Positions 1-64,000 of a stretch of DNA of 64,000 nucleotides are shown piece by piece. Position 1 is the stretch's first letter. Each line of letters begins with the position of its first letter. The notes beneath the pieces are model-generated. The model was not told the origin of the DNA. It did not search any database and was given only the letters and a program-made list of their open reading frames with translations. The translations under genes were made by a program, and so were the position numbers. The DNA is from Candidatus Latescibacterota bacterium (GTDB taxonomy: Bacteria; Latescibacterota; UBA2968; UBA8231). The stretch covers positions 32,001 to 96,000 of the forward strand of contig CBDCDC010000002.1 of the NCBI GenBank assembly GCA_965215195.1. Reading direction: 5' to 3'.

Positions 1-1
1 C

Positions 2-1118
2 TGCCCCGCGCCGGGGTTCATCGACTATGCGACGGCCCAATTCAACTACGAGTGGGCCAGACTCATGATTTCCTATCCGACGAATTATCTCTTTGCCAAC
101 GGCGAGGATAACAGCGACCTCCCCCCGAAGTACTACGACTTCCTGCAGGAAATTCCCCTAGTTGATGAGAAGGCTATCGGCACGATGGACTATCACACGT
201 TTCTGGTGCGGACCTTGGATTCGGAGCCGCGAGAAAAATCCGCACCATTCAGGCGGCCAAGTGGAGTTATTGGCCGGTCGCCTAATGCTCGCGGGGAGTT
301 AGACAAGATGCGCAGCCTCTTTCGGCGGCCCAAGCTGTCCGAGATATACGATCTAGCGGATTTGAAGTTGTCGGAGGAGATCGTGGCCCAACTCGACTCG
401 ATGGACGAAGCGAACAGACGACCGAACCTGTCGCAGATGGTCAATTTGTCGGCGGTTGGTTTGTTGTTGGCTGCTCAGGCTCGGCTCGACTCAATGTACA
501 AAATAAAGAGACGTCCCAAGCTGTCCCAGAGTTTTGATTTGTCGGTGTTTGGTCTGTCGGAGGCAGATCAAGCCCGAATCGACTCCTTATATGAAAAGTC
601 CAAATCCTATAGCTTCTTCACTTCAAATAATGTAGAGGAGGCTAGCGTGAATACGACGGATGGAGCGTTGACGTTCTACTTGCCACTCGCAATAAAGAAG
701 GATTCTCTGGCCAAAGAGCCTCCTAAGCTATCCGAAAAACTTGACCTATCGTGGCTGTCAGAACCGGCCCGTGCCCAACTTGATTCGATGTACGAACACC
801 GTCAGCCGCTCAGGCTGTCCGAGCAGATTGATCTATCCGGCTTGGGTCTATCGGAAGCGGTGCAGGCCCAGCTCGATTCGATAATTACGAGAACTGGAAC
901 CCATACACTGAGGACGTGGAGTAGTTCTTCGGCAAGGTACGATCTGGCCAAGGAAAAACTGGAGGGACGAGTGCTCTACTGGTTTTTGGCTGGCGAGCTG
1001 ATCAAGGGCTTCAAGCGCGGCAGCGACGCCTTTGCGTTAACCCAACGCAAGTGGGAAGAGTTCCAAGAGATCAATCCGCACCCGGAATACACCGAGGCCG
1101 TCAAGGCAGTTCTATATA
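2..1118 (+). pseudogene. N-terminal part of a TlpA/AhpC-TSA-domain protein, interrupted by IS insertion (frame open from the window edge)
   Basis: Frame is open from base 2. Removing 1119-3223 and one TATATA copy restores ...AVL-Y-KALKLQAGQPAPAF..., in frame with the WCGPC thioredoxin domain at 3325-3663. Confidence 0.85.
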
Positions 1119-1199
1119 ACCAATGGTGCTAGTGAGTTGACCGTGGTCGAGGTAGTTCCTACGCTGAGGGTGTCCCCCCTTCCAGCGAAGGAGCGTCCC

Positions 1200-1985
1200 A
1201 TGACCACGGCCGAGTTTATAATAGCCCTCTTCTATCGGATCGACAACCAGATGGGCGATGTGCCCAAACACCCCCAAGCCGCCTTATATCCCAGCGAAAC
1301 GGTGACCCTGGCGGTTCTATATGCGCTCAAAGGGGACGGCAAACGGGCGTTTTATCGCTGGGTAGTGCGCGATTGGCGCGCCTTTTTCCCGCGCCTGCCC
1401 GAACGCACCCGCTTGTTCCGCCTGTTTGTCGCCCATGCGGACTGGACCGATCGCTTTCGAGCGGACCCCACCCCCTTAGGCGTGATCGATAGCTATGGCA
1501 TCGAGTTGATCCATCCAGTACGCGAAGGCCGCTCCGCTCACCCTATCGGCCAGAAAGGGTTGTCCAATCACCGCTGGATCGTCGGCGGCAAGCTGGGCTT
1601 GATCGTCAACCAGTGGGGCTTGATCGTCGATTGGGATTGTAACACGGCCAATGTCCACGATTCGGTCTTTCACCCGATGATTGGTCGCTACGAAGAGCAG
1701 ATGATCCTCCTCAGCGACCAAGGCTTTCATGCCAAAGAAGGTGATCCGGCTAATCTGAAAGTGTGTCCCCGCAAAACCTGGGGCGACCGGATGGTCATCG
1801 AGACCGTCTTTTCGATGCTGACCCGCATCGGCCGGTTCAAGCGACAGACCCATCGAGCTTGGGCCTACTTTAGAGCGCATCTGAGCGCGGCCATGGCCGC
1901 CTTTAACCTGCTGGCACAGTGGCATGGATTGCAACCGGATGAAAATGGATTCGTCCCGTTGTCCATCGCGGAATTTAGCTTGTAG
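1200..1985 (+). CDS. IS982-family-like DDE transposase
   Basis: ~261 aa with IDS..., LSDQGF and RMVIETVFS DDE motifs. GGAG RBS lies before ATG 1200. Confidence 0.8.
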   Translation: MTTAEFIIALFYRIDNQMGDVPKHPQAALYPSETVTLAVLYALKGDGKRAFYRWVVRDWRAFFPRLPERTRLFRLFVAHADWTDRFRADPTPLGVIDSYGIELIHPVREGRSAHPIGQKGLSNHRWIVGGKLGLIVNQWGLIVDWDCNTANVHDSVFHPMIGRYEEQMILLSDQGFHAKEGDPANLKVCPRKTWGDRMVIETVFSMLTRIGRFKRQTHRAWAYFRAHLSAAMAAFNLLAQWHGLQPDENGFVPLSIAEFSL

Positions 1986-1992
1986 CCCACTA

Positions 1993-3210
1993 GTATCTAT
2001 TGACACTTAAAATTTTGGGTAAAGCCGTTTCAGTTTAATGCGCGCATCATCGGTGGTAAACCGCCAGTCCACGGCTTTCTGGTTTTCGTTGCGTGCCTGT
2101 TCCCAAGCGTGGGTTTCCGCCTTCAAGGTCTCTTCATCGGGTATGCGCGCATTTAGACATTGCTGGGACAAAATGCGCAACTCAATTTCAGCGATATTGA
2201 GCCAACTGCCATGTTTGGGGGTGTAATGCAACTCAAGTCGTCTAACTAACCGGCGCGCTTGGGCCGGTTCAAACGCTTCATACAAAGCGGCAATCGTGTG
2301 CGTGTTGAGATTATCACACACCACCAAGACCACTTCAGCATCTGGATAATCCACCTCCAATAGCTCTTTGATTTCAAAAGCCCAGTCCACAGCGGTCTTG
2401 CGTGAGCGCACATTGACCTTGCGCCAACCGGCCAAGGGGTCTGTAAACAGAAAATTGACCGCTGTGCCATTGTGCGCGTATTCGTAATCATACCGTTGGG
2501 GGTGTCCAGGCCGTGCGGGCAGCGGGATACGGGTTTCTCCAATCAACTGGATGGGCTGCTCATCCATGCACACCCAAGGCCTTTTCGGATCGTAGGGCCG
2601 ATGATACAGATCCAGAACATCTTCCATGCAGGCTACAAAGGCTGCATTTTGTTCAGGTGGAATCACCCAACAGGTACGCAGATGCGGCTTCAATTCGTTT
2701 TTTTTAGCGTCCGTCCCACCGTGCGATACGAAATGGAGTCCACCACGTTGAGTTCGACCAACGTGTCGGCCAGTAACTCCAATGTCCAGCGGTTGCGTCC
2801 TTCGGGGGGATGGCTACAAGCCAGCGCGATCAAACGGGCTTCACCGGCTCCATCCAGAATCTTCTCGCGGGGCGGCTGTACGCGCTTTTTACGTTCTAAG
2901 GCCGCCTGCATCCCGTGCTCTACAAAACGTTTCCGAACGTTTTCGACGGTGACTCTATGGCAGGCGAATGCTTCCGCAATAGCCCTATCTGTCCAGCAGG
3001 GCCCTGCTGCATCGGCTTTCAAAAGTATATTCGCGTGTTTGATCTTGTAGGCTGGGGCGTGACCTGTGCTGACCAGAGCTTCTAACTGCTGACGCGCTTC
3101 GTCGGGGAGACGCACGATATATTTCTTCATATCTAGACTCCTCAGGTATCAGTTCGCGCTGGAGATTCGACATGAATATCGCATCCATAACTTTAGTTGT
3201 CAAAAGACAC
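1993..3210 (-). mobile_element. IS630-family element
   Basis: TA duplication at 1991-1992 and 3211-3212 in a CTAG target. Imperfect IRs GTATCTATTGACA / TGTCAAAAGACAC. Two-ORF transposase. Confidence 0.9.
2007..3130 (-). CDS. IS630 transposase, OrfA (HTH, 2690-3130) + OrfB (DDE, 2007-2693), probably joined by a -1 frameshift
   Basis: VCMDE, DNLNTH and PKHGSWLNIAE motifs. A8 slippery run (CTAAAAAAAACGAA) at the ORF overlap near 2700. Confidence 0.9.
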
Positions 3211-3223
3211 TAGCACCATTGGT

Positions 3224-3663
3224 TATATAAGGCCCTGAAGCTGCAAGCCGGGCAACCCGCGCCCGCTTTCGCTCTCCACGACCTCGACGGTCAGCCCGTA
3301 TCGCTGAGCCAGTTCAAGGGGCAGGTGGTGCTGCTCGATTTCTGGGCGAGTTGGTGTGGGCCGTGTATCATCGACCTGCCCGATCTCCGCGCAATCAAGG
3401 AAGAGATGGCGGACCAGCCGGTCGTCTTTCTCAACATATCGTTAGACACGGACGAGGCTGCTTGGCGTGAGGCGATTGATAAACACGGAATCGAAGGCGT
3501 CCACGTGCGGGCGGATGGCTGGGGTGCGGACGTGGCCAAGGCCTACCAAGTGAACTCGTTGCCTTCGTATTACTTGGTGGACTCTCAAGGATTAATCGTG
3601 GAGCGTCTGTCTGGCGTAAGGGATACAGACGAGCTTGTCGCAAGGATCGAGAAGAGCTTGTGA
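3224..3663 (+). pseudogene. C-terminal TlpA disulfide reductase domain of the interrupted gene
   Basis: GQPAPAFALHDLDGQPVSLSQFKGQVVLLDFWASWCGPC. Confidence 0.88.
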
Positions 3664-3792
3664 GCAAGCTGAGCCTAACCTGAATGTCGAAAAGGGCTGG
3701 CTGATTCGTTCAAACGCAATTAAGCCTGTGCTGTCTGCTGCGATGCTCCTGACGCAAATAAGCAAACATCAAGCACGAACGTACCCACAGGC

Positions 3793-3937
3793 GGGGTCGG
3801 GTACTTAGGGGCCAGCACTAACTACACGACACCAATAACTTGTCGTTGATGGGCGGTGAGTCCGGGATCGAGGGCGTCCCGCCCTCGACGAGGGCAAGAT
3901 GCCCTCGCCCTCAAGCTCTCTGGGGTCGTGGAGAACG
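3793..3937. repeat. Degenerate members of the MITE family (one right end plus one internally inverted copy)
   Basis: GGGGTCGGGTACTTAG, 9 bp, then CTAACTACACGACACC...GGGGTCGTGGAG. Contains the GATCGAGGGCGTCCCGCCCTCG core shared with 18409 and 34568. Confidence 0.6.
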
Positions 3938-3978
3938 GCACGAGGGTTTGTCGCGCCTCTTCACCGCTACCTTTAGGT

Positions 3979-4022
3979 GTGCTTCACCGCGCCTAAAGGC
4001 GTGAACAAGGCGCGGTGGAGCA
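3979..4022. repeat. Intergenic inverted repeat (stem-loop)
   Basis: TGCTTCACCGCGCCT...AGGCGCGGTGGAGCA. Confidence 0.5.
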
Positions 4023-4119
4023 GACAGCTTCTAAATTCAAAAAGCCGATTCTCCCGCGTGTTGCAGGGCCAGACCAGCGTGGTTAGGTTGCGGATGGTAG
4101 TACACAAGGAGAAAAGGCT

Positions 4120-4530
4120 ATGAAAGCGCTCATCGTGCTCGTCGCGTTGGTCTGGACGGGAATCTCGTGCTCCGGTCCAACTACGAGCACGGATATGGTA
4201 TTCGACTCTGCCGCCGAAGGGCCGGCGACCTTTGCGCAGGTGCAAACGACGATATTCGACGTTTCCTGCGCCTTGAGCGGCTGCCACGGCAACAGCGCTT
4301 GGCCCAACCTGTCGGCCGGGCAAGCATACGACAATATCGTCCGTGTGGAGAGCAGCCGCGGCATAGCGCTGGTTGAGCCGGGCGATCCCGACAACAGCTA
4401 CCTGTATCGCAAGCTCTTGGCAGACGCCGATATCGATGGAGCTCGCATGCCCCCGGGCGGGCCGTACCTAACACCAGACGCGCTCGAAACGGTGCGCGCT
4501 TGGATAGAAAAGGGGGCCCCCAACGACTAA
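4120..4530 (+). CDS. Putative lipoprotein with atypical c-type cytochrome motif
   Basis: Lipobox-like ISC, CALSGCH heme-like motif, PGDPDNSYL and RMPPGG...WIEKGA. Confidence 0.7.
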   Translation: MKALIVLVALVWTGISCSGPTTSTDMVFDSAAEGPATFAQVQTTIFDVSCALSGCHGNSAWPNLSAGQAYDNIVRVESSRGIALVEPGDPDNSYLYRKLLADADIDGARMPPGGPYLTPDALETVRAWIEKGAPND

Positions 4531-4558
4531 TTCGCCTCTAAACTGTCGGGCAACGTGT

Positions 4559-5131
4559 ATGCGCTGGCTCATCCCGTTCCTCATCTGCTCGCCGCTGGCC
4601 GTCCAAGGCGGCGAATGGCACGTCGATAAAAAGGCCGAGGGCAACCAAGTCGCGTTTACTTCCAAAGTGGTGGCCTTCACTTTTACCGGCACGACCGATA
4701 AAATCGACGGCTTTATCTATTGGGAAGGCGAGTCGCTTTTTGCGGCCAAGGACCAACTGCATTTTGAAGTGGAGCTGGCCAGCTTTGATACGGGCATTGG
4801 CAAACGCGACCGCGACATGCGCCAAGTGCTGGACGCGGACCAATGGCCCAAAGCCGTGTACAAAGGGGAGATCGCCGAACACGCGGCCGTCGATTCCACT
4901 GTGGTTGCCTATCGCGTCAAGACCAAGGGGATCTTGTCGCTACACGGGGTGGAGCGCGCCGTAGAAGTGCCCGGGATCGTAGTGGTGGAAGAAAATCGCT
5001 CCAAGGTCGAGGCGGCTTTTACTATTAAACTGGCCGACTACGACATTGAGGCACCCTCGCTGGCGGCCTTTGTCAAGGTAAGTCAAGAGATTGCCGTCGA
5101 GGTCTCGTTCTACTTAAAACACGTACAATAG
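4559..5131 (+). CDS. YceI family protein
   Basis: Signal peptide; FDTGIGKRDRDMR and GILSLHGV motifs. Confidence 0.88.
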   Translation: MRWLIPFLICSPLAVQGGEWHVDKKAEGNQVAFTSKVVAFTFTGTTDKIDGFIYWEGESLFAAKDQLHFEVELASFDTGIGKRDRDMRQVLDADQWPKAVYKGEIAEHAAVDSTVVAYRVKTKGILSLHGVERAVEVPGIVVVEENRSKVEAAFTIKLADYDIEAPSLAAFVKVSQEIAVEVSFYLKHVQ

Positions 5132-5148
5132 AGCAGGAGGGATGGACC

Positions 5149-6009
5149 GTGAACATTCGCGTCTTGTGGTTGGGAGTGCTGTTGCCGGCCTGGGCCGGTG
5201 CTCAGCCGTCGTGGCAGGCGAGTGTGCCGCTCGAGACCCGGCTGGAGCTGTTCAGCGCGATTAGGACGGCCAATTACCCCACCGCGGAAACCCTGTTCCA
5301 AGGCGATTTCCACTACGAGATTTCGCACCGCTTTTCCCCGCCGATTGACGAGGGGTACAAGGCCAATTTCGGTTTTGATGGGCCGGCCAATATCCGCACC
5401 TCGCTCAGTTACGGCCTCAGCGACCGGCTGATGGCGACCTTGGGGCGGAGCAATGTGCTGGACAATTTGGATCTGCAGTTGCAGTACCATTGGCTGCAAT
5501 TTTCCCACCAGCACTGGCCGGCGGTCTTGGCCCTAAACGTCGGCATAGCTTGGAATACGGAGATGCCGGCGGCTGTCGAGCGAAATGCTGCTGCGGCCGA
5601 CAATTTTCAGTACTATGGGCAATTGATCTTCAATGCGCTGCTGGACGAAAGGTTGGGCCTAGGGTTGGTGCCTTCCTATCTGTACAACAGCGCCATTTTC
5701 AGCGTTGAGACGCAGTACACCTTTACGCTGGGAACCTACGTCCAGTATTACTTCGACGATACGTGGGGCGCGTGGTTGGAGTACAGTCCGACTTTGGCCG
5801 GATACCAAGGCATTTTGTTCTTAGGCGAAGCGGGCCGCTCGCACAATTCGCTGGCATGGGGTCTGTCCATAGATACCGGGGGGCATACTTTCTACCTATT
5901 CGCCACCAACAATACGCGCCTGAGTCCAGCCCAGTACTTGGTGGGAGCCCCCTACGACGCGGCCCTTGACAACTGGCGCATGGGCTTTGGAATTACGCGC
6001 TTCTTGTGA
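5149..6009 (+). CDS. DUF5777-like beta-barrel outer membrane protein
   Basis: ISHRF, FGFDG.ANIR, IDTGGHTF and GFGITR motifs; follows YceI. Confidence 0.8.
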   Translation: MNIRVLWLGVLLPAWAGAQPSWQASVPLETRLELFSAIRTANYPTAETLFQGDFHYEISHRFSPPIDEGYKANFGFDGPANIRTSLSYGLSDRLMATLGRSNVLDNLDLQLQYHWLQFSHQHWPAVLALNVGIAWNTEMPAAVERNAAAADNFQYYGQLIFNALLDERLGLGLVPSYLYNSAIFSVETQYTFTLGTYVQYYFDDTWGAWLEYSPTLAGYQGILFLGEAGRSHNSLAWGLSIDTGGHTFYLFATNNTRLSPAQYLVGAPYDAALDNWRMGFGITRFL

Positions 6010-7250
6010 ATCCCAGCCGCATCGTGCTCGACGCCCGCTTCATCCGCCCCCGCTATAACGGTCACTGTTTTGCCGACTTGCCGGCCACCATCAAATGGCT
6101 CCTGACAGGCCGAGGATCGCCCAGTCTCGACCCGGCGCTACAAGGCCCTTGCGACGCGGTGGTGCTCTTTTTTGTCGATGCCTTTGGCTGGCACTTTTTC
6201 GAGCGCTGCCAAGACCGCTACCCCTTCTTAGGCGATATTGGTCGCCGGGGATCGGCAGCCCGTCTCACCGCGCAGTTCCCATCCACTACCGCCGCCCACG
6301 TCACTTGCATTCACACGGGCCAGCCGGTCGGGCGCAGCGGCGTTTTTGAATGGCAGTACTACGAGCCGACGCTTGACGCCATTATCACCCCGCTGCCCTT
6401 TGCCCGAGCCGACAGCGACCAGCCGGATTCGCTGCCCCGGGAAGCGGCCCGGAGCGTCTTTCCCCAAGGTACATTGTACCAAGAGTTGGGGCAGTTAGGG
6501 GTCGAGAGCTGGGTTTTGCAAAGCCGCGCCTTTACCCCCTCAACCTGTTCTGACGCGTACTTGCAAGGGGCTCAAGTCCAGCCCTTCCGCACCCTTTCCG
6601 AGGCCCTGACCAATCTGGCCGCTCTGCTGCAAAAACCGCGTTCAGGGCCGGCTTATTTCCTGTTTTACTTCGACCAGATCGACGTCATCGGCCATCGCTA
6701 CGGCCCGGACTCGCCGCAGTTCGAGGCTGAAATCGACACCTTTCTGACTGCGGTCGAGCGGCTCTTTTGGCGTCCGCTGGCTGGCCGTTTGCAGCGCACC
6801 TTGTTCGCCCTCATTGCCGATCACGGTCTAGCGCCGATCAACCCGCAAACCACCGTGTACCTCAATGACGAGACTCGTTTTCCCGGCTTGATTTCCATGC
6901 TGCGCACCGACCGCCGCGGCCATCCCCTAGTGCCAGCCGGCGCGTGCCGCGATTTCTTTTTCTACGTCGAGGACGACCGGCTCGACGAAGCCCACGCCCT
7001 GTTGACCGGCCCACTCGCCGGCCGCGCCCAAGTCTGCCGCACCGCGGATCTGATCGAAGCTGGCCTCTTTGGCCCCCTGCCGCTGTCTCCGCGCTTTCTC
7101 GACCGGGTGGGCAACTTGGTCGTCCTGCCCTTTGCCGGCGAGTCGGTCTGGTGGTACGAAAAGGACAAATTCGAGATCAAATCGCACGGTGCCCACGGGG
7201 GCCTGACCCCGGCCGAGGTAGAAATCCCCCTGCTGCTGTTCTATTTCTGA
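6006..7250 (+). CDS. Alkaline phosphatase superfamily / nucleotide pyrophosphatase
   Basis: VDAFG, FPSTT, DVIGH, ADHG and HGG metal ligands. Confidence 0.88.
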   Translation: MNPSRIVLDARFIRPRYNGHCFADLPATIKWLLTGRGSPSLDPALQGPCDAVVLFFVDAFGWHFFERCQDRYPFLGDIGRRGSAARLTAQFPSTTAAHVTCIHTGQPVGRSGVFEWQYYEPTLDAIITPLPFARADSDQPDSLPREAARSVFPQGTLYQELGQLGVESWVLQSRAFTPSTCSDAYLQGAQVQPFRTLSEALTNLAALLQKPRSGPAYFLFYFDQIDVIGHRYGPDSPQFEAEIDTFLTAVERLFWRPLAGRLQRTLFALIADHGLAPINPQTTVYLNDETRFPGLISMLRTDRRGHPLVPAGACRDFFFYVEDDRLDEAHALLTGPLAGRAQVCRTADLIEAGLFGPLPLSPRFLDRVGNLVVLPFAGESVWWYEKDKFEIKSHGAHGGLTPAEVEIPLLLFYF

Positions 7251-7297
7251 CCCTTTGTTAGGACAATAGTTCAGACCTGTGGACAGAGACTCGGGCC

Positions 7298-8410
7298 TCA
7301 AACTTCACTGGCGAGGATGCGGTCGATCACGGCCTTGGCGTCGCCGCACCAGCGCAGGACAATGACCAGCTCGCGCGCCGGCTCGACAAAGACGATGTTG
7401 CCGCCAGCTCCGCGCGCCGCGAAGCTGGCGAAACAGGCCAAATCGGACATGGCGTGCTGGTGGTTGAGCCACCACAGGAAGCCGTATTCTGGCTTGATGG
7501 GGCAGGGGGTGAGGGAGTAGTCAATCCACTGTTCGGAGAGGATTTGCCGGCCGTTCCAGCGCCCTCGCCGCTCGAAGAGCAAGCCAAAGCGGGCGTGGTC
7601 ATAGGAGGTGATCCACAGGCCGCCGCCCCAGTGCGTACCGCCGGAGACGGATTGGACCTTTTGGCCGCTTTCTTCGACCCAGGAGGTTTCGTACCCGTGC
7701 CATTCCCAAGTAGAAGAGGCCCCAATGGGGTCCATGATGCTTTCTTTGAGCACTGGAGGTAAGGGGCTGCGGAAAAGGCGCAACAGGCTGAGGGCCGTGC
7801 GGTTGACGCGCACGTCGTTGTATTCCCAAAAGGTGCCGGGCGGTTCGAGAGAGCGGTAATGGTCGGCGCTGGAGGCCGTGCCGCCCACCGTGGCTTCGGC
7901 GGCTCCTTGACCCAGTTCGCGGCCGCGGTCAATCCAGTCGGGGAGGCCGAAGAGTTCGCCTTCCCATTCGCTGGTTTGTTGCAGCAAATGACGCCAGGTG
8001 ATGGACTTATTTTGCGGCGCGTCAAAGCCGCCGTCGGCGACCGTGCGGCCGACGGGTTCGTCGAGATCGCGGATCAGCCCTTGGTCAAAGGCCACCCCGG
8101 CCAGCGCCGAGATATAGCTCTTGGCGCAACTGAACGCGACTGCGACGCTAGCGACCGGCCCGAAGGTGGCGACCAGATACCCTTGCCGCACGATCAGGCC
8201 GGCTGTGGGACCGCGTTTTTTGAGCGGGCCTAAAGGACGGTCGTTGGGATGGCGGTCGCCTTTGGGCAGCATGGCGGCCAAATTGGTGGAGGCTTGGATC
8301 TCCTCGGTCTGAGCGAAGGCCAAGGCCGCGGCCAGTTGGTCGGTGTCGAAGCCGGCTTGGGCAGGGCTACGGCGCTGCCAGTCGTGGGGAGCGGGGCAGT
8401 AGTTGGTCAT
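7298..8410 (-). CDS. Serine hydrolase (beta-lactamase/AmpC-like)
   Basis: SCAKS (SxxK), WEYND and YGFLWW motifs. Confidence 0.88.
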   Translation of the reverse strand: MTNYCPAPHDWQRRSPAQAGFDTDQLAAALAFAQTEEIQASTNLAAMLPKGDRHPNDRPLGPLKKRGPTAGLIVRQGYLVATFGPVASVAVAFSCAKSYISALAGVAFDQGLIRDLDEPVGRTVADGGFDAPQNKSITWRHLLQQTSEWEGELFGLPDWIDRGRELGQGAAEATVGGTASSADHYRSLEPPGTFWEYNDVRVNRTALSLLRLFRSPLPPVLKESIMDPIGASSTWEWHGYETSWVEESGQKVQSVSGGTHWGGGLWITSYDHARFGLLFERRGRWNGRQILSEQWIDYSLTPCPIKPEYGFLWWLNHQHAMSDLACFASFAARGAGGNIVFVEPARELVIVLRWCGDAKAVIDRILASEV

Positions 8411-8592
8411 TGAGTCCACCTGCAAATGCAGCTTCTGGGATATACTGGAAATTTGGCTTTGTGGCTCCGAGTTGGTCGTGTGCGACTGATTGCACTCGTC
8501 CGCGATTCAATCCGAGGGCGCAAACGAAGAAGCGAATCATAGTCAGTATTTGCAAGTTTGAATAAGTAGAATCTAATGTTTATTTTCGAAGC

Positions 8593-9105
8593 ATGAAGAA
8601 GCAAACAGCCGTTTTGGATACCTCGTTTTGGGTTTTGGGCCATCGAGCCGATGTGCTCGCCTATCTGTTTCGCTTTTTTGCGGTCGTTGTCCCATCGGCT
8701 GTCCAGACTGAAATACAAGCCCGCGATCCGCGTTATCCACAGCGGGTATATGGGTATCAAGAACTGTTTGGCCTGATGAAACAGCAGGGAGTATTGGCCA
8801 TCCGCGATCCTGTTCAGCCGTTGGACCAGTTCCACGCGGGGGAAGCAGCTGCTTTGGGGTTGGCTCTCGACGAGAATCTGTGGCTGTTGGTGAATGAACA
8901 GCGTGCTTTGCGCTTTGCTCGGCAGTACGGCCTCAAGGCCCTGACCGTTCCAGAGTTCACCGTATATCTCTACGAAATAGAAGTGCTGTCTTGGCGCAGT
9001 GTCCACGATAAACTGGATAGAATCGCCGCCAACACTGGAAAGGCTTTGATGGATGCAGCCCGCCAAGCGGTGTGGAGCTCGGCCGAATCCCGAGGAGATC
9101 CCTAA
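8593..9105 (+). CDS. PIN-domain protein (DUF3368-like putative toxin)
   Basis: VLDTS N-terminus; GEAAALGLA; LVNE. Confidence 0.7.
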   Translation: MKKQTAVLDTSFWVLGHRADVLAYLFRFFAVVVPSAVQTEIQARDPRYPQRVYGYQELFGLMKQQGVLAIRDPVQPLDQFHAGEAAALGLALDENLWLLVNEQRALRFARQYGLKALTVPEFTVYLYEIEVLSWRSVHDKLDRIAANTGKALMDAARQAVWSSAESRGDP

Positions 9106-9106
9106 A

Positions 9107-9457
9107 ATGAACCAGAGTACTACCAAGAAAACGCCCAACCGGGTGACCAAATCCATTCGTCTGCGGCCGGAAGAAGCCGACGAACTCGCGCATCTGGTGG
9201 CAAATACCGCCTACTCAGAGGCGGCCCTCATGCGTCAATGGGTGCTGGTTGGTATGGAGCAATTCCGCGTGTCCGAGGCCATCCGCGCCTACCAAGAAGC
9301 CGAGGTTGATCTGCGAGGGGCGGCCGAACGGGCCGGGTTGCCCGTGGCCGTATTATTGGAGGAAATGGCGGCTCGCAAAGTCGCCGTGCTTGATGAGCTG
9401 GATGACTTTGGGCCTGGTCTGGCGGCCTTGCGCCGGGCTTGGCCAAAGGATGAGTAG
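9107..9457 (+). CDS. UPF0175-like putative antitoxin
   Basis: RHH-like start and AIRAYQ...DLRGAAERAG; directly follows the PIN gene. Confidence 0.65.
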   Translation: MNQSTTKKTPNRVTKSIRLRPEEADELAHLVANTAYSEAALMRQWVLVGMEQFRVSEAIRAYQEAEVDLRGAAERAGLPVAVLLEEMAARKVAVLDELDDFGPGLAALRRAWPKDE

Positions 9458-9639
9458 TGGTATGGGCTGGACGGCGCGACGCCGGTTGTGTTGGCGGCCT
9501 TTGGATCGAGGGCGTCCCGCCCTCGATCCTAACATATCGTCCTTGACGCGCTCCATTGCTTCCGCCTCGACCGGTTTTTGCCTCCGAGCGCAAGTAATCG
9601 AACGGCATGGGTGTACCCGACATGATACAGAGAAAAGGG

Positions 9640-10002
9640 CTACCGCTTCCACCTGATTTGGTGCCCGGCATGGTCGGCGCAGGTCCGCCGCCAGCTCTTG
9701 CGAATCTCGTCGCGGGCTTGCTGCAACACCTTCTCGTTGGTGGTGTTCTCCCACTGCACCAATTCCTCGATAAGGCGAAACAGCCGCTCGCGCTCTCTGT
9801 CTTGGTCGGCCTCCGTGCGGAACAGATCCGGGCTGGCCGACGGATCATCGACCATCTGCGCGAAAATTACCGCCCGCCGCGCCCGCCACAGATGCAGGGT
9901 ACTCGGATGCCCGTGCCGAATCGACTTCTCCCGCGCCGCCGCGGCGTTGATAGCGTCAAGTGGCAGGGCGACTTCGATGAGTTTCTTGCGCGGAGATGTC
10001 AT
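9640..10002 (-). pseudogene. Truncated DUF1156 adenine methyltransferase N-terminus
   Basis: [34 protein letters not shown]; only 120 aa, and the WWARRPL motif is damaged. Confidence 0.8.
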
Positions 10003-10466
10003 GCGCCAAGCGCCTTAGTCAATTGATCGCCGCATTTGATCACCGCTATACCCTTTCGTTGTCCACGCAATTGTAGCTTCTTAGCGCGAAGTGTTTTGAG
10101 ATCGTTTCGATGGATTTTTTTGCCATGAGCAAGGACTGGAGCAAATTGTAAGGTAACACCTTGGGGGAGCCACCTATTTGCCATTTGGGTGCCTCCTGCA
10201 AGCTGCTCCAATACCGCACTGACACTGAGTCTGCCGCTCTTCAGCTCAATGGGAGCAACCCAAGTCTCGTTGTGATCTTCGCCGACGAACAGATAGTCGC
10301 ACCGTTTCCAATTATTCGGAATTGACAGCACGTCGCAGTCCATATCGACAATGACCCGTACTGGCGGAGCCTCGGCCAAATCAACCCGGCATTTGTCTTT
10401 GTCGCAGTGAGTGGTACGGCAGCTATTGGGTATTATGCGGGCAATCTCCGCGACTGTACCACTCAT
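9999..10466 (-). CDS. Hypothetical protein with PD-(D/E)xK-like motif
   Basis: RCDYLF...IELKSG; start and stop overlap the neighbouring genes. Confidence 0.6.
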
Positions 10467-11986
10467 TCGGTATTGTTGCCCTGTAGGCGATTGAAAATAT
10501 CCACGCTGTCGTTGTACAGTGCCAAACTGACATCATCGTAGTCGGTGGGATAGAGGCCGGTTTCCTCATCCAGCTTTATTTCCTTCACTACCGATCCCTT
10601 CGGGCGGCACTTCGGCTTGAACAGCCATGCACCCACTTGGTTGGAACGTAGCGCGAAATCACCTTGGGGGATCTTCTTTCGGCGAGCCTCGGGCAATTCG
10701 GAGCACCGCACGATGTTGCCGAGTTCCTCTAGCACCCACTCACTGTGCGTCGTGACGATTACTCTGACACCGGCGTGAATGAGTGCGGCGATTTGGCGGG
10801 TGAATTCGACCTGCATGGCCGGATGGAGGTGTGCTTCCGGCTCTTCGATGATCAGGGTCTCGCCGGGTTGAACGACATGGCGCAGATACAAGACCACTGG
10901 CGCGAGTTCCGACACCATGGACGAGGCGTTCATCAGGGGCAGGGAATTTTTCCATCCGGCGGGTTTATAGAAAAACTGCGGGTAGCCCATTGCCGATGTT
11001 TTGATTTGAACCAAGCCTGTGAGGAGCTCTTGCTCAAGGTGCTTGGCTAGAGCGTCCGCTCCGTTGCGCCGACGTTCCGAGAGATCGCCCAACTCGATGA
11101 GCTGCTCCAGAAAATCGATGACAACGCCGGAAAGATCTCTGCGAAGCCGAGGTTGAGAGGCGCGGTTGAGCAAGGAACTGACGAGTACGCGATGAGCGTG
11201 CATCACGCCCGTGCGGTCGGCGGGGAGATAATGAGCGGGGCGAATCATCGGGCCGAGGATGAAGGAAAGGACGGAGTTGGCAAGGTGCTCCGACACTACT
11301 CCCACGCCCTCTCCTCTGTTGTCTATATCATCGCGCCAGCGAAGGAGTCTCGAAGAGTAACCATACCTTCTCGGCGGTTTTTCGACCCGCAAAGGTGCTT
11401 CTTCGGGTATCGCAGTGATGAGCTGAGGTCCCGTCCGCGTCAGCGAAAGTGCGTATTTGAACGGTGCCGTATTGCCATCTTCTCCCAATCCGCTGCTTTG
11501 CAGGACCACCTCGGCATTATTGCTGCCCGGATGGCGAATCAAATCCTTTGTGCCATCTACACCGAAACACCTCGTGATTTCCTCAGCGAGTACTTCCTTA
11601 AAAAGACCATCGACGTTCCGGAGCAGCGGAAGCACCAAGTCTGTGACCGGAGCCGACAGAGCCACATTGTGCTCGTGGTTTTCTACTTCCCATGCTCGTA
11701 ACGCTTGTAGGATGCGCTCAAATTCGTTGTCGGGCAGGCGGTTAAATTCGTTGTCGGGCAGATCGAAATCATCAAGTGAGCCGTTTGTAATCGGCTGCAT
11801 TATAGGGTAAGGACCTGCCCTGAAAAACCGATGCAGCGCATAGATCAGGATCGCTAGATAGGATTTCCCCGTGTTGCTCGGCCCGACGAATACGGTCAGC
11901 GGACGCAGATCGATCTTGGCCTTGACGATCGGCCCGAAATTGGCCACTTCGAGTTCAAGTGCGTCTTGTGTGGTTAAGTCGTCCAT
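10463..11986 (-). CDS. AAA_15/AAA_21-type ABC-like ATPase
   Basis: GPSNTGKS Walker A, ASSMVSE, LIIEEPEAHLHP, TTHS. Confidence 0.88.
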   Translation of the reverse strand: MDDLTTQDALELEVANFGPIVKAKIDLRPLTVFVGPSNTGKSYLAILIYALHRFFRAGPYPIMQPITNGSLDDFDLPDNEFNRLPDNEFERILQALRAWEVENHEHNVALSAPVTDLVLPLLRNVDGLFKEVLAEEITRCFGVDGTKDLIRHPGSNNAEVVLQSSGLGEDGNTAPFKYALSLTRTGPQLITAIPEEAPLRVEKPPRRYGYSSRLLRWRDDIDNRGEGVGVVSEHLANSVLSFILGPMIRPAHYLPADRTGVMHAHRVLVSSLLNRASQPRLRRDLSGVVIDFLEQLIELGDLSERRRNGADALAKHLEQELLTGLVQIKTSAMGYPQFFYKPAGWKNSLPLMNASSMVSELAPVVLYLRHVVQPGETLIIEEPEAHLHPAMQVEFTRQIAALIHAGVRVIVTTHSEWVLEELGNIVRCSELPEARRKKIPQGDFALRSNQVGAWLFKPKCRPKGSVVKEIKLDEETGLYPTDYDDVSLALYNDSVDIFNRLQGNNTE

Positions 11987-12039
11987 ATCTTCACTCTCCG
12001 TTCCCGCACTAGCTCGGCTCGCCTGCACCCAGCTGCGCC

Positions 12040-12834
12040 TCAAACCCTTCCGGGAAAAGACCGTCCCCGCACCTGCTTAAAGGGCGGCATCTTGGGCGCG
12101 TCAGTGACCGCTGCGTCGCGCCAAGAAGTCGCACGCATGTAGTGTACGGCATAGCCCCTGCGCCGTGTGCCGGTGCGATTGGCATTGCTCTGATGCAGCG
12201 TCAGGCTGTGGTGGAAGCTGATGCTGCCGGGGCCGAGGGGAGCGGGCCGGATGGGCCACCCGCCGCTTGCCAGATCCGCGACAAAAGGGGCCAAGCGCTC
12301 GCCCCGCAACATGCCCCAGCGGTGGGTGCCCGGGGCAAAGTTGAGGCAGCCGTTGTCGAGGGTGGCCGCGTCAATGGCGGTCCAGGCGGTGACCAAGTCC
12401 ATGGGGAAAATATCGCGCCAAGAGGCCGAATCTTGATGCCAGCCCTGCGCCGTGCCGGTGCGCGGAGCTTTCATAAAGAGCTGGTCGCCGTACATTTTGA
12501 TGTCGTCGGTGCCGAGCAAATCGGCGGCGATGGCGGCGATTTTGGGGTGGGTGACGTGGGCCCACATCACGTCGTCGTACACCGCTACGTTGTACAATTT
12601 GCGCACGGCCAGCACTTGGTCGGTGACGGCTTTTTCGCCGCGGCGGAAGACGGGTTCGAGCTGGATGCTAGTATCGGGAATGTGATCTAGCGCACCGGTG
12701 GCGATGCGGTCGGTGTGGGCCGCTAAAACGGCGACCTCGTCCGGGGTCAGCACATCTTCGACAGTCAGGCAACCGTCGAGGTGGAAGCGCTCGACTTGGG
12801 CGGGGGTGAGGTGGCGCAGGTTTTGCCGGGTCAC
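12040..12834 (-). CDS. Phytanoyl-CoA dioxygenase (PhyH) family
   Basis: WHQD, DNGCL..PGTH and HQS..N motifs. Confidence 0.9.
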   Translation of the reverse strand: MTRQNLRHLTPAQVERFHLDGCLTVEDVLTPDEVAVLAAHTDRIATGALDHIPDTSIQLEPVFRRGEKAVTDQVLAVRKLYNVAVYDDVMWAHVTHPKIAAIAADLLGTDDIKMYGDQLFMKAPRTGTAQGWHQDSASWRDIFPMDLVTAWTAIDAATLDNGCLNFAPGTHRWGMLRGERLAPFVADLASGGWPIRPAPLGPGSISFHHSLTLHQSNANRTGTRRRGYAVHYMRATSWRDAAVTDAPKMPPFKQVRGRSFPGRV

Positions 12835-12907
12835 GGGACGGTCTCCTCCTTCAATGATTAGTGGTCAGTCCCTTGGGGCTGGCGGTGCGGGGGCAGACCA
12901 CCGGCCA

Positions 12908-13786
12908 CTAGTAATTCTCCGCCCACGCTTTGAGCGGGATGTCCTCGTCTTTGGGCCGCCAATAGCGCGACACCGGCAGCACCAAGGGGTCGTCGCCCGC
13001 ATAAGCCGTGCTGCCGGTGCCCAACTCGCCCAAAAGCTGACGCCGCACTGGGTCGCATCCTTGCAAAACTTCCGGGGCTTGGTGCTCGTAATCCGAGGGG
13101 CGGATCCAGCGGTGCTGATAGCCGTAGTACAGGCATTTGCGCGGCTGGTCGGACAGATTGGGGGTCAAGCAGTGGTACAAGGCCGTGCGCCATACCAGCG
13201 CAGTGCCGGGGACGACGTTGACTTCGACCATGCGCGCGGGATCGACGCGGCGCGTACCATGCTCGTCAATCCAAGGCGACTGGCGATGGCTGCCGCGCAC
13301 GACGCAAATGGCCCCGCTCAAAGGTTGGGTCAGGTCGGTCAAATAATAGCCGACTTTCATCTCCATAAACGGCAGCACCCCATTGACGGCAGGCCAGCCG
13401 TAGTCGGGGCCGTCGGCGTGCCAAGGGAAAAAACTGTCCGGGGCACCCAACTCGTGCTCCCCGTCGGCTGGATCCTGCGGCGGGCGCACATCGAGGTGCG
13501 ACGTGCGGAGCTGGATATTGTAGCCCATTAGGTCCACGACCAGCGGCAAAATGGGCGGATAGTCGATCAATTCCTTAAAGAGGGAGTCGGCCGCGATATT
13601 GCGCATTTGAAAGGCTTGGCCGGGACCGAGATTGCGCTCTCGGCAGTAGCGGTCGTACAACTCGTCGAGCCGTTGCAACAGGGCGGCGATGCGGTCCGGC
13701 GGCAGGGCGTCTTCGACGAGGAAAAAGCCGTCTTCGTCGAACTGCCGCTGTTGTTCGGGGGTGATTTTTAAGGGGGTTTTGCTCAT
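12908..13786 (-). CDS. PhyH family dioxygenase
   Basis: QFDEDGF, WHAD, VRGSH. Confidence 0.88.
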   Translation of the reverse strand: MSKTPLKITPEQQRQFDEDGFFLVEDALPPDRIAALLQRLDELYDRYCRERNLGPGQAFQMRNIAADSLFKELIDYPPILPLVVDLMGYNIQLRTSHLDVRPPQDPADGEHELGAPDSFFPWHADGPDYGWPAVNGVLPFMEMKVGYYLTDLTQPLSGAICVVRGSHRQSPWIDEHGTRRVDPARMVEVNVVPGTALVWRTALYHCLTPNLSDQPRKCLYYGYQHRWIRPSDYEHQAPEVLQGCDPVRRQLLGELGTGSTAYAGDDPLVLPVSRYWRPKDEDIPLKAWAENY

Positions 13787-13791
13787 TGACG

Positions 13792-13914
13792 CTACTTCCA
13801 CAGGCAAAAGCCGCCATCGACCACCAGATTGTGTCCGGTGATATAGTCGGCCGCGGGCGAGGCCAAAATCACCACGGCAACTTGGCCGCTCAAGTCGAAA
13901 AGTTCTGTGCTCAT
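13792..13914 (-). pseudogene. SDR oxidoreductase collapsed by internal deletion (40 aa)
   Basis: Manual translation MSTELFDLSGQVAVV|ILASPAADYITGHNLVVDGGFCLWK* is an SDR N-terminus fused to an SDR C-terminus; AGGAG RBS upstream. Confidence 0.8.
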
Positions 13915-13961
13915 GGGGATGCTCCTAACGCCGGGCAATATAGGCGTCTAAAGGGGGAGAA

Positions 13962-15389
13962 TCAATTAGACGGAGGCTCCCAGCGGCATTGGTCGGGCGC
14001 GTTGGTCTGCTCGGCCCAGGCGCGGATCAAATCGATATCCGCTTGCTGCGCCTGTAGCCGCGCTGCGACCCGGGCCGGATCCCAGCCGTCCAAGACCAGT
14101 TCGGTCAACTCGGCCACCAACGCCCGGCATTCTGGCGCGGCGGCCCGGTCCACTCGCTCGTGGGGATCGTCTGCTAGGTTGAACAACTGGGGCCGCTCCC
14201 GCCAGTGGTAGATCAGCTTCCACGGCCCGCGCCGCACCATGCGCTGCACTGGGCCCTCGCGCAGGGCGTATTCCGAAAAGGCCGTATCCGACCAATCGCC
14301 TCGGCCCGTGCGCAGCAATTCCAACGCCGACCGGCCCGGTGAATTGGGTAGGGGTGGGGCCCCCAAGGCTTGGAGCATGGTGGCGTTGAGGTCCAAGGCG
14401 CTCATGACCCGGGCGCATTGCGTCCCAGCCGGCAAGACGCCGGGCCAGCAGACAATGGCCGGCACTTTGACCGACTCTTCGTAAAAAGTCCGCTTCATCC
14501 ACAAGTCGTGCTCGCCGACCAAATCGCCGTGATCCGAGCTGTACACCACCAGCGTATTGTCGGCCAAGTCATTTTCCCGCAGGGCCGTTAAAATGCGGCC
14601 GATCATGCCGTCCATTGCGGCGACCAAGGCCCAATAGGCGGCCCGGGCGTTGAGCACCCATTCCTCGGGCACCGCCTGCAAATCGCCGTGGGCCCGCCAC
14701 CAGCGGATCGCCGGATGGAGGTGCTCGCCAAAAGGCTCGCGCACGGCCGGCGGTCGAATTTTCGCTCGGTAGTAATCGTACAGGGGTCGCCGCGCCAAAT
14801 AGGGAGAATGCGGCAGCATAAAGCCGATGCTGAGGCTGAAGGGGCCTGCGGCTCGACCGGCGCGCTGTTGCACTCCGAGTCGATTTAGAAAGTACACGGC
14901 TGCTGCCGCAACGTCCTCGTCGTGTACTTGATATGCGCTCTGTCCCGGCCCGGCCTGCTCCAGATTCCCGCGGCCAATGGCCGGGGCCAGCCCCGAGCCG
15001 GGCCAATTGGAGCCGTGGTCGCCCACCGGCCTTTCGACATAGCCGTGCAATTGGTCGGGGCCGATTGAGTGCATGCGGCCGATCAGCACGGGCCGGTATC
15101 CGGCTGCGCCCATGGCGTGGGCCATGGTCGGCACCCCGGAATCGAGGATCTGACTGTTGGTCCACACCTCGATGTCGCTGGGGTAGCGCCCGGCGAGCAT
15201 GGCCATGCGCGAGGCCACGCACACCGGCGACGGGCAGTACACTTGGGTGCATTGTACGCCCTCGGCGGCGAGGCGGTCCAAATGCGGGGTCTCGACTATT
15301 GGATCGCCGGCGCAGCCTAGGACGTAGGGATTGTGCTGGTCGGAGTGGATGTAGAGTAGGTTGGGGCGCGGGTCGGGCGATTGCTGCAT
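13962..15389 (-). CDS. Sulfatase (choline-sulfatase-like)
   Basis: PNLLYIHSDQH, CVASR (CxxxR), SDHG. Confidence 0.9.
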   Translation of the reverse strand: MQQSPDPRPNLLYIHSDQHNPYVLGCAGDPIVETPHLDRLAAEGVQCTQVYCPSPVCVASRMAMLAGRYPSDIEVWTNSQILDSGVPTMAHAMGAAGYRPVLIGRMHSIGPDQLHGYVERPVGDHGSNWPGSGLAPAIGRGNLEQAGPGQSAYQVHDEDVAAAAVYFLNRLGVQQRAGRAAGPFSLSIGFMLPHSPYLARRPLYDYYRAKIRPPAVREPFGEHLHPAIRWWRAHGDLQAVPEEWVLNARAAYWALVAAMDGMIGRILTALRENDLADNTLVVYSSDHGDLVGEHDLWMKRTFYEESVKVPAIVCWPGVLPAGTQCARVMSALDLNATMLQALGAPPLPNSPGRSALELLRTGRGDWSDTAFSEYALREGPVQRMVRRGPWKLIYHWRERPQLFNLADDPHERVDRAAAPECRALVAELTELVLDGWDPARVAARLQAQQADIDLIRAWAEQTNAPDQCRWEPPSN

Positions 15390-15436
15390 GGGGCGTTCTC
15401 CTGTTGACAGTTCGGGCGGAGTCTCCAGTCCTTTGG

Positions 15437-15703
15437 CTATCCTTTCGTCGCCTGCTGAATTTCAGCCAGAGTTGGCTCATCCCCAGGCTGCGTTTTTTTT
15501 AGAAAAGCTCCGAATTTAGCAGTCGCGAGATCGGGATTTTTTTCACTCAGACGACTTTTCATCCACTCGATAGTTTCATCCTGTTGGACAGCCGCTTGCA
15601 GCCAATAGTTTACCAAACTGTTAAAAGACATGTTTTTCTTTTTAGCCAGCCGCATCGCTTTGTCCTTTAGCTCATCTGGCAATCGCACAGAAATCGCGCT
15701 CAT
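15437..15703 (-). CDS. Ribbon-helix-helix antitoxin-like protein
   Basis: ISVRLPDELKDKAMRLA..SFNSLV; coupled to the PIN gene. Confidence 0.7.
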   Translation of the reverse strand: MSAISVRLPDELKDKAMRLAKKKNMSFNSLVNYWLQAAVQQDETIEWMKSRLSEKNPDLATAKFGAFLKKTQPGDEPTLAEIQQATKG

Positions 15704-15945
15704 GGTCTTTCTCCATCGGCTATAGATACAGATCGCAGAACTGTTGAGGGGTCAAAAATTAATTTGAGAATGCTTCTTCTTGTTAAGACCGATTCATATT
15801 CAAGATACAGTTTTTGTGTTAAAGCCAAGGGAATGGTTGCCTGTTGGATGTTCTGAAGCATTTTGAAACTAGGAGAGTCTGCGCGGCGACATAGCCCGGC
15901 GACAAGCACATTTGTATCGAGAACGACTAGCGGCAGCGTTGCCAA
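15700..15945 (-). pseudogene. PIN-domain toxin, apparently truncated (~81 aa)
   Basis: VVLDTNVLVAGL...LYLEYESVL; lacks the C-terminal acidic PIN motif. Confidence 0.6.
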
Positions 15946-15956
15946 ATTGTCATTCC

Positions 15957-17093
15957 TTAAGCGATGGTCTGAAGAGACAGCCGCGCCCAGCGCACTTCCA
16001 TGCAGGCGTCGTCGCCGGCGTAATAGACGACCACGACGTCGCCGTTGGGCAGGGCTGCTGAAAAGGGCAAGCCAAAACTCCACAGGCCCATTTCGGCCAG
16101 CAGGTCGCCGGTGTCCCCTTGGCCGGCAGCCGTTTGCGGGGATTCGGCGGTTTGGCGGTACAGTTCTACTTGGGTAGCCGCGGCAAAGGGGGCGTCTGCG
16201 GCCGGGGCTAGGCGGGCGCGGATCGAGCGCGATTGAAAGCGATCGACATAGGCCAAGACCACGCGGCCGTCGGGCAAAATGGCCGGATGCGCGGCTTGGT
16301 CGGCAAAACCGAGATCATCGGGGGCAGACCAAGCCGCGCCTTCGTCCGCGCTGAGATGCCGCTGGATATTGAGGTACTGGGTCGTCTGCCGGTCGTAGGT
16401 CCAAGTGAAGGTGACCACGCGGCCGTCGGGGCAGACGCCGGCGCGCTGGTCCCAGTTGAAGATGCGGCCGGTGGGGTCTTGGCAGGTGGTGACGGGATCG
16501 CCCCAGGTCTGGCCCTAATCTTCGGAGTACAAGTACACCACCCGTTGCCGCCACTGGCCCCGGTCTTCATAGGTTTTATTGGTCTCGATGCTCAAGGCCA
16601 GCCGGCCGCTGGGCAGGACGAGTACCGGGTTGGTCAGGCTGGGCGGGCCAACGTCCGGGGGGACGGGCACGACGCGCCAGTCGGACCAAGTGCGCCCTAG
16701 GTCGTGAGAATCGGCCAAGACGATCTCCATGGGCAGGCATCCCTCGGTCTCGTCGTTGAAAAGGGGTTGGCCCGGATAGGTCTGGCGGTCCACCCACAGA
16801 GCGGCCAGCACCAAGTGGCCGCTGCCCAAGTCGGTGATATAGCCCACCCGGAGCGAGCCGTTCAGCCCGTTCAAGGTGGTGGCAAAAGGGGATTCGGGGG
16901 CGGTCCACGATTGCCCGCCATCGTCCGAGCGCTTGAGTTCGAGGGTGCCGTCCACCGAATCCTTGCTGCTGCCGACGCGGTAGCTGGCCAGCAGCGAGCC
17001 GTCGGCCAGCGGGGCGAGCGCGGGAAAGGTCGAAAAGGCCCGTCGCGTGTTTGGCTGGCCGCGGTTGATGATGCCTTGATCGCTAATTTTCAT
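15957..17093 (-). pseudogene. Sialidase/BNR Asp-box protein with in-frame TAG at 16515-16517
   Basis: Asp-boxes SDDGGQSW, SHDLGRTW, SED*GQTW, SADEGAAW; both ORF pieces are in the same frame. Confidence 0.85.
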
Positions 17094-17182
17094 TTTGACG
17101 CTCCAAGGTAGTCGCTTCTCATTGTTGGGTATAATAGCGATACTTGGGCTGTCGGGAAAACGCCTTGCAGAGGAGAACGGCC

Positions 17183-18367
17183 ATGCAGCAACCCCATTAC
17201 AATAAAGACCTAGACGTCCGCCAGATAGGGCCGGAGGATTTACCCCGTGCTCGCTTGGTGGCCGGACGCGCCTTTATGGAACACACCGAAGATTGGTACG
17301 GAGAGGATGAGACGACGCTGGCCGGCTTTGATCGGGCGGGGACTTTGGTGTGCGCCTTGGCCTATCAGCGCGAATCCCTGTGGTGGGGCGCGGCGCAGAT
17401 TCCGGCCGGGGCCATCGGCGCGGTGGCCACGGATCCCGAGCACAAGCGGCGCGGTCACGCTGGTGGACTCATAGTGCGGGCCATTCACCTACTGCGGGAA
17501 CGCGGTTGCTGTATCACGCCGCTGTGGCCTTTTTCCTTTAAGTGGTACGGCAAATTCGGTTGGGCTTGTCCGGCGCCGAGGTTGGAACTGCAAGTATGGC
17601 CGGATCTGGTGCGCCAAGCTACGGCCGAGGCCGGGACAGTGCGGCGGGCGACTGCGGACGATGCGACCGCCGTGCATCGGCTGTACAGCGAGGGGGCGCA
17701 ATTGCGCAATGGGCAGTCGGTGCGCTCGGAAGCGTTCTGGCAAAAAGAGGAGATGCAGCGCGAGCTTTGGGTGCTGGAGGGGGACGGTGAGAGCGTGGAC
17801 TGCTCCGCCCTAGTCATACTAGGGGATATGGGACGCGCCGAGGGCAAACGCATTACTGTGCGGGAGCTGCACGGGGCTTCTTTCGCCGCCCAATTGAAAT
17901 TCGTGCGGTCCTTGGCCGATATGGATGGGGTAGCCGCCCTGAGACTTGAGTTGCCGCCTGACAGCTTGTTGCTCCACGCTTTTCCAGAGCGCTTTGATGG
18001 TTCCGTTGAGCACGACTTGGCGCTGCGGGTCTTGGACGTGGCCCAGGCCTTAGCGCATCTCAAGCCGCCTGAAAATTTGCGGGCGACGGTTGCGTTTGAA
18101 GTGGCCGATTGGGTGGTGAATGCCGACGAGCCGCTGGCCGTAAAAGTGCAGGCCGAAGGGGGGCAGGTGCAGGTCGCGGCCAAGGCCGACAAAGACGCGC
18201 TGCGCTGCGACATTAACACCTTTACGCAATTGTTTGCCGGCGGCTTGACCGTGGCTCAAGCGCGGGCCATGGGGCGTTTGAGCGGCGGCAATCCAGCGGT
18301 GGGGACAGCCTGCGCTGCACTGCTGCACGGGCGCGTACCCTACCGCTCGGATGTCGAAGTGGGGTAG
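17183..18367 (+). CDS. GNAT acetyltransferase, Eis-like (C-terminal SCP2-like)
   Basis: GAVATDPEHKRRGHAG, WYGKFGW, LRVLDVAQAL. Confidence 0.85.
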   Translation: MQQPHYNKDLDVRQIGPEDLPRARLVAGRAFMEHTEDWYGEDETTLAGFDRAGTLVCALAYQRESLWWGAAQIPAGAIGAVATDPEHKRRGHAGGLIVRAIHLLRERGCCITPLWPFSFKWYGKFGWACPAPRLELQVWPDLVRQATAEAGTVRRATADDATAVHRLYSEGAQLRNGQSVRSEAFWQKEEMQRELWVLEGDGESVDCSALVILGDMGRAEGKRITVRELHGASFAAQLKFVRSLADMDGVAALRLELPPDSLLLHAFPERFDGSVEHDLALRVLDVAQALAHLKPPENLRATVAFEVADWVVNADEPLAVKVQAEGGQVQVAAKADKDALRCDINTFTQLFAGGLTVAQARAMGRLSGGNPAVGTACAALLHGRVPYRSDVEVG

Positions 18368-18397
18368 GGCTGGACGCATAGCGCGGGAGGAGAAATT

Positions 18398-18735
18398 ATG
18401 GCAGCGACCGTACTACACGACCCCAGCCCTCAGCCGGCCAAGGATCGAGGGCATCTTGCCCGCGGCGAGGGCGGGACGCCCTCGATCCCGCACCCAGCGG
18501 AAACCGCAGAAAAGGCGTACTCAAAGTAAGGGGCGCCTACTTTAGGGGTCGTGTACTAAGGGCAGCGACAGAGAACCACCTGCGGCAATACCGCGAAGAA
18601 GGCTATGGCCTAGTCAAAGAATTGATCCCGGCCGCTCGCCAGCGCACCATGGAAATAGCCGGGGCCATACCCGACTGGTCGGCAAGGCATTTGACGCGGC
18701 GGGCATTTTTCCCCGCATCAGACCGCTATAGCTGA
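18398..18735 (+). pseudogene. PhyH-like gene remnant interrupted by the MITE
   Basis: GGAGG RBS + ATG 18398; removing the MITE gives MAATENHLRQYREEGYGLVKELIP... Confidence 0.6.
18409..18560. mobile_element. 152-bp MITE with 16-bp TIRs and 9-bp target duplication GGCAGCGAC
   Basis: CGTACTACACGACCCC...GGGGTCGTGTACTAAG; same-length copy at 34568-34719. Confidence 0.8.
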
Positions 18736-18829
18736 GTGTTCATCCTTCAATCCAACGGCCTAGCAGTTCGCTTGACAGACAGGCGTTAAGTAATAGTTTG
18801 GAACTAATAATTCCAAAAAAGAAGAAAAA

Positions 18830-19993
18830 ATGGAAATTAAGAGGCGATTTTTCGAGGCATCGGAAACCAGCTTCTTCCTTTTCGGTCCGCGCGGCACAGG
18901 TAAATCGACTTGGCTGCATGCTCATTTGCAGGACGCCTTGCTGGTGGATCTGCTCGCGCCAGAGACGTATCGGCTCTATGCGGCCCGTCCCGAACGGCTG
19001 CGCGAGCTCATCGCCGGCCATCCCGCCAAGGACACCGTCATCATCGACGAGGTGCAAAAGCTCCCCGCGTTGCTGGACGTGGTCCACCAGCTCATTGAGC
19101 AGCACCGGTCGCTCAGGTTTGTCCTCACCGGCTCCAGTGCGAGAAAACTCAAGCGCACCGGGATTGACCTACTGGCTGGCCGAGCCGTGCTCAAGACCAT
19201 GCACCCCTTTCTGGCTGCTGAATTAGGAGCTGCTTTTGACCTAGAGTGCGCCCTGCGCTTTGGGCTTGTGCCCTTGGTCGTGGATTCTGCATCTGCCGCA
19301 GAGGTGCTCGGAGCGTATGCCGCTCTTTACTTGCGAGAAGAAGTCCAGATGGAGGGCTTGGTGCGCAACGTCGGCAATTTCTCGCGCTTTTTGGAAGCCA
19401 TCAGCTTTTCGCATGGATCGGTGCTGAGTGTTTCCGCGGTCGCGAGGGAGTGCCAGGTTGAGCGGAAAACTGTCGAGGGGTACATCGACATTTTGGAGGA
19501 TCTGTTGTTGTGCTTTCGGGTGCCGGTGTTTGCCAAGCGGGCCAAAAGGCACCTGATCGCCCATCCCAAGTTCTACTTTTTCGATGCCGGCGTCTTCAGA
19601 TCGCTGCGGCCGTCCGGCCCGCTCGATCGCCCGGAAGAAATCCACGGCAGCGCCCTAGAGGGACTGGTGGCCCAGCATCTGCGGGCTTGGAACGCGTACG
19701 GCGGCGAGCACTACGCCCTGTACTTTTGGCGCACCAAGTCCGGGAGAGAAGTCGACTTTGTCCTCTATGGGCCGGAAGGGTTCTGGGCCCTAGAAGTCAA
19801 AAACACCCGCACCATCCGCCCGAGCGATCTCAGCAGCCTGCGCGCTTTCAAACAAGACTATCCCGAAGCCGAGGCGTGTTTGCTGTATAGGGGAGACGAA
19901 CGGGTCGAGATACAGGAAATACGCTGCCTGCCCTGCGGCGAATTTTTGCAAGGGCTGGTGCCGGGGCGACCGTTGCTAGCCCACACTTATTGA
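18830..19993 (+). CDS. AAA_14/DUF4143 ATP-binding protein
   Basis: GPRGTGKST, IDEVQK, LTGSS, KFYFFDAG, EVDF..ALEVK. Confidence 0.9.
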   Translation: MEIKRRFFEASETSFFLFGPRGTGKSTWLHAHLQDALLVDLLAPETYRLYAARPERLRELIAGHPAKDTVIIDEVQKLPALLDVVHQLIEQHRSLRFVLTGSSARKLKRTGIDLLAGRAVLKTMHPFLAAELGAAFDLECALRFGLVPLVVDSASAAEVLGAYAALYLREEVQMEGLVRNVGNFSRFLEAISFSHGSVLSVSAVARECQVERKTVEGYIDILEDLLLCFRVPVFAKRAKRHLIAHPKFYFFDAGVFRSLRPSGPLDRPEEIHGSALEGLVAQHLRAWNAYGGEHYALYFWRTKSGREVDFVLYGPEGFWALEVKNTRTIRPSDLSSLRAFKQDYPEAEACLLYRGDERVEIQEIRCLPCGEFLQGLVPGRPLLAHTY

Positions 19994-20016
19994 CCTTTCA
20001 CACAGGAGCCTGCACC

Positions 20017-20910
20017 ATGGCCGATTCTACCTACCGCATCGCCCCGCCCGGCTTTACTGACGACGAGTGGGAAGCCTTCGACCGCGAGGGGATTCTTTTC
20101 TTTGCAGACGCCCTCGACCAAGAGGCCATTGGCGAACTCACGGCCGCTGTCGATCGCGTTTGCCAATCCAGCCCCAACTACCGGGCGGGGCAAACCTTCG
20201 GCTGCGAAAATATCGTCGAGCGCGATCCCGCCTTTGCCGCGCTCATTGACCACCCCCGCCACATTGGCTACGCCTACGACCTCTTCGGCGAATTGCTCAA
20301 GCTGCATCAGAGCCAGTTTTTTATTCGTCCGCCCGGCGGTGACCGCTACAATATCTGGCACCCAGACGGTGCCCGCGCCGTGCCGTACGGCACCTTCTCG
20401 CCCGATTTGCCGTTGCAAATCAAGATCGGCTTTTGGCTGACCGACCTGCCGCAGGCAAAAATGGGCAACCTAGTGGTCCTGCCCGGCAGCCACCGCGAGC
20501 AATACGTCGATGAGTACGACAGCCACGAGCCGATCGCCGGCGAGAAGGTGATCGGCCTGCGCAAGGGCACCATGACCGTCATGCACTCGAGCATCTGGCA
20601 CCGCGTCGAGCCCAACGAGAGCGACGTGGTGCGCAAGAATATCTTCTACGCCTACTGCCCGGCTTGGGTCACCCCAGCCGACCGCCTCCAGTCCGATCCC
20701 GCTTGGCTTGAGACCCTCAATCGCGAACAGCGCATCATCATGCGCTCCTACACCCACGCTTACCACAACGCCAAACCCCCGGCCTCCGACTTCCCGCTCT
20801 TCCTCGAGCGCGAGACCGGCTTGGACCGCGACCCGGACGCCTACCGCGACGATGTTGCGCTGCACCGCCGCAAACGCCGCACTTGGGCCGAGCGCAAGCG
20901 ATCCGCTTAG
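20017..20910 (+). CDS. PhyH family dioxygenase
   Basis: AFDREG, WHPD, VLPGSH, WH..EPN. Confidence 0.88.
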   Translation: MADSTYRIAPPGFTDDEWEAFDREGILFFADALDQEAIGELTAAVDRVCQSSPNYRAGQTFGCENIVERDPAFAALIDHPRHIGYAYDLFGELLKLHQSQFFIRPPGGDRYNIWHPDGARAVPYGTFSPDLPLQIKIGFWLTDLPQAKMGNLVVLPGSHREQYVDEYDSHEPIAGEKVIGLRKGTMTVMHSSIWHRVEPNESDVVRKNIFYAYCPAWVTPADRLQSDPAWLETLNREQRIIMRSYTHAYHNAKPPASDFPLFLERETGLDRDPDAYRDDVALHRRKRRTWAERKRSA

Positions 20911-21707
20911 GCTTCGGCCCGCTTCTCAAACAGCCACATCCCGATTCCCATGGACGCCAGCCCGACGAGGATAGAGTACGCGACGAACATGAAATTGACC
21001 TCGAGGGAGTCCGGATCTACTTCTACCGGCTTGGTAGGACCGTCGTAGTCGCTCCAGATCGTAACTTCGTACGCACCGAGGACCTCAGGCAAGTTGAGCA
21101 CCTCGGGCAGGGTGCTAAAGTAGAAGTACAACACGCCTAAGACGAAGGCGGTAGAAGCGAGGCCGGTAAAGCGCCGCACCACTAGTTTCAGACCGGCAGC
21201 ACCGCCGGCAATGCCCATCATTACCGCCATCGCCGATAGGTAGAACATCCCGCTGATAACTAGGATGTCCACCCAGAGGTCGCTAAACGGGGGAATGAAA
21301 TGTAGTGCCTGCGATGCTGTTTTGTTCGTCTCGAGTGCGAGTGTGTGCAATTCGCCGAGGACGGTGATGAGACCGGCGCTACTCAACGCGAACAAGACGA
21401 GGCCGAGCGTCGCCACCGCCGCCGCCTTGGCTGCGAAAACTTTCGTGCGCGATACCGGCAGGGAGAGGAGCAGATAATGGGTCTGTCCTTTCACTTCTTG
21501 GGCGAACGAGTGGCTGAGCACAAAGGGCAGGACTAGCAAGAACGCATAGGGCACCAAGCTCCACAGGAAGTGGGGGGACGGAGTATGCGCGTCGTCGAAA
21601 GACAGCACCGCAACGAGCTCTAAGAAGACCGTCAGCAACGGCAGCAAGATGAACAGGGTGCGGTTGTCTTTTATTTCCTTTATGTACAGGGTTTTCCAAG
21701 TATTCAC
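20907..21707 (-). CDS. ABC-2 type permease
   Basis: About 6 TM segments; LLSLPVSRTKVFAAK. Confidence 0.8.
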   Translation of the reverse strand: MNTWKTLYIKEIKDNRTLFILLPLLTVFLELVAVLSFDDAHTPSPHFLWSLVPYAFLLVLPFVLSHSFAQEVKGQTHYLLLSLPVSRTKVFAAKAAAVATLGLVLFALSSAGLITVLGELHTLALETNKTASQALHFIPPFSDLWVDILVISGMFYLSAMAVMMGIAGGAAGLKLVVRRFTGLASTAFVLGVLYFYFSTLPEVLNLPEVLGAYEVTIWSDYDGPTKPVEVDPDSLEVNFMFVAYSILVGLASMGIGMWLFEKRAEA

Positions 21708-22393
21708 GCTACCACCTCCTCGAAAATGTCGCTGAGCGACCGGCCGCGATTTTGCCTCAACTCTTCGATGTTGCCGCTGACCGCGATCTCGCCGTGGCGC
21801 AGAAACACCACCTCTTCGATCAGCTCTTCTACCTCGCTGACGAGATGGGTCGATATCAGAATCGTCTGCTCCCCGGCGCGAAACTCGCTCAGCAAGGTCT
21901 CTAGGATGCGTCGGCGCGATGGCGGGTCGATCCGTCCCAGCGGCTCGTCCATGAGCACCAACTCGCTCGGCCGCGAAAAGGCGGCTACCACCTTCAGCCG
22001 CGCCCGCTGACCATCGGACAGGGTGCCGATTTTCCGCTGGCTATCGACGTTCATCAGGCCGAGCAACTCGTGGGATTTGCCCATGTCCCACCCCGGGAAG
22101 AACGCGGCGAGAAATTCGAGCTGCTCGCCGACGCCCATCCAGTCGTAGAAAGGACTGACCTCGGGCAGGTACGAAGTGATGCGGCGCGTTTGCACGCCGA
22201 CTGGCTGGCCCGAGATACTCGCGCTGCCTTCGCTGGCGTGGGCGACGCCGGCGAGGATTTTGAAGAGCGTGCTCTTGCCGCTTCCATTTTCCCCGAGAAT
22301 GCCCATCACCTGACCCCTTGCGACGGTTAGGGAGATGCCCCCCAAGGCCGTCACACCGGGGTATCGCTTCCACAGGTTCTTTACTTCGATCAT
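21704..22393 (-). CDS. ABC transporter ATP-binding protein
   Basis: GENGSGKST, LSDGQ, LMDEP, STH. Confidence 0.93.
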   Translation of the reverse strand: MIEVKNLWKRYPGVTALGGISLTVARGQVMGILGENGSGKSTLFKILAGVAHASEGSASISGQPVGVQTRRITSYLPEVSPFYDWMGVGEQLEFLAAFFPGWDMGKSHELLGLMNVDSQRKIGTLSDGQRARLKVVAAFSRPSELVLMDEPLGRIDPPSRRRILETLLSEFRAGEQTILISTHLVSEVEELIEEVVFLRHGEIAVSGNIEELRQNRGRSLSDIFEEVVA

Positions 22394-22761
22394 AACGTCA
22401 CCTCCTCTAAAATTTCGCGCAGCAGGTCGTCGATTTGGTCGCGTGCGAGCGCCAAGTCGCGGATCTCGGCGACAAAGCGGTTGCGCGCAGCCCCGGCTAG
22501 GGCGCGGCGCTCGCGGTCGATGCGTTTGGTGCTCTTGGTTATCGACGATCCCTCGCCGCGTCGCGTGGTTATGAATCCTTCGCGCTCCAGTTCCATGTAG
22601 GATCTGGACATGGTATTGGGATTCACGCCCATCTCCTTGGCCATTTCCCGCACCGACGGCAAAGAGCCTCCGGCCTGATAGATCCCTTGAACGGTGCGCT
22701 TTTTCACCGCCTCAATGATCTGCAAATAGATGGGGCGGGTGGGATCAAAATCGAGCGGCAT
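22390..22761 (-). CDS. GntR (YtrA subfamily) regulator
   Basis: PIYLQI, LPSVREMA..GVNPNT; short protein upstream of ABC genes. Confidence 0.92.
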   Translation of the reverse strand: MPLDFDPTRPIYLQIIEAVKKRTVQGIYQAGGSLPSVREMAKEMGVNPNTMSRSYMELEREGFITTRRGEGSSITKSTKRIDRERRALAGAARNRFVAEIRDLALARDQIDDLLREILEEVTL

Positions 22762-22810
22762 CTTCTTTCTCCTTTCTAATCGTGGGGTTCACTTTTTGTT
22801 CCATTACCAT

Positions 22811-22834
22811 AGTTTACTATTTGAATAGTACACT
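22811..22834. promoter_or_regulatory. Probable YtrA operator palindrome overlapping the promoter
   Basis: AGTTTACTATTTGAATAGTACACT, with TTGACT -35 on the minus strand at 22848-22853. Confidence 0.7.
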
Positions 22835-22911
22835 ATTTATACAGATAAGTCAAGGATTTTTTTAAGGGCGGCTTCCCGCGCTCGGAGGGGGATTTTATAG
22901 ATGGGAAAACC

Positions 22912-24489
22912 CTAGACGCGATAGGCAAACAGCTTGGCACCGAGCATGCGCACCCGAATACCGACCGCCTCGCCGGCCGCGGAGATATCGGAACGGCCTT
23001 GCCAGGTCACCACCCGGTCTTCGCAATCACCCGTCAGGCGGTCGCATTCATCAAAGCTAAACCCCGGCAGCGGGTCGGCATCCGGGAGCATCAACGACGG
23101 CAGCTTCTCCAGCAGTTCAACCTGAATCCAGCCGCCCGGCTCGCAGCGATAGTTGAGGCGCAGCTCGTCGTGGGCGCGGAACAGGGAGGGCAGGGAGAAG
23201 CTGCCCTCGGCGCTGGCGCGCACCCCGCAGAACCGGTGTGGACGCCAGCGCGCCCAGCGAATCTGCTGCGGCTGCCGCGCAGGAAAGAGCTCGGCCACCT
23301 TGTCGGCGGGGCAATCGTGAATGACCGAGAAGGCTGCGTATGGACAGGCCCAGTGCCCATCGGGCAGCTCGACGAGGCCGCTGCGCCAGAAGTGGGCCAT
23401 GCACTCGTCGCCATCTCCCTCGGCGCCCAGCGGCAGGATGGGCCGGCGCTCGGGACGGGACCAGTAGAGGCCGTCGCGGCTGAAGGCGATCTGCCCGTCG
23501 ATGGTGCTGGCGATCTGGTGGTACACCGGGATGAGCATGCCGTGCAGGTCGTCGCGGCCCGGGTAGGGAAAGTAGTTCGCGCCGTAAAAGCTGATGTCGG
23601 GCGGGTCCTCGGTATCGGGGTGATGGACCAGCTTGGGAGCGGGCCAACTGGCAAAGTCGGAGGTGCGCGAAAAGCCGATTGTGCGGATCTGCATGCCCTG
23701 TTCGAGCCGGTTGACACCAATGCCTTCGAGCAGTTCGGCCGGGTAGCCCATTAGCTGGATGTAGGCAAAGTAGGTGCCGCGGTGTTCGTCGTAGCGGGCC
23801 GATATGCCGCCGTTGACCGGCCGGTGCGCCAGCGGCTCGGCGACGGGAGCCCAGTGGAGGCCGTCGGCGGACGTCCAGGCAAACATCTGGCCCGTGATTT
23901 CGGCTCTGGGACCGGTGTAATTCTCTTGCTCCTGCTCGGCTTGGATGCGCCGGGATGGCTCGTCGCCAGACAGCTCTTCACCGCTGTCCGGATCCCACCA
24001 GTACATGCGGCCGCCCATCGCCTTGAAGTGCTCCTCGGGCGGTGCGTTGGGGTCTGCAAAGACTCCGGTAGCCCCTTTGCATGAGTTGGCGATCAGGTTG
24101 TTGTTGGACGAGCCGTTGAATTCGACCTCGTTCAGGACGGGCCGCGTCCAGCTATACGCATCGTCGCTGACCGCGTAACACTGGCCGCCCTCGCTGTCGT
24201 AGAGCAAGTGATAGCGCCCGTCCCGCTGCCAGATGTAGAGCGGCGAGACGTGGGTGCCTTCCCACTCCATTGCCGCTTGCAGGATCGGCGCGGACTTGGC
24301 GGCCTCCTCGATCTCAAAGCGGATGCCAAGCGGGGCGTCATAGAGCTCCAGCTCACCGTGCCGACTGGTGCCACGGTGTCCCGGAAAGACGTCGATCATA
24401 TCGACGAGAGGACTCCAAGCGCCTGTGTTTAGGCGAATTCGGGGCGGGCGGCGGCTGGGTGCTTTCCTTTTATTGCTGTGGTCGGTCAT
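22912..24489 (-). CDS. Hypothetical glycoside-hydrolase-like beta-propeller protein
   Basis: Asp-box-like SDDAYSW, SADGLHW, SRDGLYW; C-terminal LPGFSFDECD domain. Confidence 0.65.
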   Translation of the reverse strand: MTDHSNKRKAPSRRPPRIRLNTGAWSPLVDMIDVFPGHRGTSRHGELELYDAPLGIRFEIEEAAKSAPILQAAMEWEGTHVSPLYIWQRDGRYHLLYDSEGGQCYAVSDDAYSWTRPVLNEVEFNGSSNNNLIANSCKGATGVFADPNAPPEEHFKAMGGRMYWWDPDSGEELSGDEPSRRIQAEQEQENYTGPRAEITGQMFAWTSADGLHWAPVAEPLAHRPVNGGISARYDEHRGTYFAYIQLMGYPAELLEGIGVNRLEQGMQIRTIGFSRTSDFASWPAPKLVHHPDTEDPPDISFYGANYFPYPGRDDLHGMLIPVYHQIASTIDGQIAFSRDGLYWSRPERRPILPLGAEGDGDECMAHFWRSGLVELPDGHWACPYAAFSVIHDCPADKVAELFPARQPQQIRWARWRPHRFCGVRASAEGSFSLPSLFRAHDELRLNYRCEPGGWIQVELLEKLPSLMLPDADPLPGFSFDECDRLTGDCEDRVVTWQGRSDISAAGEAVGIRVRMLGAKLFAYRV

Positions 24490-24802
24490 TGAGGCAGCCT
24501 CCTCGGGGGGGTGACAGTGTAGTGGACTCTAAAGACTGGATTGCTGGTTACGGCGAAACTATCTTACGAGCTGATGTTACGCGCCATTCAGGCGTTGGTG
24601 CTCCTTGCGCGTCTGTCCGAATGACACCCGACCGGCGGCCGCAAGCAGCAGACGCGGCATAAGAGCCTGCCCCTGCCAAGGCTGGGATGCGGAACATCAG
24701 TTACGAGGGAAAATATGGTTCCACTTCCATGTTCGTAAAATATATAGGTCTCAACAACACACTCGATCTTGTGCAGATACCCTACTCTGAAAGGAAAATC
24801 CC

Positions 24803-26077
24803 ATGAAAGTCACCCATATTGAACGCATTATCGTGGATGTCCCGTTCACGCCCAGACAGCAGGAGATAACCCGCCAGTCGGTTTACAACTGGTCCATCCT
24901 CGAGTTGTGTAAGGTAGAAACCGACACGGGTCACGTGGGCTGGGGAGAGACCGTCATTCACTACACCTACGGCCGGGTGACCGATGATGCGGTTGCGCGC
25001 ACAATCGGTCAAAGCCCGGCCGAACTGATGCACGACGACAGCTTGGGTGCTGGTTTGCAAATGGCGCTGTTCGACGTGGTCGGCAAGATCCTCGAAGTCC
25101 CGCTGCATCGGCTGCTGGGCACCAAAGTGCGCGACTGGACGCCGATCTCTTGGTGGTGTAGTCACTCCTCGCCAGAAAACTGGGCGGCCGAAGCGGCCGA
25201 GGCCGTGGCGCAAGGGTACACCAATCTCAAGAACAAACCGAGGCCCTGGCACGACATTGTCGCGCAGGTCAATGCCGTATCCAAGGTGGTGCCCCCCCAT
25301 TTCCATCTCGATCTCGACCCCAACGGCTCTTGGGAGAACGCGGCCAACGCCATTCCGCTCATAAAAAAGCTCGAGCGCTACGAAAACGTGGCCATGTTCG
25401 AAACGCCCATCCCGCAGGAGGACATTCTCGGCAATCGCCAGATCCGCCGGGCCGTGAACAGGCCGGTGGCCATGCACTTTGGTTCGCCGCCGTTTCTCAC
25501 GGCGGTGCGCGAAGAAGTTTGCGACGGCTTTGTGATTGGGGGCGGCAAATCATTGACCATGCGCCAGGGGCAATGTGCCGCGGAAGTTTCCATGCCGTTC
25601 TGGTTGCAGATCGTCGGCAATGGGTTGACGACCACGTGGGACGCCCATCTCGGCTCGGTGCTAACGCACGCCCGGTGGCCGGCGATCAGTTGTATCAATA
25701 TGTACAGCCACCATCTGCTGACCGATCCCGTTCAGGTGATCAACGGGCACCAGCGGGTCCCCGACGGGCCGGGCCTCGGCGTTGAGGTGGATGAAGCGGC
25801 GGTTGAGCAATACCGCGTTCCGCAGGAGACGCTCGAGGAACATGCGCGTCAGGGGCAACTCTACACCCACCCGAAACCGCGGCTGATCAGCACCATCGTT
25901 TACCCTGACGGCACCTGCATACACATGGAGTACCCCAGCGTGCCGGGAACCTATGTGGAGGGTGTGCGCACCGAAATCTGGGAGGACGATGGCTCGCAAG
26001 AATGGCAGGGCCTGTACCAGCGGGTGCAAAAGGAGAAGCAGGTGGTCAGTCGGTGGGAGGGGCCGTTCAACGATTAG
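24803..26077 (+). CDS. Mandelate racemase/muconate lactonising enzyme (enolase superfamily)
   Basis: ETDTGHVGWGE, ALFDVVGK, KNK, DPNGSW, ETP, PGLGVEVD. Confidence 0.88.
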   Translation: MKVTHIERIIVDVPFTPRQQEITRQSVYNWSILELCKVETDTGHVGWGETVIHYTYGRVTDDAVARTIGQSPAELMHDDSLGAGLQMALFDVVGKILEVPLHRLLGTKVRDWTPISWWCSHSSPENWAAEAAEAVAQGYTNLKNKPRPWHDIVAQVNAVSKVVPPHFHLDLDPNGSWENAANAIPLIKKLERYENVAMFETPIPQEDILGNRQIRRAVNRPVAMHFGSPPFLTAVREEVCDGFVIGGGKSLTMRQGQCAAEVSMPFWLQIVGNGLTTTWDAHLGSVLTHARWPAISCINMYSHHLLTDPVQVINGHQRVPDGPGLGVEVDEAAVEQYRVPQETLEEHARQGQLYTHPKPRLISTIVYPDGTCIHMEYPSVPGTYVEGVRTEIWEDDGSQEWQGLYQRVQKEKQVVSRWEGPFND

Positions 26078-27744
26078 CTGGTCACCGCCCCTTGGGCTGC
26101 CGACGACACCGAGCGGGCGTATTTGGCCATCACGCCGGAGGTGTAGCGCGGCGGCGGGGCCTCCCAAGAAGCTAGGCGGGATTGGAGCTCGGCTTCGTCT
26201 AGTGCTGCGTCCAAACGGCCGGTCGTGGTGTCGATGGTGATGCTATCGCCGTCGTGCAGGACGGCCAAGGGGCCGCCCACCGCAGCTTCGGGCGCGGCGT
26301 GGCCGATCATGAGGCCGCGGGTAGCGCCCGAGAAGCGGCCATCGGTGACCAAGGCCACAGAATCCCCCAAACCCGCCCCCACAATGGCACCGGTGACGGC
26401 TAGCATCTCGCGCATGCCCGGTCCGCCGCGGGGGCCTTCGTAGCGGATGACCACCACGTCGCCGGGCTGGATGTGGCCCTGCTCAATGGCCGGCATGACC
26501 GCGTCCTCGCTGTCGAAGACGCGGGCCGGGCCTTGGTGCTGGGTGCGTTCGTGCCCGGCCAATTTCACCACCGCGCCTTCGGGGGCGAGATTGCCCTTGA
26601 GCACGACTAGGCCCCCTGATTTTTTGAGGGGTTTATCGACTGGGACCACGACCTGCTGGCCGGGGGTTTCCACGGCGCGGTCGGCCTCTTGGCCAATGGT
26701 GCGGCCCGATACCGTGAGGGCGTCCTCGTGCAGCAGGCCGGCTTCCTTGAGGCGGTGGGCCACCAAGGCGATGCCGCCGGCTTGGTCCAAGTCGGGGGCG
26801 ACAAAGCGGCCGCCGGGCTTGAGATCGACCAAGAGTGGGGTGGAACTGCTCAAGGTCTGGAAATCCTCTATGTCCAGTTCCAATCCGGCCTCCCGGGCAA
26901 TGGCCAAAAAATGCAGTACGCCGTTGGTCGAACCGCCGGTGGTGGCAATGGAGCGGATGGCGTTGTCGAGGGCGGGGCGGGTGATGATCTGCGAGGGTTT
27001 GCGATTGCGCCGCACCAACTCAACGGCTAGACCCCCGACTTGGGCCCCGACGGCTTCCTTGCGCGGGTCCGTGGCCGGCACCGAGCCCGAGCCCATGAGG
27101 GCCACGCCGAGGAGCTCGGCCGCGGTGGCCATGGTATTGGCGGTGAACTGACCGCCGCAGGAGCCGGCTCCGGGGCAAGCACTCTCTTCGAGGAGGCGCA
27201 ATTGGTCGTCGTCAATGCGGCCGGTGGCGTGGGCACCGATGGCTTCGTACACGTCTTGGATGGTGATGTCAGCTTGGTCGTGGTGGCCGGGCATAATTGA
27301 GCCGCCGTAGAGCAGCACTGAGGGGATGTCCAAGCGGCACATGGCCATAATGGCCCCTGGGGTGGTCTTGTCGCAGCCAGTGAGGGCGACAAAGCCGTCG
27401 AGCATGTGCCCGCGCACCACTAGTTCCATGGAGTCGGCGATGACTTCGCGCGAAACGAGCGAGGTCTTCATGCCTTCGGTGCCCATGGTGATGCCGTCGG
27501 AGATCACCACCGTATTGAATTCGAGAGGGGTGCCGCCGGCCCGGCGGACGCCGGCCTTGACGTGCTCGGCTAGGCCGCGCAGGCCAAAATTGCAGGGGCC
27601 CAGCTCGGTCCAGGTATTGGCGATGCCGATGAGGGGTTTGCGCAGGGCCTCGGCGTCGAAGCCGGCGGCCCGGTACATGGCGCGGGCACCGGCCCGGGAC
27701 GGGCCTTGGGTGATGTGCTTGCTGATGGGGGTGGAGTCGGTCAT
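26074..27744 (-). CDS. ilvD: Dihydroxy-acid dehydratase
   Basis: PCN, SDGITMG, GCDKT, CGGQFTANTM, GGSTN, GPGMREM, TDGRFSG. Confidence 0.96.
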   Translation of the reverse strand: MTDSTPISKHITQGPSRAGARAMYRAAGFDAEALRKPLIGIANTWTELGPCNFGLRGLAEHVKAGVRRAGGTPLEFNTVVISDGITMGTEGMKTSLVSREVIADSMELVVRGHMLDGFVALTGCDKTTPGAIMAMCRLDIPSVLLYGGSIMPGHHDQADITIQDVYEAIGAHATGRIDDDQLRLLEESACPGAGSCGGQFTANTMATAAELLGVALMGSGSVPATDPRKEAVGAQVGGLAVELVRRNRKPSQIITRPALDNAIRSIATTGGSTNGVLHFLAIAREAGLELDIEDFQTLSSSTPLLVDLKPGGRFVAPDLDQAGGIALVAHRLKEAGLLHEDALTVSGRTIGQEADRAVETPGQQVVVPVDKPLKKSGGLVVLKGNLAPEGAVVKLAGHERTQHQGPARVFDSEDAVMPAIEQGHIQPGDVVVIRYEGPRGGPGMREMLAVTGAIVGAGLGDSVALVTDGRFSGATRGLMIGHAAPEAAVGGPLAVLHDGDSITIDTTTGRLDAALDEAELQSRLASWEAPPPRYTSGVMAKYARSVSSAAQGAVTS

Positions 27745-27966
27745 GGCGCGGGCTTTCTATGGCAGGTTGAGGATAAATTGCGGTTCGTCAAAATCTATGT
27801 GGGCTGCCAAGTCGGTAGACGTGGGGATTCTGGTTGCTGAGGGGAAGTAAAACGAAAGACGGATAGTAGCGTCTGAGTTTTGCCCTGTCAACTTGTTGCC
27901 AATGCTGTCCCGACATACTTTTGTCGCGCTTGTAGCCTTACTCTTTACCCTATAAAGGAGGTCGTC

Positions 27967-28623
27967 ATGCGCCCCTTACTATCGTCTATCGCGTTCCTCT
28001 GCCTGCTCGTCTGGCCGCTCGCCGCCCAAGACGAGGCCCTCCTCGGCACTTGGGAGGGGACCTATGTCGGTGAGGAAAGCAGCGAGATTACCATGCGTCT
28101 GACCTTTGAGGCGGATGGCACCTTTGCGCTCGCCCAAGATGTCGCGGTAGGAGAAGGCGATGTCGAATTGCCCCTAGAGATATTCTCTGTTCAGTTCAGC
28201 GGGACCTATCAAGTCTCGGGCGACAGCCTCTGGGTTTATATAGCCGAATTATATTATCTCATCGACGGTGAGAAGATGAACTCCGTTGAGTTAGTCGAGC
28301 TGGTGAAGGAATTTTACAGCGGCTTCGCCCGTGGTTTAGCCCCTTTAGCCGCGGATCTAGAGGGAGTCTCCGACGAGGATTACCCGGCGTATGAACAGGC
28401 GTTCGTCGATGAGTTCCTCGCTGAATTCGATGAGGACGAGTTCCTTGCTGGGTTAGGATTCGGTGAATTCGAGAAGATAAATGGCACCTATGCCATTGAG
28501 GGGGATACTTTGTTGATCACTACTGCGGAGGATGGGGTCGAAACCTTGGCATTCCAGCGCATGGATGTCGCCAGCGCGGTCGCCCCAACTAGCTGGGGCC
28601 GCCTAAAAGCGGCTGGGCGTTAG
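27967..28623 (+). CDS. Secreted acidic hypothetical protein with C-terminal VAPTSWGRLK motif
   Basis: Signal peptide, LLGTW lipocalin-like start, AGGAGG RBS. Confidence 0.7.
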   Translation: MRPLLSSIAFLCLLVWPLAAQDEALLGTWEGTYVGEESSEITMRLTFEADGTFALAQDVAVGEGDVELPLEIFSVQFSGTYQVSGDSLWVYIAELYYLIDGEKMNSVELVELVKEFYSGFARGLAPLAADLEGVSDEDYPAYEQAFVDEFLAEFDEDEFLAGLGFGEFEKINGTYAIEGDTLLITTAEDGVETLAFQRMDVASAVAPTSWGRLKAAGR

Positions 28624-28721
28624 CCGTTTCCAAAGGGATTTTTCGCTGAAGGCGACGAATGTAGCTCAGTGTTCCCAACGCTCGGCGCAAAAAATAGCGG
28701 TCCTTAAAGGGAGAAAAACAG

Positions 28722-29750
28722 ATGAAATTCATCTACTTTACCGACATCCACCTCGACACCGGGATAGACGCCCGCCGGGGATTTGAGCTGTGCGTGGAGT
28801 CCATGTTGGCGCATCAGCCCGCAGCCTTGGTCAACGGCGGCGATTTGGGCGTCACGGATACAGCGCTAACCCAGTACGCCCAAATCATGGAGAGTGTATC
28901 CGTACCGGTGCTGTTGAGCCACGGCAACCACGAGATGTGCAGCGGCTACTTGCCCCGGGACCAAGGGGGAACAATGCACGCCAGCGCCGATATGGGCGGC
29001 GTCCACTTTGTGCTGCTGGACGTGGTGCATTATTTCGAGCCGACCGAGGATCATCCGGCCAACTGGCACGTCTTGGCCGACGAGGGTTTGTTGGAGTGGC
29101 TGGCTGCGGATTTGGCGGGGCTGGACCGGGCCACGCCGCTGGTCGTGGTCAGCCACGTGCCCATATCGACGACCTTTCCCCAGCGCACCGGTCAGGTGCC
29201 GGACATGGCTTTCCCCACCAACGAGATGGCCGGGGCGCAGCGCTTGCTGACGCTATTGCAGCCGTTTGCACAGGTGATCACCTTGCACGGCCACGAGCAC
29301 GAAAACTGCCGCCACTTCGTCGGCTCTATGGAGATCATGACCACCGCGGCCGTGGCGGGCAATTGGTGGCGCAGCGGGCTGGAAAGCCGCGGCCCGCAAG
29401 GACGCGAACCCCAAGGGTATCGGGTGGTCGAGGTCGATGCGGAAGGGGGTTTCAGGAGCCAGTACCACGCCTTTCAGCCGCACCAAGACGAGGCGGTGGA
29501 ACTGTGTCGGCAGCCCGATTCGGGTCGCCGCTTTGTCAATGTGTTCGATGGTTCGCCGCGCACGCGGGTTGAGGTGCGGGACTTGGGGCCGCTGGTCCCA
29601 ATCGATCCGCTGGCCGAATCGTCGCACGGTTTGGCGACGCACCTGTGGGAATTGCCGGCCGACTTTGACCGGCAACAGGTGGAGGTGCGGGTGGTTTTTG
29701 AGGACGGGCGGGAATGCGCAGGGGTGCTGGAGGCGCGGGTGTGGGAGTGA
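28722..29750 (+). CDS. Metallophosphoesterase
   Basis: DIH, GGD, GNHE, GHEH. Confidence 0.9.
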   Translation: MKFIYFTDIHLDTGIDARRGFELCVESMLAHQPAALVNGGDLGVTDTALTQYAQIMESVSVPVLLSHGNHEMCSGYLPRDQGGTMHASADMGGVHFVLLDVVHYFEPTEDHPANWHVLADEGLLEWLAADLAGLDRATPLVVVSHVPISTTFPQRTGQVPDMAFPTNEMAGAQRLLTLLQPFAQVITLHGHEHENCRHFVGSMEIMTTAAVAGNWWRSGLESRGPQGREPQGYRVVEVDAEGGFRSQYHAFQPHQDEAVELCRQPDSGRRFVNVFDGSPRTRVEVRDLGPLVPIDPLAESSHGLATHLWELPADFDRQQVEVRVVFEDGRECAGVLEARVWE

Positions 29751-29793
29751 TGTCTATGCTGTTCAGCGGTTTTGGTGGACGGAATATCGCGGC

Positions 29794-30024
29794 TCAGGAA
29801 GCGGCCCTGTTTTTCTCTTCCATTAAGGCGATGAGTTGACGCACGACCGGGGCTAGTTCGAGAGGCACCTGCATCACAGTATAGCCCTGTTCAAAGGCGG
29901 CTTCATCTTCGGCGATAGCCTCTTCTTCGCTCTGGTTTTCGTAGTGTTCAATGACCCTCTGGACGCGCTCCTGATTCCATCCCTCGGGGTATTTATTTCT
30001 ATCTATTTTATTCATAGAAGTCAC
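29794..30024 (-). CDS. Small antitoxin-like hypothetical protein
   Basis: YPEGWNQERVQRVIEHYE..AIAEDEA; downstream of a BrnT-like ORF. Confidence 0.6.
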   Translation of the reverse strand: MTSMNKIDRNKYPEGWNQERVQRVIEHYENQSEEEAIAEDEAAFEQGYTVMQVPLELAPVVRQLIALMEEKNRAAS

Positions 30025-30025
30025 C

Positions 30026-30207
30026 TTATCCTCTCCTGCGTTGGCGGCGGCGAAGACTCCTCAATTCATTACCGCGCATATCGAAAGCGGTAATAATGAA
30101 AAAGCTATCGGGCTTGTAGATGACGCGCAGATACCGACCGCCCCGCGTCTGCCCCAGAGCTAAACGAGCACCGTCGCGACCGGGGCGATGTTCCAGCGCG
30201 TTGAACA
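30026..30207 (-). pseudogene. BrnT-like toxin, probably 5'-eroded
   Basis: ALGQTRGGRYLRVIY...IITAFDM. Confidence 0.55.
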
Positions 30208-30279
30208 TTACGTCTTCCTCATCGCAACATCGTTTCTGCGATTCACCCCTGCGGACGCGGGGGCAAGACAAGGTTCTAT

Positions 30280-31746
30280 ATGAAACGCATCCTCTTGGCC
30301 AAGTTCAATCACGAAGTCGGCAGCTTTAACCCCCAACGCACCTATTACGACGACTTCGCGATCCACCGGGGGGCAGACCTTATAGCCGCCGCCCGCTCGT
30401 CCAATTCCACGCTGGCCGGCAATATCGACGTTCTCCAAGCCCGTCCCGACGTCGAACTGGTCCCCGCGTACGGGGCTTGGTGCCCTACCACCGGCGGCTT
30501 GGTTGCCGATCGCGACATGGAGCGCCTCATCGGCGAATTGTTGGCCGCCATTGAGGCCCACGCCCCGGCCGACGCGGTCTGTCTTTCCCTGCACGGGGCC
30601 ATGGCCGGCGAAACCGAAGTCGATCCCGAAGGCCGCGTCGCGTCCGGCATCCGGCAAATCGTCGGGGACGTGCCCATGGTCGCGGCCATGGATTTGCACG
30701 CGGTCGTCTCGCAACGGCTGGTTGATGCAGCCGACGCCTTGGTCTTTCTCCACACCTATCCGCACACGGATATGCGCGACACCGGCCAGCGCGCGGCCCG
30801 CCTGCTGTTGCGCCAATTGGACGGGCACGTCAAGCCCACCACCGCCCGCGTCCCCATCCCGTTACTGGCTCGCGGCGACGAACTCATCACCGCCCGCGGC
30901 CGCTTTGGCCAAGCCATCCGCCGCTGCCGAGAAATTGAGGCGTCTTTAGGGGGTCTGGCGGCCGGCGTCGTCATTGGCAACCCCTTTACCGACGTGCCCG
31001 ATTTGCAGTCCAACGCACTGGTCACCACCGACGACGACCCAGCCCGCGCCCAAGAGCTGGCGCTCGAACTAGCCCGCTTCATGTGGGAAAACCGCCCCCA
31101 CTGGATCCCCAAACTGACCCCGCTCGAACAAGCCGTGCGTCTAGCCGCAGAGACCGAGGGCCTCACGGTGTTCTCGGACGCCGCGGATTCCACGGCCTCG
31201 GGTGCCACCGGCGACAGCAACGCCATTCTCAAGGGCCTGCTCCAATACAACTACAGCAAGTGCGCCCTCATTCCCATAGTGGATGCGCCCGCGGTGGAAG
31301 CCGCCTACCGGACTGGAGTCGGGGGCCGGTTTACTTGGCCGCTGGGCGGCACCCTCGACCCGCAGCGCTTTGCGCCGGTGGAATTGCCCTTGTACGTCAA
31401 AAGCCTGTCCGACGGGGCCTTCACCACTGAAGATGGGTATGTAGTGCCGCCTAGCCGCAGCGCCATTTTGACCAGCGGCAAACTCACGCTACTGGTGACC
31501 CAAGCAGCCACCCCCATCGTCGGCCGCAAGGTGTACCAAAGCGAGGGCCACGATCCGGCCGACTACGATTTGGTCGTGTGCAAATCGCCCAACGGCTTCC
31601 GCACCCACTACGAGGCCATAGCCGCCCGCATTGTCGCGGTGGACGTGCCCGGGTCCACCAGTGCCAACCTCAAAACCTTGCCCTACCAGCACTGTGTGCG
31701 CCCCATTTTCCCGCTGGACGACGGGGTGGTGCCGCCTTTTGCGTAG
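30280..31746 (+). CDS. M81/MlrC family metallopeptidase
   Basis: HEVGSF, LHGAM, DLHA, TYPHTD, DSTASG. Confidence 0.9.
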   Translation: MKRILLAKFNHEVGSFNPQRTYYDDFAIHRGADLIAAARSSNSTLAGNIDVLQARPDVELVPAYGAWCPTTGGLVADRDMERLIGELLAAIEAHAPADAVCLSLHGAMAGETEVDPEGRVASGIRQIVGDVPMVAAMDLHAVVSQRLVDAADALVFLHTYPHTDMRDTGQRAARLLLRQLDGHVKPTTARVPIPLLARGDELITARGRFGQAIRRCREIEASLGGLAAGVVIGNPFTDVPDLQSNALVTTDDDPARAQELALELARFMWENRPHWIPKLTPLEQAVRLAAETEGLTVFSDAADSTASGATGDSNAILKGLLQYNYSKCALIPIVDAPAVEAAYRTGVGGRFTWPLGGTLDPQRFAPVELPLYVKSLSDGAFTTEDGYVVPPSRSAILTSGKLTLLVTQAATPIVGRKVYQSEGHDPADYDLVVCKSPNGFRTHYEAIAARIVAVDVPGSTSANLKTLPYQHCVRPIFPLDDGVVPPFA

Positions 31747-31755
31747 GGGCCGGTT

Positions 31756-32394
31756 GTGAAACCAGCCCGATCCCCCATGCACATTGAGGCTCTCTTCACA
31801 CCGGCGCAACAAGCCCTCGTCGCCGACCTGCACAGCCGCGATCAGCAGGAGCGCCAGGCTGGCTCTACGGACCCGTTGCGCCTCAAGGCCGTCAGCCCCC
31901 AAGTGGCCCATTACCTCTGTCTGACCGCCATCCACCAACAGGCCCAGACCTTGGTCGAATTCGGCACTTCGCACGGCTATTCTACTCTGCACCTAGCGGC
32001 TGCGGCTCAGCGCACCGGGGGCCGCGTCTTTAGTTTGGATCGGATGCCGGAAAAAACGGCGGCGGCCCAAGCCAATTTGCGCCAAGCCGGCCTAGACCCC
32101 CTCGTGGAATGCTACACTGGGGAGGGGGATGCCTTTATCGCGGCTCTCCCCGAGCGGGTGGATTTTGTCTTGGTTGACTTTGGCCTGCCCGCATTTGCAC
32201 CCATGTTCGCCATGCTGGAAAGCCGTCTGGTGCGCGGGGCGTTTCTCTTTGTCGATGGCTGGTCCAAAGTCGAACAATGGGACCAGAATATAGAGTGGGT
32301 CGCCTTTAGAAGCCGCTTAGACGAGACGGCCGATTACCTGACCTACATCCTGCCGCTGGAAAAGTCGCACCTGATTGCCGTTAAGCTGTCCTGA
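31756..32394 (+). CDS. Class I SAM-dependent O-methyltransferase
   Basis: VEFGTSHGYSTLHLA. Confidence 0.85.
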   Translation: MKPARSPMHIEALFTPAQQALVADLHSRDQQERQAGSTDPLRLKAVSPQVAHYLCLTAIHQQAQTLVEFGTSHGYSTLHLAAAAQRTGGRVFSLDRMPEKTAAAQANLRQAGLDPLVECYTGEGDAFIAALPERVDFVLVDFGLPAFAPMFAMLESRLVRGAFLFVDGWSKVEQWDQNIEWVAFRSRLDETADYLTYILPLEKSHLIAVKLS

Positions 32395-32418
32395 GCGGCG
32401 GGAACACTCCGCGCCGCT

Positions 32419-32553
32419 GTCTGGGTGCTCGCGCTCGAAAGCGAGGCGTATGTCGAGCACGGAGTGTTTGCCCGCGGCGATACAGCCACGTCGCGGCTGC
32501 TTGATGGCCTTAGCGTGGATGTAGGTGCGGTGTTCGACGCCCCGGAGCGTTAG
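32419..32553 (+). pseudogene. Uma2 (DUF820) endonuclease C-terminal remnant
   Basis: Manual translation VWVLALESEAYVEHGVFARGDTATSRLLDGLSVDVGAVFDAPER*. Confidence 0.55.
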
Positions 32554-32588
32554 GGGTCAGGCCGCAGTGCTTGCGACCCGCCTTGGCG

Positions 32589-34385
32589 CTAAAAAGGGTT
32601 TAAGCGGCTCCAGAAGCTCCGCTTCTCCGAGCCGCCGCTCTGCTGCGCCGAGCTGCCGCGATTGGCCAAGTAGCGGTCGAGGTTCTCATTCCCGGTGGGT
32701 TGGATCACTTCTATGGTGCCGTAGATGCCGCCCATGTTCATCCCGTCGTACACCCACACGGCGACCGCGTTCTGGCCCTTGTAGGTGACCGCCTCGCTGA
32801 TATCGAGGATGAAAGGGGTATTCCAACCGTAGTGTTCCCCCACCAAGGTGCCGTTGACGTACACCGAGGCGTTGTTATCCACGCCGCCGAAGGCCAGATG
32901 TACAGGGCGGCCCTCGTCCGCATCCACCTCAATCTGGGTTCGGTACCAAGCGGCCTCGTCGTAGCCGACGTAGCCCTGATCCTCCCAAGCCCGCCCGATG
33001 TCGATATCAAACCAATTTGAATCGTCGAAATCTGGGGCGGCGTAGGCGCGGTGCCGCTGCGGATGCTCGCTCTCATCGAGGCGGAACTTCCACTGCACGG
33101 GCACCGCGGCCACCTTTTTATAGGCGTAGGGAATGTGCGGCGGCCGGTGAGCATAGTGTCTATAACGCTCGCCGCTGGTGAAGTGGGCCTTGAAAACCGG
33201 CCAGCCACTCCCTTCCAAGATCGCCAAGCGCCCGCCTCGGTTGGCGGCAAAGTTGTCTGTCGCCACCTCGTCCGTGGGTTGATGCACATTGATCAGGCCG
33301 TACACGCCGCCCATTAACATCCCGTCGTACACGTACAGCGCCACCGTATTCTCGCCGTCGCGCACCACTTGGTCGCTGATATCGAGGATGAAAGGCCGGT
33401 CCCACGCGTAGTGTCCGCCGACCCATTGGCCGTTGACGTACACATAGGCATCCTTATCCACCCCGCCGAAAGCCATGAGCACCGGCCGGTCCGCCTTCGC
33501 GTTCACCTCAATCCGGGTCCGATACCAAGCCCCCTTGTCGTAGCCGCCATAGCCCTGATCCTCCCAAGCCCGCCCAATGTCGATAGTATCCCAGTCCGCA
33601 TCGTCGAAGTCTGGGGCGGCGTAGGCGTGGTGCCGCTGCGGATGCTCGCTCTCATCGAGGCGGAATTTCCACTGCATGGGCACCGCGGCCACCTCTTCAT
33701 AGGCGTAGGGGATCACCGGAGGCGTGTAGGCGTAGTGGTAGTATTGCTGCTCCAATCCGCGCTCTAAGAAGTGCTGCTGTGCGACCTGCGCTAGCCGTTG
33801 TGCGGTCTGCCGCTCGGCCTGCTTCATCCGTCGTTGGGCGGCCTCTAACTGTCGGCGCATCTGCTCGTGGCTAAGTGCCGAGTCGAGCCTATTCATCGCA
33901 TCCTGCATTTTGCGCACCCACTCTTCCCTCAACGAGTCGGCACCGACGATCAACGAGGGCCACTGCTTGGACTGTTGTAGGAGGGATTGGATCTCGAATG
34001 CAGAGGCAGTGAGGTGAGATGGCCTCTCTAGCGTGGCCTCGCGCCGGTGGGTCGATGCCAAGCGTTGTGCTGCTTCCGCCCGCACCTGTGGCTGCCCGGG
34101 ATGCTCGTCGATCACCTCTTCGTAGGTCTGGCGCGCCTGTGCTAGCCCTATCTTCTCTTGGCACACCCCGATGCGTAGCTGGGCCCGGGCCGCCATCTTC
34201 TCGTCCCCCTTGCCCTTCTCGTGCGCCGCAATCACTTGCTTATAGAGGCGAATGGCCTCCTCCAAGTTGCCCTCGCCTTTCTCCTGCATGAGGGCCGCCT
34301 GATACGTTTCCTCCACGCTGCTGGCCAGCAGGCTGCTGGCACTCAGCAATGCGCAACTGAGAAAAATCGCAATAACGCGCTCCAT
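32589..34385 (-). CDS. Secreted protein: TPR-like N-terminus, coiled coil, two tandem GH2-type sugar-binding domains
   Basis: Signal peptide; duplicated WKFRLD..DFDD..W..WEDQGY..AWYRT..FGGVD..VYVNG..GGxYG. Confidence 0.8.
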   Translation of the reverse strand: MERVIAIFLSCALLSASSLLASSVEETYQAALMQEKGEGNLEEAIRLYKQVIAAHEKGKGDEKMAARAQLRIGVCQEKIGLAQARQTYEEVIDEHPGQPQVRAEAAQRLASTHRREATLERPSHLTASAFEIQSLLQQSKQWPSLIVGADSLREEWVRKMQDAMNRLDSALSHEQMRRQLEAAQRRMKQAERQTAQRLAQVAQQHFLERGLEQQYYHYAYTPPVIPYAYEEVAAVPMQWKFRLDESEHPQRHHAYAAPDFDDADWDTIDIGRAWEDQGYGGYDKGAWYRTRIEVNAKADRPVLMAFGGVDKDAYVYVNGQWVGGHYAWDRPFILDISDQVVRDGENTVALYVYDGMLMGGVYGLINVHQPTDEVATDNFAANRGGRLAILEGSGWPVFKAHFTSGERYRHYAHRPPHIPYAYKKVAAVPVQWKFRLDESEHPQRHRAYAAPDFDDSNWFDIDIGRAWEDQGYVGYDEAAWYRTQIEVDADEGRPVHLAFGGVDNNASVYVNGTLVGEHYGWNTPFILDISEAVTYKGQNAVAVWVYDGMNMGGIYGTIEVIQPTGNENLDRYLANRGSSAQQSGGSEKRSFWSRLNPF

Positions 34386-34462
34386 GATGGACCTCCTCGT
34401 TTAGGTGGGTGAATGCGCGGTTGTGCGCTCGCCTTGGAACCTAAACATCGGCGCTGTCCGAG

Positions 34463-34482
34463 TTGTCATGGTTTTGTCATGG
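34463..34482. promoter_or_regulatory. Candidate OmpR/PhoB-type direct-repeat binding site
   Basis: TTGTCATGG repeated with an 11-bp period, ~80 bp upstream of the 34385 start. Confidence 0.5.
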
Positions 34483-34567
34483 ATGTGCAAAAAGGTTGTA
34501 CTTGCGGACTCGCCCCGTCGGCGTTGGCAATCTCTTTAACCGTTGTTACGCAGCCTTTGTCCCTAAC

Positions 34568-34719
34568 CTTACTACACGACACCAGCCCTCAGCCTGCCAA
34601 GGATCGAGGGCATCTTGCCCTCGGCGAGGGCGGGACGCCCTCGATCCCGCACCCATCGGTAACAGCAGAAAAGGCGTACTCAAAGTAAGGGGCGCCTACT
34701 TTAGGGGTCGGGTACTAAG
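34568..34719. mobile_element. 152-bp MITE, second copy
   Basis: CTTACTACACGACACC...GGGGTCGGGTACTAAG flanked by GTCCCTA repeats; highly similar to 18409-18560. Confidence 0.8.
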
Positions 34720-34727
34720 GTCCCTAC

Positions 34728-35381
34728 ATTGAGCAGTACGGCCTGCCCATCTACTCCAACGTCATCTATCTGCGTCCCGACGCCGGCCGCACCGATCCGG
34801 GGTATTATCTCCAAGAGCGGCACGGCTACCGCGTGCTGGTGCAGTACAAGGTGATTCGGCTGATTGACATAGCCGGCCAAGGCATTCTCGCCGAGGAGCA
34901 TCCGGGCTTGATCCCTTTCGCGCCGTTGATGCAGCGACCGGCCGATGTGGATGCGGAAGCATGGTTGCGCCAGTGTATAAGCCGGGCGCAAGCGATGCCC
35001 ATGGACGAGACCCTCAAGGCCAATTACCTAGCCGATCTTGCGATTTTGAGCGGATTGGTGTATAACTCAGAGACCATTATGACCATCATCTCGGAGGAGA
35101 CCATGTACGAATCGTCAGTAGTGCAGTATTTCACGGAAAAGGCCCTTGAGCAAGGCATTAAGCGAGGCATTGAGCAAGGCATTGAGCAAGGAGGCCGAGA
35201 ACGCGCCATTGAAGCCCTGCTTGATGTGCTAGAGATTCGCTTTGCGCTGGCCGCGTCGGATCCGTTGGCTGACCGCGTTGGGGCCATTGACGATGTGCAG
35301 CGTCTCAAGCAGTTGCATCGGGCGGCTATACACGTGCCCAGCCTCGAAGCCTTTAAGAACCTGTTAGATGCCGCCGAGTAG
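34728..35381 (+). pseudogene. 5'-truncated Rpn/PD-(D/E)xK-like protein with EQG repeats
   Basis: EQYGLPIYSNVIYLRP..., MYESSVVQ..EQGIKRGIEQGIEQG..LEIRF; no N-terminus present. Confidence 0.7.
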
Positions 35382-35429
35382 GGCACTGCGTAACGTCAGT
35401 CTTTAATATGATTTGGTCGGCATCTCGAT

Positions 35430-35588
35430 ATACTGATTTGTCTTGGATGGCAAAAAAGCACCGTTCGATCTCCTTGAGCACAGCCGCATCGCAATATACC
35501 ATGCCACAGTGAAGGCAGGCTTCGACCGGGGCGTTGGGCACGGGTGGCTGTAAAGGTAGTCGATGCGCCGATCTTGGCCTTTCTTCAT
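35430..35588 (-). pseudogene. YgiT-type zinc finger (MqsA-like) remnant
   Basis: VPNAPVEACLHCGMVYCDAAVLKEIE, frameshifted relative to ATG 35588. Confidence 0.5.
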
Positions 35589-36046
35589 GGTCTCGCGCTC
35601 CCCAGCTCATAAAAACCTCCTGGGATACTGACGTTTTGAAATGTCAGAGGGATAAGGATTCAATGGACGACGGGCGGGCAACGCACCCGGCGTTGCCCGT
35701 CCCTGAGTCGGGTGAAAAAGATTGCCGGTGTGAAGAATGGGGCCTACTCTTTTTTGTAGGTTGAGCACCCAACCTTCAGATCCCAGAGCGTTCCACCGAC
35801 TCCGGGCCAGGACCCCGCAACCTTGTTGCCGCGGGTCCTGCTGGCGTTCGCGTTCTGGTAGGTATCCGCACGCCTGACGGTGCTGCGGCCGGATACCGAG
35901 GAGGCGCTTGGAAACGGCGACGGTTTCCAAACCCAGCAGCCAGTACGGTGGTAATGCGTCTCGTATACTCCTCGCGCTCGCTACATACCGAGTCGCGGCG
36001 GAAGAGCGGGAGAGGGTAAAGCCGACTTCTTTAGAGGTCGGTGGCA

Positions 36047-36727
36047 TTACTCCACAAAGCGGTATCCCACTCCATGCACCGTGAGGATGTGGCGCGGCTG
36101 AGCCGGGTCGGCCTCCAAGCGGTTGCGCAACTCGGCGATGTGGTTATCTACCGTGCGCGTGGTGGGGTACACTTCGTAGCCCCACACCTGTTCGAGGATC
36201 TGCGCTCGGGTCAGGGCGCGGCCCTCGTTTTCCCACAGGAGGCGCAGCACGCCAAATGCCTTGGGGGACAGATGCACGGCCCGGCCATCCACGGTCGCCT
36301 CGTAGCGGTCGAAGTCGATCTGCGCCGGCCCGAATTCCAGCAGCGCACCCGCGGCGGGTGCGAGCTCACCGCGCCGCAACACCGCTTTGATCCGCGCCAT
36401 GAGCTCGCGGACGCCCACTGGTTTGGTGACGTAGTCGTCGGCACCCAACTCTAGGCCCAAGACTTTGTCGACCTCTTCGCCGCGCGCCGTGAGCATGATG
36501 ATGGGCGTGGTCGCCCCCTGAGCGCGCAGACGACGGCACACTTCGTACCCGTCCATCGTGGGCAGCACCACGTCGAGCAGAATCAGGTCCGGCCGCCAAG
36601 CCAAGGCCCGCGCCAGCCCCTCGGCCCCATCGGCGGCCGCCTCGGCGGCATAGCCTTCAAAGATCAAATTATCGACCAGCACCCGGGCGATGGCCGCCTC
36701 GTCCTCTACGACTAAAATTCTAGGCAT
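36047..36727 (-). CDS. OmpR-family response regulator
   Basis: ILVVEDE, LLDVVLP, GADDYVTKP, RTVDNHI, TVHGVGY. Confidence 0.95.
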   Translation of the reverse strand: MPRILVVEDEAAIARVLVDNLIFEGYAAEAAADGAEGLARALAWRPDLILLDVVLPTMDGYEVCRRLRAQGATTPIIMLTARGEEVDKVLGLELGADDYVTKPVGVRELMARIKAVLRRGELAPAAGALLEFGPAQIDFDRYEATVDGRAVHLSPKAFGVLRLLWENEGRALTRAQILEQVWGYEVYPTTRTVDNHIAELRNRLEADPAQPRHILTVHGVGYRFVE

Positions 36728-38684
36728 GGGCCTTCTCCTCGCTAAGTGCCGGGAAGTACAGACGGAATACACTGCCGCCACCCGGCCGGTTGGCCGCTTC
36801 CACCCGGCCCCCATGCGCCTCGACCACGCTTTTGACTAGGGACAATCCCAATCCGGTGCCGGCAGTGCTGACCGCGTTGGCCCCCCGGTGGAATTGCTCA
36901 AAGATGCGCTCCTCCTCGCCTGCGGGTAGGCCGATGCCGCGGTCGGCCACCTCGACCACCACCTCGGCCCCGCGCTGTTCTACGGCTAGGCGGATGGCCT
37001 TGCGCTCGGACGAGTACTTGACGGCGTTGCCCAAGATATTGGCCACCGCGCCCTCCACCGCCTCTTGGTCGGCCAGTACCAGAGGCAACTCCTCGGCAAT
37101 GGCTTCCTCCACCGCAAAGCCCTCCGCGGCCAATACCCCGCCAAAGGTTTCCAGCCCAGCCCGAGCCGCGGCCCCTAGGTCGCAGGGTTGGCGCTGGTAG
37201 GTTCGGTCGCCGCGCTCAATGCGGGCGAAATCGAGCACATTATCCACCAAGTGCGACAGCCGCCGGCTCTCGTGCAGGAGGGTGGTCAGGTAGTCCTGCA
37301 TCTGCTCGGCCGATCGGTAGCGGCCCATGAGCAGGGTCTCGGCGTACATGCGAATGGACGTGAGCGGAGTGCGCAACTCGTGCGATACATTGGCGACAAA
37401 TTCGGACCGCAGGCGGGCCACCTGCACCTCGCGCCCGGCGTCGCGCAGGATCATAAGCCCACCGAGGACCACGGATACGGCCAAGGCGAAAATGCCGCCT
37501 CCCACCAGATAGTTGCGCGTGCGGTAGTACCCGGTAGCTGCGGAGGCATCGGCCGCCCAAACCCCCAGCCGCACTCGGTCCATCCAGCGGCTGGCCGACG
37601 CGGTCTCGTAGATGGTCTCCCGATGCCCAGCCACAAAGGCGGCCTCTGCGTCGGCGTCGAACAGGGCCAAGGCAAAACCCCGCTCGGCCAGCCCATCCAC
37701 CTGCTCCTGCACTAGGGCCGTCAGCGCGGCCCAGTCGAATAGAATGCCCGCTGCGCCGCCGCCTTCAGCCGCGCCTAGGTACACGAGGAAACTCGTCCCG
37801 TCGTCGCCCACTCCCGATATATAACCTTGCGCCCGGGCCGCCGCCCATTGGTCCTCCACCACAGGGCCGAAGCGCCGCGCGAAATTGAGGGACTCCTCGA
37901 TCAGGGCCAACCTCTCCAGCAGAACGGGCCGGTCCTCCATGTCCGCCAGCCGACCTTGGGCCAACGCGCGCACCTCTTGCAGGGCCTGCTGGCAGCCCGC
38001 GTAGAGGGGATAGCGGCCGGTCAGCAGTGCCTCGGCCCAAGCCATTAGGCTGGCTTGGGCTTGCTCGGGCGCAGCATAGTGCCCTAGGCGCAAGTGGCTC
38101 AGGGTAACGGGGTGGGTCCCGTCGGCGTCGAAGACCGGGCCGTAGAGGGCCACCAGCCTCTGGTGCGCCTCCGCCACTGTTGCCGCGTCCTTCCCTTTAT
38201 GGGCGCAGCGGGCGAGGGCATTGAGGGCTTCGGCTTCCTCTGCGGGACTGGCCGCCTCCTTATAGGCTTGGTGGTAGAGCTGTACGCCGCCCATCCAGTC
38301 TTGGTGGCCGAACTCGTGCGCTGCGGCCTGCTTCATCTGCGCGGTAAAGGCCGCCCGAGGCTCCCCCAAGCGCAAGGGTTGCACCGAGGGATGGCGCAGT
38401 GCCCCGGTGGGGTCGACGGCGAAAATTTGTGCAATCTCGGAAAAACCCGCGTACTGGCGTGGGTCCATTCCGCCCTCTGCGACGTATGCGGCTAGGAGTT
38501 GGGCACGGCTATTGATCAAGCGGTCGAAGGCGTCCTGCGCTAGCACGGCCTTGGAGCGCAATTCCCGGCGCACACTGTCGCGGACATCGCGCAGCGAGCG
38601 CACGCTCAAAAAAGCCAGCAGGGCGGCTGGCACGAGAATGGACAGGAAGTAGAGGATTACCCAGCGAATTCCTAGGCGCGACAT
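36720..38684 (-). CDS. Sensor histidine kinase with large TPR-like periplasmic domain
   Basis: Two TM segments; SHELRTPL, NAVKY, DRGIG, GTGLGL. Confidence 0.93.
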   Translation of the reverse strand: MSRLGIRWVILYFLSILVPAALLAFLSVRSLRDVRDSVRRELRSKAVLAQDAFDRLINSRAQLLAAYVAEGGMDPRQYAGFSEIAQIFAVDPTGALRHPSVQPLRLGEPRAAFTAQMKQAAAHEFGHQDWMGGVQLYHQAYKEAASPAEEAEALNALARCAHKGKDAATVAEAHQRLVALYGPVFDADGTHPVTLSHLRLGHYAAPEQAQASLMAWAEALLTGRYPLYAGCQQALQEVRALAQGRLADMEDRPVLLERLALIEESLNFARRFGPVVEDQWAAARAQGYISGVGDDGTSFLVYLGAAEGGGAAGILFDWAALTALVQEQVDGLAERGFALALFDADAEAAFVAGHRETIYETASASRWMDRVRLGVWAADASAATGYYRTRNYLVGGGIFALAVSVVLGGLMILRDAGREVQVARLRSEFVANVSHELRTPLTSIRMYAETLLMGRYRSAEQMQDYLTTLLHESRRLSHLVDNVLDFARIERGDRTYQRQPCDLGAAARAGLETFGGVLAAEGFAVEEAIAEELPLVLADQEAVEGAVANILGNAVKYSSERKAIRLAVEQRGAEVVVEVADRGIGLPAGEEERIFEQFHRGANAVSTAGTGLGLSLVKSVVEAHGGRVEAANRPGGGSVFRLYFPALSEEKAHA

Positions 38685-38787
38685 GAGGTTGGGAATTGGG
38701 AATTGAGTTCACCTCGTTGCCGTGGCCTACTAGACAAGTTTGGTCCGGTGGCCTGTGCTTTTCGTCTCGGCATAGCGGCGATTCGTT

Positions 38788-40227
38788 TTAGACGATGCTG
38801 GCTCGCAGCCATGCTCGGTAGGCCAGCATGTAGGTGAGCGTGGCGAAGAAGAAGAGGCCGATGACATCGACGACCGCGTGGCGTAGCAGGGTGGTCGCCG
38901 ACATCTCCTCGGTAAAGACCGGCAGGGTGTCGGGGTCGATTTTCTGCCGCGATAGCCCTTGGGCGATGTGGATGTGCGGGCTTTTGGGATCGTCGCGGTC
39001 GAGGGTGAGCATGGTCTGCTTGAACTGCTGGACGTAGATGCGCACCTGCTCGACAAAGCTTTTGTGGCGCGCCAGTCCGGTGCCGGCGAGGGCCTCCATG
39101 CCGTATTGGAAGCAGCCGGTCGGCGACAAGCGCACGATGTGGCGGGCTTTTTCGACCTCCCCGAGGCTGTAAGCCAAAAATTCGTCTTCGCGGTTTTGGA
39201 GAACCCGAAGAAAGGCGTGGTCGGCCTCGGCCAACTGGCGCAATTTTTCGGGTTTTCTCAGATCGCGCCTCCGCGTATGGTTCCTAAGACTACTAATTTT
39301 CATTTTTTCTGGAGGGTTAAACTCCCACTCCATTACAACGGCCTCCCCGAATTCGCGGACCACCACGCGGGAGGCCAGCGCACCGCCAGCCGATGGCCAG
39401 AGCAACACCCCGCAGGTCCACAGCAACAGCACGCCCACCAAGCTGGAGCGCGTACTGCTGCTCCGTATCGACACCCACAGCCCCAATGCAACAAAGCAGG
39501 CCAGATACAGCAGGGCTAGGCCGACCATGCCGACCAAGCGCCCGGCCTCGACCAGACCCAAGTTTACCTGCGAGAGTGCGAGGACGATGAGTAGATTGAC
39601 GACAATGGCGAGGCTTAGGACGAGGGCGAGAGCCAACATCGCGCCGAGGAACTTGCCCAGCAGCAGGGTGTGGCGCGGCAGGCTCTGCGCCATGACCAGC
39701 TTGAGCGTGCCGCGCTCTTTTTCGCCGATGAAGGCGTCAAAGGTGAACAGCAAGGCCATGAGGCTGAGCAGGCCGCCGATGATAAAGACCCAGTCGATGG
39801 CTCGGGTCTTCATCAGTTGGCTGGCCTTGGGGGCCCAGATGCCTTCGATGTCCCAATAGATGAGTGGAAAGGGATCGTAGAACCAAGTGCCGCTGTACTG
39901 AAATCGCCAGCTCGGCGTCCACAGGCGCTCGGGCAGGGCGTCGTTGGCACCCACGGCGCAGAACATGAGGGGGCTAGGTTTTTTATAGATATAGTCCTGC
40001 CCCCCATGGACGATCAGCTTCCACAAGCCCATTTGGGCGTTGCTACGGCCGATTTCTTGCTCGGCTTGGACCTGTTCGAGATAGAGGTCGCGCCGGAACT
40101 CATACGAGCCGCCGACAAAGCTGAGGGCGTTGAGCACCATCAGCCCTACGATCAGCACGAGGGCCAAGCTGAAGCGCAGGCTGATGAGGTGATCGATCAG
40201 TTCGCGTTTTACAATGGCTGCGAGCAT
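38788..40227 (-). CDS. ABC-2-like permease type B, copy 1
   Basis: IVKRELIDH, GEKERGTLKL, LLGKFLG; large extracytoplasmic loops. Confidence 0.85.
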   Translation of the reverse strand: MLAAIVKRELIDHLISLRFSLALVLIVGLMVLNALSFVGGSYEFRRDLYLEQVQAEQEIGRSNAQMGLWKLIVHGGQDYIYKKPSPLMFCAVGANDALPERLWTPSWRFQYSGTWFYDPFPLIYWDIEGIWAPKASQLMKTRAIDWVFIIGGLLSLMALLFTFDAFIGEKERGTLKLVMAQSLPRHTLLLGKFLGAMLALALVLSLAIVVNLLIVLALSQVNLGLVEAGRLVGMVGLALLYLACFVALGLWVSIRSSSTRSSLVGVLLLWTCGVLLWPSAGGALASRVVVREFGEAVVMEWEFNPPEKMKISSLRNHTRRRDLRKPEKLRQLAEADHAFLRVLQNREDEFLAYSLGEVEKARHIVRLSPTGCFQYGMEALAGTGLARHKSFVEQVRIYVQQFKQTMLTLDRDDPKSPHIHIAQGLSRQKIDPDTLPVFTEEMSATTLLRHAVVDVIGLFFFATLTYMLAYRAWLRASIV

Positions 40228-40257
40228 GGGGAAGCCTCCTTCTTTGGAGTCAGCGGA

Positions 40258-40379
40258 TTAGATGAGGTTGAACAGAAAGTTCTGCTCTGGAGGTATAACC
40301 TATAGCTATCGCCTTCCTAGTCTACGCACGCCGACTGGGCGAACCAAGCGGCGATTAGGGCGAAATACAAAGTTTTCAT
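40258..40379 (-). pseudogene. Doubly deleted remnant of the ~280-aa secreted family (paralog of 49920-50735)
   Basis: MKTLYFALIAAWFAQSACVD*EG|DSYRLYLQ|QNFLFNLI matches three pieces of the paralog. Confidence 0.85.
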
Positions 40380-40409
40380 CGGTACACCTCTTCTGGGTTT
40401 GGGTTGGGT

Positions 40410-40448
40410 TGCCCCGGAATAGCGGCGATTAAGCCACTATCCCGGGGC
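40410..40448 (-). repeat. Conserved intergenic hairpin (also ~41366, ~44047, ~50767, ~61142)
   Basis: GCCCCGGGATAGTGGC-TTAATC-GCCGCTATTCCGGGGC on the minus strand. Confidence 0.8.
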
Positions 40449-40515
40449 GGGTTAGGGTTGGAGGAGAGGGCGAGTGGCCTAGACCAGTTTCTTTTTTTGC
40501 TCCGTTGGGATTGGC

Positions 40516-41334
40516 CTAGATGTAACCGAACAGAAAATACGGCGTCCCGATGCAGTAAACGAGCTCTACATGGCGCCACATAGCCTTGTCTGGATCCCAA
40601 GCCATGCGGAAGAAGAACGGGATGTGCGCCATTTCGAGGGCGGCGAACTCCTCGGGCTCTTCGACGATGAACATGACCTCGACAAAGGTCTGCGGTTTGC
40701 CCGCTTGGAGGTGCTCTTGGACCTCGCTCTTCATTTTGGAAAATCTGCCCGATACTTCCGTGGGTGGAAGCAGGCCGCGCTCCCTGAGGGACTCGGAATA
40801 AGGGCTGTACTCGGCCTGCCTCTCGGACACCTCAAACGCGCTGTCGAAAAAGGATACCTTTCCGAAGTAGTAATCGTATTCATTCTTGTCGAGGAGTTGC
40901 CGGTGTCCCGCTTTGAGGATGTCAAAAGGCGTCTCGCCTTTTAAGAGGCCCTCGCTTGCAAGCCGGTTTTTCAACTCCTCTATCGCTTCGGGGTTATTGA
41001 CGCCCTCGCGGAGGTAAAACGCGGCGGCGAGGCTGTCGCTACTCGAAACCGAAAAGGCGACTAAGAGATCGTAGAGGTAGGTGCGCAGATCGGCTTCTTG
41101 CTCGGGAGTGATGGGAGTGTCCCCCTCGACGGGGATGGCCGCGATGGCCTGCTGCAGCTCGTCCCCGGCCTCGACGTTTATCATCTCCAAGCTGTTGACA
41201 TAGTCGTGAAAGGCTTGGAGAGAGACTTGCCAGTTCTCGTCCCAGGAGTAGCCGCCGTACTGGGCTTTTGGCTCGGCAGCGGCACTGGAGGCGGCGAACC
41301 AAGCGGCGATTAGGGCGAAATACAAAGTTTTCAT
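40516..41334 (-). CDS. Unrecognised secreted ~280-aa family, paralog H1
   Basis: Signal peptide; QYGG, DSLAAAFYLREGVNNP, MFIVEEPEE, WDP..MWR.VE. Confidence 0.85.
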   Translation of the reverse strand: MKTLYFALIAAWFAASSAAAEPKAQYGGYSWDENWQVSLQAFHDYVNSLEMINVEAGDELQQAIAAIPVEGDTPITPEQEADLRTYLYDLLVAFSVSSSDSLAAAFYLREGVNNPEAIEELKNRLASEGLLKGETPFDILKAGHRQLLDKNEYDYYFGKVSFFDSAFEVSERQAEYSPYSESLRERGLLPPTEVSGRFSKMKSEVQEHLQAGKPQTFVEVMFIVEEPEEFAALEMAHIPFFFRMAWDPDKAMWRHVELVYCIGTPYFLFGYI

Positions 41335-41454
41335 CTAGATACCTCTTCTGGGTTTGGGTTGGGTTGCCCCGGAATAGCGGCGATTAAGCCACTATCCCGG
41401 GGCGAGTTAGGGTGGAGGGGCGAGTGGCCTAGAGTAGCCGCTCCGGAAGGGTGG

Positions 41455-41634
41455 TTAGGAGCTGCATACCGGATTCCCGTATGCGTCGCAATAGCACTTG
41501 ACCGCACTACCGATTACGATGCACCAACCGTTATCGCAGTCGGCCCCGCACATATCAGCCTCGGCCTTCTGCGGCAGGAAGCTGACGATCAAGCCCGTGA
41601 GGCTAATGGCCAGCCGGATGATGCGCTTTTTCAT
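41455..41634 (-). CDS. Small secreted 6-Cys peptide P1 (59 aa; below the ORF-track cutoff)
   Basis: MKKRIIRLAISLTGLIVSFLPQKAEA-DMCGADCDNGWCIVIGSAVKCYCDAYGNPVCSS; AAAGGAG RBS. Confidence 0.85.
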   Translation of the reverse strand: MKKRIIRLAISLTGLIVSFLPQKAEADMCGADCDNGWCIVIGSAVKCYCDAYGNPVCSS

Positions 41635-41793
41635 GATAATCTCCTTTGATCTGGTGTGCTGCGTTGTCTCGGAGGCGATCTCCGAGGTGAAGCACTGGCC
41701 GCTAGAGGCCAGTTTAGACGACGTGTTTCATAAGCGTTCCCTCCTTTCTGTTGCTGTTGAAGAGTGTGGGTTGTTGCTTCAGTAAGACTTATC

Positions 41794-41809
41794 GCAATTT
41801 TCGTGCCAA
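41794..41809 (-). promoter_or_regulatory. sigma54 -24/-12 promoter, unit 1
   Basis: TTGGCACGAAAATTGC matches the TGGCACG-N4-TTGC consensus. Confidence 0.88.
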
Positions 41810-41952
41810 TGCGTGATCAGTGGTCGTCAAGTGCGCTGAGTTCTATGATTGTATGAATCCTAAATGACTGTTAAATAATGTCTTATGAAAAATAAAGAAA
41901 TTTTTATCGCCTGTGTCTCAGGCCCTTGCAAAGTCCTTTTGACGGCCTAAAA

Positions 41953-42014
41953 GTGCGACAATACATCGCACAAATGCGTCGAATTATCGCGTTTAGTGCG
42001 TCTAAACATCGCAC
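41953..42014. promoter_or_regulatory. Triple palindromic upstream activator sequence, unit 1
   Basis: GTGCG-N9-CGCAC x3 with 21-22 bp period. Confidence 0.75.
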
Positions 42015-42314
42015 GGACGCGCCTAGCCAGCCGCCATTGCTGGGCACAGGCTCTGCTGATTGATGTCGCGCAGTCGGGCGAATCGGCGAATCGACGAGTC
42101 TGGCCCTGCGGATCAACGGGATTCCAACGAGTTGGTTTTTCGAGTCCCCACAGGGCACCCACCCCATCCCCGGTAGGGGCTGCTCTTGGGGCGGCCCTCG
42201 CAGTGCTAAGGGACAGAGTAGATGAGGATTGGGGCGGCTGGCCGGCGTGGCCGGACGCGAAAGGGGCAGCCCATAGATCGGACTGCCCCCTCTACTTCCT
42301 TATGGGATTTCAGG

Positions 42315-43886
42315 TTACTTGGCGTCGTAGCGGGCAAAGAGCCGGTTGGCGAGGACAAACAGCCCGACTGCATACAGCAACAGAGAGGTTAGCTCCGGCC
42401 AGGCGTGGCGCAGACTCTGGGCGACGGTCCAGCCGCGTTCCTTAAACCGCGGCAGGTCGCGCAGGTCGGCGCGCCAGCCGGAATCATCGTTGAACCACTC
42501 ACGGGAGCCGAAGGCATCGCGCTCTTCGAGGAAGGTGACGATTTGCCCGCGATAGGTGCGTACTTGGGCAATGAAGTCGTCGTATTCGCGTCGGCTGGTG
42601 CCGGCGCAGGCACTGGCGGCTTGGGCATACGCACCGGCGGGCAGGAGGCGCTGGAGATAGGCATTCCAGCGTTGGATGCGGCGGGGGAAGTTTTCGAGCA
42701 GGGGGGCTTTGGCGTTCCAAGCGGTCTGGGCGTACTTCAGGCGCAGGCGCTCGCCGGTGCGGATGATGTCTTGGAACTTCGTAAGCGCGGGCGAATCGAC
42801 GACATTGGATAGATAGAAACCGGCAATATGCTCTTTCAGTTCAGAGTATGGGCCACCCATAATGTTCAATACCGTTCCGCGTCTTCCCTGTGGAGGGAGC
42901 TGCTCGACCATGCGGACGGGCGGATACTTGGTCTGGCCGTGCGTCCGAGCGAGGTCAGTAGCCTCTTGATCGAACTTCTTCCACACTTGCGCGGCTTGGT
43001 GATGGGCTCGCTCGTGCTTTTCGCCCATGTTGGCCTGCTCGTTGAGCAAGGCCGTGATGCTGTCGGGCAGCACAATCGCCAGCAACGCCCACGTGAACAG
43101 CGCGTAAATCAAGCTGGTCGCCGAGCGATGGGTCGCGCACGAGATGGCCAGCCCAATCAGGTAGAACACCAGCAGATACAGCAGCGACAGCGCCAACAGC
43201 AGCCCCAACCGCACCCATTCGCCGAGCCCGACTTCGATATATTCGGTGCCCAACAGCAAGATCGTCAGCAGGATAAAGCCCAAGGCCGTTGGAATGGCCA
43301 GTGTGGTCAGGCCGGCGAGGACTTTGCCGGCGAGGACTTGGGCGCGGCTGACGTTGGTGGTCAGCATCAGCCGCAGGGTGCCGTCCTCCTTCTCGCCGGA
43401 GATGGTCTCGCTGGCGATGAGGATGGCCAACAGGCCGAGCACGAGTTGGAAGATGTACACGATGTCGAAGGAGGCAAAGATGGCGAGGTAGGGATTACCC
43501 GACTGGAAGGGGGCAATCGCCTCGGTTTGGTAGGGCACCTCGAAGAGCAAGACTTTGACGGCTTGCCCCACCTCTTGTTCGACGCCTTGGGCGAACACTT
43601 GTAGGGGGCGCGGGGGCCGTAGCGCACGCGGGGCCGCCTTAGCTACTAAATCCCCCGTGACCGAAGCGTTGTAGTCCGTGCCTAGGGCCGAATATAGGGT
43701 GATTTCGTGCAGTTTGGTTTCCTCAACGGCGCGTTGCGTGAGGTAACTGGCCTTTTTCTGGACATAAGCCTGGCTGGTGAGCAGCCCGTTGGCGATGATG
43801 AGCACCACCGCGAGGGCGGTGCAAGCGGCGAAGCGCTGGCTGAGCAGATGGCTGAGCATCTCTTTTTTGAACACAATGCCGATCAT
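42315..43886 (-). CDS. ABC-2-like permease type A, copy 1
   Basis: VFKKEMLSH, GEKEDGTLRLML, LAGKVLAG. Confidence 0.85.
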   Translation of the reverse strand: MIGIVFKKEMLSHLLSQRFAACTALAVVLIIANGLLTSQAYVQKKASYLTQRAVEETKLHEITLYSALGTDYNASVTGDLVAKAAPRALRPPRPLQVFAQGVEQEVGQAVKVLLFEVPYQTEAIAPFQSGNPYLAIFASFDIVYIFQLVLGLLAILIASETISGEKEDGTLRLMLTTNVSRAQVLAGKVLAGLTTLAIPTALGFILLTILLLGTEYIEVGLGEWVRLGLLLALSLLYLLVFYLIGLAISCATHRSATSLIYALFTWALLAIVLPDSITALLNEQANMGEKHERAHHQAAQVWKKFDQEATDLARTHGQTKYPPVRMVEQLPPQGRRGTVLNIMGGPYSELKEHIAGFYLSNVVDSPALTKFQDIIRTGERLRLKYAQTAWNAKAPLLENFPRRIQRWNAYLQRLLPAGAYAQAASACAGTSRREYDDFIAQVRTYRGQIVTFLEERDAFGSREWFNDDSGWRADLRDLPRFKERGWTVAQSLRHAWPELTSLLLYAVGLFVLANRLFARYDAK

Positions 43887-43916
43887 GGGGTGGCTCCTAT
43901 GAGTGGAAGGCGAACG

Positions 43917-44043
43917 GGCGGGATGCCGTCTCGGTCATCTCGTCGGGCGATACCTCACTGTAACGCTCGTGAAAGTGCAACAGGTCGCGCAAGACTAATT
44001 CGGCGGGAATGAGCGGATCGGGCCAGATGCCGGCCCGCCACAG
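43917..44043 (-). pseudogene. Remnant of the 3' end of a GT2 gene paralogous to 62828-63883
   Basis: LWRAGIWPDPLIPAELVLRDLLHFHERYSEVSPDE vs LWRAGIWPDLLIPAELVLRDLLHLHERYSEVQPDE. Confidence 0.85.
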
Positions 44044-44136
44044 GTTGCCCCGGAATAGCGATTAAGCCACTATCCCGGGGCGGGTTAGGTGGAAGGTGAG
44101 GGCGGTTGGTCTAGACCAGCCGCTCCTGAAGGGTGG

Positions 44137-44319
44137 TTAGGAGCTGCATACCGCACTCCCGTTTGCGTCGCACTTGCACTCAACTATCCAACCGATTGCG
44201 GAGCACGATGAACCGTTAGGGCAAGTGATGCTGCACCAAACAGCCTCGGCCTTCTGCGGCAGGAAGCTGACGATCAAGCCCGTGAGGCTAATGGCCAGCC
44301 GGATGATGCGCTTTTTCAT
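44137..44319 (-). CDS. Small secreted 6-Cys peptide P2
   Basis: Same leader as P1; core VWCSITCPNGSSCSAIGWIVECKCDANGSAVCSS. Confidence 0.85.
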   Translation of the reverse strand: MKKRIIRLAISLTGLIVSFLPQKAEAVWCSITCPNGSSCSAIGWIVECKCDANGSAVCSS

Positions 44320-44478
44320 GATAATCTCCTTTGATCTGGTTTGTTGCGTTGTCTCGGAGGCGATCTCCGAGGTGAAGCACTGGCCGCTAGAGGCCAGTTT
44401 AGACGACGTGTTGCATAAGCGTTCCCTCCTTTCTGTTGCTGTTGAAGAGTGTGGGTTGTTGCTTCAGTAAGACCTATC

Positions 44479-44494
44479 GCAATTTTCGTGCCAA
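44479..44494 (-). promoter_or_regulatory. sigma54 promoter, unit 2 (UAS at 44638-44699)
   Basis: TTGGCACGAAAATTGC. Confidence 0.88.
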
Positions 44495-44841
44495 GTCGTG
44501 GACAATGGTCGTCAATCGCGCTGAGTTCTATGATTGTATGAATCCTAAATGACTGTTAAATAATGTCTTATGAAAAATAAAGAAATCTTTATCGCCTGTA
44601 TCTCAGGCCCTTGCGAAGTCCTTTTGACGGCCTAAAAGTGCGACAATACATCGCACAAATGCGTCGAATTATCGCGGTTAGTGCGTCTAAACATCGCACG
44701 GACGCGCTTGGCTTTGACGGTAGGCGGTGGATGGTGCGGGACGGGTAGATGGGGATTGGGGCGGCTGGCCGGCGTGGCCGGACGCGAAAGGGGCAGCCCA
44801 TAGATCGGACTGCCCCCTCTACTTCCTTCTGAGATTTCGGG

Positions 44842-46416
44842 TTACTTGGCGTCGTAGCGGGCAAAGAGCCGGTTGGCGAGGACAAACAGCCCGACTGCAT
44901 ACAGCAACAGAGAGGTTAGCTCCGGCCAGGCGTGGCGCAGACTCTGGGCGACGGTCCAGCCGCGTTCCTTAAACCTCGGCAGGTCGCGCAGGTCGGCGCG
45001 CCAGCCGGAATCATCGTTGAACCACTCGCGGGAGCCGAAGGCATCGCGCTCTTCGAGGAAGGTGACGATTTGCCCGCGATAGGTGCGGACTTGGGCCATG
45101 AAGTCGTCGTATTCGCGTCGGCTGGTGCCGGCGCAGGCACTGGCGGCTTGGGCATACGCACCGGCGGGCAGGAGGCGCTGGAGATAGGCATTCCAGCGCT
45201 GGATGCGGCGGGGGAAGTTTTCGAGCAGGGGGGCTTTGGCGTTCCAGGCGGACTGGGCGTACTTCAGGCGCAGGCGCTCGCCGGTGCGGATGATGTCTTG
45301 GAACTCGGCGAGTGCGGGCGAATCGACGACATTGGATAGATAGAAACCGGCAATATGCTCTTTCAGTTCAGAGTATGGGCCACCCGTAATGTTAAATAGC
45401 GTTCCGCGTCCCGGCTGTGGAGGGAGCTGCTCGACCATGCGGACGGGAGGATACTTGGTCTGGCCGTGCGTCCGAGCAAGGTCGGTGACCTCCTGATCGA
45501 ACTCCTTCCACACTTGCGCGGCTTGGTGATGGGCTTGGGCATGCTTTTCACCCATGTTGGCCTGCTCGTTGAGCAAGGCCGTGATGCTGTCGGGCAGCAC
45601 AATCGCCAGCAACGCCCACGTGAACAGCGCGTAAATCAAGCTGGTCGCCGAGCGATGGGTCGCGCACGAGATGGCCAGCCCAATCAGGTAGAACACCAGC
45701 AGATACAGTAGCGACAGCGCCAACAGCAGCCCCAACCGCACCCACTCGCCGATTCCGACTTCGATGTACTCGGTGCCCAACAGCAAGATCGTCAGCAGGA
45801 TAAAGCCCAAGGCCGTTGGAATGGCCAGTGTGGTCAGGCCGGCGAGGACTTTGCCGGCGAGGACTTGGGCGCGGCTGACGTTGGTCGTTAGCATCAGCCG
45901 CAGGGTGCCGTCCTCCTTCTCGCCGGAGACGGTCTCGCTGGCGATGAGGATGGCCAGCAGGCCGAGCACGAGTTGGAAGATGTACACGATGTCGAAGGAG
46001 GCAAAGATGGCGAGGTAGGGATTACCCGACTGGAAGGGGGCAATCGCCTCGGTTTGGTAGGGCACCTCGAAGAGCAAGACTTTGACGGCTTGCCCCACCT
46101 CTTGTTCGACGCCTTGGGCGAACACTTGTAGGGGGCGCGGGGGCCGTAGCGCACGCGGGGCCGCCTTATCTACGAATGAATCCCCCGAGACCGACTCGCT
46201 GTGGTCCGTGCCTAGAGCCGAATAATGGGTGATTTCGTGCAGTTTGGTCTCCTCAACAGCGCGTTGCGTGAGGTAGCTGGCCTTTTTCTGGACATAGGCT
46301 TGGCTGGTGAGCAGACCGTTGGCGATGATGAGCACCACCGCGAGGGCGGTGCAAGCGGCGAAGCGCTGGCTGAGCAGATGGCTGAGCATCTCTTTTTTGA
46401 ACACAATGCCGATCAT
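44842..46416 (-). CDS. ABC-2-like permease type A, copy 2
   Basis: Close paralog of 42315-43886. Confidence 0.85.
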   Translation of the reverse strand: MIGIVFKKEMLSHLLSQRFAACTALAVVLIIANGLLTSQAYVQKKASYLTQRAVEETKLHEITHYSALGTDHSESVSGDSFVDKAAPRALRPPRPLQVFAQGVEQEVGQAVKVLLFEVPYQTEAIAPFQSGNPYLAIFASFDIVYIFQLVLGLLAILIASETVSGEKEDGTLRLMLTTNVSRAQVLAGKVLAGLTTLAIPTALGFILLTILLLGTEYIEVGIGEWVRLGLLLALSLLYLLVFYLIGLAISCATHRSATSLIYALFTWALLAIVLPDSITALLNEQANMGEKHAQAHHQAAQVWKEFDQEVTDLARTHGQTKYPPVRMVEQLPPQPGRGTLFNITGGPYSELKEHIAGFYLSNVVDSPALAEFQDIIRTGERLRLKYAQSAWNAKAPLLENFPRRIQRWNAYLQRLLPAGAYAQAASACAGTSRREYDDFMAQVRTYRGQIVTFLEERDAFGSREWFNDDSGWRADLRDLPRFKERGWTVAQSLRHAWPELTSLLLYAVGLFVLANRLFARYDAK

Positions 46417-46447
46417 GGCGCATCTCCTTAGGAAAGGGACTTAGTGG

Positions 46448-47452
46448 TCAAGCGGCCATGGCCTTAAGGACCGCTTGGCTCTGCATCTCCATACCGAGCT
46501 GCTTAAACAGACGCAACGCCGCCACCCATTCTGCCAACGCCCGTTGCTTGTTGCCATCCTGTCGTGCGTACAGATTGCCCAAGGATACGTAGTTGAAAGC
46601 CTGCATCCGCGCGTTCCCTAGCTGTCGGCACAAGTCCATAGAAGCCTGTATATGCCGTTGCGCCATCGCGAGGTCGCCGGCTGTCATGTAGAGGTCGGCC
46701 AGCAGCGTCGCCATGCCACAGCGGCCTTGGGCATGCCCCTGCGCCACGTAGATGCTCAAGGCTTCGTTGCCGTTGCTCAAGGCGCGGTCTATGTGGCCTA
46801 AGTTGCGGCAGACCGAAGCAATGGAGCCGAGTTGCAGGGCTACTTCAAGGGGCGTCCCTTGCTGCCGGGCGGCCGTGAGGCCGGCCGTGAAGTGGTGCAG
46901 GGCTTGCGCTGAGTCGCCGCGGCGCAGGGCCAGTTGCCCCAAGCTGTTGAGCAGGTTGCCCGGCACGTCGTCGTCGTAGAGGGCGCGGCTGCGCTGGAGC
47001 CACTGTTGGGCTTCCGCCAAATCGTTCTGCTGCATGTAGAGGTTGCCCATGTTGTTGGCCATCTTGGCGGCGAGGGCGGCATCGCCGCCTTGTTGGGCGT
47101 GCTGTATGGCCTTGCGGTAGTACGCGGTGGCTTCGGCAAAGCGGGATTGGCTTTGTTTGATGAAGCCGACGTTGCCTTCGGCCTCGGCTACATCGCATAG
47201 GGAGCGGCTCGGCGAGCAAGCGGCCAATGCCTCTTGGAAGTATTGTAGCGATCCGTCGAGGTCGCCGGCGATCTCGCAGTGGTGGCCGAGCTGGGTGCAA
47301 ACCTCAAACAGCCCCTTTTGGCATCCCTCGGCGCGAAAGAGCCGGCGCGCTGTTTGGTAGTGGGTGGCCGCTTGCTCGTGTTGCCCCTTTTTGCGGCAGG
47401 TATAGCCTAATTGGAGATGCGTCCACGCCTTGGTTGTCTTTGGCGAACTCAT
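46448..47452 (-). CDS. Tetratricopeptide repeat protein
   Basis: Repeated LG..Y...G....A..Y...A helices. Confidence 0.85.
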   Translation of the reverse strand: MSSPKTTKAWTHLQLGYTCRKKGQHEQAATHYQTARRLFRAEGCQKGLFEVCTQLGHHCEIAGDLDGSLQYFQEALAACSPSRSLCDVAEAEGNVGFIKQSQSRFAEATAYYRKAIQHAQQGGDAALAAKMANNMGNLYMQQNDLAEAQQWLQRSRALYDDDVPGNLLNSLGQLALRRGDSAQALHHFTAGLTAARQQGTPLEVALQLGSIASVCRNLGHIDRALSNGNEALSIYVAQGHAQGRCGMATLLADLYMTAGDLAMAQRHIQASMDLCRQLGNARMQAFNYVSLGNLYARQDGNKQRALAEWVAALRLFKQLGMEMQSQAVLKAMAA

Positions 47453-47462
47453 GGTAGCCTCC

Positions 47463-48410
47463 TTATCGCGTCAGGGCCAGCACGGGTATGCGCACCTGCT
47501 CTGCGCCGATTTGCACCTCTACGCCACAGTGCAGCGTGCCAGTGGGGAAATCGCTCGTGTTGCGGATCTGGACGACTAAGCTGTTGTCGGCTTCTCGCTG
47601 GTATGCGATGTCCAGTTGCACCTCGCCGCACACGGGCGACGCCTGTACGGGTGCGTCGATCAATTTCGCTGGCAAGCCCACGCGTACTTGGCGCGTCTCG
47701 CGCCGCTGCGCTGCACCCACGCCGAAGGACGCGCTCTGCGGCGCTAGGCTAAAGCGAGGGCTGACCCGTCCGCGCACTTGGATGGAACGGGGAGACGCTT
47801 CGCCCTCGGCAGCAATCGTCGCTTCAATGGTGGCGACGATGCGATCGCCCCACGTCAGGCCCGCGGCCGGGGTGAGCTCTAGGGCGGTGCCATCGTCCAC
47901 TACCGACGCCTCTATGCCTTTTCCCGCGACCTGCACTTGGCGAATGTGTCGCGGCTGCCCGTTGATCTGCGCGAGGGGAATGCGGCGGATGATGGAGGAT
48001 AGATCGTCGCCTTGGATCGTCCCTAGGTGCAGTTTGCTGGGCAGCATGGGCACGACCTGTCCCTCCAACTGCAACTGCCATTTATCGGCTTGGCCGGCCA
48101 CGCTAAAGTCAATGCTGGGGGTAAAAGTCCCGGCGCGCCCCGAAGTGTCGATCTGGTAGGCAATCGAGTACGTCTCGCCGGCCTTCAACGGCCCTTGGGG
48201 GAACTCGACGCCGGTGCAGCCGCAGCCGGGTTCGGCCGCGACGATTTCCATGTCGTAGGGCGCGACAAAGCGCACCTCGCCGGTCGTGCCCTCGCTGTCG
48301 TAGGTCGTGCCGTACTCAGCGGTCTGCGGCAGTTCGTCGGCATGGGCCCAGCCCGTGTAAAATACGGCGACTAGGGCCGCTACTTTTAGCGTTAGGTTGT
48401 TCATGATCAT
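47463..48410 (-). CDS. DUF1573-like Ig-fold secreted protein
   Basis: Signal peptide; EPGCGCT..PLKAGE..IDTSGRAG. Confidence 0.75.
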   Translation of the reverse strand: MIMNNLTLKVAALVAVFYTGWAHADELPQTAEYGTTYDSEGTTGEVRFVAPYDMEIVAAEPGCGCTGVEFPQGPLKAGETYSIAYQIDTSGRAGTFTPSIDFSVAGQADKWQLQLEGQVVPMLPSKLHLGTIQGDDLSSIIRRIPLAQINGQPRHIRQVQVAGKGIEASVVDDGTALELTPAAGLTWGDRIVATIEATIAAEGEASPRSIQVRGRVSPRFSLAPQSASFGVGAAQRRETRQVRVGLPAKLIDAPVQASPVCGEVQLDIAYQREADNSLVVQIRNTSDFPTGTLHCGVEVQIGAEQVRIPVLALTR

Positions 48411-48449
48411 CTTGCTCCTGAGTTAGTGGTGTGGAAGTGCCTCAGTTCG

Positions 48450-49889
48450 TTAGACGATGCTGGCTCGCAGCCATGCTCGGTAGGCCAGCATGTAGGTGAG
48501 CGTGGCGAAGAAGAAGAGGCCGATGACATCGACGACCGCGTGGCGTAGCAGGGTGGTCGCCGACATCTCCTCGGTAAAGACCGGCAGGGTGTCGGGGTCG
48601 ATCTTCTGCCGCGATAGCCCTTGGGCGATGTGGATGTGCATGCTTTTGGGATCGTCGCGGTCGAGGGTGAGCATGGTCTGCTTGAACTGCTGGACGTAGA
48701 TGCGCGCCTGCTCGACAAAGCTTTTGTGGCGCGCCAGTCCGGTGCCGGCGAGGGCCTCCATGCCGTATTGGAAGCAGCCGGTCGGCGACAGGCGCACGAT
48801 GTGGCGGGCTTTTTCGACCTCCCCGAGGCTGTAGGCCAAAAATTCGTCTTCGCGGTTTTGGAGAACCCGAAGAAAGGCGTGGTCGGCCTCGGCGAACTGG
48901 CGCAATTTTTTGGGGTTTCTCAGATCGCGCCTCCGCGCATTGTTCCTATAGCGAGGAATTTCCATTTTTTCTGGAGGGTTAAACTCCCACTCCATTACAA
49001 CTGCCTCCCCGAATTCGCGGACCACCACGCGGGAGGCCAGCGCACCGCCAGCCGATGGCCAGAGCAACACCCCGCAGGTCCACAGCAACAGCACGCCCAC
49101 CAAGCTGGAGCGCGTGGTGCTGCTTCGTATCGACACCCACAGCCCCAATGCAACAAAGCAGGCCAGATATAGCAGGGCTAGGCCGACCATGCCGATCAAG
49201 CGCCCGGCCTCGACGAGGCCCAAGTTTATCTGCGAGAGTGCGAGGACGATGAGCAAGTTGACGACAATGGCGAGGCTGAGCACGAGGGCGAGAGCCAGCA
49301 TCGCGCCGAGGAACTTGCCCAACAGCAGGGTGTGGCGCGGCAGGCTCTGCGCCATGACCAGCTTGAGGGTGCCGCGCTCTTTTTCGCCGATGAAGGCGTC
49401 AAAGGTGAACAGCAAGGCCATGAGGCTGAGCAGGCCGCCGATGATAAAGACCCAGTCGATGGCTCGGGTCTTCATCAGTTGGCTGGTCTTGGGGGCCCAG
49501 ATGCCTTCAATGTCCCAATAGATGAGTGGAAAGGGATCGTAGAACCAAGTGCCGCTGTACTGAAATCGCCAGCTCGGCGTCCACAGGCGCTCGGGCAGGG
49601 CGTCGTTGGCACCAACGGCGCAGAACATGAGGGGGCTGGGTTTTTTATAGATATAGTCCTGCCCCCCATGGACGATCAGCTTCCACAAGCCCATTTGGGC
49701 GTTGCGGCGGCCGATTTCTTGCTCGGCTTGGACCTGTTCGAGATAGAGGTCGCGCCGGAACTCATACGAGCCGCCGACAAAGCTGAGGGCGTTGAGCACC
49801 ATCAGCCCTACGATCAGCACGAGGGCCAAGCTGAAGCGCAGGCTGATGAGGTGATCGATCAGTTCGCGTTTTACAATGGCTGCGAGCAT
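48450..49889 (-). CDS. ABC-2-like permease type B, copy 2
   Basis: Close paralog of 38788-40227. Confidence 0.85.
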   Translation of the reverse strand: MLAAIVKRELIDHLISLRFSLALVLIVGLMVLNALSFVGGSYEFRRDLYLEQVQAEQEIGRRNAQMGLWKLIVHGGQDYIYKKPSPLMFCAVGANDALPERLWTPSWRFQYSGTWFYDPFPLIYWDIEGIWAPKTSQLMKTRAIDWVFIIGGLLSLMALLFTFDAFIGEKERGTLKLVMAQSLPRHTLLLGKFLGAMLALALVLSLAIVVNLLIVLALSQINLGLVEAGRLIGMVGLALLYLACFVALGLWVSIRSSTTRSSLVGVLLLWTCGVLLWPSAGGALASRVVVREFGEAVVMEWEFNPPEKMEIPRYRNNARRRDLRNPKKLRQFAEADHAFLRVLQNREDEFLAYSLGEVEKARHIVRLSPTGCFQYGMEALAGTGLARHKSFVEQARIYVQQFKQTMLTLDRDDPKSMHIHIAQGLSRQKIDPDTLPVFTEEMSATTLLRHAVVDVIGLFFFATLTYMLAYRAWLRASIV

Positions 49890-49919
49890 GGGGAAGCCTC
49901 CTTCTTTGGAGTCAGCGGA

Positions 49920-50735
49920 TTAGATGAGGTTGAACAGAAAGTTCTGCGGCACGCCGCCGCTGAAATAGGCCTCTACATGGCACCACATAGCCCGCTCTGG
50001 ATCCCAGACCAGCCGAAAGAAGGCCGGGGTGCGCCCCTGCCACGGCCACGGGGAGACCCCGGGCGGCTCTTCGACGATGAACATGATGTCGGCAAAAGTC
50101 AACGACTCGCCTGCCTGTAGAGCTTCCTCCACCTCGTCGCGTAGTTTGGGGTGAAAATTCAAGGTGGTTTTGGGGACCATGCCGTGCGTCTGGAGGTATA
50201 ACCTATAGCTATCGTACGCCTCCTGCATCTCGAATACCTTGAACGCGCTGTCGAAAAAGGACGCGTTCTCGAAAAAGTAATCGCGCTTCGTCATGCCGAG
50301 TATGGCTCTGTGCCCGGCTGCAAACATGGCAAAGGGCGTCTCGCCGATGGGGGCGTCTCTGCTCGCGAGAAATTCTTGCAGGAACTCTATCCCGTCGGGA
50401 TTATGCACACCCTCGCGAAGGTAAAACGCGGCGGCGAGGCTGTCGCTGCCCGAAGCCGAAAAGGCGACCAAGAGTTCGTAGAGCCAATCGCGCAATGCGG
50501 CTTCTTGCGCTAGGTCAATGGGAGCACCCAGATCAACGGGGATCGCCTCGACCGCTTGCCGCAATGCGGCCCCGGCCTCGACCTTCATCATCTCCTGACC
50601 GTGGATGTAGTCGTAGAAGATTTGCAGGCTGTCGGGGTGGGATGAAAAGCCGCCGTAGTGGGACTTGCCTTCCTGTTCTACGCACGCCGACTGGGCGAAC
50701 CAAGCGGTGATTAGGGTGAAATACAAAGTTTTCAT
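49920..50735 (-). CDS. Unrecognised secreted family, paralog H2
   Basis: Family motifs; possible lipobox QSAC. Confidence 0.85.
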   Translation of the reverse strand: MKTLYFTLITAWFAQSACVEQEGKSHYGGFSSHPDSLQIFYDYIHGQEMMKVEAGAALRQAVEAIPVDLGAPIDLAQEAALRDWLYELLVAFSASGSDSLAAAFYLREGVHNPDGIEFLQEFLASRDAPIGETPFAMFAAGHRAILGMTKRDYFFENASFFDSAFKVFEMQEAYDSYRLYLQTHGMVPKTTLNFHPKLRDEVEEALQAGESLTFADIMFIVEEPPGVSPWPWQGRTPAFFRLVWDPERAMWCHVEAYFSGGVPQNFLFNLI

Positions 50736-50860
50736 CGGTACACCTCTTCTGGGTTTGGGTTGGGTTGCCCCGGAATAGCGGCGATTAAGCCACTATCCCG
50801 GGGCGGGTTAGGGTTGGAGGAGAGGGCGAGTGGCCTAGAGTAGCCGCTCCTGAAGGGTGA

Positions 50861-51043
50861 TTAGGAGCTGCATACCGCACTCCCGTTTGCGTCGCACTTG
50901 CACTCAACTATCCAACCGATTGCGGAGCACGATGAACCGTTAGGGCAAGTGATGCTGCACCAAACAGCCTCGGCCTTCTGCGGCAGGAAGCTGACGATCA
51001 AGCCCGTGAGGCTAATGGCCAGCCGGATGATGCGCTTTTTCAT
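50861..51043 (-). CDS. Small secreted 6-Cys peptide P3 (protein identical to P2)
   Basis: Translation identical to 44137-44319. Confidence 0.85.
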   Translation of the reverse strand: MKKRIIRLAISLTGLIVSFLPQKAEAVWCSITCPNGSSCSAIGWIVECKCDANGSAVCSS

Positions 51044-51202
51044 GATAATCTCCTTTGATCTGGTTTGTTGCGTTGTCTCGGAGGCGATCTCCGAGGCGAA
51101 GCACTGGCCGCTAGAGGCCAGTTTAGACGACGTGTTGCATAAGCGTTATCTCCTTTCTGTTGCTGTTGAAGAGTGTGGGTTGTTGCTTCAGTAAGACTTA
51201 TC

Positions 51203-51218
51203 GCAATTTTCGTGCCAA
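51203..51218 (-). promoter_or_regulatory. sigma54 promoter, unit 3 (UAS at 51362-51423)
   Basis: TTGGCACGAAAATTGC. Confidence 0.88.
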
Positions 51219-51565
51219 TGCGTGATCAGTGGTCGTCAATCGCGCTGAGTTCTATGATTGTATGAATCCTAAATGACTGTTGAATAATATCTTATGAAAA
51301 ATAAAGAAATTTTTATCGCCCGTCTCTCAGGCCCTTGCGAAGTCCTTTTGACGGCCTAAAAGTGCGACAATACATCGCACAAATGCGTCGAATTATCGCG
51401 GTTAGTGCGTCTAAACATCGCACGGACGCGCTTGGCTTTGACGGTAGGCGGTGGATGGTGCGGGACGGGTAGATGGGGATTGGGGCGGCTGGCCGGCGTG
51501 GCCGGACGCGAAAGGGGCAGCCCATAGATCGGACTGCCCCCTCTACTTCCTTCTGGGATTTCAGG

Positions 51566-53137
51566 TCACTTGGCGTCGTAGCGGGCAAAGAGTCGGTTGG
51601 CGAGGACAAACAGCCCGACTGCATACAGCAACAGAGAGGTTAGCTCCGGCAAGGCGTGGCGCAGACTCCGGGCGACGGTCCAGCCGCGCTCGTGAAACCT
51701 CGGCAGGTCGCGCAGGTCGGCGCGCCAGCCGGAATCGTCGTTGAACCACTCGCGGGAGCCGAAGGCATCGCGCTCTTCGAGGAAGGTGACGATTTGCCCG
51801 CGATAGGTGCGGACTTGGGCAATGAAGTCGTAGTATTCGCGTCGGCTAGTACCGGCGAAAGCACTGGCGGCTTGGGCATAGGCTCCGGCGGGCAGGAGGC
51901 GCTGGAGATAGGCATTCCAGCGCTGGATGCGGCGGGGGAAGTTTTCGAGCAGGGGGGCTTTGGCGTTCCAGGCGGACTGGGCGTATTTCAGGCGCAGGCG
52001 CTCGCCGGTGCGGATGATGTCTTGGAACTTCGTAAGCGCGGGCGAATCGACGACATTGGATAGATAGAGCGCGGGCCTCTGCTCACCTCTAAAGTAAGCA
52101 TCAGTTCCCCCCCAAAGTTTTTTAGTCCCGCGTCCCGGCACATCCATCATCTGCTCGACCATACCTATGGGTGGGTAGCTGGTCTGGCCGTGCGTCCGAG
52201 CGAGGTCGGTAGCCTCCTGATCGAACTCCTTCCACACCTGCGCGGCTTGGTGATGGGCTTGCTCGTGCTTTTCGCCCATGTTGGCCTGCTCGTTGAGCAA
52301 GGCCGTGATGCTGTCGGGCAGCACAATCGCCAGCAATGCCCACGTAAACAGCGCGTAAATCAAGCTGGTCGCCGAGCGGTGCGTGGCGCACGAGATGGCC
52401 AGCCCAATCAGGTAGAACACCAACAGATACAGCAGCGACAGCGCCAACAGCAGCCCCAACCGCACCCACTCGCCGAGCCCGACTTCAATATACTCGGTGC
52501 CCAACAGCAAGATCGTCAGCAGGATAAAGCCCAAGACCGTTGGAATGGCCAGTGTGGTCAGGCCGGCGAGGACTTTGCCGGCGAGGACTTGGGCGCGGCT
52601 GACGTTGGTGGTCAGCATCAGCCGCAGGGTGCCGTCCTCCTTCTCGCCGGAGACGGTCTCGCTGGCGATGAGGATGGCCAGCAAGCCGAGCACGAGTTGG
52701 AAGATGTACACGATGTCGAAGGAGGCAAAGATGGCGAGGTAGGGATTACCCGACTGGAAGGGGGCAATCGCCTCGGTTTGGTAGGGCACCTCGAAGAGCA
52801 GGACCTTGACGGCCTGCCCCACCTCTTGTTCGATGCCCTGGGCGAACACCTGTAGGGTGCGCGGGGGCCGTAGAGCACGCGGGGCCGCCTTGTCAATGAG
52901 TGCATCGGTGACCGGTTGGGATAAGTCATTCCCTAGGGCTGAATAATAGGTGATTTCGTGGAATTTGTTGTCTTCAACAGCCCGCTGGGTGAGGTAACTG
53001 GCCTTTTTCTGGACATAAGCCTGGCTGGTGAGCAGACCGTTGGCGATGATGAGCACCACCGCGAGGGCGGTGCAGGCGGCGAAGCGCTGGCTGAGCAGAT
53101 GGCTGAGCATCTCTTTTTTGAACACAATGCCGATCAT
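51566..53137 (-). CDS. ABC-2-like permease type A, copy 3
   Basis: Paralog with diverged loop patches. Confidence 0.85.
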   Translation of the reverse strand: MIGIVFKKEMLSHLLSQRFAACTALAVVLIIANGLLTSQAYVQKKASYLTQRAVEDNKFHEITYYSALGNDLSQPVTDALIDKAAPRALRPPRTLQVFAQGIEQEVGQAVKVLLFEVPYQTEAIAPFQSGNPYLAIFASFDIVYIFQLVLGLLAILIASETVSGEKEDGTLRLMLTTNVSRAQVLAGKVLAGLTTLAIPTVLGFILLTILLLGTEYIEVGLGEWVRLGLLLALSLLYLLVFYLIGLAISCATHRSATSLIYALFTWALLAIVLPDSITALLNEQANMGEKHEQAHHQAAQVWKEFDQEATDLARTHGQTSYPPIGMVEQMMDVPGRGTKKLWGGTDAYFRGEQRPALYLSNVVDSPALTKFQDIIRTGERLRLKYAQSAWNAKAPLLENFPRRIQRWNAYLQRLLPAGAYAQAASAFAGTSRREYYDFIAQVRTYRGQIVTFLEERDAFGSREWFNDDSGWRADLRDLPRFHERGWTVARSLRHALPELTSLLLYAVGLFVLANRLFARYDAK

Positions 53138-53155
53138 GATGCGGCTCCTAGATTG

Positions 53156-53190
53156 GAAGCGGTCTCCGAGCCTAGCGTGGAGACCGCTTC
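53156..53190. terminator. Intergenic stem-loop between H3 and permease A3
   Basis: GAAGCGGTCTCC...GGAGACCGCTTC. Confidence 0.5.
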
Positions 53191-53214
53191 GCTCGCGTTG
53201 GCTACAAGGCTGGA

Positions 53215-54084
53215 TTACGTGGACGAAAATAACAAAAGAACCGGCGCGTTATTCGGCGCGAAGGCTTCTACAAGACGCCACATATCCTGCTCTGGACTCC
53301 AGATGAGGCGTACGAAAAACGGGTGGCGCACCGGCCCCTTTTCAAAGTCGGCGAACTCTTCAGGCGCTTCGGCAATGAACATGAACTCGGCCGCGACCCA
53401 CTGCTCGCCCGCCTTTAGCCTTTCTTCAAGCTCTTTTCTCAGCTTGGGGGACCACCCCATCTGGCCTCCCATAGGGAGCAGGCCGTGGGTCGTGGCGTAG
53501 TTTGCATAGCTCTCATACGCCCCTTGCAGTTCAACTATTCTGTACGCGCTGTCGAAAAAGGAGGCGTTGCCGAAGAAGTAATCGCACCCCTTCATGTTGA
53601 GGCCGAACCTGTGCATGGCTTTGAAGAGGGCAAAGGGCGTATCGTCAACAGGCTGCTGGGGAATCTCCATCCCCATTGACTTTAGCCGGGCGGCTGCGGG
53701 GCCGCTTTCAAAGGCTGCAAATTGCGCTTTGATCTTCTGTATTCCGTCGGGATTATTGACGCCTTCGCGGAGGTAAAACGCGGCGGCGAGGCTGTCGCTG
53801 CCGGAGACGGAAAAGGCGACGAGAAAGTCATAGAGCCAGTTGTGCAGGTCAGCTTCTTGCTCGGAGGTGATGGGGACGTCTGGCTTGACGGGGATGGCTT
53901 CGACAGCCTGCTGCAACGCAGCCCCGGCCTCAACCGGGATCATATCCAAACTGTGGATGTAGTCGAGATAGGCTTGGTGTCCGTCGGCATCGGGTGAAAA
54001 GCCGCCGTACTGGGGCTTAGGCTCGGCGGCCGTGCTGACGGCGAACCAAGCGGTGATCAGGGCGAAAATGGCTACGAGTTTCAT
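53215..54084 (-). CDS. Unrecognised secreted family, paralog H3
   Basis: Family motifs plus a central insertion. Confidence 0.85.
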   Translation of the reverse strand: MKLVAIFALITAWFAVSTAAEPKPQYGGFSPDADGHQAYLDYIHSLDMIPVEAGAALQQAVEAIPVKPDVPITSEQEADLHNWLYDFLVAFSVSGSDSLAAAFYLREGVNNPDGIQKIKAQFAAFESGPAAARLKSMGMEIPQQPVDDTPFALFKAMHRFGLNMKGCDYFFGNASFFDSAYRIVELQGAYESYANYATTHGLLPMGGQMGWSPKLRKELEERLKAGEQWVAAEFMFIAEAPEEFADFEKGPVRHPFFVRLIWSPEQDMWRLVEAFAPNNAPVLLLFSST

Positions 54085-54143
54085 GGTGTTCTCCTTGTCG
54101 AGATGGCTAGACGCCGTTGGTCATAGGTTTGTGCTAAGGCCGA

Positions 54144-54989
54144 TTACATGTAGTCAATCAGAAAAAAATGCGACAGTCGAGAGTTATAAAAAGCCTCTAC
54201 AAAGCGCCACGTAGCCCGCTCTGGGTCCCAAGCCAGCCGGAAAAAGAGGGGGGTGCGTATCTGTGCTGCAAACCACCCGGCGGACTCTTCGGGCTCTTCG
54301 GTAATGAACATGATGTCGGTAAAGACCCACTGCTCGCCCGCCTGTAGAGCGGCCTCAATATCTTCCCTCAATTTGGGCTCGTTCCCATACACTGGCCCGG
54401 CAACCACCATGCCGTGGGCCCGGGCGTAGGCCAGATAACTCTCGTAAGTGCCCTGCATCTCGAACACCTTGAATACACTATGGAGAAAGGACACATTTCC
54501 AAAGCGGTATTCATAGTCTTTGTTGTCGAGTGTGGCTCTGTGCTTGGCTTGGAAGAGGGCCAAGGGCGTATCGCCTTTTAGGAGTCCCCGACGCTCTAGA
54601 TCTTTTTTTATTTTTTCTAGGGCATCGGGGTTATTGACGCCTTCGCGCAAGTAAAACTGGGCGGCGAGGCTGTCGCTGCCGGAGACGGAAAAGGCGACGA
54701 GAAAGTCGTAGAGCCAGGTGCGCAGGTCAGCTTCTTGCTCGGAGGTGATGGGGACGCCCGGCTCAACGGGGATGGTTGCTACGGCCTGCTGTAGCTCGGG
54801 GCCCGCCTTGACCTTCATCATCTCCAAGCTGTGGAGATAGTCGATATTGACTTGGAGGCTGTCAGGGTGCGGCGAGAAGCCGCCGTACTGGCGTTTGAGC
54901 TCGGCAGCAACGCTGGAGACGCCGAGATAGATGGCGACCAAAGCAAGATATAGGGTGCGAATGGCCAGCCGGATGATGCGCATCTTCAT
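54144..54989 (-). CDS. Unrecognised secreted family, paralog H4, with a peptide-leader-like N-terminus
   Basis: Starts MKMRIIRLAI, then family motifs. Confidence 0.85.
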   Translation of the reverse strand: MKMRIIRLAIRTLYLALVAIYLGVSSVAAELKRQYGGFSPHPDSLQVNIDYLHSLEMMKVKAGPELQQAVATIPVEPGVPITSEQEADLRTWLYDFLVAFSVSGSDSLAAQFYLREGVNNPDALEKIKKDLERRGLLKGDTPLALFQAKHRATLDNKDYEYRFGNVSFLHSVFKVFEMQGTYESYLAYARAHGMVVAGPVYGNEPKLREDIEAALQAGEQWVFTDIMFITEEPEESAGWFAAQIRTPLFFRLAWDPERATWRFVEAFYNSRLSHFFLIDYM

Positions 54990-55147
54990 AACGAACTCCG
55001 TTACGTAGGTTTGCTGCGTTGTCTCGGAGGCGATCTCCGAGGTGAAGCACTGGCTACTAAGGCTGCAAGCCCAAGCCAGTTGAGACGATGTGCTTCATAA
55101 GCGTTCCCTCCTTTCTGTTGTGGGTTGCTGCTTCTGTAGGCATTATT

Positions 55148-55163
55148 GCAATTATCGTGCCAA
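55148..55163 (-). promoter_or_regulatory. sigma54 promoter, unit 4 (UAS at 55307-55368)
   Basis: TTGGCACGATAATTGC. Confidence 0.88.
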
Positions 55164-55502
55164 TGAATGGCCAGCGGGCGATAATCGCGCCGATTCCTTT
55201 GATTTTATACATCCTAACTGACTGTTATACAATACTTTATAAAAAATGAGCTAATTTCCTTGCTCGTCTCTCAGGCTCTTTGCGATGCTTGCTTGACGCC
55301 CTAAAAGTGCGCGGATATATCGCACAAGTGCGTCTAATCATCGCGTTTAGTGCGTCTAATCATCGCACCGGGGGACTATTGATTGCGGCGTAGGCCCTGT
55401 TCAGTGGAACGGTGCCGCCGCCTGCTGAGGCCGTGTCGGACGGCGTTGGTGGAAGGGGAGAGAGGTTGGTGCGGGGGTGGCGGTCTATGGGGAAGGCGTT
55501 TG

Positions 55503-55543
55503 GGTCAAGCGGCCATGGCCTTCAGGACCGCGGGGCTCTGCAT
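55503..55543 (-). pseudogene. Remnant of the TPR gene 3' end
   Basis: GTCAAGCGGCCATGGCCTT-AGGACCGC matches 46447 onward. Confidence 0.65.
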
Positions 55544-55576
55544 CGAGGCGCGCCGCCGCCACCCATTCGGCGACCT

Positions 55577-57028
55577 TTAGACAATACTGGTCCGCAGCCA
55601 TGCTCGGTAGGCGAGCATGTAGGTGAGCGTGGCGAAGAAGAAGAGACCGATGACATCGACAACCGCGTGCCGCAGCAAGGTCGTCGCCGACAGGTTCTCG
55701 GTGAAAATCGGCAGGGTGTCGGGATCGATTTTCTGCCGCGACAGCCCTTGGGCGACGAGGGGGATGTGCATGCTTTTGGGATCGTCGCGGTCGCGGGTGA
55801 GCATGGTCTGCTCAAACTGCTGGACGTAAGTACGCGCCTGCTCAACAAAGCTTTTGTGGCGCGCCAGTCCGGTGCCGGCGAGCGCCTCCATGCCGTACTG
55901 AAAGCAGCCTGCTGGCGACAGGCGCACGATGTGGCGGGCGTTTTCGACCTCGCCGAGGCTGTGAGCCAAAAAGCGGTTTTCGCGGTCTTGGTGAAACTGG
56001 CGCACGGCGCGTTGGGCGTCGGCCAACTGGCGCACTTTTTCGGGGTTTCTCAGATCGCGATTCCGCAATTTACGTTTAAGGTCAAGAAGTTTATCGTGGG
56101 CTGGCGTATTATTGTTTGCGAAGCCCCATCCCAGTACCAACTCCTCCTCGAATTCGCTGATCAACACACGGGCGGCCAATGCACCGCCGGTGGCCGGCCA
56201 GAGCAACGCCCCACAAGTCCACAGCAACAGCACGCCCACCAAGCTGGAGCGCGTACTGCTGCTCCGTATCGACACCCATAGCCCCAAGCCGACAAAGCAG
56301 GCCAGATACAGCAGCGACAGGCCGACCATGCCGACCAAGCGCCCGGCCTCGACCAGACCCAAGTTCACCTTTGAGAGCGCGAGGATGATGAGCAAGTTGA
56401 CGACGATGGCGAGGCTGAGCACGAGGGCGAGGACGAGCAATGCGCCGAGGAACTTGCCCAGCAGCAGGGTGTGGCGCGGCAGGCTCTGCGCCATGACCAG
56501 CTTGAGGGTGCCGCGCTCTTTTTCGCCGATGAAGGCGTCAAAGGTGAACAACAAGGCCATGAGGCTGAGCAGGCCGCCGATGATAAAGACCCAGTCGATG
56601 GCTTGGGTCTCCAGCAGTTGGCTGGCCTTGGGGGCCCAGATGTCGATGATGTCCCAATAGATGAGTACAAAGGGATCGTAGAATCTGACGCTGTTGTAGG
56701 TGTTTTCCCCGCCCTGTGTCCAGAGACGCTCGGGCAGGGCGTCGTCGGCACCCGTGGCGCAGAACATGAGGGTACTGGGTTTTTTGTAGATGTACTCCTG
56801 CCCTGCATGGAGAATCAGCTTCCACAGGCCCCGCTGGGCGTTGCTGCGGCCGATTTCTTGCTCGGCTTGGACTTGCTGGAGATAGTGGTCGCGTCGGAAC
56901 TCGTAGGAGCCGCCGACAAAGCCGAGGGCGTTGAGCACCATTAGCCCCACTGTCAGCACGAGAGCCAAGCCAAAGCGCAGGCTGATGAGGTGGTCGATCA
57001 GTTCGCGTTTTACGATAGCTGCTAGCAT
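55577..57028 (-). CDS. ABC-2-like permease type B, copy 3
   Basis: Start set at MLAAIVKRE by paralog comparison and AAGGAG RBS. Confidence 0.85.
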   Translation of the reverse strand: MLAAIVKRELIDHLISLRFGLALVLTVGLMVLNALGFVGGSYEFRRDHYLQQVQAEQEIGRSNAQRGLWKLILHAGQEYIYKKPSTLMFCATGADDALPERLWTQGGENTYNSVRFYDPFVLIYWDIIDIWAPKASQLLETQAIDWVFIIGGLLSLMALLFTFDAFIGEKERGTLKLVMAQSLPRHTLLLGKFLGALLVLALVLSLAIVVNLLIILALSKVNLGLVEAGRLVGMVGLSLLYLACFVGLGLWVSIRSSSTRSSLVGVLLLWTCGALLWPATGGALAARVLISEFEEELVLGWGFANNNTPAHDKLLDLKRKLRNRDLRNPEKVRQLADAQRAVRQFHQDRENRFLAHSLGEVENARHIVRLSPAGCFQYGMEALAGTGLARHKSFVEQARTYVQQFEQTMLTRDRDDPKSMHIPLVAQGLSRQKIDPDTLPIFTENLSATTLLRHAVVDVIGLFFFATLTYMLAYRAWLRTSIV

Positions 57029-57054
57029 TGGGATATCTCCTTCTGTTGGGTCGC

Positions 57055-58629
57055 TCACATGGCGTCGTAGCGGGCGAAGAGCCGGTTGGCGAGGACAAAT
57101 AACACGGCCGCATAGAGCAACAGGACCATTAGAGCCGGCCAAGCGTGGCTCAAGCTCTCAGCGACGGTCCAGCCGCGCTCGTGAAACCTCGGCAGGTCGC
57201 GCAGGTCGGCTCGCCAGCCGGGATCGTCGTTGAACCACTCGCGGGCGCCAAACGCATCGCGGTCTTCGAGAAAGGTGATGATCTGCCCTCGGTAGGCGCG
57301 TACTTGGTCGATAAAGTCGTCGTATTCGCGTCGGCTGGTGCCGGCGAGGATGCTAGCGGCTTGGGCGTAAGCACCGGCCGGCAGGAGGCGTTGGAGTTGG
57401 GCGTTGAGGCGTTGGATGCGGCGGGGGAAGCCTTCAAGCAGGGGAGCCTTCTCGTTCCAAGCGCGCTGGGCGTATTTCAAGCGCAGCCGCTCGCCAACAC
57501 GGACGATGTCTTGGAACTTCGCCAGTGCGGGTGAATCGGCGACATTCGATACATAGAGTTGGGGCGTTTGCCCGTCTCTTGTAGAGTAGCATTTAGTTCC
57601 CTTATAGTAGGTTAGAGTCCCGCGTCCTTCCTGCGGCGGGAGCTGCTTGACCATATCTGTGGGAAAGTACTGGGTCTGGCCGTGCGCCCGTGCGAGGTCG
57701 AGAACCTCCTGATCGAACTCTTTCCACACTTGCGCGGCTTGGTGATGGGCTTGCTCGTGCTTTTCGCCCATGTTGGCCTGCTCGTTGAGTAAGGCTGAGA
57801 TGCTGTTGGGCAACACAATCGCCAGCAGTGCCCACGTAAACAGGGCGTAAATCAAGCTGGTCGCCGAGCGGTGCGTCGCGCACGAGATCACCAGCCCAAT
57901 CAGGTAGAATACCAGCAGATACAGCAGCGACAGCGCCAACAGCAAGCCCACCCGCACCCACTCGCCGATCCCGACTTCGATGTTCTCGGTGCCCAACAGC
58001 AAGATCGTCAGCAGGATGAAGCCCAAGGCCGTTGGAATGGCCAGCGTGGTCAGGCCGGCGAGGACTTTGCCGGCGAGGACTTGGGCGCGGCTGACGTTGG
58101 TGGTCAGCATCAGCCGCAGGGTGCCGTCCTCCTTCTCGCCGGAGATGGTCTCGCTGGCGATGAGGATGGCCAGCAAGCCGAGCACGAGTTGGAAGATGTA
58201 CACCATATCGAAGAAGGCAAAGAGGGCGAGGTAGGGATTGCTCGATTGGAAAGGCGAGACCTCCTCGGCTTGGTAGGGCACGTTGAAGAGCATCACCTTG
58301 ACGGCCTGCCCTGCCTGTCGTTCGGCACCTTGAGCGAACACTTGTAGGGGGCGCGGGGGCCGTAGCGCACGCGGGGCCGCCTTGGGCTTGGGACTACCGT
58401 TAGGCGACACCAACCAGTCCCAGCCTAGAACCGAATAATAGGTGATTTCGTGCAGTTTGCTGTCCTCAACAGCCCGCTGTATGAGGTAGCTGGCCTTTTT
58501 GTGGACATAGGTCTGAGTAGAGAGCACGCCGTTGGCGATAATGAGCACCACGGCGAGGGCGGTGCAAGCGGCGAAGCGCTGGCTGAGCAGGTGGCTGAGC
58601 ATCTCTTTTTTGAACACAATGCCGATCAT
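57055..58629 (-). CDS. ABC-2-like permease type A, copy 4
   Basis: Most diverged type A paralog. Confidence 0.85.
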   Translation of the reverse strand: MIGIVFKKEMLSHLLSQRFAACTALAVVLIIANGVLSTQTYVHKKASYLIQRAVEDSKLHEITYYSVLGWDWLVSPNGSPKPKAAPRALRPPRPLQVFAQGAERQAGQAVKVMLFNVPYQAEEVSPFQSSNPYLALFAFFDMVYIFQLVLGLLAILIASETISGEKEDGTLRLMLTTNVSRAQVLAGKVLAGLTTLAIPTALGFILLTILLLGTENIEVGIGEWVRVGLLLALSLLYLLVFYLIGLVISCATHRSATSLIYALFTWALLAIVLPNSISALLNEQANMGEKHEQAHHQAAQVWKEFDQEVLDLARAHGQTQYFPTDMVKQLPPQEGRGTLTYYKGTKCYSTRDGQTPQLYVSNVADSPALAKFQDIVRVGERLRLKYAQRAWNEKAPLLEGFPRRIQRLNAQLQRLLPAGAYAQAASILAGTSRREYDDFIDQVRAYRGQIITFLEDRDAFGAREWFNDDPGWRADLRDLPRFHERGWTVAESLSHAWPALMVLLLYAAVLFVLANRLFARYDAM

Positions 58630-58660
58630 GGTGCATCTCCTTAGGAAAGGGACTTAGTGG

Positions 58661-59325
58661 TCAAGCGGCCATAGCCTTAATGACCGCTTGGCTCTGCATC
58701 TCCATACCGAGCTGCTTAAACAGACGCAACGCCGCCACCCATTCTGCCAACGCCCGTTGCTTGTTGCCATCCTGTTTCGCGTACAGATTGCCCAAGGATA
58801 CGTAGTTGAAAGCCTGCATCCGCGCGTTCCCTAGCTGTCGGCACAAGTCCATAGAAGCCTGTATATGCCGTTGTGCCATCGCGAGGTCGCCCGCTGTCAT
58901 GTAGAGGTCGGCCAGCAGCGTCGCCATGCCACAGCGGCCTTGGGCATGCCCCTGCGCCACGTAGATGCTCAAGGCTTCGTTGCCGTTGCTCAAGGCGCGG
59001 TCTATGTGGCCTAAGTTGCGGCAGACCGAAGCAATGGAGCCGAGTTGCAGGGCTACTTCAAGGGGCGTCCCTTGCTGCCGGGCGGCGGCGAGGCCGGCCG
59101 TGAAGTGGTGCAGGGCTTGCGCTGAGTCGCCGCGGCGCAGGGCCAGTTGCCCCAAGCTGTTGAGCAGGTTGCCCGGCACGTCGTCGTCGTAGAGGGCGCG
59201 GCTGCGCTGGAGCCACTGTTGGGCTTCCGCCAAATCGTTCTGCTGCATGTAGAGGTTGCCCATGTTGTTGGCCATCTTGGCGGCGAGGGCGGCATCGCCG
59301 CCTTGTTGGGCATTAGCTTGTTCAT
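58661..59325 (-). pseudogene. Deletion fusion of the DUF1573 gene start to the 3' part of the TPR gene
   Basis: 59311-59348 resembles 48391-48429; the rest is nearly identical to 46448-47098. Confidence 0.8.
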
Positions 59326-59357
59326 GATCTTTCTCCTGCGTTAGTGGTAAGGGTGGA

Positions 59358-60191
59358 TTACATGACGTTAAAGAGAAAGTTCTGCGGTACGCCGCGGATG
59401 AAATAGACTTCTACATGGCGCCACATAGCCTTGTCTGGGTCCCAAGCCAGCCGAAAGAAGAACGCGCTGCGCCCCGGCCCCTCAAACCCGGCGAACTCCT
59501 CGGGCTCTTCAATGATGAACATGACCTCGGCAAAGACCCACTGCTCGCCCGCCTGCAGGCGCTCCTCAACCTCGCTCTTCATTTTAGGGATGGAACTCGA
59601 TATGTTCGTATTAGGCAACATGCGGCGGAGCATAAGGGATATGACATAAGAACTGTATTCCGCCTGCATCTTGGACACCTTGAACGCGCTGTCGAAAAAG
59701 GACACCTTTTCCAAGTAGTAGTCGCGCTCATTCCTGTTGAGCATTTCTCTGTGCCCAGCTTGGAAGATAGCCAAAGGCGTATCGCCTTTTAGGAGGCCCT
59801 TACTCTCAAGCCTCTTTTTTAGTTCCTCTACTCCGTCGGGGTTATTGACGCCCTCGCGGAGGTAAAAGGCGGCGGCGAGGCTGTCGCTGCCCGAGGCCGA
59901 AAAGGCCACGAGGAAATCGTAGAGCCAGTCGCGCAGGTCGGCTTCTTGCTGAGGGGTGATGGAAATGTCCGGCTCGACGGGGATAGCTTCAACGGCACTC
60001 TGCAACTCGGGGCCGGCCTCGACCGGGATCATATCCAAACTGTGGATGTAGTCGAGATAGGCTTGGTAGCCATCGGCGTCGGACGAAAAGCCACCGTACT
60101 GGGGCTGGGGATCGGCCGCAGTAGTGCTGGAGATGCCGAAATAGACGGCGAGTAGGGCGAAACGCAGGGCGGGAATGGTCAGCTTTTTCAT
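59358..60191 (-). CDS. Unrecognised secreted family, paralog H5
   Basis: Family motifs. Confidence 0.85.
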   Translation of the reverse strand: MKKLTIPALRFALLAVYFGISSTTAADPQPQYGGFSSDADGYQAYLDYIHSLDMIPVEAGPELQSAVEAIPVEPDISITPQQEADLRDWLYDFLVAFSASGSDSLAAAFYLREGVNNPDGVEELKKRLESKGLLKGDTPLAIFQAGHREMLNRNERDYYLEKVSFFDSAFKVSKMQAEYSSYVISLMLRRMLPNTNISSSIPKMKSEVEERLQAGEQWVFAEVMFIIEEPEEFAGFEGPGRSAFFFRLAWDPDKAMWRHVEVYFIRGVPQNFLFNVM

Positions 60192-60233
60192 GGTATTTCC
60201 TCCAGTTAAGTAGTGGTTTGTGGCAGGACTGGT

Positions 60234-61064
60234 TTACGTGGCGCCGAACGAGAACGCAACCGGCGCGTTATTAGACGTGAAAATTTCTACCAAACGCCAC
60301 ATACTCCGCTCGGGATCCCAGACCTGTCGCACGAAAAACGGGGCGCGTATTGCCCCCTCGAAGTCAGCAAACTCTTCGGGCTCTTCGACGATGAACAGGA
60401 CATCGGCAAAGACCCGCTGCTCGTCCGCTTGCAGGGCTGCCGCGACCTCGCGCATCAGCTTGGGGGGCCACCCCATCAAGCCCCAGGGAAGCAGGCCGTG
60501 GGACTTGGCGTATTCCATATAGCTTTCATACCCCCCTTGCTTCTCGAACACGCGGTACACACTGTCGAAAAAGGATGCGTTTCCGAGGAAATAATCGCGC
60601 CCCTTAAAGTCGAGATTTTCTCTGTATGCGGCTTTGAATACGGCCAAGGGCGTATCGCCTTTTAGGAGGCCCTTACTCTCAAGCCTCTTTTTCAGTTCCT
60701 CTACTCCGTCGGGGTTATTGACGCCCTCGCGGAGGTAAAAGGCGGCGGCGAGGCTGTCGCTGCCCGAGGCCGAAAAGGCGACGAGGAAATCGTAGAGCCA
60801 GGCGCGCAGGTTGGCTTCTTGCTGGGGGGTGATGGAAATGTTCGCCTCGACGGGGATAGCTTCAACGGTGCTCTGCAACTCGGGGCCGGCCTCGACCGGG
60901 ATCATATCCAAACTGTGGATGTAGTCGAGATAGGCTTGGTGGCCGTCGGCATCGGGCGAAAAGCCGCCGTACTGGGGCTGGGGATCGGCCGCGGCTGCGT
61001 TGGAGAGGGCGAACCAGATGGTCAGCAGGGCGAAAGACAGGGTGCTAATGGCTAAGGGTTTCAT
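60234..61064 (-). CDS. Unrecognised secreted family, paralog H6
   Basis: Start at MKPLAI after AAGGAG. Confidence 0.85.
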   Translation of the reverse strand: MKPLAISTLSFALLTIWFALSNAAAADPQPQYGGFSPDADGHQAYLDYIHSLDMIPVEAGPELQSTVEAIPVEANISITPQQEANLRAWLYDFLVAFSASGSDSLAAAFYLREGVNNPDGVEELKKRLESKGLLKGDTPLAVFKAAYRENLDFKGRDYFLGNASFFDSVYRVFEKQGGYESYMEYAKSHGLLPWGLMGWPPKLMREVAAALQADEQRVFADVLFIVEEPEEFADFEGAIRAPFFVRQVWDPERSMWRLVEIFTSNNAPVAFSFGAT

Positions 61065-61217
61065 GGTATTCTCCTTGTTCTTGGGTTTGTCGTTGTTTCG
61101 GCGGCGAGTGGTCGGCTGAACCACTCGCCGCCGATCGGGTTGCTCCGGGGTAGCGGCGATTAGGCCACTATCCCGGAGCGCGAAATGCCCATTCGTGCAT
61201 TAGGCGTCAATGCAAAA

Positions 61218-61272
61218 AAAGCCGAGGGCGTTGAGCACCATCAGCCCCACTGTCAGCACGAGGGCTAAGCTA
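61218..61272 (-). pseudogene. Small remnant of the permease type B 5' region
   Basis: AAAGCCGAGGGCGTTGAGCACCAT-AGCCCCACTGTCAGCACGAG matches ~56918-56965. Confidence 0.7.
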
Positions 61273-61321
61273 ATCTCCTTGCTTTTCAGGTTGATAGCTT
61301 ATATCGGAAGTGGTCTGCGAC

Positions 61322-62236
61322 CTACAAGAATGAAAACCGAACCGGCGCGTTATTCGGCATGACGATTTCTACGAGACGCCACATAGCCTTCTCCGGGCTC
61401 CAGACGAGTCGTACGAAAAACGGGTAGCGCATTGGCCCCTTTTCAAAATCGGCGACCTCTTCCGGCTCTTCGAAGATGAACATGAGTTGGGCCGCCACCC
61501 ACTTTTCGCCGGCCTGTAGAGCTTCCTCTAGCTCGTTTCCCATGGGAGACAAACTCATATAGCCCATGGGGAGCAGGCCATGGGTCTTGATGTAAGCCCA
61601 ATAGTGCTCATACTCTCCTTGCAGCTCGAATACGCGATACGCGCTGTCGAAAAAGGAGATGTTGCCGAAGAAGTAATCGCATCCCTTCGCGTCGAGGTTT
61701 TTTCTGTGCTGGGTTTTTAAGATGGCAAGGGGCGTATCGCCCGCATCGGGGACCGGCTCGGGAATGGGGATACTCATCGCGAGCCCCGCCGCCTTTATCT
61801 GTTCCTGCAACTTTTTTATTTCGGCGATTTCTGCGGCACTAGGACCGCTTTCCAATCGCTCTTTTATCTGCTGTATCTCGTCTGGGTCATCGACGCCTTC
61901 GCGCAAGTAAAAAGTAGCGGCGAGGCTATCGCTGCCGGAAGCGGAAAAGGCGACGAGAAAGTCGTAGAGCCAGTCGCGCAAGTCGGCTTCTTGCTGGGGG
62001 GTGATGGAAATGTCCGCCTTGACGGGGATAGCCTCGACGGCCTGCTGCAATTCGTCGCCGGCCTTGACCAGGACCATGTCCAAACTGTGGATGTAGTCGA
62101 GATAGGCTTGGTGGCCGTCGGCATCAGGCGAAAAGCCGCCGTACTGAGGCTGGGGATCGGCCGCGGTCGTGCTGGCGACAGCCAGCCAAGCGGCGACTAG
62201 GGCAAAAGACAGGGTGTTAATGGCTAAAGGTTTCAT
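61322..62236 (-). CDS. Unrecognised secreted family, paralog H7
   Basis: Start at MKPLAI after AAGGAG; larger central insertion. Confidence 0.85.
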   Translation of the reverse strand: MKPLAINTLSFALVAAWLAVASTTAADPQPQYGGFSPDADGHQAYLDYIHSLDMVLVKAGDELQQAVEAIPVKADISITPQQEADLRDWLYDFLVAFSASGSDSLAATFYLREGVDDPDEIQQIKERLESGPSAAEIAEIKKLQEQIKAAGLAMSIPIPEPVPDAGDTPLAILKTQHRKNLDAKGCDYFFGNISFFDSAYRVFELQGEYEHYWAYIKTHGLLPMGYMSLSPMGNELEEALQAGEKWVAAQLMFIFEEPEEVADFEKGPMRYPFFVRLVWSPEKAMWRLVEIVMPNNAPVRFSFL

Positions 62237-62375
62237 GGTGTTCTCCTTGTTCTTGGGTTTGTCGTTGTCGCGATGGCGAGTAATTGGCTGGTACTTGTCC
62301 GTGTGCTGGCTTGCCTTGGGGTAGTGGCGAGTTACCTCCTTTCTGTTGTGGGTTGCTGCTTCTGTAGGCATTATC

Positions 62376-62391
62376 GCAATTATCGTGCCAA
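62376..62391 (-). promoter_or_regulatory. sigma54 promoter, unit 5 (UAS at 62535-62596)
   Basis: TTGGCACGATAATTGC. Confidence 0.88.
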
Positions 62392-62790
62392 TGAATGGCC
62401 AGCGGGCGATAATCGCGCCGATTGCTTTGATTTTATACATCCTAACTGACTTTTATACAATACTTTATAAAAAATGAACTAATTTCCTCGTCCATCTCTC
62501 AGGCTTTTTGCGACGCTCGCTTGATACGCTAAAAGTGCGCGGATATATCGCACAAGTGCGTCGAATCATCGCTTTTAGTGCGCCTAAACATCGCACGGAC
62601 ATACCAGTCATTTGCGGCGCAAGTCCTGCTCCGTTGAACGGAGCCGCTGATATTTTTTAAGCAGCGTCTGACGATGCAGTTGATGCGGAACGAGCGGCAG
62701 ATGCGATCGGGTCGGGCTAACGGGTAAGTCGGCGGATAGTGCGGGGGGATGGCAGGAGGGGATTTCGGTCTCTGGGACGGTCAGTTGCGG

Positions 62791-62823
62791 CGGGGCGTCG
62801 CCTGCTAAACAGACGACGCCCCG
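62791..62823 (-). terminator. Stem-loop right after the GT2 stop codon
   Basis: CGGGGCGTCG...CGACGCCCCG. Confidence 0.6.
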
Positions 62824-62827
62824 ATTT

Positions 62828-63883
62828 TCAGGCTGCCCGAGCGGGATGCCGCAGCAGCAGGGCTTCGATCTCGGCTAGCTCGTCGGGCTGGACTTCGCTG
62901 TACCGCTCGTGAAGGTGCAATAGGTCGCGCAAGACCAATTCGGCGGGAATGAGCAGATCGGGCCAGATGCCCGCCCGCCACAGCTCAATTAACCGCAGCT
63001 TGGGGTCGCGGTTTTCCCGCACCATGTAGTCAATGGCTTGGTCCCGGGTGCGCTGTTCGGCGGCGAGTTTGCTCGGGTCGGAAAACTCGTGATAGTGGTA
63101 CAAGTGATACGTCAGGGCGCGGCGGGCAAAGCCCGGGCCGACGCCGGCGCGCTGCAAGCGATAGGCCAAATCCCATCCCTCGGAAAACGGAATGTCCGCC
63201 GCAAAACCGCCCACCTCGCAGAAGGCTTGGCGCGGCACCGCGCTGTTGTGCGGATAAAAGCCGAGAAAGCCCACCGGCGAATCGGGGTGCGCCGCGTACA
63301 GCTCCGCGGCTTGATCCTGCATGGCCTTCAGCTCGTCAAAGGGATAGCCGCCCTCTTGGGCGCGGGCGTGGATGCCGGCAAAGTCGTGGCGAATCTGGTC
63401 TTGGGTAATCAGCACCCGCTCTCGATTGATCAGCAGGAAATCGGCTAAGACGCTCGGGGTGCGCTCTTGGTCAAACACGGCCTGCTGCGGGTCGGGCAGA
63501 TACTCGATGAGGGGCAGGCTATACATGAAGCCGCACAAATAGCGCTGGCACGCCCCGCGCTCCCACTCTGCCCACAGGTGCTCCAACCAATCGGGATGCG
63601 GCAGGGCGTCGCCGTCGAGAAAGGCCACCAACGCGCCCCGCGCCTGTTCGACGCCGGCGTTGCGCGCCCGGCAGCGCCCCACATTGGGCCGCATTCGCAC
63701 CACATGTACCGCTGGATATTCAGCGGCCAGCATGGCGTCCGTGCCATCGGTGCAGCCATCGTCAACGACGATGACCTCAAAACGCTCCTTGGGAAAATGC
63801 TGGCAAGCTAGGCCGCACAACACCAAGCGCAGACGCGCCCGCTGGTTGTGGGTGGCAATGACGACGGAAATATCGGGGTTCAT
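62828..63883 (-). CDS. Family 2 glycosyltransferase
   Basis: SVVIATHN, VIVVDDGCTDGT, ARNAG, FLDGD, EGWDLAYRL. Confidence 0.92.
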   Translation of the reverse strand: MNPDISVVIATHNQRARLRLVLCGLACQHFPKERFEVIVVDDGCTDGTDAMLAAEYPAVHVVRMRPNVGRCRARNAGVEQARGALVAFLDGDALPHPDWLEHLWAEWERGACQRYLCGFMYSLPLIEYLPDPQQAVFDQERTPSVLADFLLINRERVLITQDQIRHDFAGIHARAQEGGYPFDELKAMQDQAAELYAAHPDSPVGFLGFYPHNSAVPRQAFCEVGGFAADIPFSEGWDLAYRLQRAGVGPGFARRALTYHLYHYHEFSDPSKLAAEQRTRDQAIDYMVRENRDPKLRLIELWRAGIWPDLLIPAELVLRDLLHLHERYSEVQPDELAEIEALLLRHPARAA

Positions 63884-64000
63884 GGGGTTGTCCTCCGAGG
63901 TATGCCCCCCACCGCCGCCGTTGGCGGCGACTCCCCCCCGAGGGGGGAGGGATGGTTGCCCAAAGTGGAAACCATCTCGGGCGACTCAGCTCTTGGGGGG

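What the first reader, a model, noticed from the sequence alone, without database searches (positions are those of the whole stretch)
38788..63883. Five-unit, sigma54-driven, diversifying locus of Cys-rich peptides, an unknown secreted family and paired ABC permeases
Seen in the sequence: five tandem minus-strand units, each starting UAS -> sigma54 promoter. They draw on one parts list: 6-Cys peptide (3 genes), ~280-aa secreted protein (7 intact + 1 remnant), permease A (4), permease B (3 + remnant), DUF1573 (1 + fragment), TPR (1 + 2 fragments) and GT2 (1 + remnant). Scaffolds are conserved while exposed segments vary. No ABC ATPase, peptidase or sigma54 activator lies in the cluster within this window. 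Inference: a birth-and-death array of matched peptide / binding-or-immunity protein / permease modules, as in a polymorphic antimicrobial, kin-recognition or host-interaction system. It is loosely reminiscent of Bacteroidota NVEALA-peptide/DUF1573 loci, but I do not recognise it as a described system.
Basis: partly seen in the sequence, partly recalled or inferred. Interest (0 to 1): 0.9.

Follow-up and report, generated by a model that had tools for sequence, protein, structure and literature searches.

The report
Sigma54-driven peptide, secreted-protein and permease cassette array
A real array of gene cassettes in an uncultured Latescibacterota bacterium encodes very variable cysteine-rich secreted peptides, an unknown secreted protein family and paired transporter subunits, probably a new kind of peptide export and self-protection system.

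Summary
There are five exact sigma54 promoters, each with two GTGCG-N9-CGCAC upstream sites. The array holds 3 six-Cys peptide genes, 7 intact H genes plus a remnant, 4 permease A, 3 permease B plus a remnant, and DUF1573, TPR and GT2 with fragments. Only the DUF1573 fragment was not found.

The array runs past the window to about 67.5 kb. It ends at an NtrC-type sigma54 activator and a dCache kinase.

The "missing" ATPase sits at two other loci, in a conserved trio of NEW3-domain protein, TolC-like protein and ABC ATPase. That trio uses the same promoter and upstream site. In relatives, all parts form one compact operon.

H models as a weak NTF2-like fold and has no Pfam family. It occurs in 1 of 49 genera of the phylum, whereas the transporter core occurs in 30 of 49.

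Peptides keep the signal peptide and six Cys but vary elsewhere. The permeases vary in two predicted periplasmic loops.

Best reading (about 0.45): Sec-secreted disulfide peptides, with H proteins and interchangeable permease pairs serving export and/or immunity through a shared ABC engine. The function is inferred, not shown.

The parts
38788..40227 (-). permease B copy 1 (479 aa), NosY-like ABC-2 permease with a DUF3526-type insert
   Evidence: Pfam ABC2_membrane_2 1.8e-28, DUF3526 5.6e-4; tblastn
40258..40379 (-). internally deleted remnant of an H gene (pieces of the 49920-type H)
   Evidence: blastn 94-100% to three pieces of H 49920-50735
40516..41334 (-). H copy 1 (272 aa), secreted, weak NTF2-like model
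41455..41634 (-). six-Cys peptide gene, variant 2 (59 aa; signal peptide plus a 33-aa mature part)
41716..41744 (-). conserved leader element: ribosome-binding site plus a 5-codon upstream ORF (also at 44401-44429, 51125-51153, 55083-55111)
41794..42014 (-). sigma54 promoter 1 (41794-41808) with two GTGCG-N9-CGCAC upstream sites (41953-41971, 41996-42014)
42315..43886 (-). permease A copy 1 (523 aa)
   Evidence: Pfam ABC2_membrane_2 3.5e-27, DUF3526 1.2e-5; nearest solved relative NosY 7o0y, E 2.9e-6
43929..44043 (-). GT2 remnant
   Evidence: blastn 88% over 115 nt to the GT2 gene; tblastn
44137..44319 (-). six-Cys peptide gene, variant 1 (60 aa)
44479..44699 (-). sigma54 promoter 2 with two upstream sites
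44842..46416 (-). permease A copy 2 (95.6% identical to copy 1)
46448..47452 (-). TPR protein (334 aa)
   Evidence: Pfam TPR_12 5.6e-31
47463..48410 (-). DUF1573 protein (315 aa) with an N-terminal hydrophobic segment, probably secreted
   Evidence: Pfam DUF1573 5.8e-9
48450..49889 (-). permease B copy 2 (96.7% identical to copy 1)
49920..50735 (-). H copy 2 (271 aa)
50861..51043 (-). six-Cys peptide gene, variant 1 (protein identical to 44137-44319)
51203..51423 (-). sigma54 promoter 3 with two upstream sites
51566..53137 (-). permease A copy 3 (90.3% identical to copy 1)
53215..54084 (-). H copy 3 (289 aa)
54144..54989 (-). H copy 4 (281 aa); its first residues resemble the peptide signal
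55148..55368 (-). sigma54 promoter 4 with two upstream sites
55505..55544 (-). 40-nt fragment of the 3' end of the TPR gene
55577..57028 (-). permease B copy 3 (81.4% identical to copy 1); start taken at the conserved MLAAIVK
57055..58629 (-). permease A copy 4 (81.8% identical to copy 1)
58664..59314 (-). TPR gene fragment (residues 118-334, 98% identical to the full copy)
59358..60191 (-). H copy 5 (277 aa)
60234..61064 (-). H copy 6
61218..61273 (-). 56-nt permease B fragment
61322..62239 (-). H copy 7
62376..62596 (-). sigma54 promoter 5 with two upstream sites
62828..63883 (-). GT2 glycosyltransferase (351 aa), part of a recurring TPR / GT1-transglutaminase / GT2 trio
   Evidence: Pfam Glycos_transf_2 3.5e-26; trio found elsewhere

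Best explanation
The window holds most of a roughly 29-kb cassette array that ends about 3.5 kb past the window. It belongs to a system specific to one genus of Latescibacterota.

Shown:
- Seven transcription units start at exact sigma54 promoters. Six of them have GTGCG-N9-CGCAC upstream sites.
- An NtrC-type activator and a dCache/HAMP kinase sit at the upstream end of the array.
- rpoN is present in the genome.
- The cassettes encode Sec-type signal-bearing 33-34-aa peptides with six invariant Cys and otherwise variable sequence.
- They encode signal-bearing H proteins of about 250 aa, modelled as an NTF2-like cone.
- They encode pairs of NosY-like ABC-2 permeases (A and B) that vary in two loops.
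- The same promoter and upstream site drive two remote copies of a conserved trio: a NEW3-domain membrane protein, a TolC-like outer-membrane protein and an ABC ATPase. In relatives this trio lies in the same operon as H, A and B.

Inferred:
- Both variable permease loops face the periplasm.
- A signal sensed by the kinase switches on the whole regulon.
- The peptides enter the periplasm by Sec and form three disulfides.
- Alternative A/B permease pairs dock onto the one shared ATPase and the NEW3/TolC-like conduit.
- That assembly expels the peptides across the outer membrane and/or keeps them out of the producer's own envelope.
- H proteins act as periplasmic binders, either carriers or immunity proteins.

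The logic (two-component control, small secreted peptide, accessory secreted protein, two-permease ABC pump) is that of a bacteriocin production and immunity locus. It is built from new parts in a double-membrane cell, with one engine and many interchangeable specificity modules.
For: Anatomy.

Regulation:
- 5 exact promoters against 0.26 expected, and 10 upstream palindromes against 0.21 expected.
- Activator with Sigma54_activat 1.3e-69, and a dCache/HAMP kinase.
- rpoN is present.
- Genome-wide, 10 of 44 exact -24/-12 matches have this upstream site within 260 nt. All 10 lie at H, permease or NEW3-trio loci, including both ATPase trios.

One system:
- Relatives carry NtrC, H, A, B, NEW3, OEP and ATPase as one operon (L021, L022).
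- L009 carries every part within 20 kb.
- In 58 external H loci with 10-kb flanks, permease B is present in 29, A in 28 and the peptide in 21. Some loci overlap within a genome, so these are not independent.

Shared engine versus variable modules:
- ATPase is 94-98% and NEW3 72-89% identical across genomes.
- The genome has 2 trios but 9 A, 8 B and 16 H hits.

Variation:
- Permease A hot spots are at aa 61-90 and 316-375, and permease B at 91-150 and 286-360. dN/dS there is 0.84-2.0, against 0.03-0.53 outside the hot spots and the windows that overlap them.
- The hot spots lie between hydropathy-predicted TM1/TM2 and TM5/TM6.
- 22 peptides share 12 invariant columns: six Cys, plus M1, T13, L20, P21, Q22 and A26 of the signal.
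- dN/dS is 0.29 in the signal and 0.83 in the mature part, from 6 equal-length sequences of 22.

H: model pLDDT 85, pTM 0.83. The best structural matches are almost all NTF2-like (Z 4.2-6.0).

Permeases: nearest solved relative NosY. There are faint NCBIfam hits to GldF, MutG, SagH and PmtD permeases, all far below cut-off.
Against: - No activity, binding or transport has been measured. Neither the peptide nor H resembles any known bacteriocin or immunity family.
- The peptide is dispensable. Operons of H, A, B, NEW3, OEP and ATPase lack it (L021, L022 and the genome's own L002). It was found in 15 of 31 genomes of the genus, against 25 of 31 for H.
- H can stand alone. Four genomes 93-95% complete (three of them single-contig) have one H each and no close NEW3 or permease A.
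- H copies are old, conserved paralogues. They change far more slowly than the neighbouring peptide. In L016, two H genes are 92% identical while their peptides are 50% identical. That weakens one-to-one specificity.
- The Mantel correlation between peptide and H distances (r 0.65, n 18) can come from linkage and shared descent alone.
- The transporter core is phylum-wide. In another genus it pairs with HEAT-repeat lipoproteins, and no Cys-rich peptide was seen in the one locus inspected. Its basic job therefore need not be peptide export.
- The roles of DUF1573, TPR, GT2 and GT1-transglutaminase are unexplained.
Confidence: 0.45

Rival explanations
1. This is an envelope lipid or glycoconjugate export system. 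The NosY-like ABC-2 pairs, the NEW3 protein and the TolC-like protein move a hydrophobic or glycosylated envelope component made with the GT1/GT2 enzymes. H proteins are periplasmic carriers, comparable to NTF2-like lipid shuttles. The peptides are a late add-on with a separate role.
For: - ABC-2 permeases are classically polymer or lipid exporters (established knowledge).
- GT2, GT1-transglutaminase and TPR genes sit in the locus.
- The core is phylum-wide, and in the one locus of another genus that I inspected no peptide gene was seen.
- H has an NTF2-like cone with many invariant residues inside the fold.
- H and the pump occur without the peptide.
Against: - The TPR / GT1-TG / GT2 trio recurs at three other loci without H or these permeases, two of them beside MacB-type pumps. 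It looks like an independent module.
- dN/dS near or above 1 in the permease loops, and many alternative permease pairs, are hard to explain with one invariant lipid or glycan substrate.
- The peptide is the first gene behind 3 of the 5 promoters in the window.
Confidence: 0.2
2. These are secreted effectors for a host or community partner. The peptides and H proteins are themselves the exported cargo, acting on a eukaryotic host or on neighbours as signals or adhesion modulators. The permease pairs are cargo-specific export adaptors. Immunity is not involved.
For: - Both families carry Sec-type signal peptides.
- The combination of a conserved signal and a variable disulfide-rich core resembles the evolution of animal toxin or effector peptides (my own knowledge).
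- The family is limited to one genus, which fits a niche-specific trait.
- A TolC-like duct is in the regulon.
Against: - No habitat or host was established here.
- No eukaryote-like domains were found.
- H paralogues are conserved across species, not fast-evolving as expected for host-facing antigens.
- TolC-type ducts are narrow for a folded 28-kDa protein (established knowledge).
Confidence: 0.15
3. This is a modified-peptide (RiPP or glycocin-like) pathway. The conserved N-terminus is a leader rather than a Sec signal. GT2 and GT1 glycosylate the Cys/Ser-rich core, and the transglutaminase-like domain removes the leader before ABC export.
For: - GT2 and a GT1-transglutaminase fusion are in the locus in relatives.
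- GT2 shows a sub-threshold resemblance to the mycofactocin glycosyltransferase (108 bits against a cut-off of 280).
- The FLPQKAEA segment is unusually invariant for a signal peptide.
- Transglutaminase-like proteases cut leaders in lasso-peptide pathways (recalled).
Against: - The N-terminus has the classic charged, hydrophobic and A-x-A layout of a Sec signal, and H proteins carry similar ones.
- There is no double-glycine leader and no peptidase-domain ABC exporter.
- In this window the GT1-TG gene is a truncated remnant, yet the peptide genes are intact.
- The enzyme trio recurs elsewhere without peptides.
Confidence: 0.07
4. The array is an assembly artefact: strain variants of one unit were wrongly laid in tandem.
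For: - Repeats of 90-99% identity exist, in permease A/B copies and in two identical peptide genes.
- Public short-read contigs are too short to bridge units.
- One contig of run X1 shows another junction, 55061 to 48450.
Against: - The units differ in gene content and order.
- Each H copy belongs to a different old clade with its own orthologues.
- Fragments mark past rearrangements.
- The genome is in 2 contigs.
- Single-contig genomes of the same genus carry similar arrays, for example 10 H matches within 40 kb in G130. L013 and L016 show tandem peptide-H-permease units.
Confidence: 0.03

Closest known systems
LanFEG/LanI-type lantibiotic immunity and bacteriocin loci of Gram-positive bacteria
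   Same: A two-component regulator, a small secreted peptide gene, an accessory extracytoplasmic protein, and an ABC pump made of one ATPase plus two paralogous ABC-2-type permeases. There are faint NCBIfam hits to MutG, SagH and PmtD permeases.
   Different: - All hits are far below cut-off (17.6 against 117.2 bits for MutG).
- No modification enzymes for lanthionine are present.
- The peptide uses a Sec signal.
- The cell is diderm, and the system includes a TolC-like protein and a NEW3-domain protein.
- The permeases carry a roughly 200-aa DUF3526-type insert.
- The ATPase is encoded in trans and is shared by many permease pairs.
- Control is through sigma54.
NosDFY (NosY ABC-2 permease of nitrous-oxide reductase maturation)
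   Same: It is the nearest solved relative of permease A (7o0y, E 2.9e-6 over residues 143-281). It is an ABC-2 permease that works with a periplasmic partner protein.
   Different: No NosD, NosL or NosZ genes are in the locus. There are two distinct permeases, each with large extra loops. A TolC-like partner is present. The sequence similarity is limited to the membrane core.
MacAB-TolC export of periplasmic disulfide peptides (heat-stable enterotoxin II; recalled, not searched here)
   Same: The proposed route is the same: Sec to the periplasm, disulfide formation, then ATP-driven expulsion through a TolC-family duct.
   Different: The permeases are ABC-2, not MacB/FtsX. No HlyD-type adaptor was found. 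Instead there is a NEW3 protein with a confident helical hairpin and a C-terminal membrane anchor.
Orphan immunity gene arrays of polymorphic toxin systems
   Same: Many diverged copies of a small secreted or periplasmic protein sit in tandem. There are more of them than of the presumed toxin genes. Single copies occur in genomes that lack the rest. Remnants and cassette shuffling are present.
   Different: No toxin domain, no secretion-system marker and no known immunity family were detected. H copies are old and conserved rather than recently acquired.
Bacteroidota NVEALA-peptide/DUF1573 loci
   Same: A small secreted peptide gene lies near a DUF1573 protein.
   Different: The peptide matches no Pfam family at all, and its sequences show no NVEALA motif. 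The phylum is different. DUF1573 is present in only 11 of 58 related loci.

Membership tests
sigma54-dependent regulon with an NtrC-type enhancer-binding protein | -24 GG / -12 GC promoter (TGGCAC-N5-TTGC) upstream of the first gene of each unit | tested here: met
   5 exact matches against 0.26 expected, all on the minus strand and 70-175 nt upstream of the first ORF. Two more lie just beyond the window.
sigma54-dependent regulon with an NtrC-type enhancer-binding protein | Activator with a sigma54-interaction AAA+ domain, and rpoN in the genome | tested here: met
   Receiver + Sigma54_activat (1.3e-69) + HTH_8 protein at L001:3717-5120. Sigma54_DBD hit at 4.8e-59.
sigma54-dependent regulon with an NtrC-type enhancer-binding protein | Upstream activator sites at about -100 to -200 | tested here: met
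   Two exact GTGCG-N9-CGCAC palindromes per promoter. Genome-wide, the 10 promoters that carry this site all belong to the system's loci.
sigma54-dependent regulon with an NtrC-type enhancer-binding protein | Transcription depends on sigma54 and the activator | not testable with these tools
   No RNA data were laid. The organism is uncultured.
LanFEG/LanI lantibiotic immunity ABC system | One ATPase plus two paralogous ABC-2 permeases | tested here: met
   Permeases A and B are 24-28% identical to each other and both match ABC2_membrane_2. The ATPase lies in the same operon in relatives.
LanFEG/LanI lantibiotic immunity ABC system | Permease reaches the curated family model (MutG/LanG type) | tested here: not met
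   TIGR03733 scores 17.6 bits against a cut-off of 117.2.
LanFEG/LanI lantibiotic immunity ABC system | Neighbouring lanthipeptide or other modification genes | tested here: not met
   Every gene of the array falls in one of the listed families. None is a synthetase.
NosDFY | NosY-type permease | tested here: inconclusive
   phmmer E 2.9e-6 to NosY over 139 residues of the membrane core only.
NosDFY | NosD, NosL and NosZ partners in the locus | tested here: not met
   None is among the genes assigned in the array or in the compact loci of relatives.
NTF2-like superfamily (for H) | Alpha+beta cone fold | tested here: inconclusive
   Model pLDDT 85. The VIA-align list is dominated by NTF2-like chains but at Z of only 4.2-6.0 over residues about 71-263. 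Foldseek found nothing at E<=1e-3.
NTF2-like superfamily (for H) | Match to a sequence family of the clan | tested here: not met
   No Pfam hit even at E<=10. No NCBIfam hit. The nearest named ESM Atlas clusters, DUF3828, DUF4864 and DUF4019 (NTF2-like by recall), score only 0.78-0.80.
NVEALA peptide / DUF1573 loci | Peptide matches the NVEALA family | tested here: not met
   The peptide has no Pfam hit at E<=0.01, and no such motif appears in 22 aligned peptides. That a Pfam model for NVEALA exists is recalled.
Glycocin (SunA/SunS type) | Double-glycine leader and a peptidase-domain ABC exporter | tested here: not met
   The leaders end in A-x-A after a hydrophobic core. The only ABC parts are ABC-2 permeases and a 240-aa ATPase.
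Tripartite TolC-dependent ABC exporter (MacAB-TolC type) | TolC-family outer-membrane protein in the operon | tested here: met
   Pfam OEP 2.9e-37, with sub-threshold NCBIfam TolC-family hits. It lies in the operon in relatives and in trans here.
Tripartite TolC-dependent ABC exporter (MacAB-TolC type) | HlyD/MFP periplasmic adaptor and a MacB/FtsX permease | tested here: not met
   No HlyD or FtsX domains were found. The NEW3 protein has a helical hairpin (residues 24-103, pLDDT about 90), but the model as a whole is poor (pTM 0.41) and its matches are generic Ig-like domains.

The most novel reading that the evidence does not exclude
This is a so far undescribed class of diderm bacteriocin-like or kin-discrimination system.
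- Sec-secreted, three-disulfide peptides evolve in a conotoxin-like way, with a fixed signal and a variable core.
- NTF2-like periplasmic proteins act as an immunity library.
- Interchangeable heterodimeric ABC-2 permease specificity modules all plug into one shared ATPase / NEW3 / TolC-like engine.
- The whole set is switched on together by one NtrC/sigma54 circuit.
- The array would then be a strain-level weapon-and-shield cassette library in an uncultured phylum, and the phylum-wide permease arrays would be a general modular export platform.
Probability: 0.3. Interest if true: 0.85.

Novelty: new variant of a known kind. Interest (0 to 1): 0.7.

Why it matters
Two of the families are true orphans.
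- H has only 63 clusters among 1.84 billion representatives.
- H occurs in one genus of 49 in the phylum.
- The six-Cys peptide matches no known family.

Both are wired into a transporter class (NosY-like ABC-2 with a DUF3526 insert, plus a NEW3 protein and a TolC-like protein). That class is widespread in Latescibacterota, and my full-text search for DUF3526 found no paper on it.

If the reading is right, three things follow:
- It gives a first functional handle on that transporter class.
- It shows an ABC design in which one ATPase serves many permease pairs.
- It adds a new source of small disulfide-rich peptides from uncultured bacteria.

It also provides a clean, computable regulon, defined by the upstream site plus the -24/-12 promoter (10 of 10 sites). 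That regulon can be tested in metatranscriptomes.

Tried and rejected
- Co-fold of H (residues 21-272) with the mature peptide: no verdict (score 0.27, mark 0.32). This is neither support nor evidence against binding.
- Foldseek of the H model against PDB: nothing at E<=1e-3.
- ESM Atlas for H and for the peptide: best scores 0.87 and 0.80, at chance level.
- Profile searches of H and the peptide against PDB sequences: only chance-level rows (E 0.28-8.5).
- NEW3 protein: no extra Pfam domain at E<=10. The sequence search of PDB was empty. Foldseek gave only generic Ig-like tandem-domain matches at TM about 0.2. A periplasmic adaptor role therefore rests only on the predicted hairpin.
- Rfam on the whole window: 0 matches.
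- Fold of the promoter-to-peptide leader: z -1.6, unremarkable.
- Public runs: 7 of 9 listed runs from 3 studies hold part of the stretch. The listed contig pieces laid on the stretch are 1.35 kb or shorter and bridge no unit, so they neither confirm nor refute the order of units.
- A DUF1573 fragment was not found.
- Literature: 'DUF3526' 0 papers, 'NVEALA' 0, 'Latescibacter' + 'sigma-54' 0.
- Passages of PMC12993501 found with six terms had 0 occurrences of 'ABC', 'sigma' or 'bacteriocin'. Its supplements were not seen and could list such genes.
- The earlier-findings look-up returned nothing.
- The histidine kinase and OmpR-type regulator at 36047-38684 were considered as part of the system. 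Orthologues flank H loci in only 2 of 58 loci (L038, L046), so I treat them as neighbouring context.

Full report
**What is there**

The window is G000:C2:32001-96000 of a 6.13-Mb genome in two contigs with 60% GC.

From 38788 to the window end, all genes lie on the minus strand. Pfam and tblastn assign them to a small parts list:
- Permease A, 4 copies, 82-96% identical to copy 1.
- Permease B, 3 copies; the other two are 81% and 97% identical to copy 1.
- H proteins with no Pfam family, 7 copies, 47.5-62% identical to copy 1.
- Six-Cys peptides, 3 genes, two of them identical.
- One DUF1573 protein, one TPR protein and one GT2.

A blastn of the intergenic DNA against these genes finds five fragments:
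- an internally deleted H remnant at 40258-40379;
- a GT2 remnant at 43929-44043;
- TPR fragments at 55505-55544 and 58664-59314;
- a permease B fragment at 61218-61273.

**Promoters**

Exact TGGCAC-N5-TTGC occurs five times, all on the minus strand and all in the array. The expectation is 0.26.

Each promoter has two exact GTGCG-N9-CGCAC palindromes 145-206 nt upstream: 10 found against 0.21 expected. The alignment shows a third, imperfect site between them and an AT-rich spacer.

The promoter regions are homologous copies, so these are not independent hits. The motifs stay fixed, however, where the flanks are only about 70% identical.

**Beyond the window**

The array continues to about 67.5 kb. 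It contains:
- a truncated GT1-transglutaminase gene, in two overlapping frames at 64009-65158;
- a sixth promoter;
- two more H genes;
- a seventh promoter.

It ends at an NtrC-type response regulator (receiver + Sigma54_activat 1.3e-69 + HTH_8) and a dCache/HAMP histidine kinase. rpoN is present in the genome.

**The missing ATPase**

None of the 83 ABC_tran hits lies in the array. Two of them lie next to paralogous loci elsewhere.

At C1:802.8-806.4 kb and C2:481-484.7 kb, a sigma54 promoter drives three genes:
- a 503-aa NEW3-domain protein;
- a TolC-family protein;
- a 240-aa DrrA-like ATPase.

Genome-wide there are 44 exact -24/-12 matches. Ten of them have the GTGCG-N9-CGCAC-type site within 260 nt. 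All ten belong to H, permease or NEW3-trio loci, including both ATPase trios. The array and the ATPase trios are therefore one predicted regulon.

**Relatives**

A profile of 16 H paralogues finds at least 550 proteins. The three names shown among the 120 listed all read "hypothetical", and none of the 120 has a Pfam domain.

It also finds 58 loci in public genomes, all titled Latescibacterota or Latescibacteria apart from five titled Gemmatimonadota or Gemmatimonadetes.

Within 10 kb of H, the 58 loci contain permease B in 29, A in 28, the peptide in 21, GT2 in 17, NEW3 in 15, GT1-TG in 14, NtrC in 13, the ATPase in 12, TPR in 12, the TolC-like protein in 11 and DUF1573 in 11. Several loci overlap within a genome, and some contigs are short.

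Compact versions show the unit plan:
- L021 and L022: NtrC, H, A, B, NEW3, OEP, ATPase.
- L009: NtrC, GT1-TG, GT2, A, promoter, peptide, H, H, B, DUF1573, TPR, NEW3, OEP, ATPase.

L013 and L016 show tandem peptide-H-A units like those in the window.

They do co-occur.

**Distribution**

| Component | Genomes of the phylum (of 168) | Genera (of 49) |
|---|---|---|
| H | 25 | 1 (24 of the 30 other genomes of the genus) |
| NEW3 protein | 78 | 30 |
| Permease A type | 77 | 30 |
| Peptide | 15 of 31 genomes of the genus | – |

The pattern is nested. An old, phylum-wide pump came first, then H, then the peptide.

In another genus the same pump genes are interleaved with HEAT-repeat lipoproteins instead of H. 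One genome has at least seven permease genes in tandem.

An exhaustive HMMER search of 1.84 billion representatives finds only 63 H clusters at E<=1e-3, many of them fragments.

**What the parts look like**

*H protein.* It has an A-x-A type signal and no lipobox Cys. The model is good (pLDDT 85, pTM 0.83). Foldseek finds nothing. VIA-align gives a list made almost wholly of NTF2-like or cystatin-like chains, but only at Z 4.2-6.0. This is a lead, not a proof.

*Permeases.* A and B are ABC2_membrane_2 proteins with a DUF3526-type insert. NosY is the nearest solved relative.

Hydropathy places six membrane segments. Under an N-in topology, which is inferred, both the TM1-TM2 loop and the roughly 200-aa TM5-TM6 insert would face the periplasm.

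Sliding-window Nei-Gojobori values show two hot spots in each permease:
- In A (4 copies): aa 61-90, dN/dS 0.84, and aa 316-375, dN/dS up to 1.08.
- In B (3 copies): aa 91-150 and 286-360, dN/dS up to 2.0.
- Outside the hot spots and the windows that overlap them, values are 0.03-0.53.

Both hot spots fall in those loops. The numbers are crude because there are few paralogues and recombination was ignored.

*Peptides.* The 22 aligned peptides have 12 invariant columns: the six Cys, plus M1, T13, L20, P21, Q22 and A26 of the signal. The Cys pattern is C-x3-C, a variable gap, C, a variable gap, C-x-C, a variable gap, C.

For 6 of the 22 with equal length, dN/dS is 0.29 in the signal and 0.83 in the mature part, Cys included.

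*NEW3 protein.* The model is poor overall (pLDDT 65, pTM 0.41). It has a confident helical hairpin at residues 24-103, followed by beta-sandwich domains and a C-terminal membrane helix.

**How H and the peptide evolve**

In a quick IQ-TREE of 126 H rows, each of the 9 array copies groups with orthologues of other genomes. None groups with another array copy. I had dropped HSPs under 85% coverage, rows with stops and identical duplicates. The careful search did not finish.

All solitary H genes fall in the clade of the H next to NtrC. Of 22 solitary H genes, 12 have an exact sigma54 promoter upstream.

H orthologues are 76-92% identical where the adjacent mature peptides are 43-71% identical. 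In L016, two neighbouring units have H genes 92% identical and peptides 50% identical.

The Mantel correlation (r 0.65, p 2e-4, n 18) can follow from linkage alone.

The peptide and the permease loops are therefore the fast-moving parts. H is a set of old, stable subtypes with conserved positions. For example, the 49920-type H always precedes permease B.

**Is the array real?**

- The units differ in content and order.
- Each H copy is a distinct old paralogue.
- Fragments record past rearrangements.
- Single-contig genomes of the genus hold similar arrays, such as 10 H matches within 40 kb in G130.

Public short-read contigs hold the sequence at 97% or more in four laid runs of two studies. 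The listed pieces are 1.35 kb or shorter and bridge nothing. One contig of run X1 joins 55061 to 48450, which may be a strain variant.

**Mechanism**

The shown and inferred steps are listed under Best explanation.

I favour a peptide export and/or self-protection system with a shared ABC engine and exchangeable permease pairs, with H as a periplasmic binder (about 0.45). The reasons are:
- the regulon logic;
- the position of the peptide gene directly behind three promoters;
- variation concentrated in the peptide core and the permease loops;
- conservation of the ATPase, NEW3 and TolC-like parts.

Against it: the peptide is dispensable, H can stand alone, the pump is older than both, and nothing has been measured. 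The co-fold gave no verdict.

**Novelty**

No family name fits H or the peptide. The three targeted literature searches and the passages read in PMC12993501 show no description. The supplements of that paper were not seen.

The design principle resembles bacteriocin and immunity loci and TolC-dependent ABC export. I therefore rate it a new variant of a known kind, with a fair chance (0.3) that it is a distinct new class.

Noticed in passing
window 41716-41744, 44401-44429, 51125-51153, 55083-55111 (minus strand): Each leader between promoter and first gene has a strong ribosome-binding site and a 5-codon ORF (MKHVV or MQHVV, then stop), followed by two short GC-rich hairpins. At 55083 the stop is lost. 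The same element precedes H in L002. It may be a translational or attenuation control. The fold z-score is only -1.6.
   Followed up: partly
L065:9440-14251, L067:7023-11780, L066:4378-9572 (own genome, contig C2): A trio of TPR protein, GT1-transglutaminase fusion (about 824 aa, 20-23 Cys) and GT2 recurs in L065 and L067. L066 shows only two large adjacent ORFs, the second beginning like the GT2. L065 lies beside MacB-type ABC permeases and ATPases, without H or the six-Cys peptide. The GT2, TPR and GT1-TG pieces in the window seem to be copies of this separate module.
   Followed up: partly
L005:14595-14810, L006:4005-4211 (own genome, contig C1); also L007:18821-19057, L023:19829-20023, L062:11034-11237, L063:10997-11197: A second class of small signal-bearing Cys-rich peptides (signal MKR.F.. 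... LLP..A.A, 4-6 Cys, 64-78 aa) sits in the divergent C1-type loci next to the 33%-identical H, A and B genes. The tblastn with the window peptides missed all but one of them, and that one only as a faint genome search hit at C1:786595-786747 (E 1.5e-4). The co-occurrence count for the peptide is therefore an underestimate.
   Followed up: partly
window 54144-54989: This H copy starts MKMRIIRLAI, like the peptide signal (MKKRIIRLAI), and lies directly behind a promoter. It looks like a recombination that replaced a peptide gene and fused its first codons to H.
   Followed up: no
window 55061 / 48450: One contig of coded run X1 (depth 13.9, 35 letters on the short side) joins 55061 to 48450. 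That would put the H gene at 54144 directly after permease B at 48450. It may be a structural variant in another strain.
   Followed up: no
L068 (G099:C1:5936001-5954000) and L069 (G007:C123:1-9000): In other genera of the phylum the same ATPase, NEW3 and TolC-like genes go with permeases interleaved with HEAT-repeat (and CBM9-like) lipoproteins. One contig has at least seven permease genes in tandem. Multiplied permease genes are a phylum-wide trait of this transporter class.
   Followed up: partly
window 36047-38684: A histidine kinase with a large N-terminal sensor region, and an OmpR-type regulator, follow the last permease B after 103 nt on the same strand. Orthologues (86-91% identical) lie 6-7 kb from H genes in L038 and L046 only. 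This is probably flanking context.
   Followed up: partly
L037 (public contig OZ220690.1) versus L001:7266-10128: A relative appears to have the same left flank: a 464-aa ORF beginning like the dihydrolipoyl-dehydrogenase-type oxidoreductase here. The resemblance rests on size and N-terminus only and was not tested by alignment. There, only a single H gene sits behind a sigma54 promoter at that site. The site may be a hot spot where cassettes are gained and lost.
   Followed up: partly
window 20907-22761 (minus strand): Three ORFs of 123, 229 (ABC ATPase) and 266 aa have the same sizes and order as three genes just upstream of a solitary H in L035 (8035-9874). Homology was not tested.
   Followed up: no

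Follow-up and report, generated by a model that had tools for sequence, protein, structure and literature searches.

Secreted paralogs proposed as binding partners of hypervariable six-cysteine peptides in a Latescibacterota genome

The window, a 64,000-nucleotide stretch of a Candidatus Latescibacterota genome, encodes seven paralogous secreted proteins (H1 to H7) that we propose to be Sec-exported periplasmic binding partners of co-encoded, hypervariable six-cysteine peptides, acting in self-protection, in hand-over to export, or in both. We assign this reading a probability of about 0.5. It draws on the paralogy, secretion signals, synteny, promoter motifs and variability pattern of the genes, and on models of fold and binding; from these we infer the direction of transport, the protective role and the action of the peptide.

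Results

The seven paralogs lie on the minus strand between positions 40516 and 62236 (Table 1) and are 271–304 aa long. H2–H7 share 52–63% identity with H1 and align with it end to end, and 67 columns are invariant across all seven; chance could not plausibly produce this degree of similarity across 270 residues in seven proteins. All motifs quoted by the initial annotation were recovered (QYGGFS, DYIHSL..., WLYDFLVAFSxSGSDSLAAAFYLREGVNNP, SFFDS, MFIxEEPEE and WxPxxxMWRxVE). The translations all open with a hydrophobic signal peptide of the Sec type that contains no lipobox cysteine, in agreement with the earlier description of seven secreted paralogs of about 270–305 aa. The insertions previously noted in H3 and H7 appear in the alignment after H1 residues 127 and 131, that of H7 being the longest. 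Searching the whole genome with an H profile revealed 16 copies.

The H family is small: 58 representatives were found among 1.84 billion proteins, exclusively in Latescibacterota-type MAGs. No paralog matched a Pfam family at E ≤ 0.01, no family match was obtained in NCBIfam or PADLOC, and a profile search of PDB sequences reached a best E of 0.16. The top matches in a protein atlas were unnamed clusters (0.86–0.87); the named clusters DUF3828, DUF4864 and DUF4019 (0.78–0.80) serve as leads only. For ten H-related clusters, the sole recorded name was “hypothetical protein”.

Table 1 Features of the H/peptide region and its surroundings in the window.
Feature	Position	Strand	Description
OmpR-type response regulator	36047-36814	minus	with the histidine kinase, directly after permB
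Histidine kinase	36720-38684	minus	with the response regulator, directly after permB
permB	38788-40227	minus	479-aa ABC-2 permease (PF12679), after H1
H1	40516-41334	minus	272 aa; Ha clade; directly after P1
P1	41455-41634	minus	59-aa precursor; ends 121 nt before H1
Sigma-54-type element	41794-41808	minus	-24/-12 element TGGCAC-N5-TTGC; 174 nt before P1 start
permA	42315-43886	minus	523-aa ABC-2 permease (PF12679 + DUF3526)
P2	44137-44319	minus	60-aa precursor; protein identical to P3; followed by permA, no H gene
Sigma-54-type element	44479-44493	minus	before P2
permA copy	44842-46416	minus	95.6% identical
TPR protein	46448-47452	minus	conserved cassette member
Secreted DUF1573 protein	47463-48410	minus	conserved cassette member
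permB copy	48450-49889	minus	96.7% identical to first; after H2
H2	49920-50735	minus	271 aa; Hb clade (second H gene in relatives, just before permB)
P3	50861-51043	minus	60-aa precursor; ends 126 nt before H2
Sigma-54-type element	51203-51217	minus	before P3
permA copy	51566-53137	minus	90% identical
H3	53215-54084	minus	289 aa
H4	54144-54989	minus	281 aa; first gene behind sigma-54-type promoter
Sigma-54-type element	55148-55162	minus	before H4
permB copy	55577-57028	minus	81% identical; start is the MLAAIVK Met inside a longer ORF
permA copy	57055-58629	minus	82% identical
TPR protein, truncated copy	58661-59275		
H5	59358-60191	minus	277 aa
H6	60234-61064	minus	276 aa from MKPLAIS start; longest ORF to 61124
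H7	61322-62236	minus	304 aa from MKPLAIN start; longest ORF to 62440; first behind sigma-54-type promoter
Sigma-54-type element	62376-62390	minus	before H7
GT2 glycosyltransferase	62828-63883	minus	conserved first cassette gene in relatives

As the initial annotation had described, H1 and H2 follow genes for small peptides (P1 and P3), and H3–H7 have no such gene in front. P1 consists of a 26-residue signal peptide ending in FLPQKAEA and a 33-residue mature part with six cysteines. The peptide family, comprising 126 clusters, combines a near-invariant signal peptide (dN/dS 0.28) with a hypervariable six-cysteine mature part, whose dN/dS of 0.93 (1.11 without the cysteine columns) fits diversifying selection and relaxed constraint equally. 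Among 110 peptides with the cleavage motif, 102 have exactly six cysteines, and no two of the 110 share a mature sequence. With a mean net charge of -2.4 the mature parts are anionic, which sets them apart from typical membrane-active antimicrobial peptides. In relatives, an H gene follows within 400 nt in 24 of 27 non-redundant peptide genes; permA follows two others, and the last lies at a contig end. Within H1’s clade, a peptide gene stands in front in 12 of 14 entries, and peptide frameworks differ with the H clade.

Two biosynthetic readings of the peptide were considered and set aside. For a glycocin or RiPP modified by the GT2 enzyme or the GT1-transglutaminase fusion, the reasons were that the leader looks like an ordinary Sec signal peptide and that only synteny ties these enzymes to the peptide; the other reading, a radical-SAM six-cysteine peptide, seemed less likely to us.

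Most H genes of this genome (14/16) have no adjoining peptide gene, and inspection upstream of lone H genes in relatives yielded only noise ORFs and one decayed peptide remnant (L049). The peptide-less units had been likened to orphan immunity or receptor arrays, a comparison that our data did not establish. Each of H3–H7 belongs to an old paralog clade whose orthologs occupy the corresponding position in other MAGs, and is not a strain-specific orphan; many H genes elsewhere sit in unrelated contexts with a conserved surface; and no covariation with peptides was detected. One clade of lone H genes in relatives (30 entries) adjoins thioredoxin-like redoxins, ECF sigma factors or a GntR-ABC operon.

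The peptide and H units share promoter motifs and transporter genes. Five sigma-54-type elements were observed in the window against 0.26 expected, and all precede P1, P2, P3, H4 or H7; genome-wide, 8 of 44 such elements lie before peptide/H units, and in relatives one precedes 23 of 29 peptide genes. All 16 H copies in this genome adjoin permA or permB. Glycosyltransferases, among them GT1-transglutaminase and GT2 enzymes, are conserved in the cassette. No ABC ATPase was found in or near the H/peptide part of the window. A complete locus elsewhere in the genome runs from a sigma-54 promoter through H10, permA, permB and a 503-aa protein, with an NPCBM_assoc match only, to an outer-membrane OEP protein and an ABC ATPase. 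The OEP assignment is to the TolC family (PF02321); the two proteins matched, one at the H10 locus and one in L032, both outside the window, gave E 2e-36 and 4e-39. H genes have other ABC partners as well: a GntR-ABC ATPase-261-aa ABC-2 permease set in L046, L051 and L060, and a 240-aa ABC ATPase in L018, L032, L033, L037 and L048. Just past the window, an NtrC-type sigma-54 activator with a dCache kinase adjoins two more H genes.

To characterize the fold of H, we used AlphaFold models of the whole H1 protein (pLDDT 86.4) and of residues 72–272 (pLDDT 88.1). Both display the arrangement of NTF2-like cones, N-terminal helices packed into a strongly curved antiparallel sheet. Fold searches returned NTF2-like proteins almost throughout, covering most of the target domains, with best Z scores of 5.9 and 6.8 (34 chains at Z ≥ 5, none at Z ≥ 8), a range in which Z can reflect no more than a common arrangement. 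The best match, residues 205–330 of 4xzz_A, aligned over 112 residues (Z 6.8, rmsd 3.9 Å). Foldseek, suggested earlier as a check on predicted structures, gave nothing significant against the PDB for either model (no match at E ≤ 0.001; best E 0.11 and 0.038), and named NTF2-like families (SnoaL, DUF4440, Imm-NTF2, MlaC and others) had no significant profile match to H. The initial guess of an NTF2/SnoaL-like protein therefore finds support at the level of fold and none at that of family, there being no NTF2-clan Pfam match; we classify H as NTF2-like in the former sense, with moderate confidence.

We modelled H1 (residues 21–272) in complex with mature P1 (residues 27–59). The three runs scored 0.71, 0.82 and 0.64 (median 0.71), compared with 0.00 for the best of three controls, with a partner pLDDT of at least 81 and contact agreement of at least 90%. 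Among 157 solved complexes, 116 attained the mark that we use for complex models, as did 2 of 215 mismatched pairs; these counts calibrate H1-P1 only roughly, as own alignments were used. In the model, where the predictor may prefer strand-to-strand docking on exposed edges, P1 contacts the edge strand 191–198 of H1, the helical insertion (117–128 and 143–147), the N-terminal stretch after QYGGYS (31–35) and the C-terminal tail (263–271). The peptide link drawn by the initial annotation is thus backed by both synteny and a complex model that passes its controls, and the segments it had singled out as variable (after HG(L/M)LP, the C-terminus and the insertion site) fall on the modelled contact surface.

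The modelled contact surface is also where H evolves fastest. A sliding dN/dS scan of 13 H1 orthologs, computed ahead of the complex model, peaked at residues 31–39 (2.04) and 175–198 (1.19), against 0.12–0.3 in the core. Entropy was 1.25 at the 25 modelled contact residues versus 0.45 for the rest (Mann-Whitney p 8e-7); loop residues without contacts had 0.46 (p 5e-6). The dN/dS of the contact residues in the peptide-linked clade was 1.06 versus 0.34 elsewhere, a value near 1 that diversifying selection and relaxed constraint can both produce. Only 1 of 252 circular shifts matched the contrast observed. The same positions gave 0.95 and 0.72 in two other cassette clades, and only 0.18 and 0.26 (versus 0.23 for the rest) in two lone-H clades, so they are not intrinsically loose. 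Across H1–H7, identity was 25% at contact positions versus 61% elsewhere (1 of 252 shifts as low), and contact residue 128 is flanked by the H3 and H7 insertions. Scattered variability or an enzyme match had been named as outcomes that would count against a peptide-binding role; the variable residues are clustered, and no enzyme family was matched. Taken together, the models suggest that each H copy may grip a peptide with its fastest-evolving surface. Covariation between contact residues and partner peptides found no support in a low-powered test of 12 pairs (Mantel r 0.07, p 0.30; partial r 0.008, p 0.48).

Discussion

In the mechanism that we propose, Sec would deliver both the peptide and H to the periplasm, where the NTF2-like cone of H, together with its helical insertion, would clamp the folded peptide against the exposed edge strand. 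The clamp surface is the part that differs among paralogs and may give each its own peptide preference; whatever the copies do in common would reside in the strongly conserved core. The peptide-H pair would work with the sigma-54-controlled ABC-2 permease pair, which at the complete locus would be continued into a pump by a periplasmic coiled-coil protein, a TolC-like outer-membrane channel and an ABC ATPase. H would hold the peptide in the producer’s periplasm, protecting the producer, until the pump expels it. A bolder version, which we advance only tentatively, is that of an undescribed Sec-dependent weapon or signal system of diderms. Conotoxin-like peptides would be paired gene by gene with NTF2-like binders whose contact surface evolves as fast as the peptides, driven by sigma-54 and expelled through ABC-2/TolC, and peptide-less H copies would form a stock of protectors against the peptides of neighbouring strains.

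The observation that three different kinds of ABC components adjoin H genes, most of which lack a peptide gene, could also indicate that H is a general periplasmic accessory of ABC-2 exporters, a substrate adaptor or shuttle comparable to the lipid carriers that work with other ABC systems in the periplasm. Its cargo would not be a peptide; it might be a glycolipid or glycan made by the GT1-transglutaminase and GT2 enzymes and held in the cone, with the peptide genes as passengers of the regulon. The conserved glycosyltransferases and the core motifs, with invariant polar residues kept across all clades, fit such a role. We judge it unlikely, since it leaves unexplained the peptide-then-H gene order, the overlap of the fast-evolving surface with the modelled peptide contacts, and the complex model itself.

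None of those invariant residues (S95, D100, S101, R109, S165, R243 and E257) belongs to the modelled peptide interface, and enzymes are numerous among the NTF2-like proteins returned by the fold searches (SnoaL-like, ketosteroid-isomerase-like, LinA, bile-acid dehydratase). H might then be a periplasmic NTF2-like isomerase, hydrolase, dehydratase or cyclase acting on the peptide or a small molecule, with the invariant Ser, Asp, Arg and Glu as its catalytic site. This seems improbable to us: H matches no enzyme family in Pfam, NCBIfam or PDB sequences, the structures closest to it in fold are NTF2-like domains that are non-catalytic, such as the C-terminal domain of Csd6/Pgp2, or proteins of unknown function, and sixteen paralogs per genome with a hypervariable surface would be unusual for an enzyme. 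We give similarly little credence to a periplasmic pheromone receptor that passes a captured peptide signal to neighbouring two-component systems and so switches on the sigma-54 promoters: the kinase and regulator after permB, the NtrC-type activator beside two H genes and the sigma-54-type promoters on all units would suit it, but 16 receptor paralogs and over 100 variants of the peptide are more than a pheromone system usually requires, nothing observed points to contact between H and a kinase, and the pump genes are left unexplained.

The proposed peptide binding invites comparison with lantibiotic self-protection, which relies on the binding protein LanI, the ABC-2 transporter LanFEG and the two-component system LanRK. 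As in those systems, a secreted ribosomal peptide is encoded beside an extracytoplasmic protein proposed to bind it, along with two ABC-2-type permease genes and a two-component system; permA weakly matches the model for MutG, a lantibiotic-immunity permease (E 0.0019, well short of the model's cut-off). As to an ATPase encoded together with two ABC-2 permeases, the window has both permease types and no ATPase near its units, and an ATPase is present at the H10 locus. Immunity proteins of the LanI/LanH kind are lipoproteins or membrane proteins, whereas H lacks a lipobox, has an unrelated, modelled NTF2-like fold and matches no family. The peptides have six cysteines and are led by a Sec signal peptide, and no lanthionine enzymes are encoded in their vicinity. 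The organism, finally, is a diderm, with a pump that leads on to a TolC-like channel.

Heat-stable enterotoxin II of E. coli, a Sec-dependent disulfide-rich peptide, is exported in two steps via MacAB-TolC. The gene set described here likewise joins a small Cys-rich Sec peptide with an ABC transporter and a TolC-family protein, but its permeases are of the ABC-2 type (PF12679, with matches to ABC2_membrane_2/3 and DUF3526) and not MacB/FtsX, and no HlyD-type adaptor was recognised, the 503-aa protein matching NPCBM_assoc only. We know of no periplasmic binding partner like H for enterotoxin II export. H itself resembles SnoaL-like proteins, Csd6/Pgp2 C-terminal and VirB8-like domains and the CaMKII hub in its modelled helix cone on a curved sheet, and differs from members of the NTF2-like superfamily in its helical insertion of about 45 residues, its extra N-terminal helical part and its signal peptide.

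A conserved signal region joined to a hypervariable cysteine framework has so far been described mainly for animal toxins and defence peptides, such as conotoxins, in which the pre-region is conserved and the mature part, with its six cysteines, is hypervariable. The mussel peptides MgCRP-I have the same organization (PMC4558851). The Latescibacterota peptides share the conserved signal region, the invariant cysteines and the rapid change between them, and differ in being bacterial, in having their own cysteine spacings and in being paired with a gene for a binding partner and a pump. Our literature search found no NTF2-like bacteriocin immunity protein and nothing on DUF3526, and we met no description of the H family in a paper retrieved on Latescibacterota and bacteriocins or in a Latescibacterota MAG study.

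If the proposed reading is correct, an unnamed, lineage-restricted family would gain a function open to testing, namely the binding of peptides in an NTF2-like cone, within what would be an undescribed peptide protection-or-export kit of an uncultured bacterium. With these peptides, bacteria would provide an example of their own of a conserved signal peptide combined with a hypervariable cysteine framework, and the more than 100 natural variants, along with a candidate cognate binder for each, would be a ready set for specificity studies. The gene set (peptide, binder, ABC-2 pair, TolC-like channel, ATPase and sigma-54 control) would be compact enough to rebuild in a laboratory host, and would offer one of few handles on competition or communication in an uncultured phylum.

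The H family of secreted paralogs

Translation of the open reading frames and alignment confirmed the seven H paralogs (H1-H7) proposed in the initial annotation, on the minus strand at 40516-62236. Counted from their likely starts, they are 271-304 aa long and alignable end to end, with 52-63% identity to H1 and 67 invariant columns, and all the sequence motifs first used to define them are found in this alignment. As read from the translations, every protein starts with a signal peptide of the Sec type that is hydrophobic and lacks a lipobox cysteine. The insertions noted in H3 and H7 are sited after H1 residues 127 and 131. A short ORF at 55057-55212, and the stretch (up to 62440) by which the longest H7 ORF is extended at its N-terminus, are translated promoter sequence and not genes.

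The family had no match in Pfam, NCBIfam or PADLOC, and we found no description of it in the literature. A word-indexed search recovered 484 relatives at E <= 0.001 among 7999 scored candidates, and the only name that the sources gave to them was "hypothetical protein". When 1.84 billion representatives were searched exhaustively with a profile, 58 relatives passed E <= 0.001, many being fragments, and the hits included no remote homologs of a different kind. Among contigs sampled at one genome per species, an H relative was encoded in 112 of 120 candidate stretches; 55 loci were kept, with MAG titles naming Latescibacterota or Latescibacteria (51) and Gemmatimonadota or Gemmatimonadetes (4). 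Published records of this lineage come mainly from marine sponges, a statement at the level of the lineage rather than of each MAG. Separately, seven weak stretches of a 1909-aa database protein (P0190), for which Pfam gives only a hexapeptide-repeat family, match H-profile positions 18-83 (E 1.3e-5); this match may reflect chance or low complexity.

Paralog clades and genomic context

The initial annotation had likened H3-H7 to an array of orphans. In a FastTree phylogeny of 123 H proteins (SH-like supports only, without bootstrap), the window paralogs instead fall into distinct clades, and every one of these includes orthologs from other MAGs; the paralogs are thus old and conserved, and not strain-specific. 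The H1 clade (14 rows, support 100) has a peptide gene directly upstream in 12 rows, and the H2 clade (Hb; 9 rows) sits just before permB, one of two ABC-2 permease types. The usual cassette order in relatives is GT2, permA, peptide, H1-like, second H, permB, DUF1573 and TPR, with 75-85% identity for the H1-like gene and about 49% for the second H.

A further clade of 30 rows comprises lone H genes in contexts other than the cassette, either with thioredoxin-like redoxins and an ECF sigma factor, or after an operon of a GntR regulator, an ABC ATPase and a small ABC-2 permease. In relatives' loci L042, L043, L050 and L061-L072, the lone H lies amid expanded families of ~370-aa secreted thioredoxin-like (Redoxin/AhpC-TSA) proteins, with ECF sigma factors and sulfatases also nearby. 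A link of H proteins to periplasmic thiol-disulfide chemistry is possible on the basis of these gene neighbourhoods. The GntR-ABC operon, followed by an H gene in relatives' loci L046, L051 and L060, is present in the window without one (20907-22761, minus strand), convergent with a PhyH-family gene (19990-20910, plus strand).

Every gene of the H/peptide region is on the minus strand (see the table below). The permA copies are up to 95.6% and the permB copies up to 96.7% identical, which indicates that a segmental duplication gave rise to part of the array in recent times. The duplicated segments are 38788-43886 versus 48450-53137, and 44137-46416; an Ha-type gene (H1) was kept in one duplicate and an Hb-type gene (H2) in the other, while relatives carry both in tandem. 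Elsewhere in the window, a 598-aa secreted protein (32589-34385, minus strand) has an N-terminal TPR part and an internal duplication with glycosyl hydrolase family 2 N-terminal-type sugar-binding domains.

Peptide genes, promoter elements and other genes of the H/peptide region
Feature	Position	Strand	Remarks
P1	41455-41634	-	H1 next
P2	44137-44319	-	permease gene next
P3	50861-51043	-	H2 next
sigma-54-type element	41794-41808	-	before P1
sigma-54-type element	44479-44493	-	before P2
sigma-54-type element	51203-51217	-	before P3
sigma-54-type element	55148-55162	-	before H4
sigma-54-type element	62376-62390	-	before H7
permA		-	~523 aa, four copies in region; PF12679 + DUF3526
permB		-	~479 aa, three copies in region; ABC-2 permease
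DUF1573 protein		-	among H/peptide genes
TPR protein and truncated copy	58661-59275 (truncated copy)	-	truncated copy 204 aa vs 334 aa
GT2 glycosyltransferase		-	among H/peptide genes
histidine kinase and OmpR-type regulator		-	low end of region

Peptides encoded next to H

As had been noted from the sequence, H1 and H2 directly follow peptide genes, P1 and P3, respectively. The P1-P3 precursors (59-60 aa) consist of a signal peptide ending in FLPQKAEA and a mature part of 33-34 residues with six cysteines; P2 equals P3 at the protein level. The association recurs in relatives' loci, where an H gene comes next, at most 400 nt away, for 24 of 27 non-redundant peptide genes (permA comes next for two, and one lies at a contig end); for 24 of the 27, a permease gene lies no further than 6 kb away.

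In the peptide alignment the signal peptide is near-invariant and the six cysteines are invariant, with the remaining residues free to change. Over 14 class-1 genes, the signal peptide had a dN/dS of 0.28 and the mature part one of 0.93, which rose to 1.11 once the cysteine columns were left out. A database search extended the family to 126 clusters. Among the 120 clusters listed, 110 have a FLPQKAEA-like site; the mature parts of these 110 are all different, and 102 of the 110 peptides have exactly six cysteines. The listed clusters show more than 10 kinds of cysteine spacing, and their mature peptides have a mean net charge of -2.4.

Predicted fold of H1

An AlphaFold2 model of H1, built from a 26-row alignment, reached a pLDDT of 86.4 and a pTM of 0.84, and residues 72-272 modelled alone a pLDDT of 88.1. 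Foldseek against the PDB returned nothing at E <= 0.001 for either model. The lists from an exhaustive structural aligner were almost wholly NTF2-like, including SnoaL-like proteins, dioxygenase beta subunits, the CaMKII hub, VirB8-like domains and NTF2 itself; twelve titles of one list name NTF2 outright, and the matches without it in their titles we take to belong to the NTF2-like superfamily. The best match was the C-terminal NTF2-like domain of Csd6 (4xzz_A 205-330; Z 6.8, rmsd 3.9 A over 112 aligned residues), and 34 chains reached Z >= 5 but none Z >= 8. The resemblance is modest, though consistent, and H is predicted to be an NTF2-like cone with a ~45-residue helical insertion and an extra N-terminal helical part. 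The early NTF2/SnoaL-like guess thus stands as a predicted likeness of fold (Z up to 6.8) and falls as membership of any named family.

A variable surface coincides with the modelled peptide interface

We modelled mature H1 (21-272) with mature P1 (27-59), using a separate alignment for each. Three runs scored 0.71, 0.82 and 0.64 (median 0.71), against 0.00 for the best of three controls, with a partner pLDDT of at least 81 and contact agreement of at least 90% between runs. Of 157 solved complexes, 116 attain the mark used for such models, as do 2 of 215 mismatched pairs; these counts apply to H1-P1 only approximately because custom alignments were used. The model supports a putative binding of P1 by H1. 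The predicted contacts are H1 residues 31, 35, 117, 120-121, 124-125, 128, 143, 146-147, 191-198, 263-265, 268 and 270-271, the closest being 193-197 with peptide residues 36-41. Contact residue 128 is flanked by the H3/H7 insertions.

Sliding dN/dS over 13 H1 orthologs (Nei-Gojobori, pooled pairs), computed before the complex result, peaked at residues 31-39 (2.04) and 175-198 (1.19), against 0.12-0.3 in the core. Within the H1 clade, mean entropy was 1.25 at the 25 contact residues, compared with 0.45 in the rest (p 8e-7) and 0.46 in non-contact loops (p 5e-6), and one of 252 circular shifts matched the contact value. The corresponding dN/dS was 1.06 versus 0.34; at values near 1, positive selection and relaxed constraint look alike. 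Among H1-H7, identity was 25% at contact positions and 61% elsewhere, equally low in 1 of 252 shifts. The mapping of variable residues and the dN/dS check suggested at the outset found the fast positions to coincide with the modelled peptide surface of H1.

Contact positions are not loose in every H clade: dN/dS at contacts versus the rest was 0.95 versus 0.24 in the H7 clade and 0.72 versus 0.29 in the H11 clade, but 0.30 versus 0.20 in the Hb clade, and 0.18 versus 0.23 and 0.26 versus 0.23 in lone-H clades A and B. Mean pairwise distance was 0.49 for both contact residues and mature peptides, and 0.19 for both the rest of H and the signal peptides. Across 12 H-peptide pairs, contact-residue and peptide distances showed no correlation (Mantel r 0.07, p 0.30; partial Mantel r 0.008, p 0.48).

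Predicted promoters and putative export genes of the H units

The window contains five matches to TGGCAC-N5-TTGC, the sigma-54 -24/-12 consensus, all on the minus strand and 154-174 nt ahead of the starts of P1, P2, P3, H4 and H7; 0.26 were expected, and none of 100 shuffles had five. Judging by these motifs, the five sigma-54-type elements set the putative transcription units of the H array. Genome-wide, 8 of 44 matches precede H, peptide or permA units, and in relatives the element lies ahead of 23 of 29 peptide genes, as well as ahead of 24 of the 46 H genes for which no upstream neighbour was recognised.

A profile search found 16 H copies and one fragment in the genome. On contig C1, the unit H-permA-permB occurs three times within one cluster, which is closed by DUF1573, an 839-aa fusion of a GT1-type glycosyltransferase with a transglutaminase-like core, and GT2. 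This fusion, intact on C1, is split into 244-aa and 218-aa ORFs just past the high end of the window (L075:1880-3158), where it has apparently decayed. A second, divergent C1 cluster (G000:C1:779588-800793; loci L013-L016, L073, L074) holds four H copies with ~33% identity to H1 and a longer insertion; permA and permB come after each of the four. An anti-sigma-like zf-HC2 protein lies in front, and an IS4/5-family transposase interrupts the cluster.

No ABC ATPase was found near the window's H/peptide/permease units. A complete unit on the window's own contig (C2:481019-489417) reads sigma-54-type promoter, H10, permA, permB, a 503-aa secreted protein with NPCBM_assoc as its sole match, a TolC-family outer-membrane protein (PF02321, E 2e-36) and an ABC ATPase, an order that recurs in relatives.

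Possible roles of H

Several results count against peptide binding by H: the Mantel test gave no correlation, a dN/dS near 1 is ambiguous as to selection, the majority of H genes lack an adjacent peptide gene, and the invariant polar residues are placed away from the modelled interface. Three other roles can be weighed against it. H could be a general ABC-2 accessory with a cargo other than the peptide: permA/permB genes adjoin all 16 H copies of the genome, and peptide genes are missing next to most H genes. In view of the modelled H1-P1 interface, we regard this as unlikely. An NTF2-like enzyme would suit the predicted fold, and the invariant polar residues of H (S95, D100, S101, R109, S165, R243 and E257 in H1) lie outside the modelled peptide interface; we nevertheless hold this role to be improbable. 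Equally improbable is a signal receptor, even with an NtrC-type sigma-54 activator and a dCache histidine kinase encoded just past the window, beside two further H genes.

The two closest known systems work similarly: lantibiotic self-protection, composed of a binding protein, an ABC-2 pair and a two-component system, and the two-step export of Sec-dependent disulfide peptides via a TolC-coupled ABC pump. To our knowledge, neither includes the H fold, this permease type or the H-peptide pairing. We favour producer protection coupled to export, with a probability of about 0.5, and the data fit a pure export hand-over too. The best-supported reading is that H proteins would be periplasmic binders of six-cysteine peptides, each with a preference set by its variable contact surface, and would work with a sigma-54-controlled ABC-2/TolC pump.
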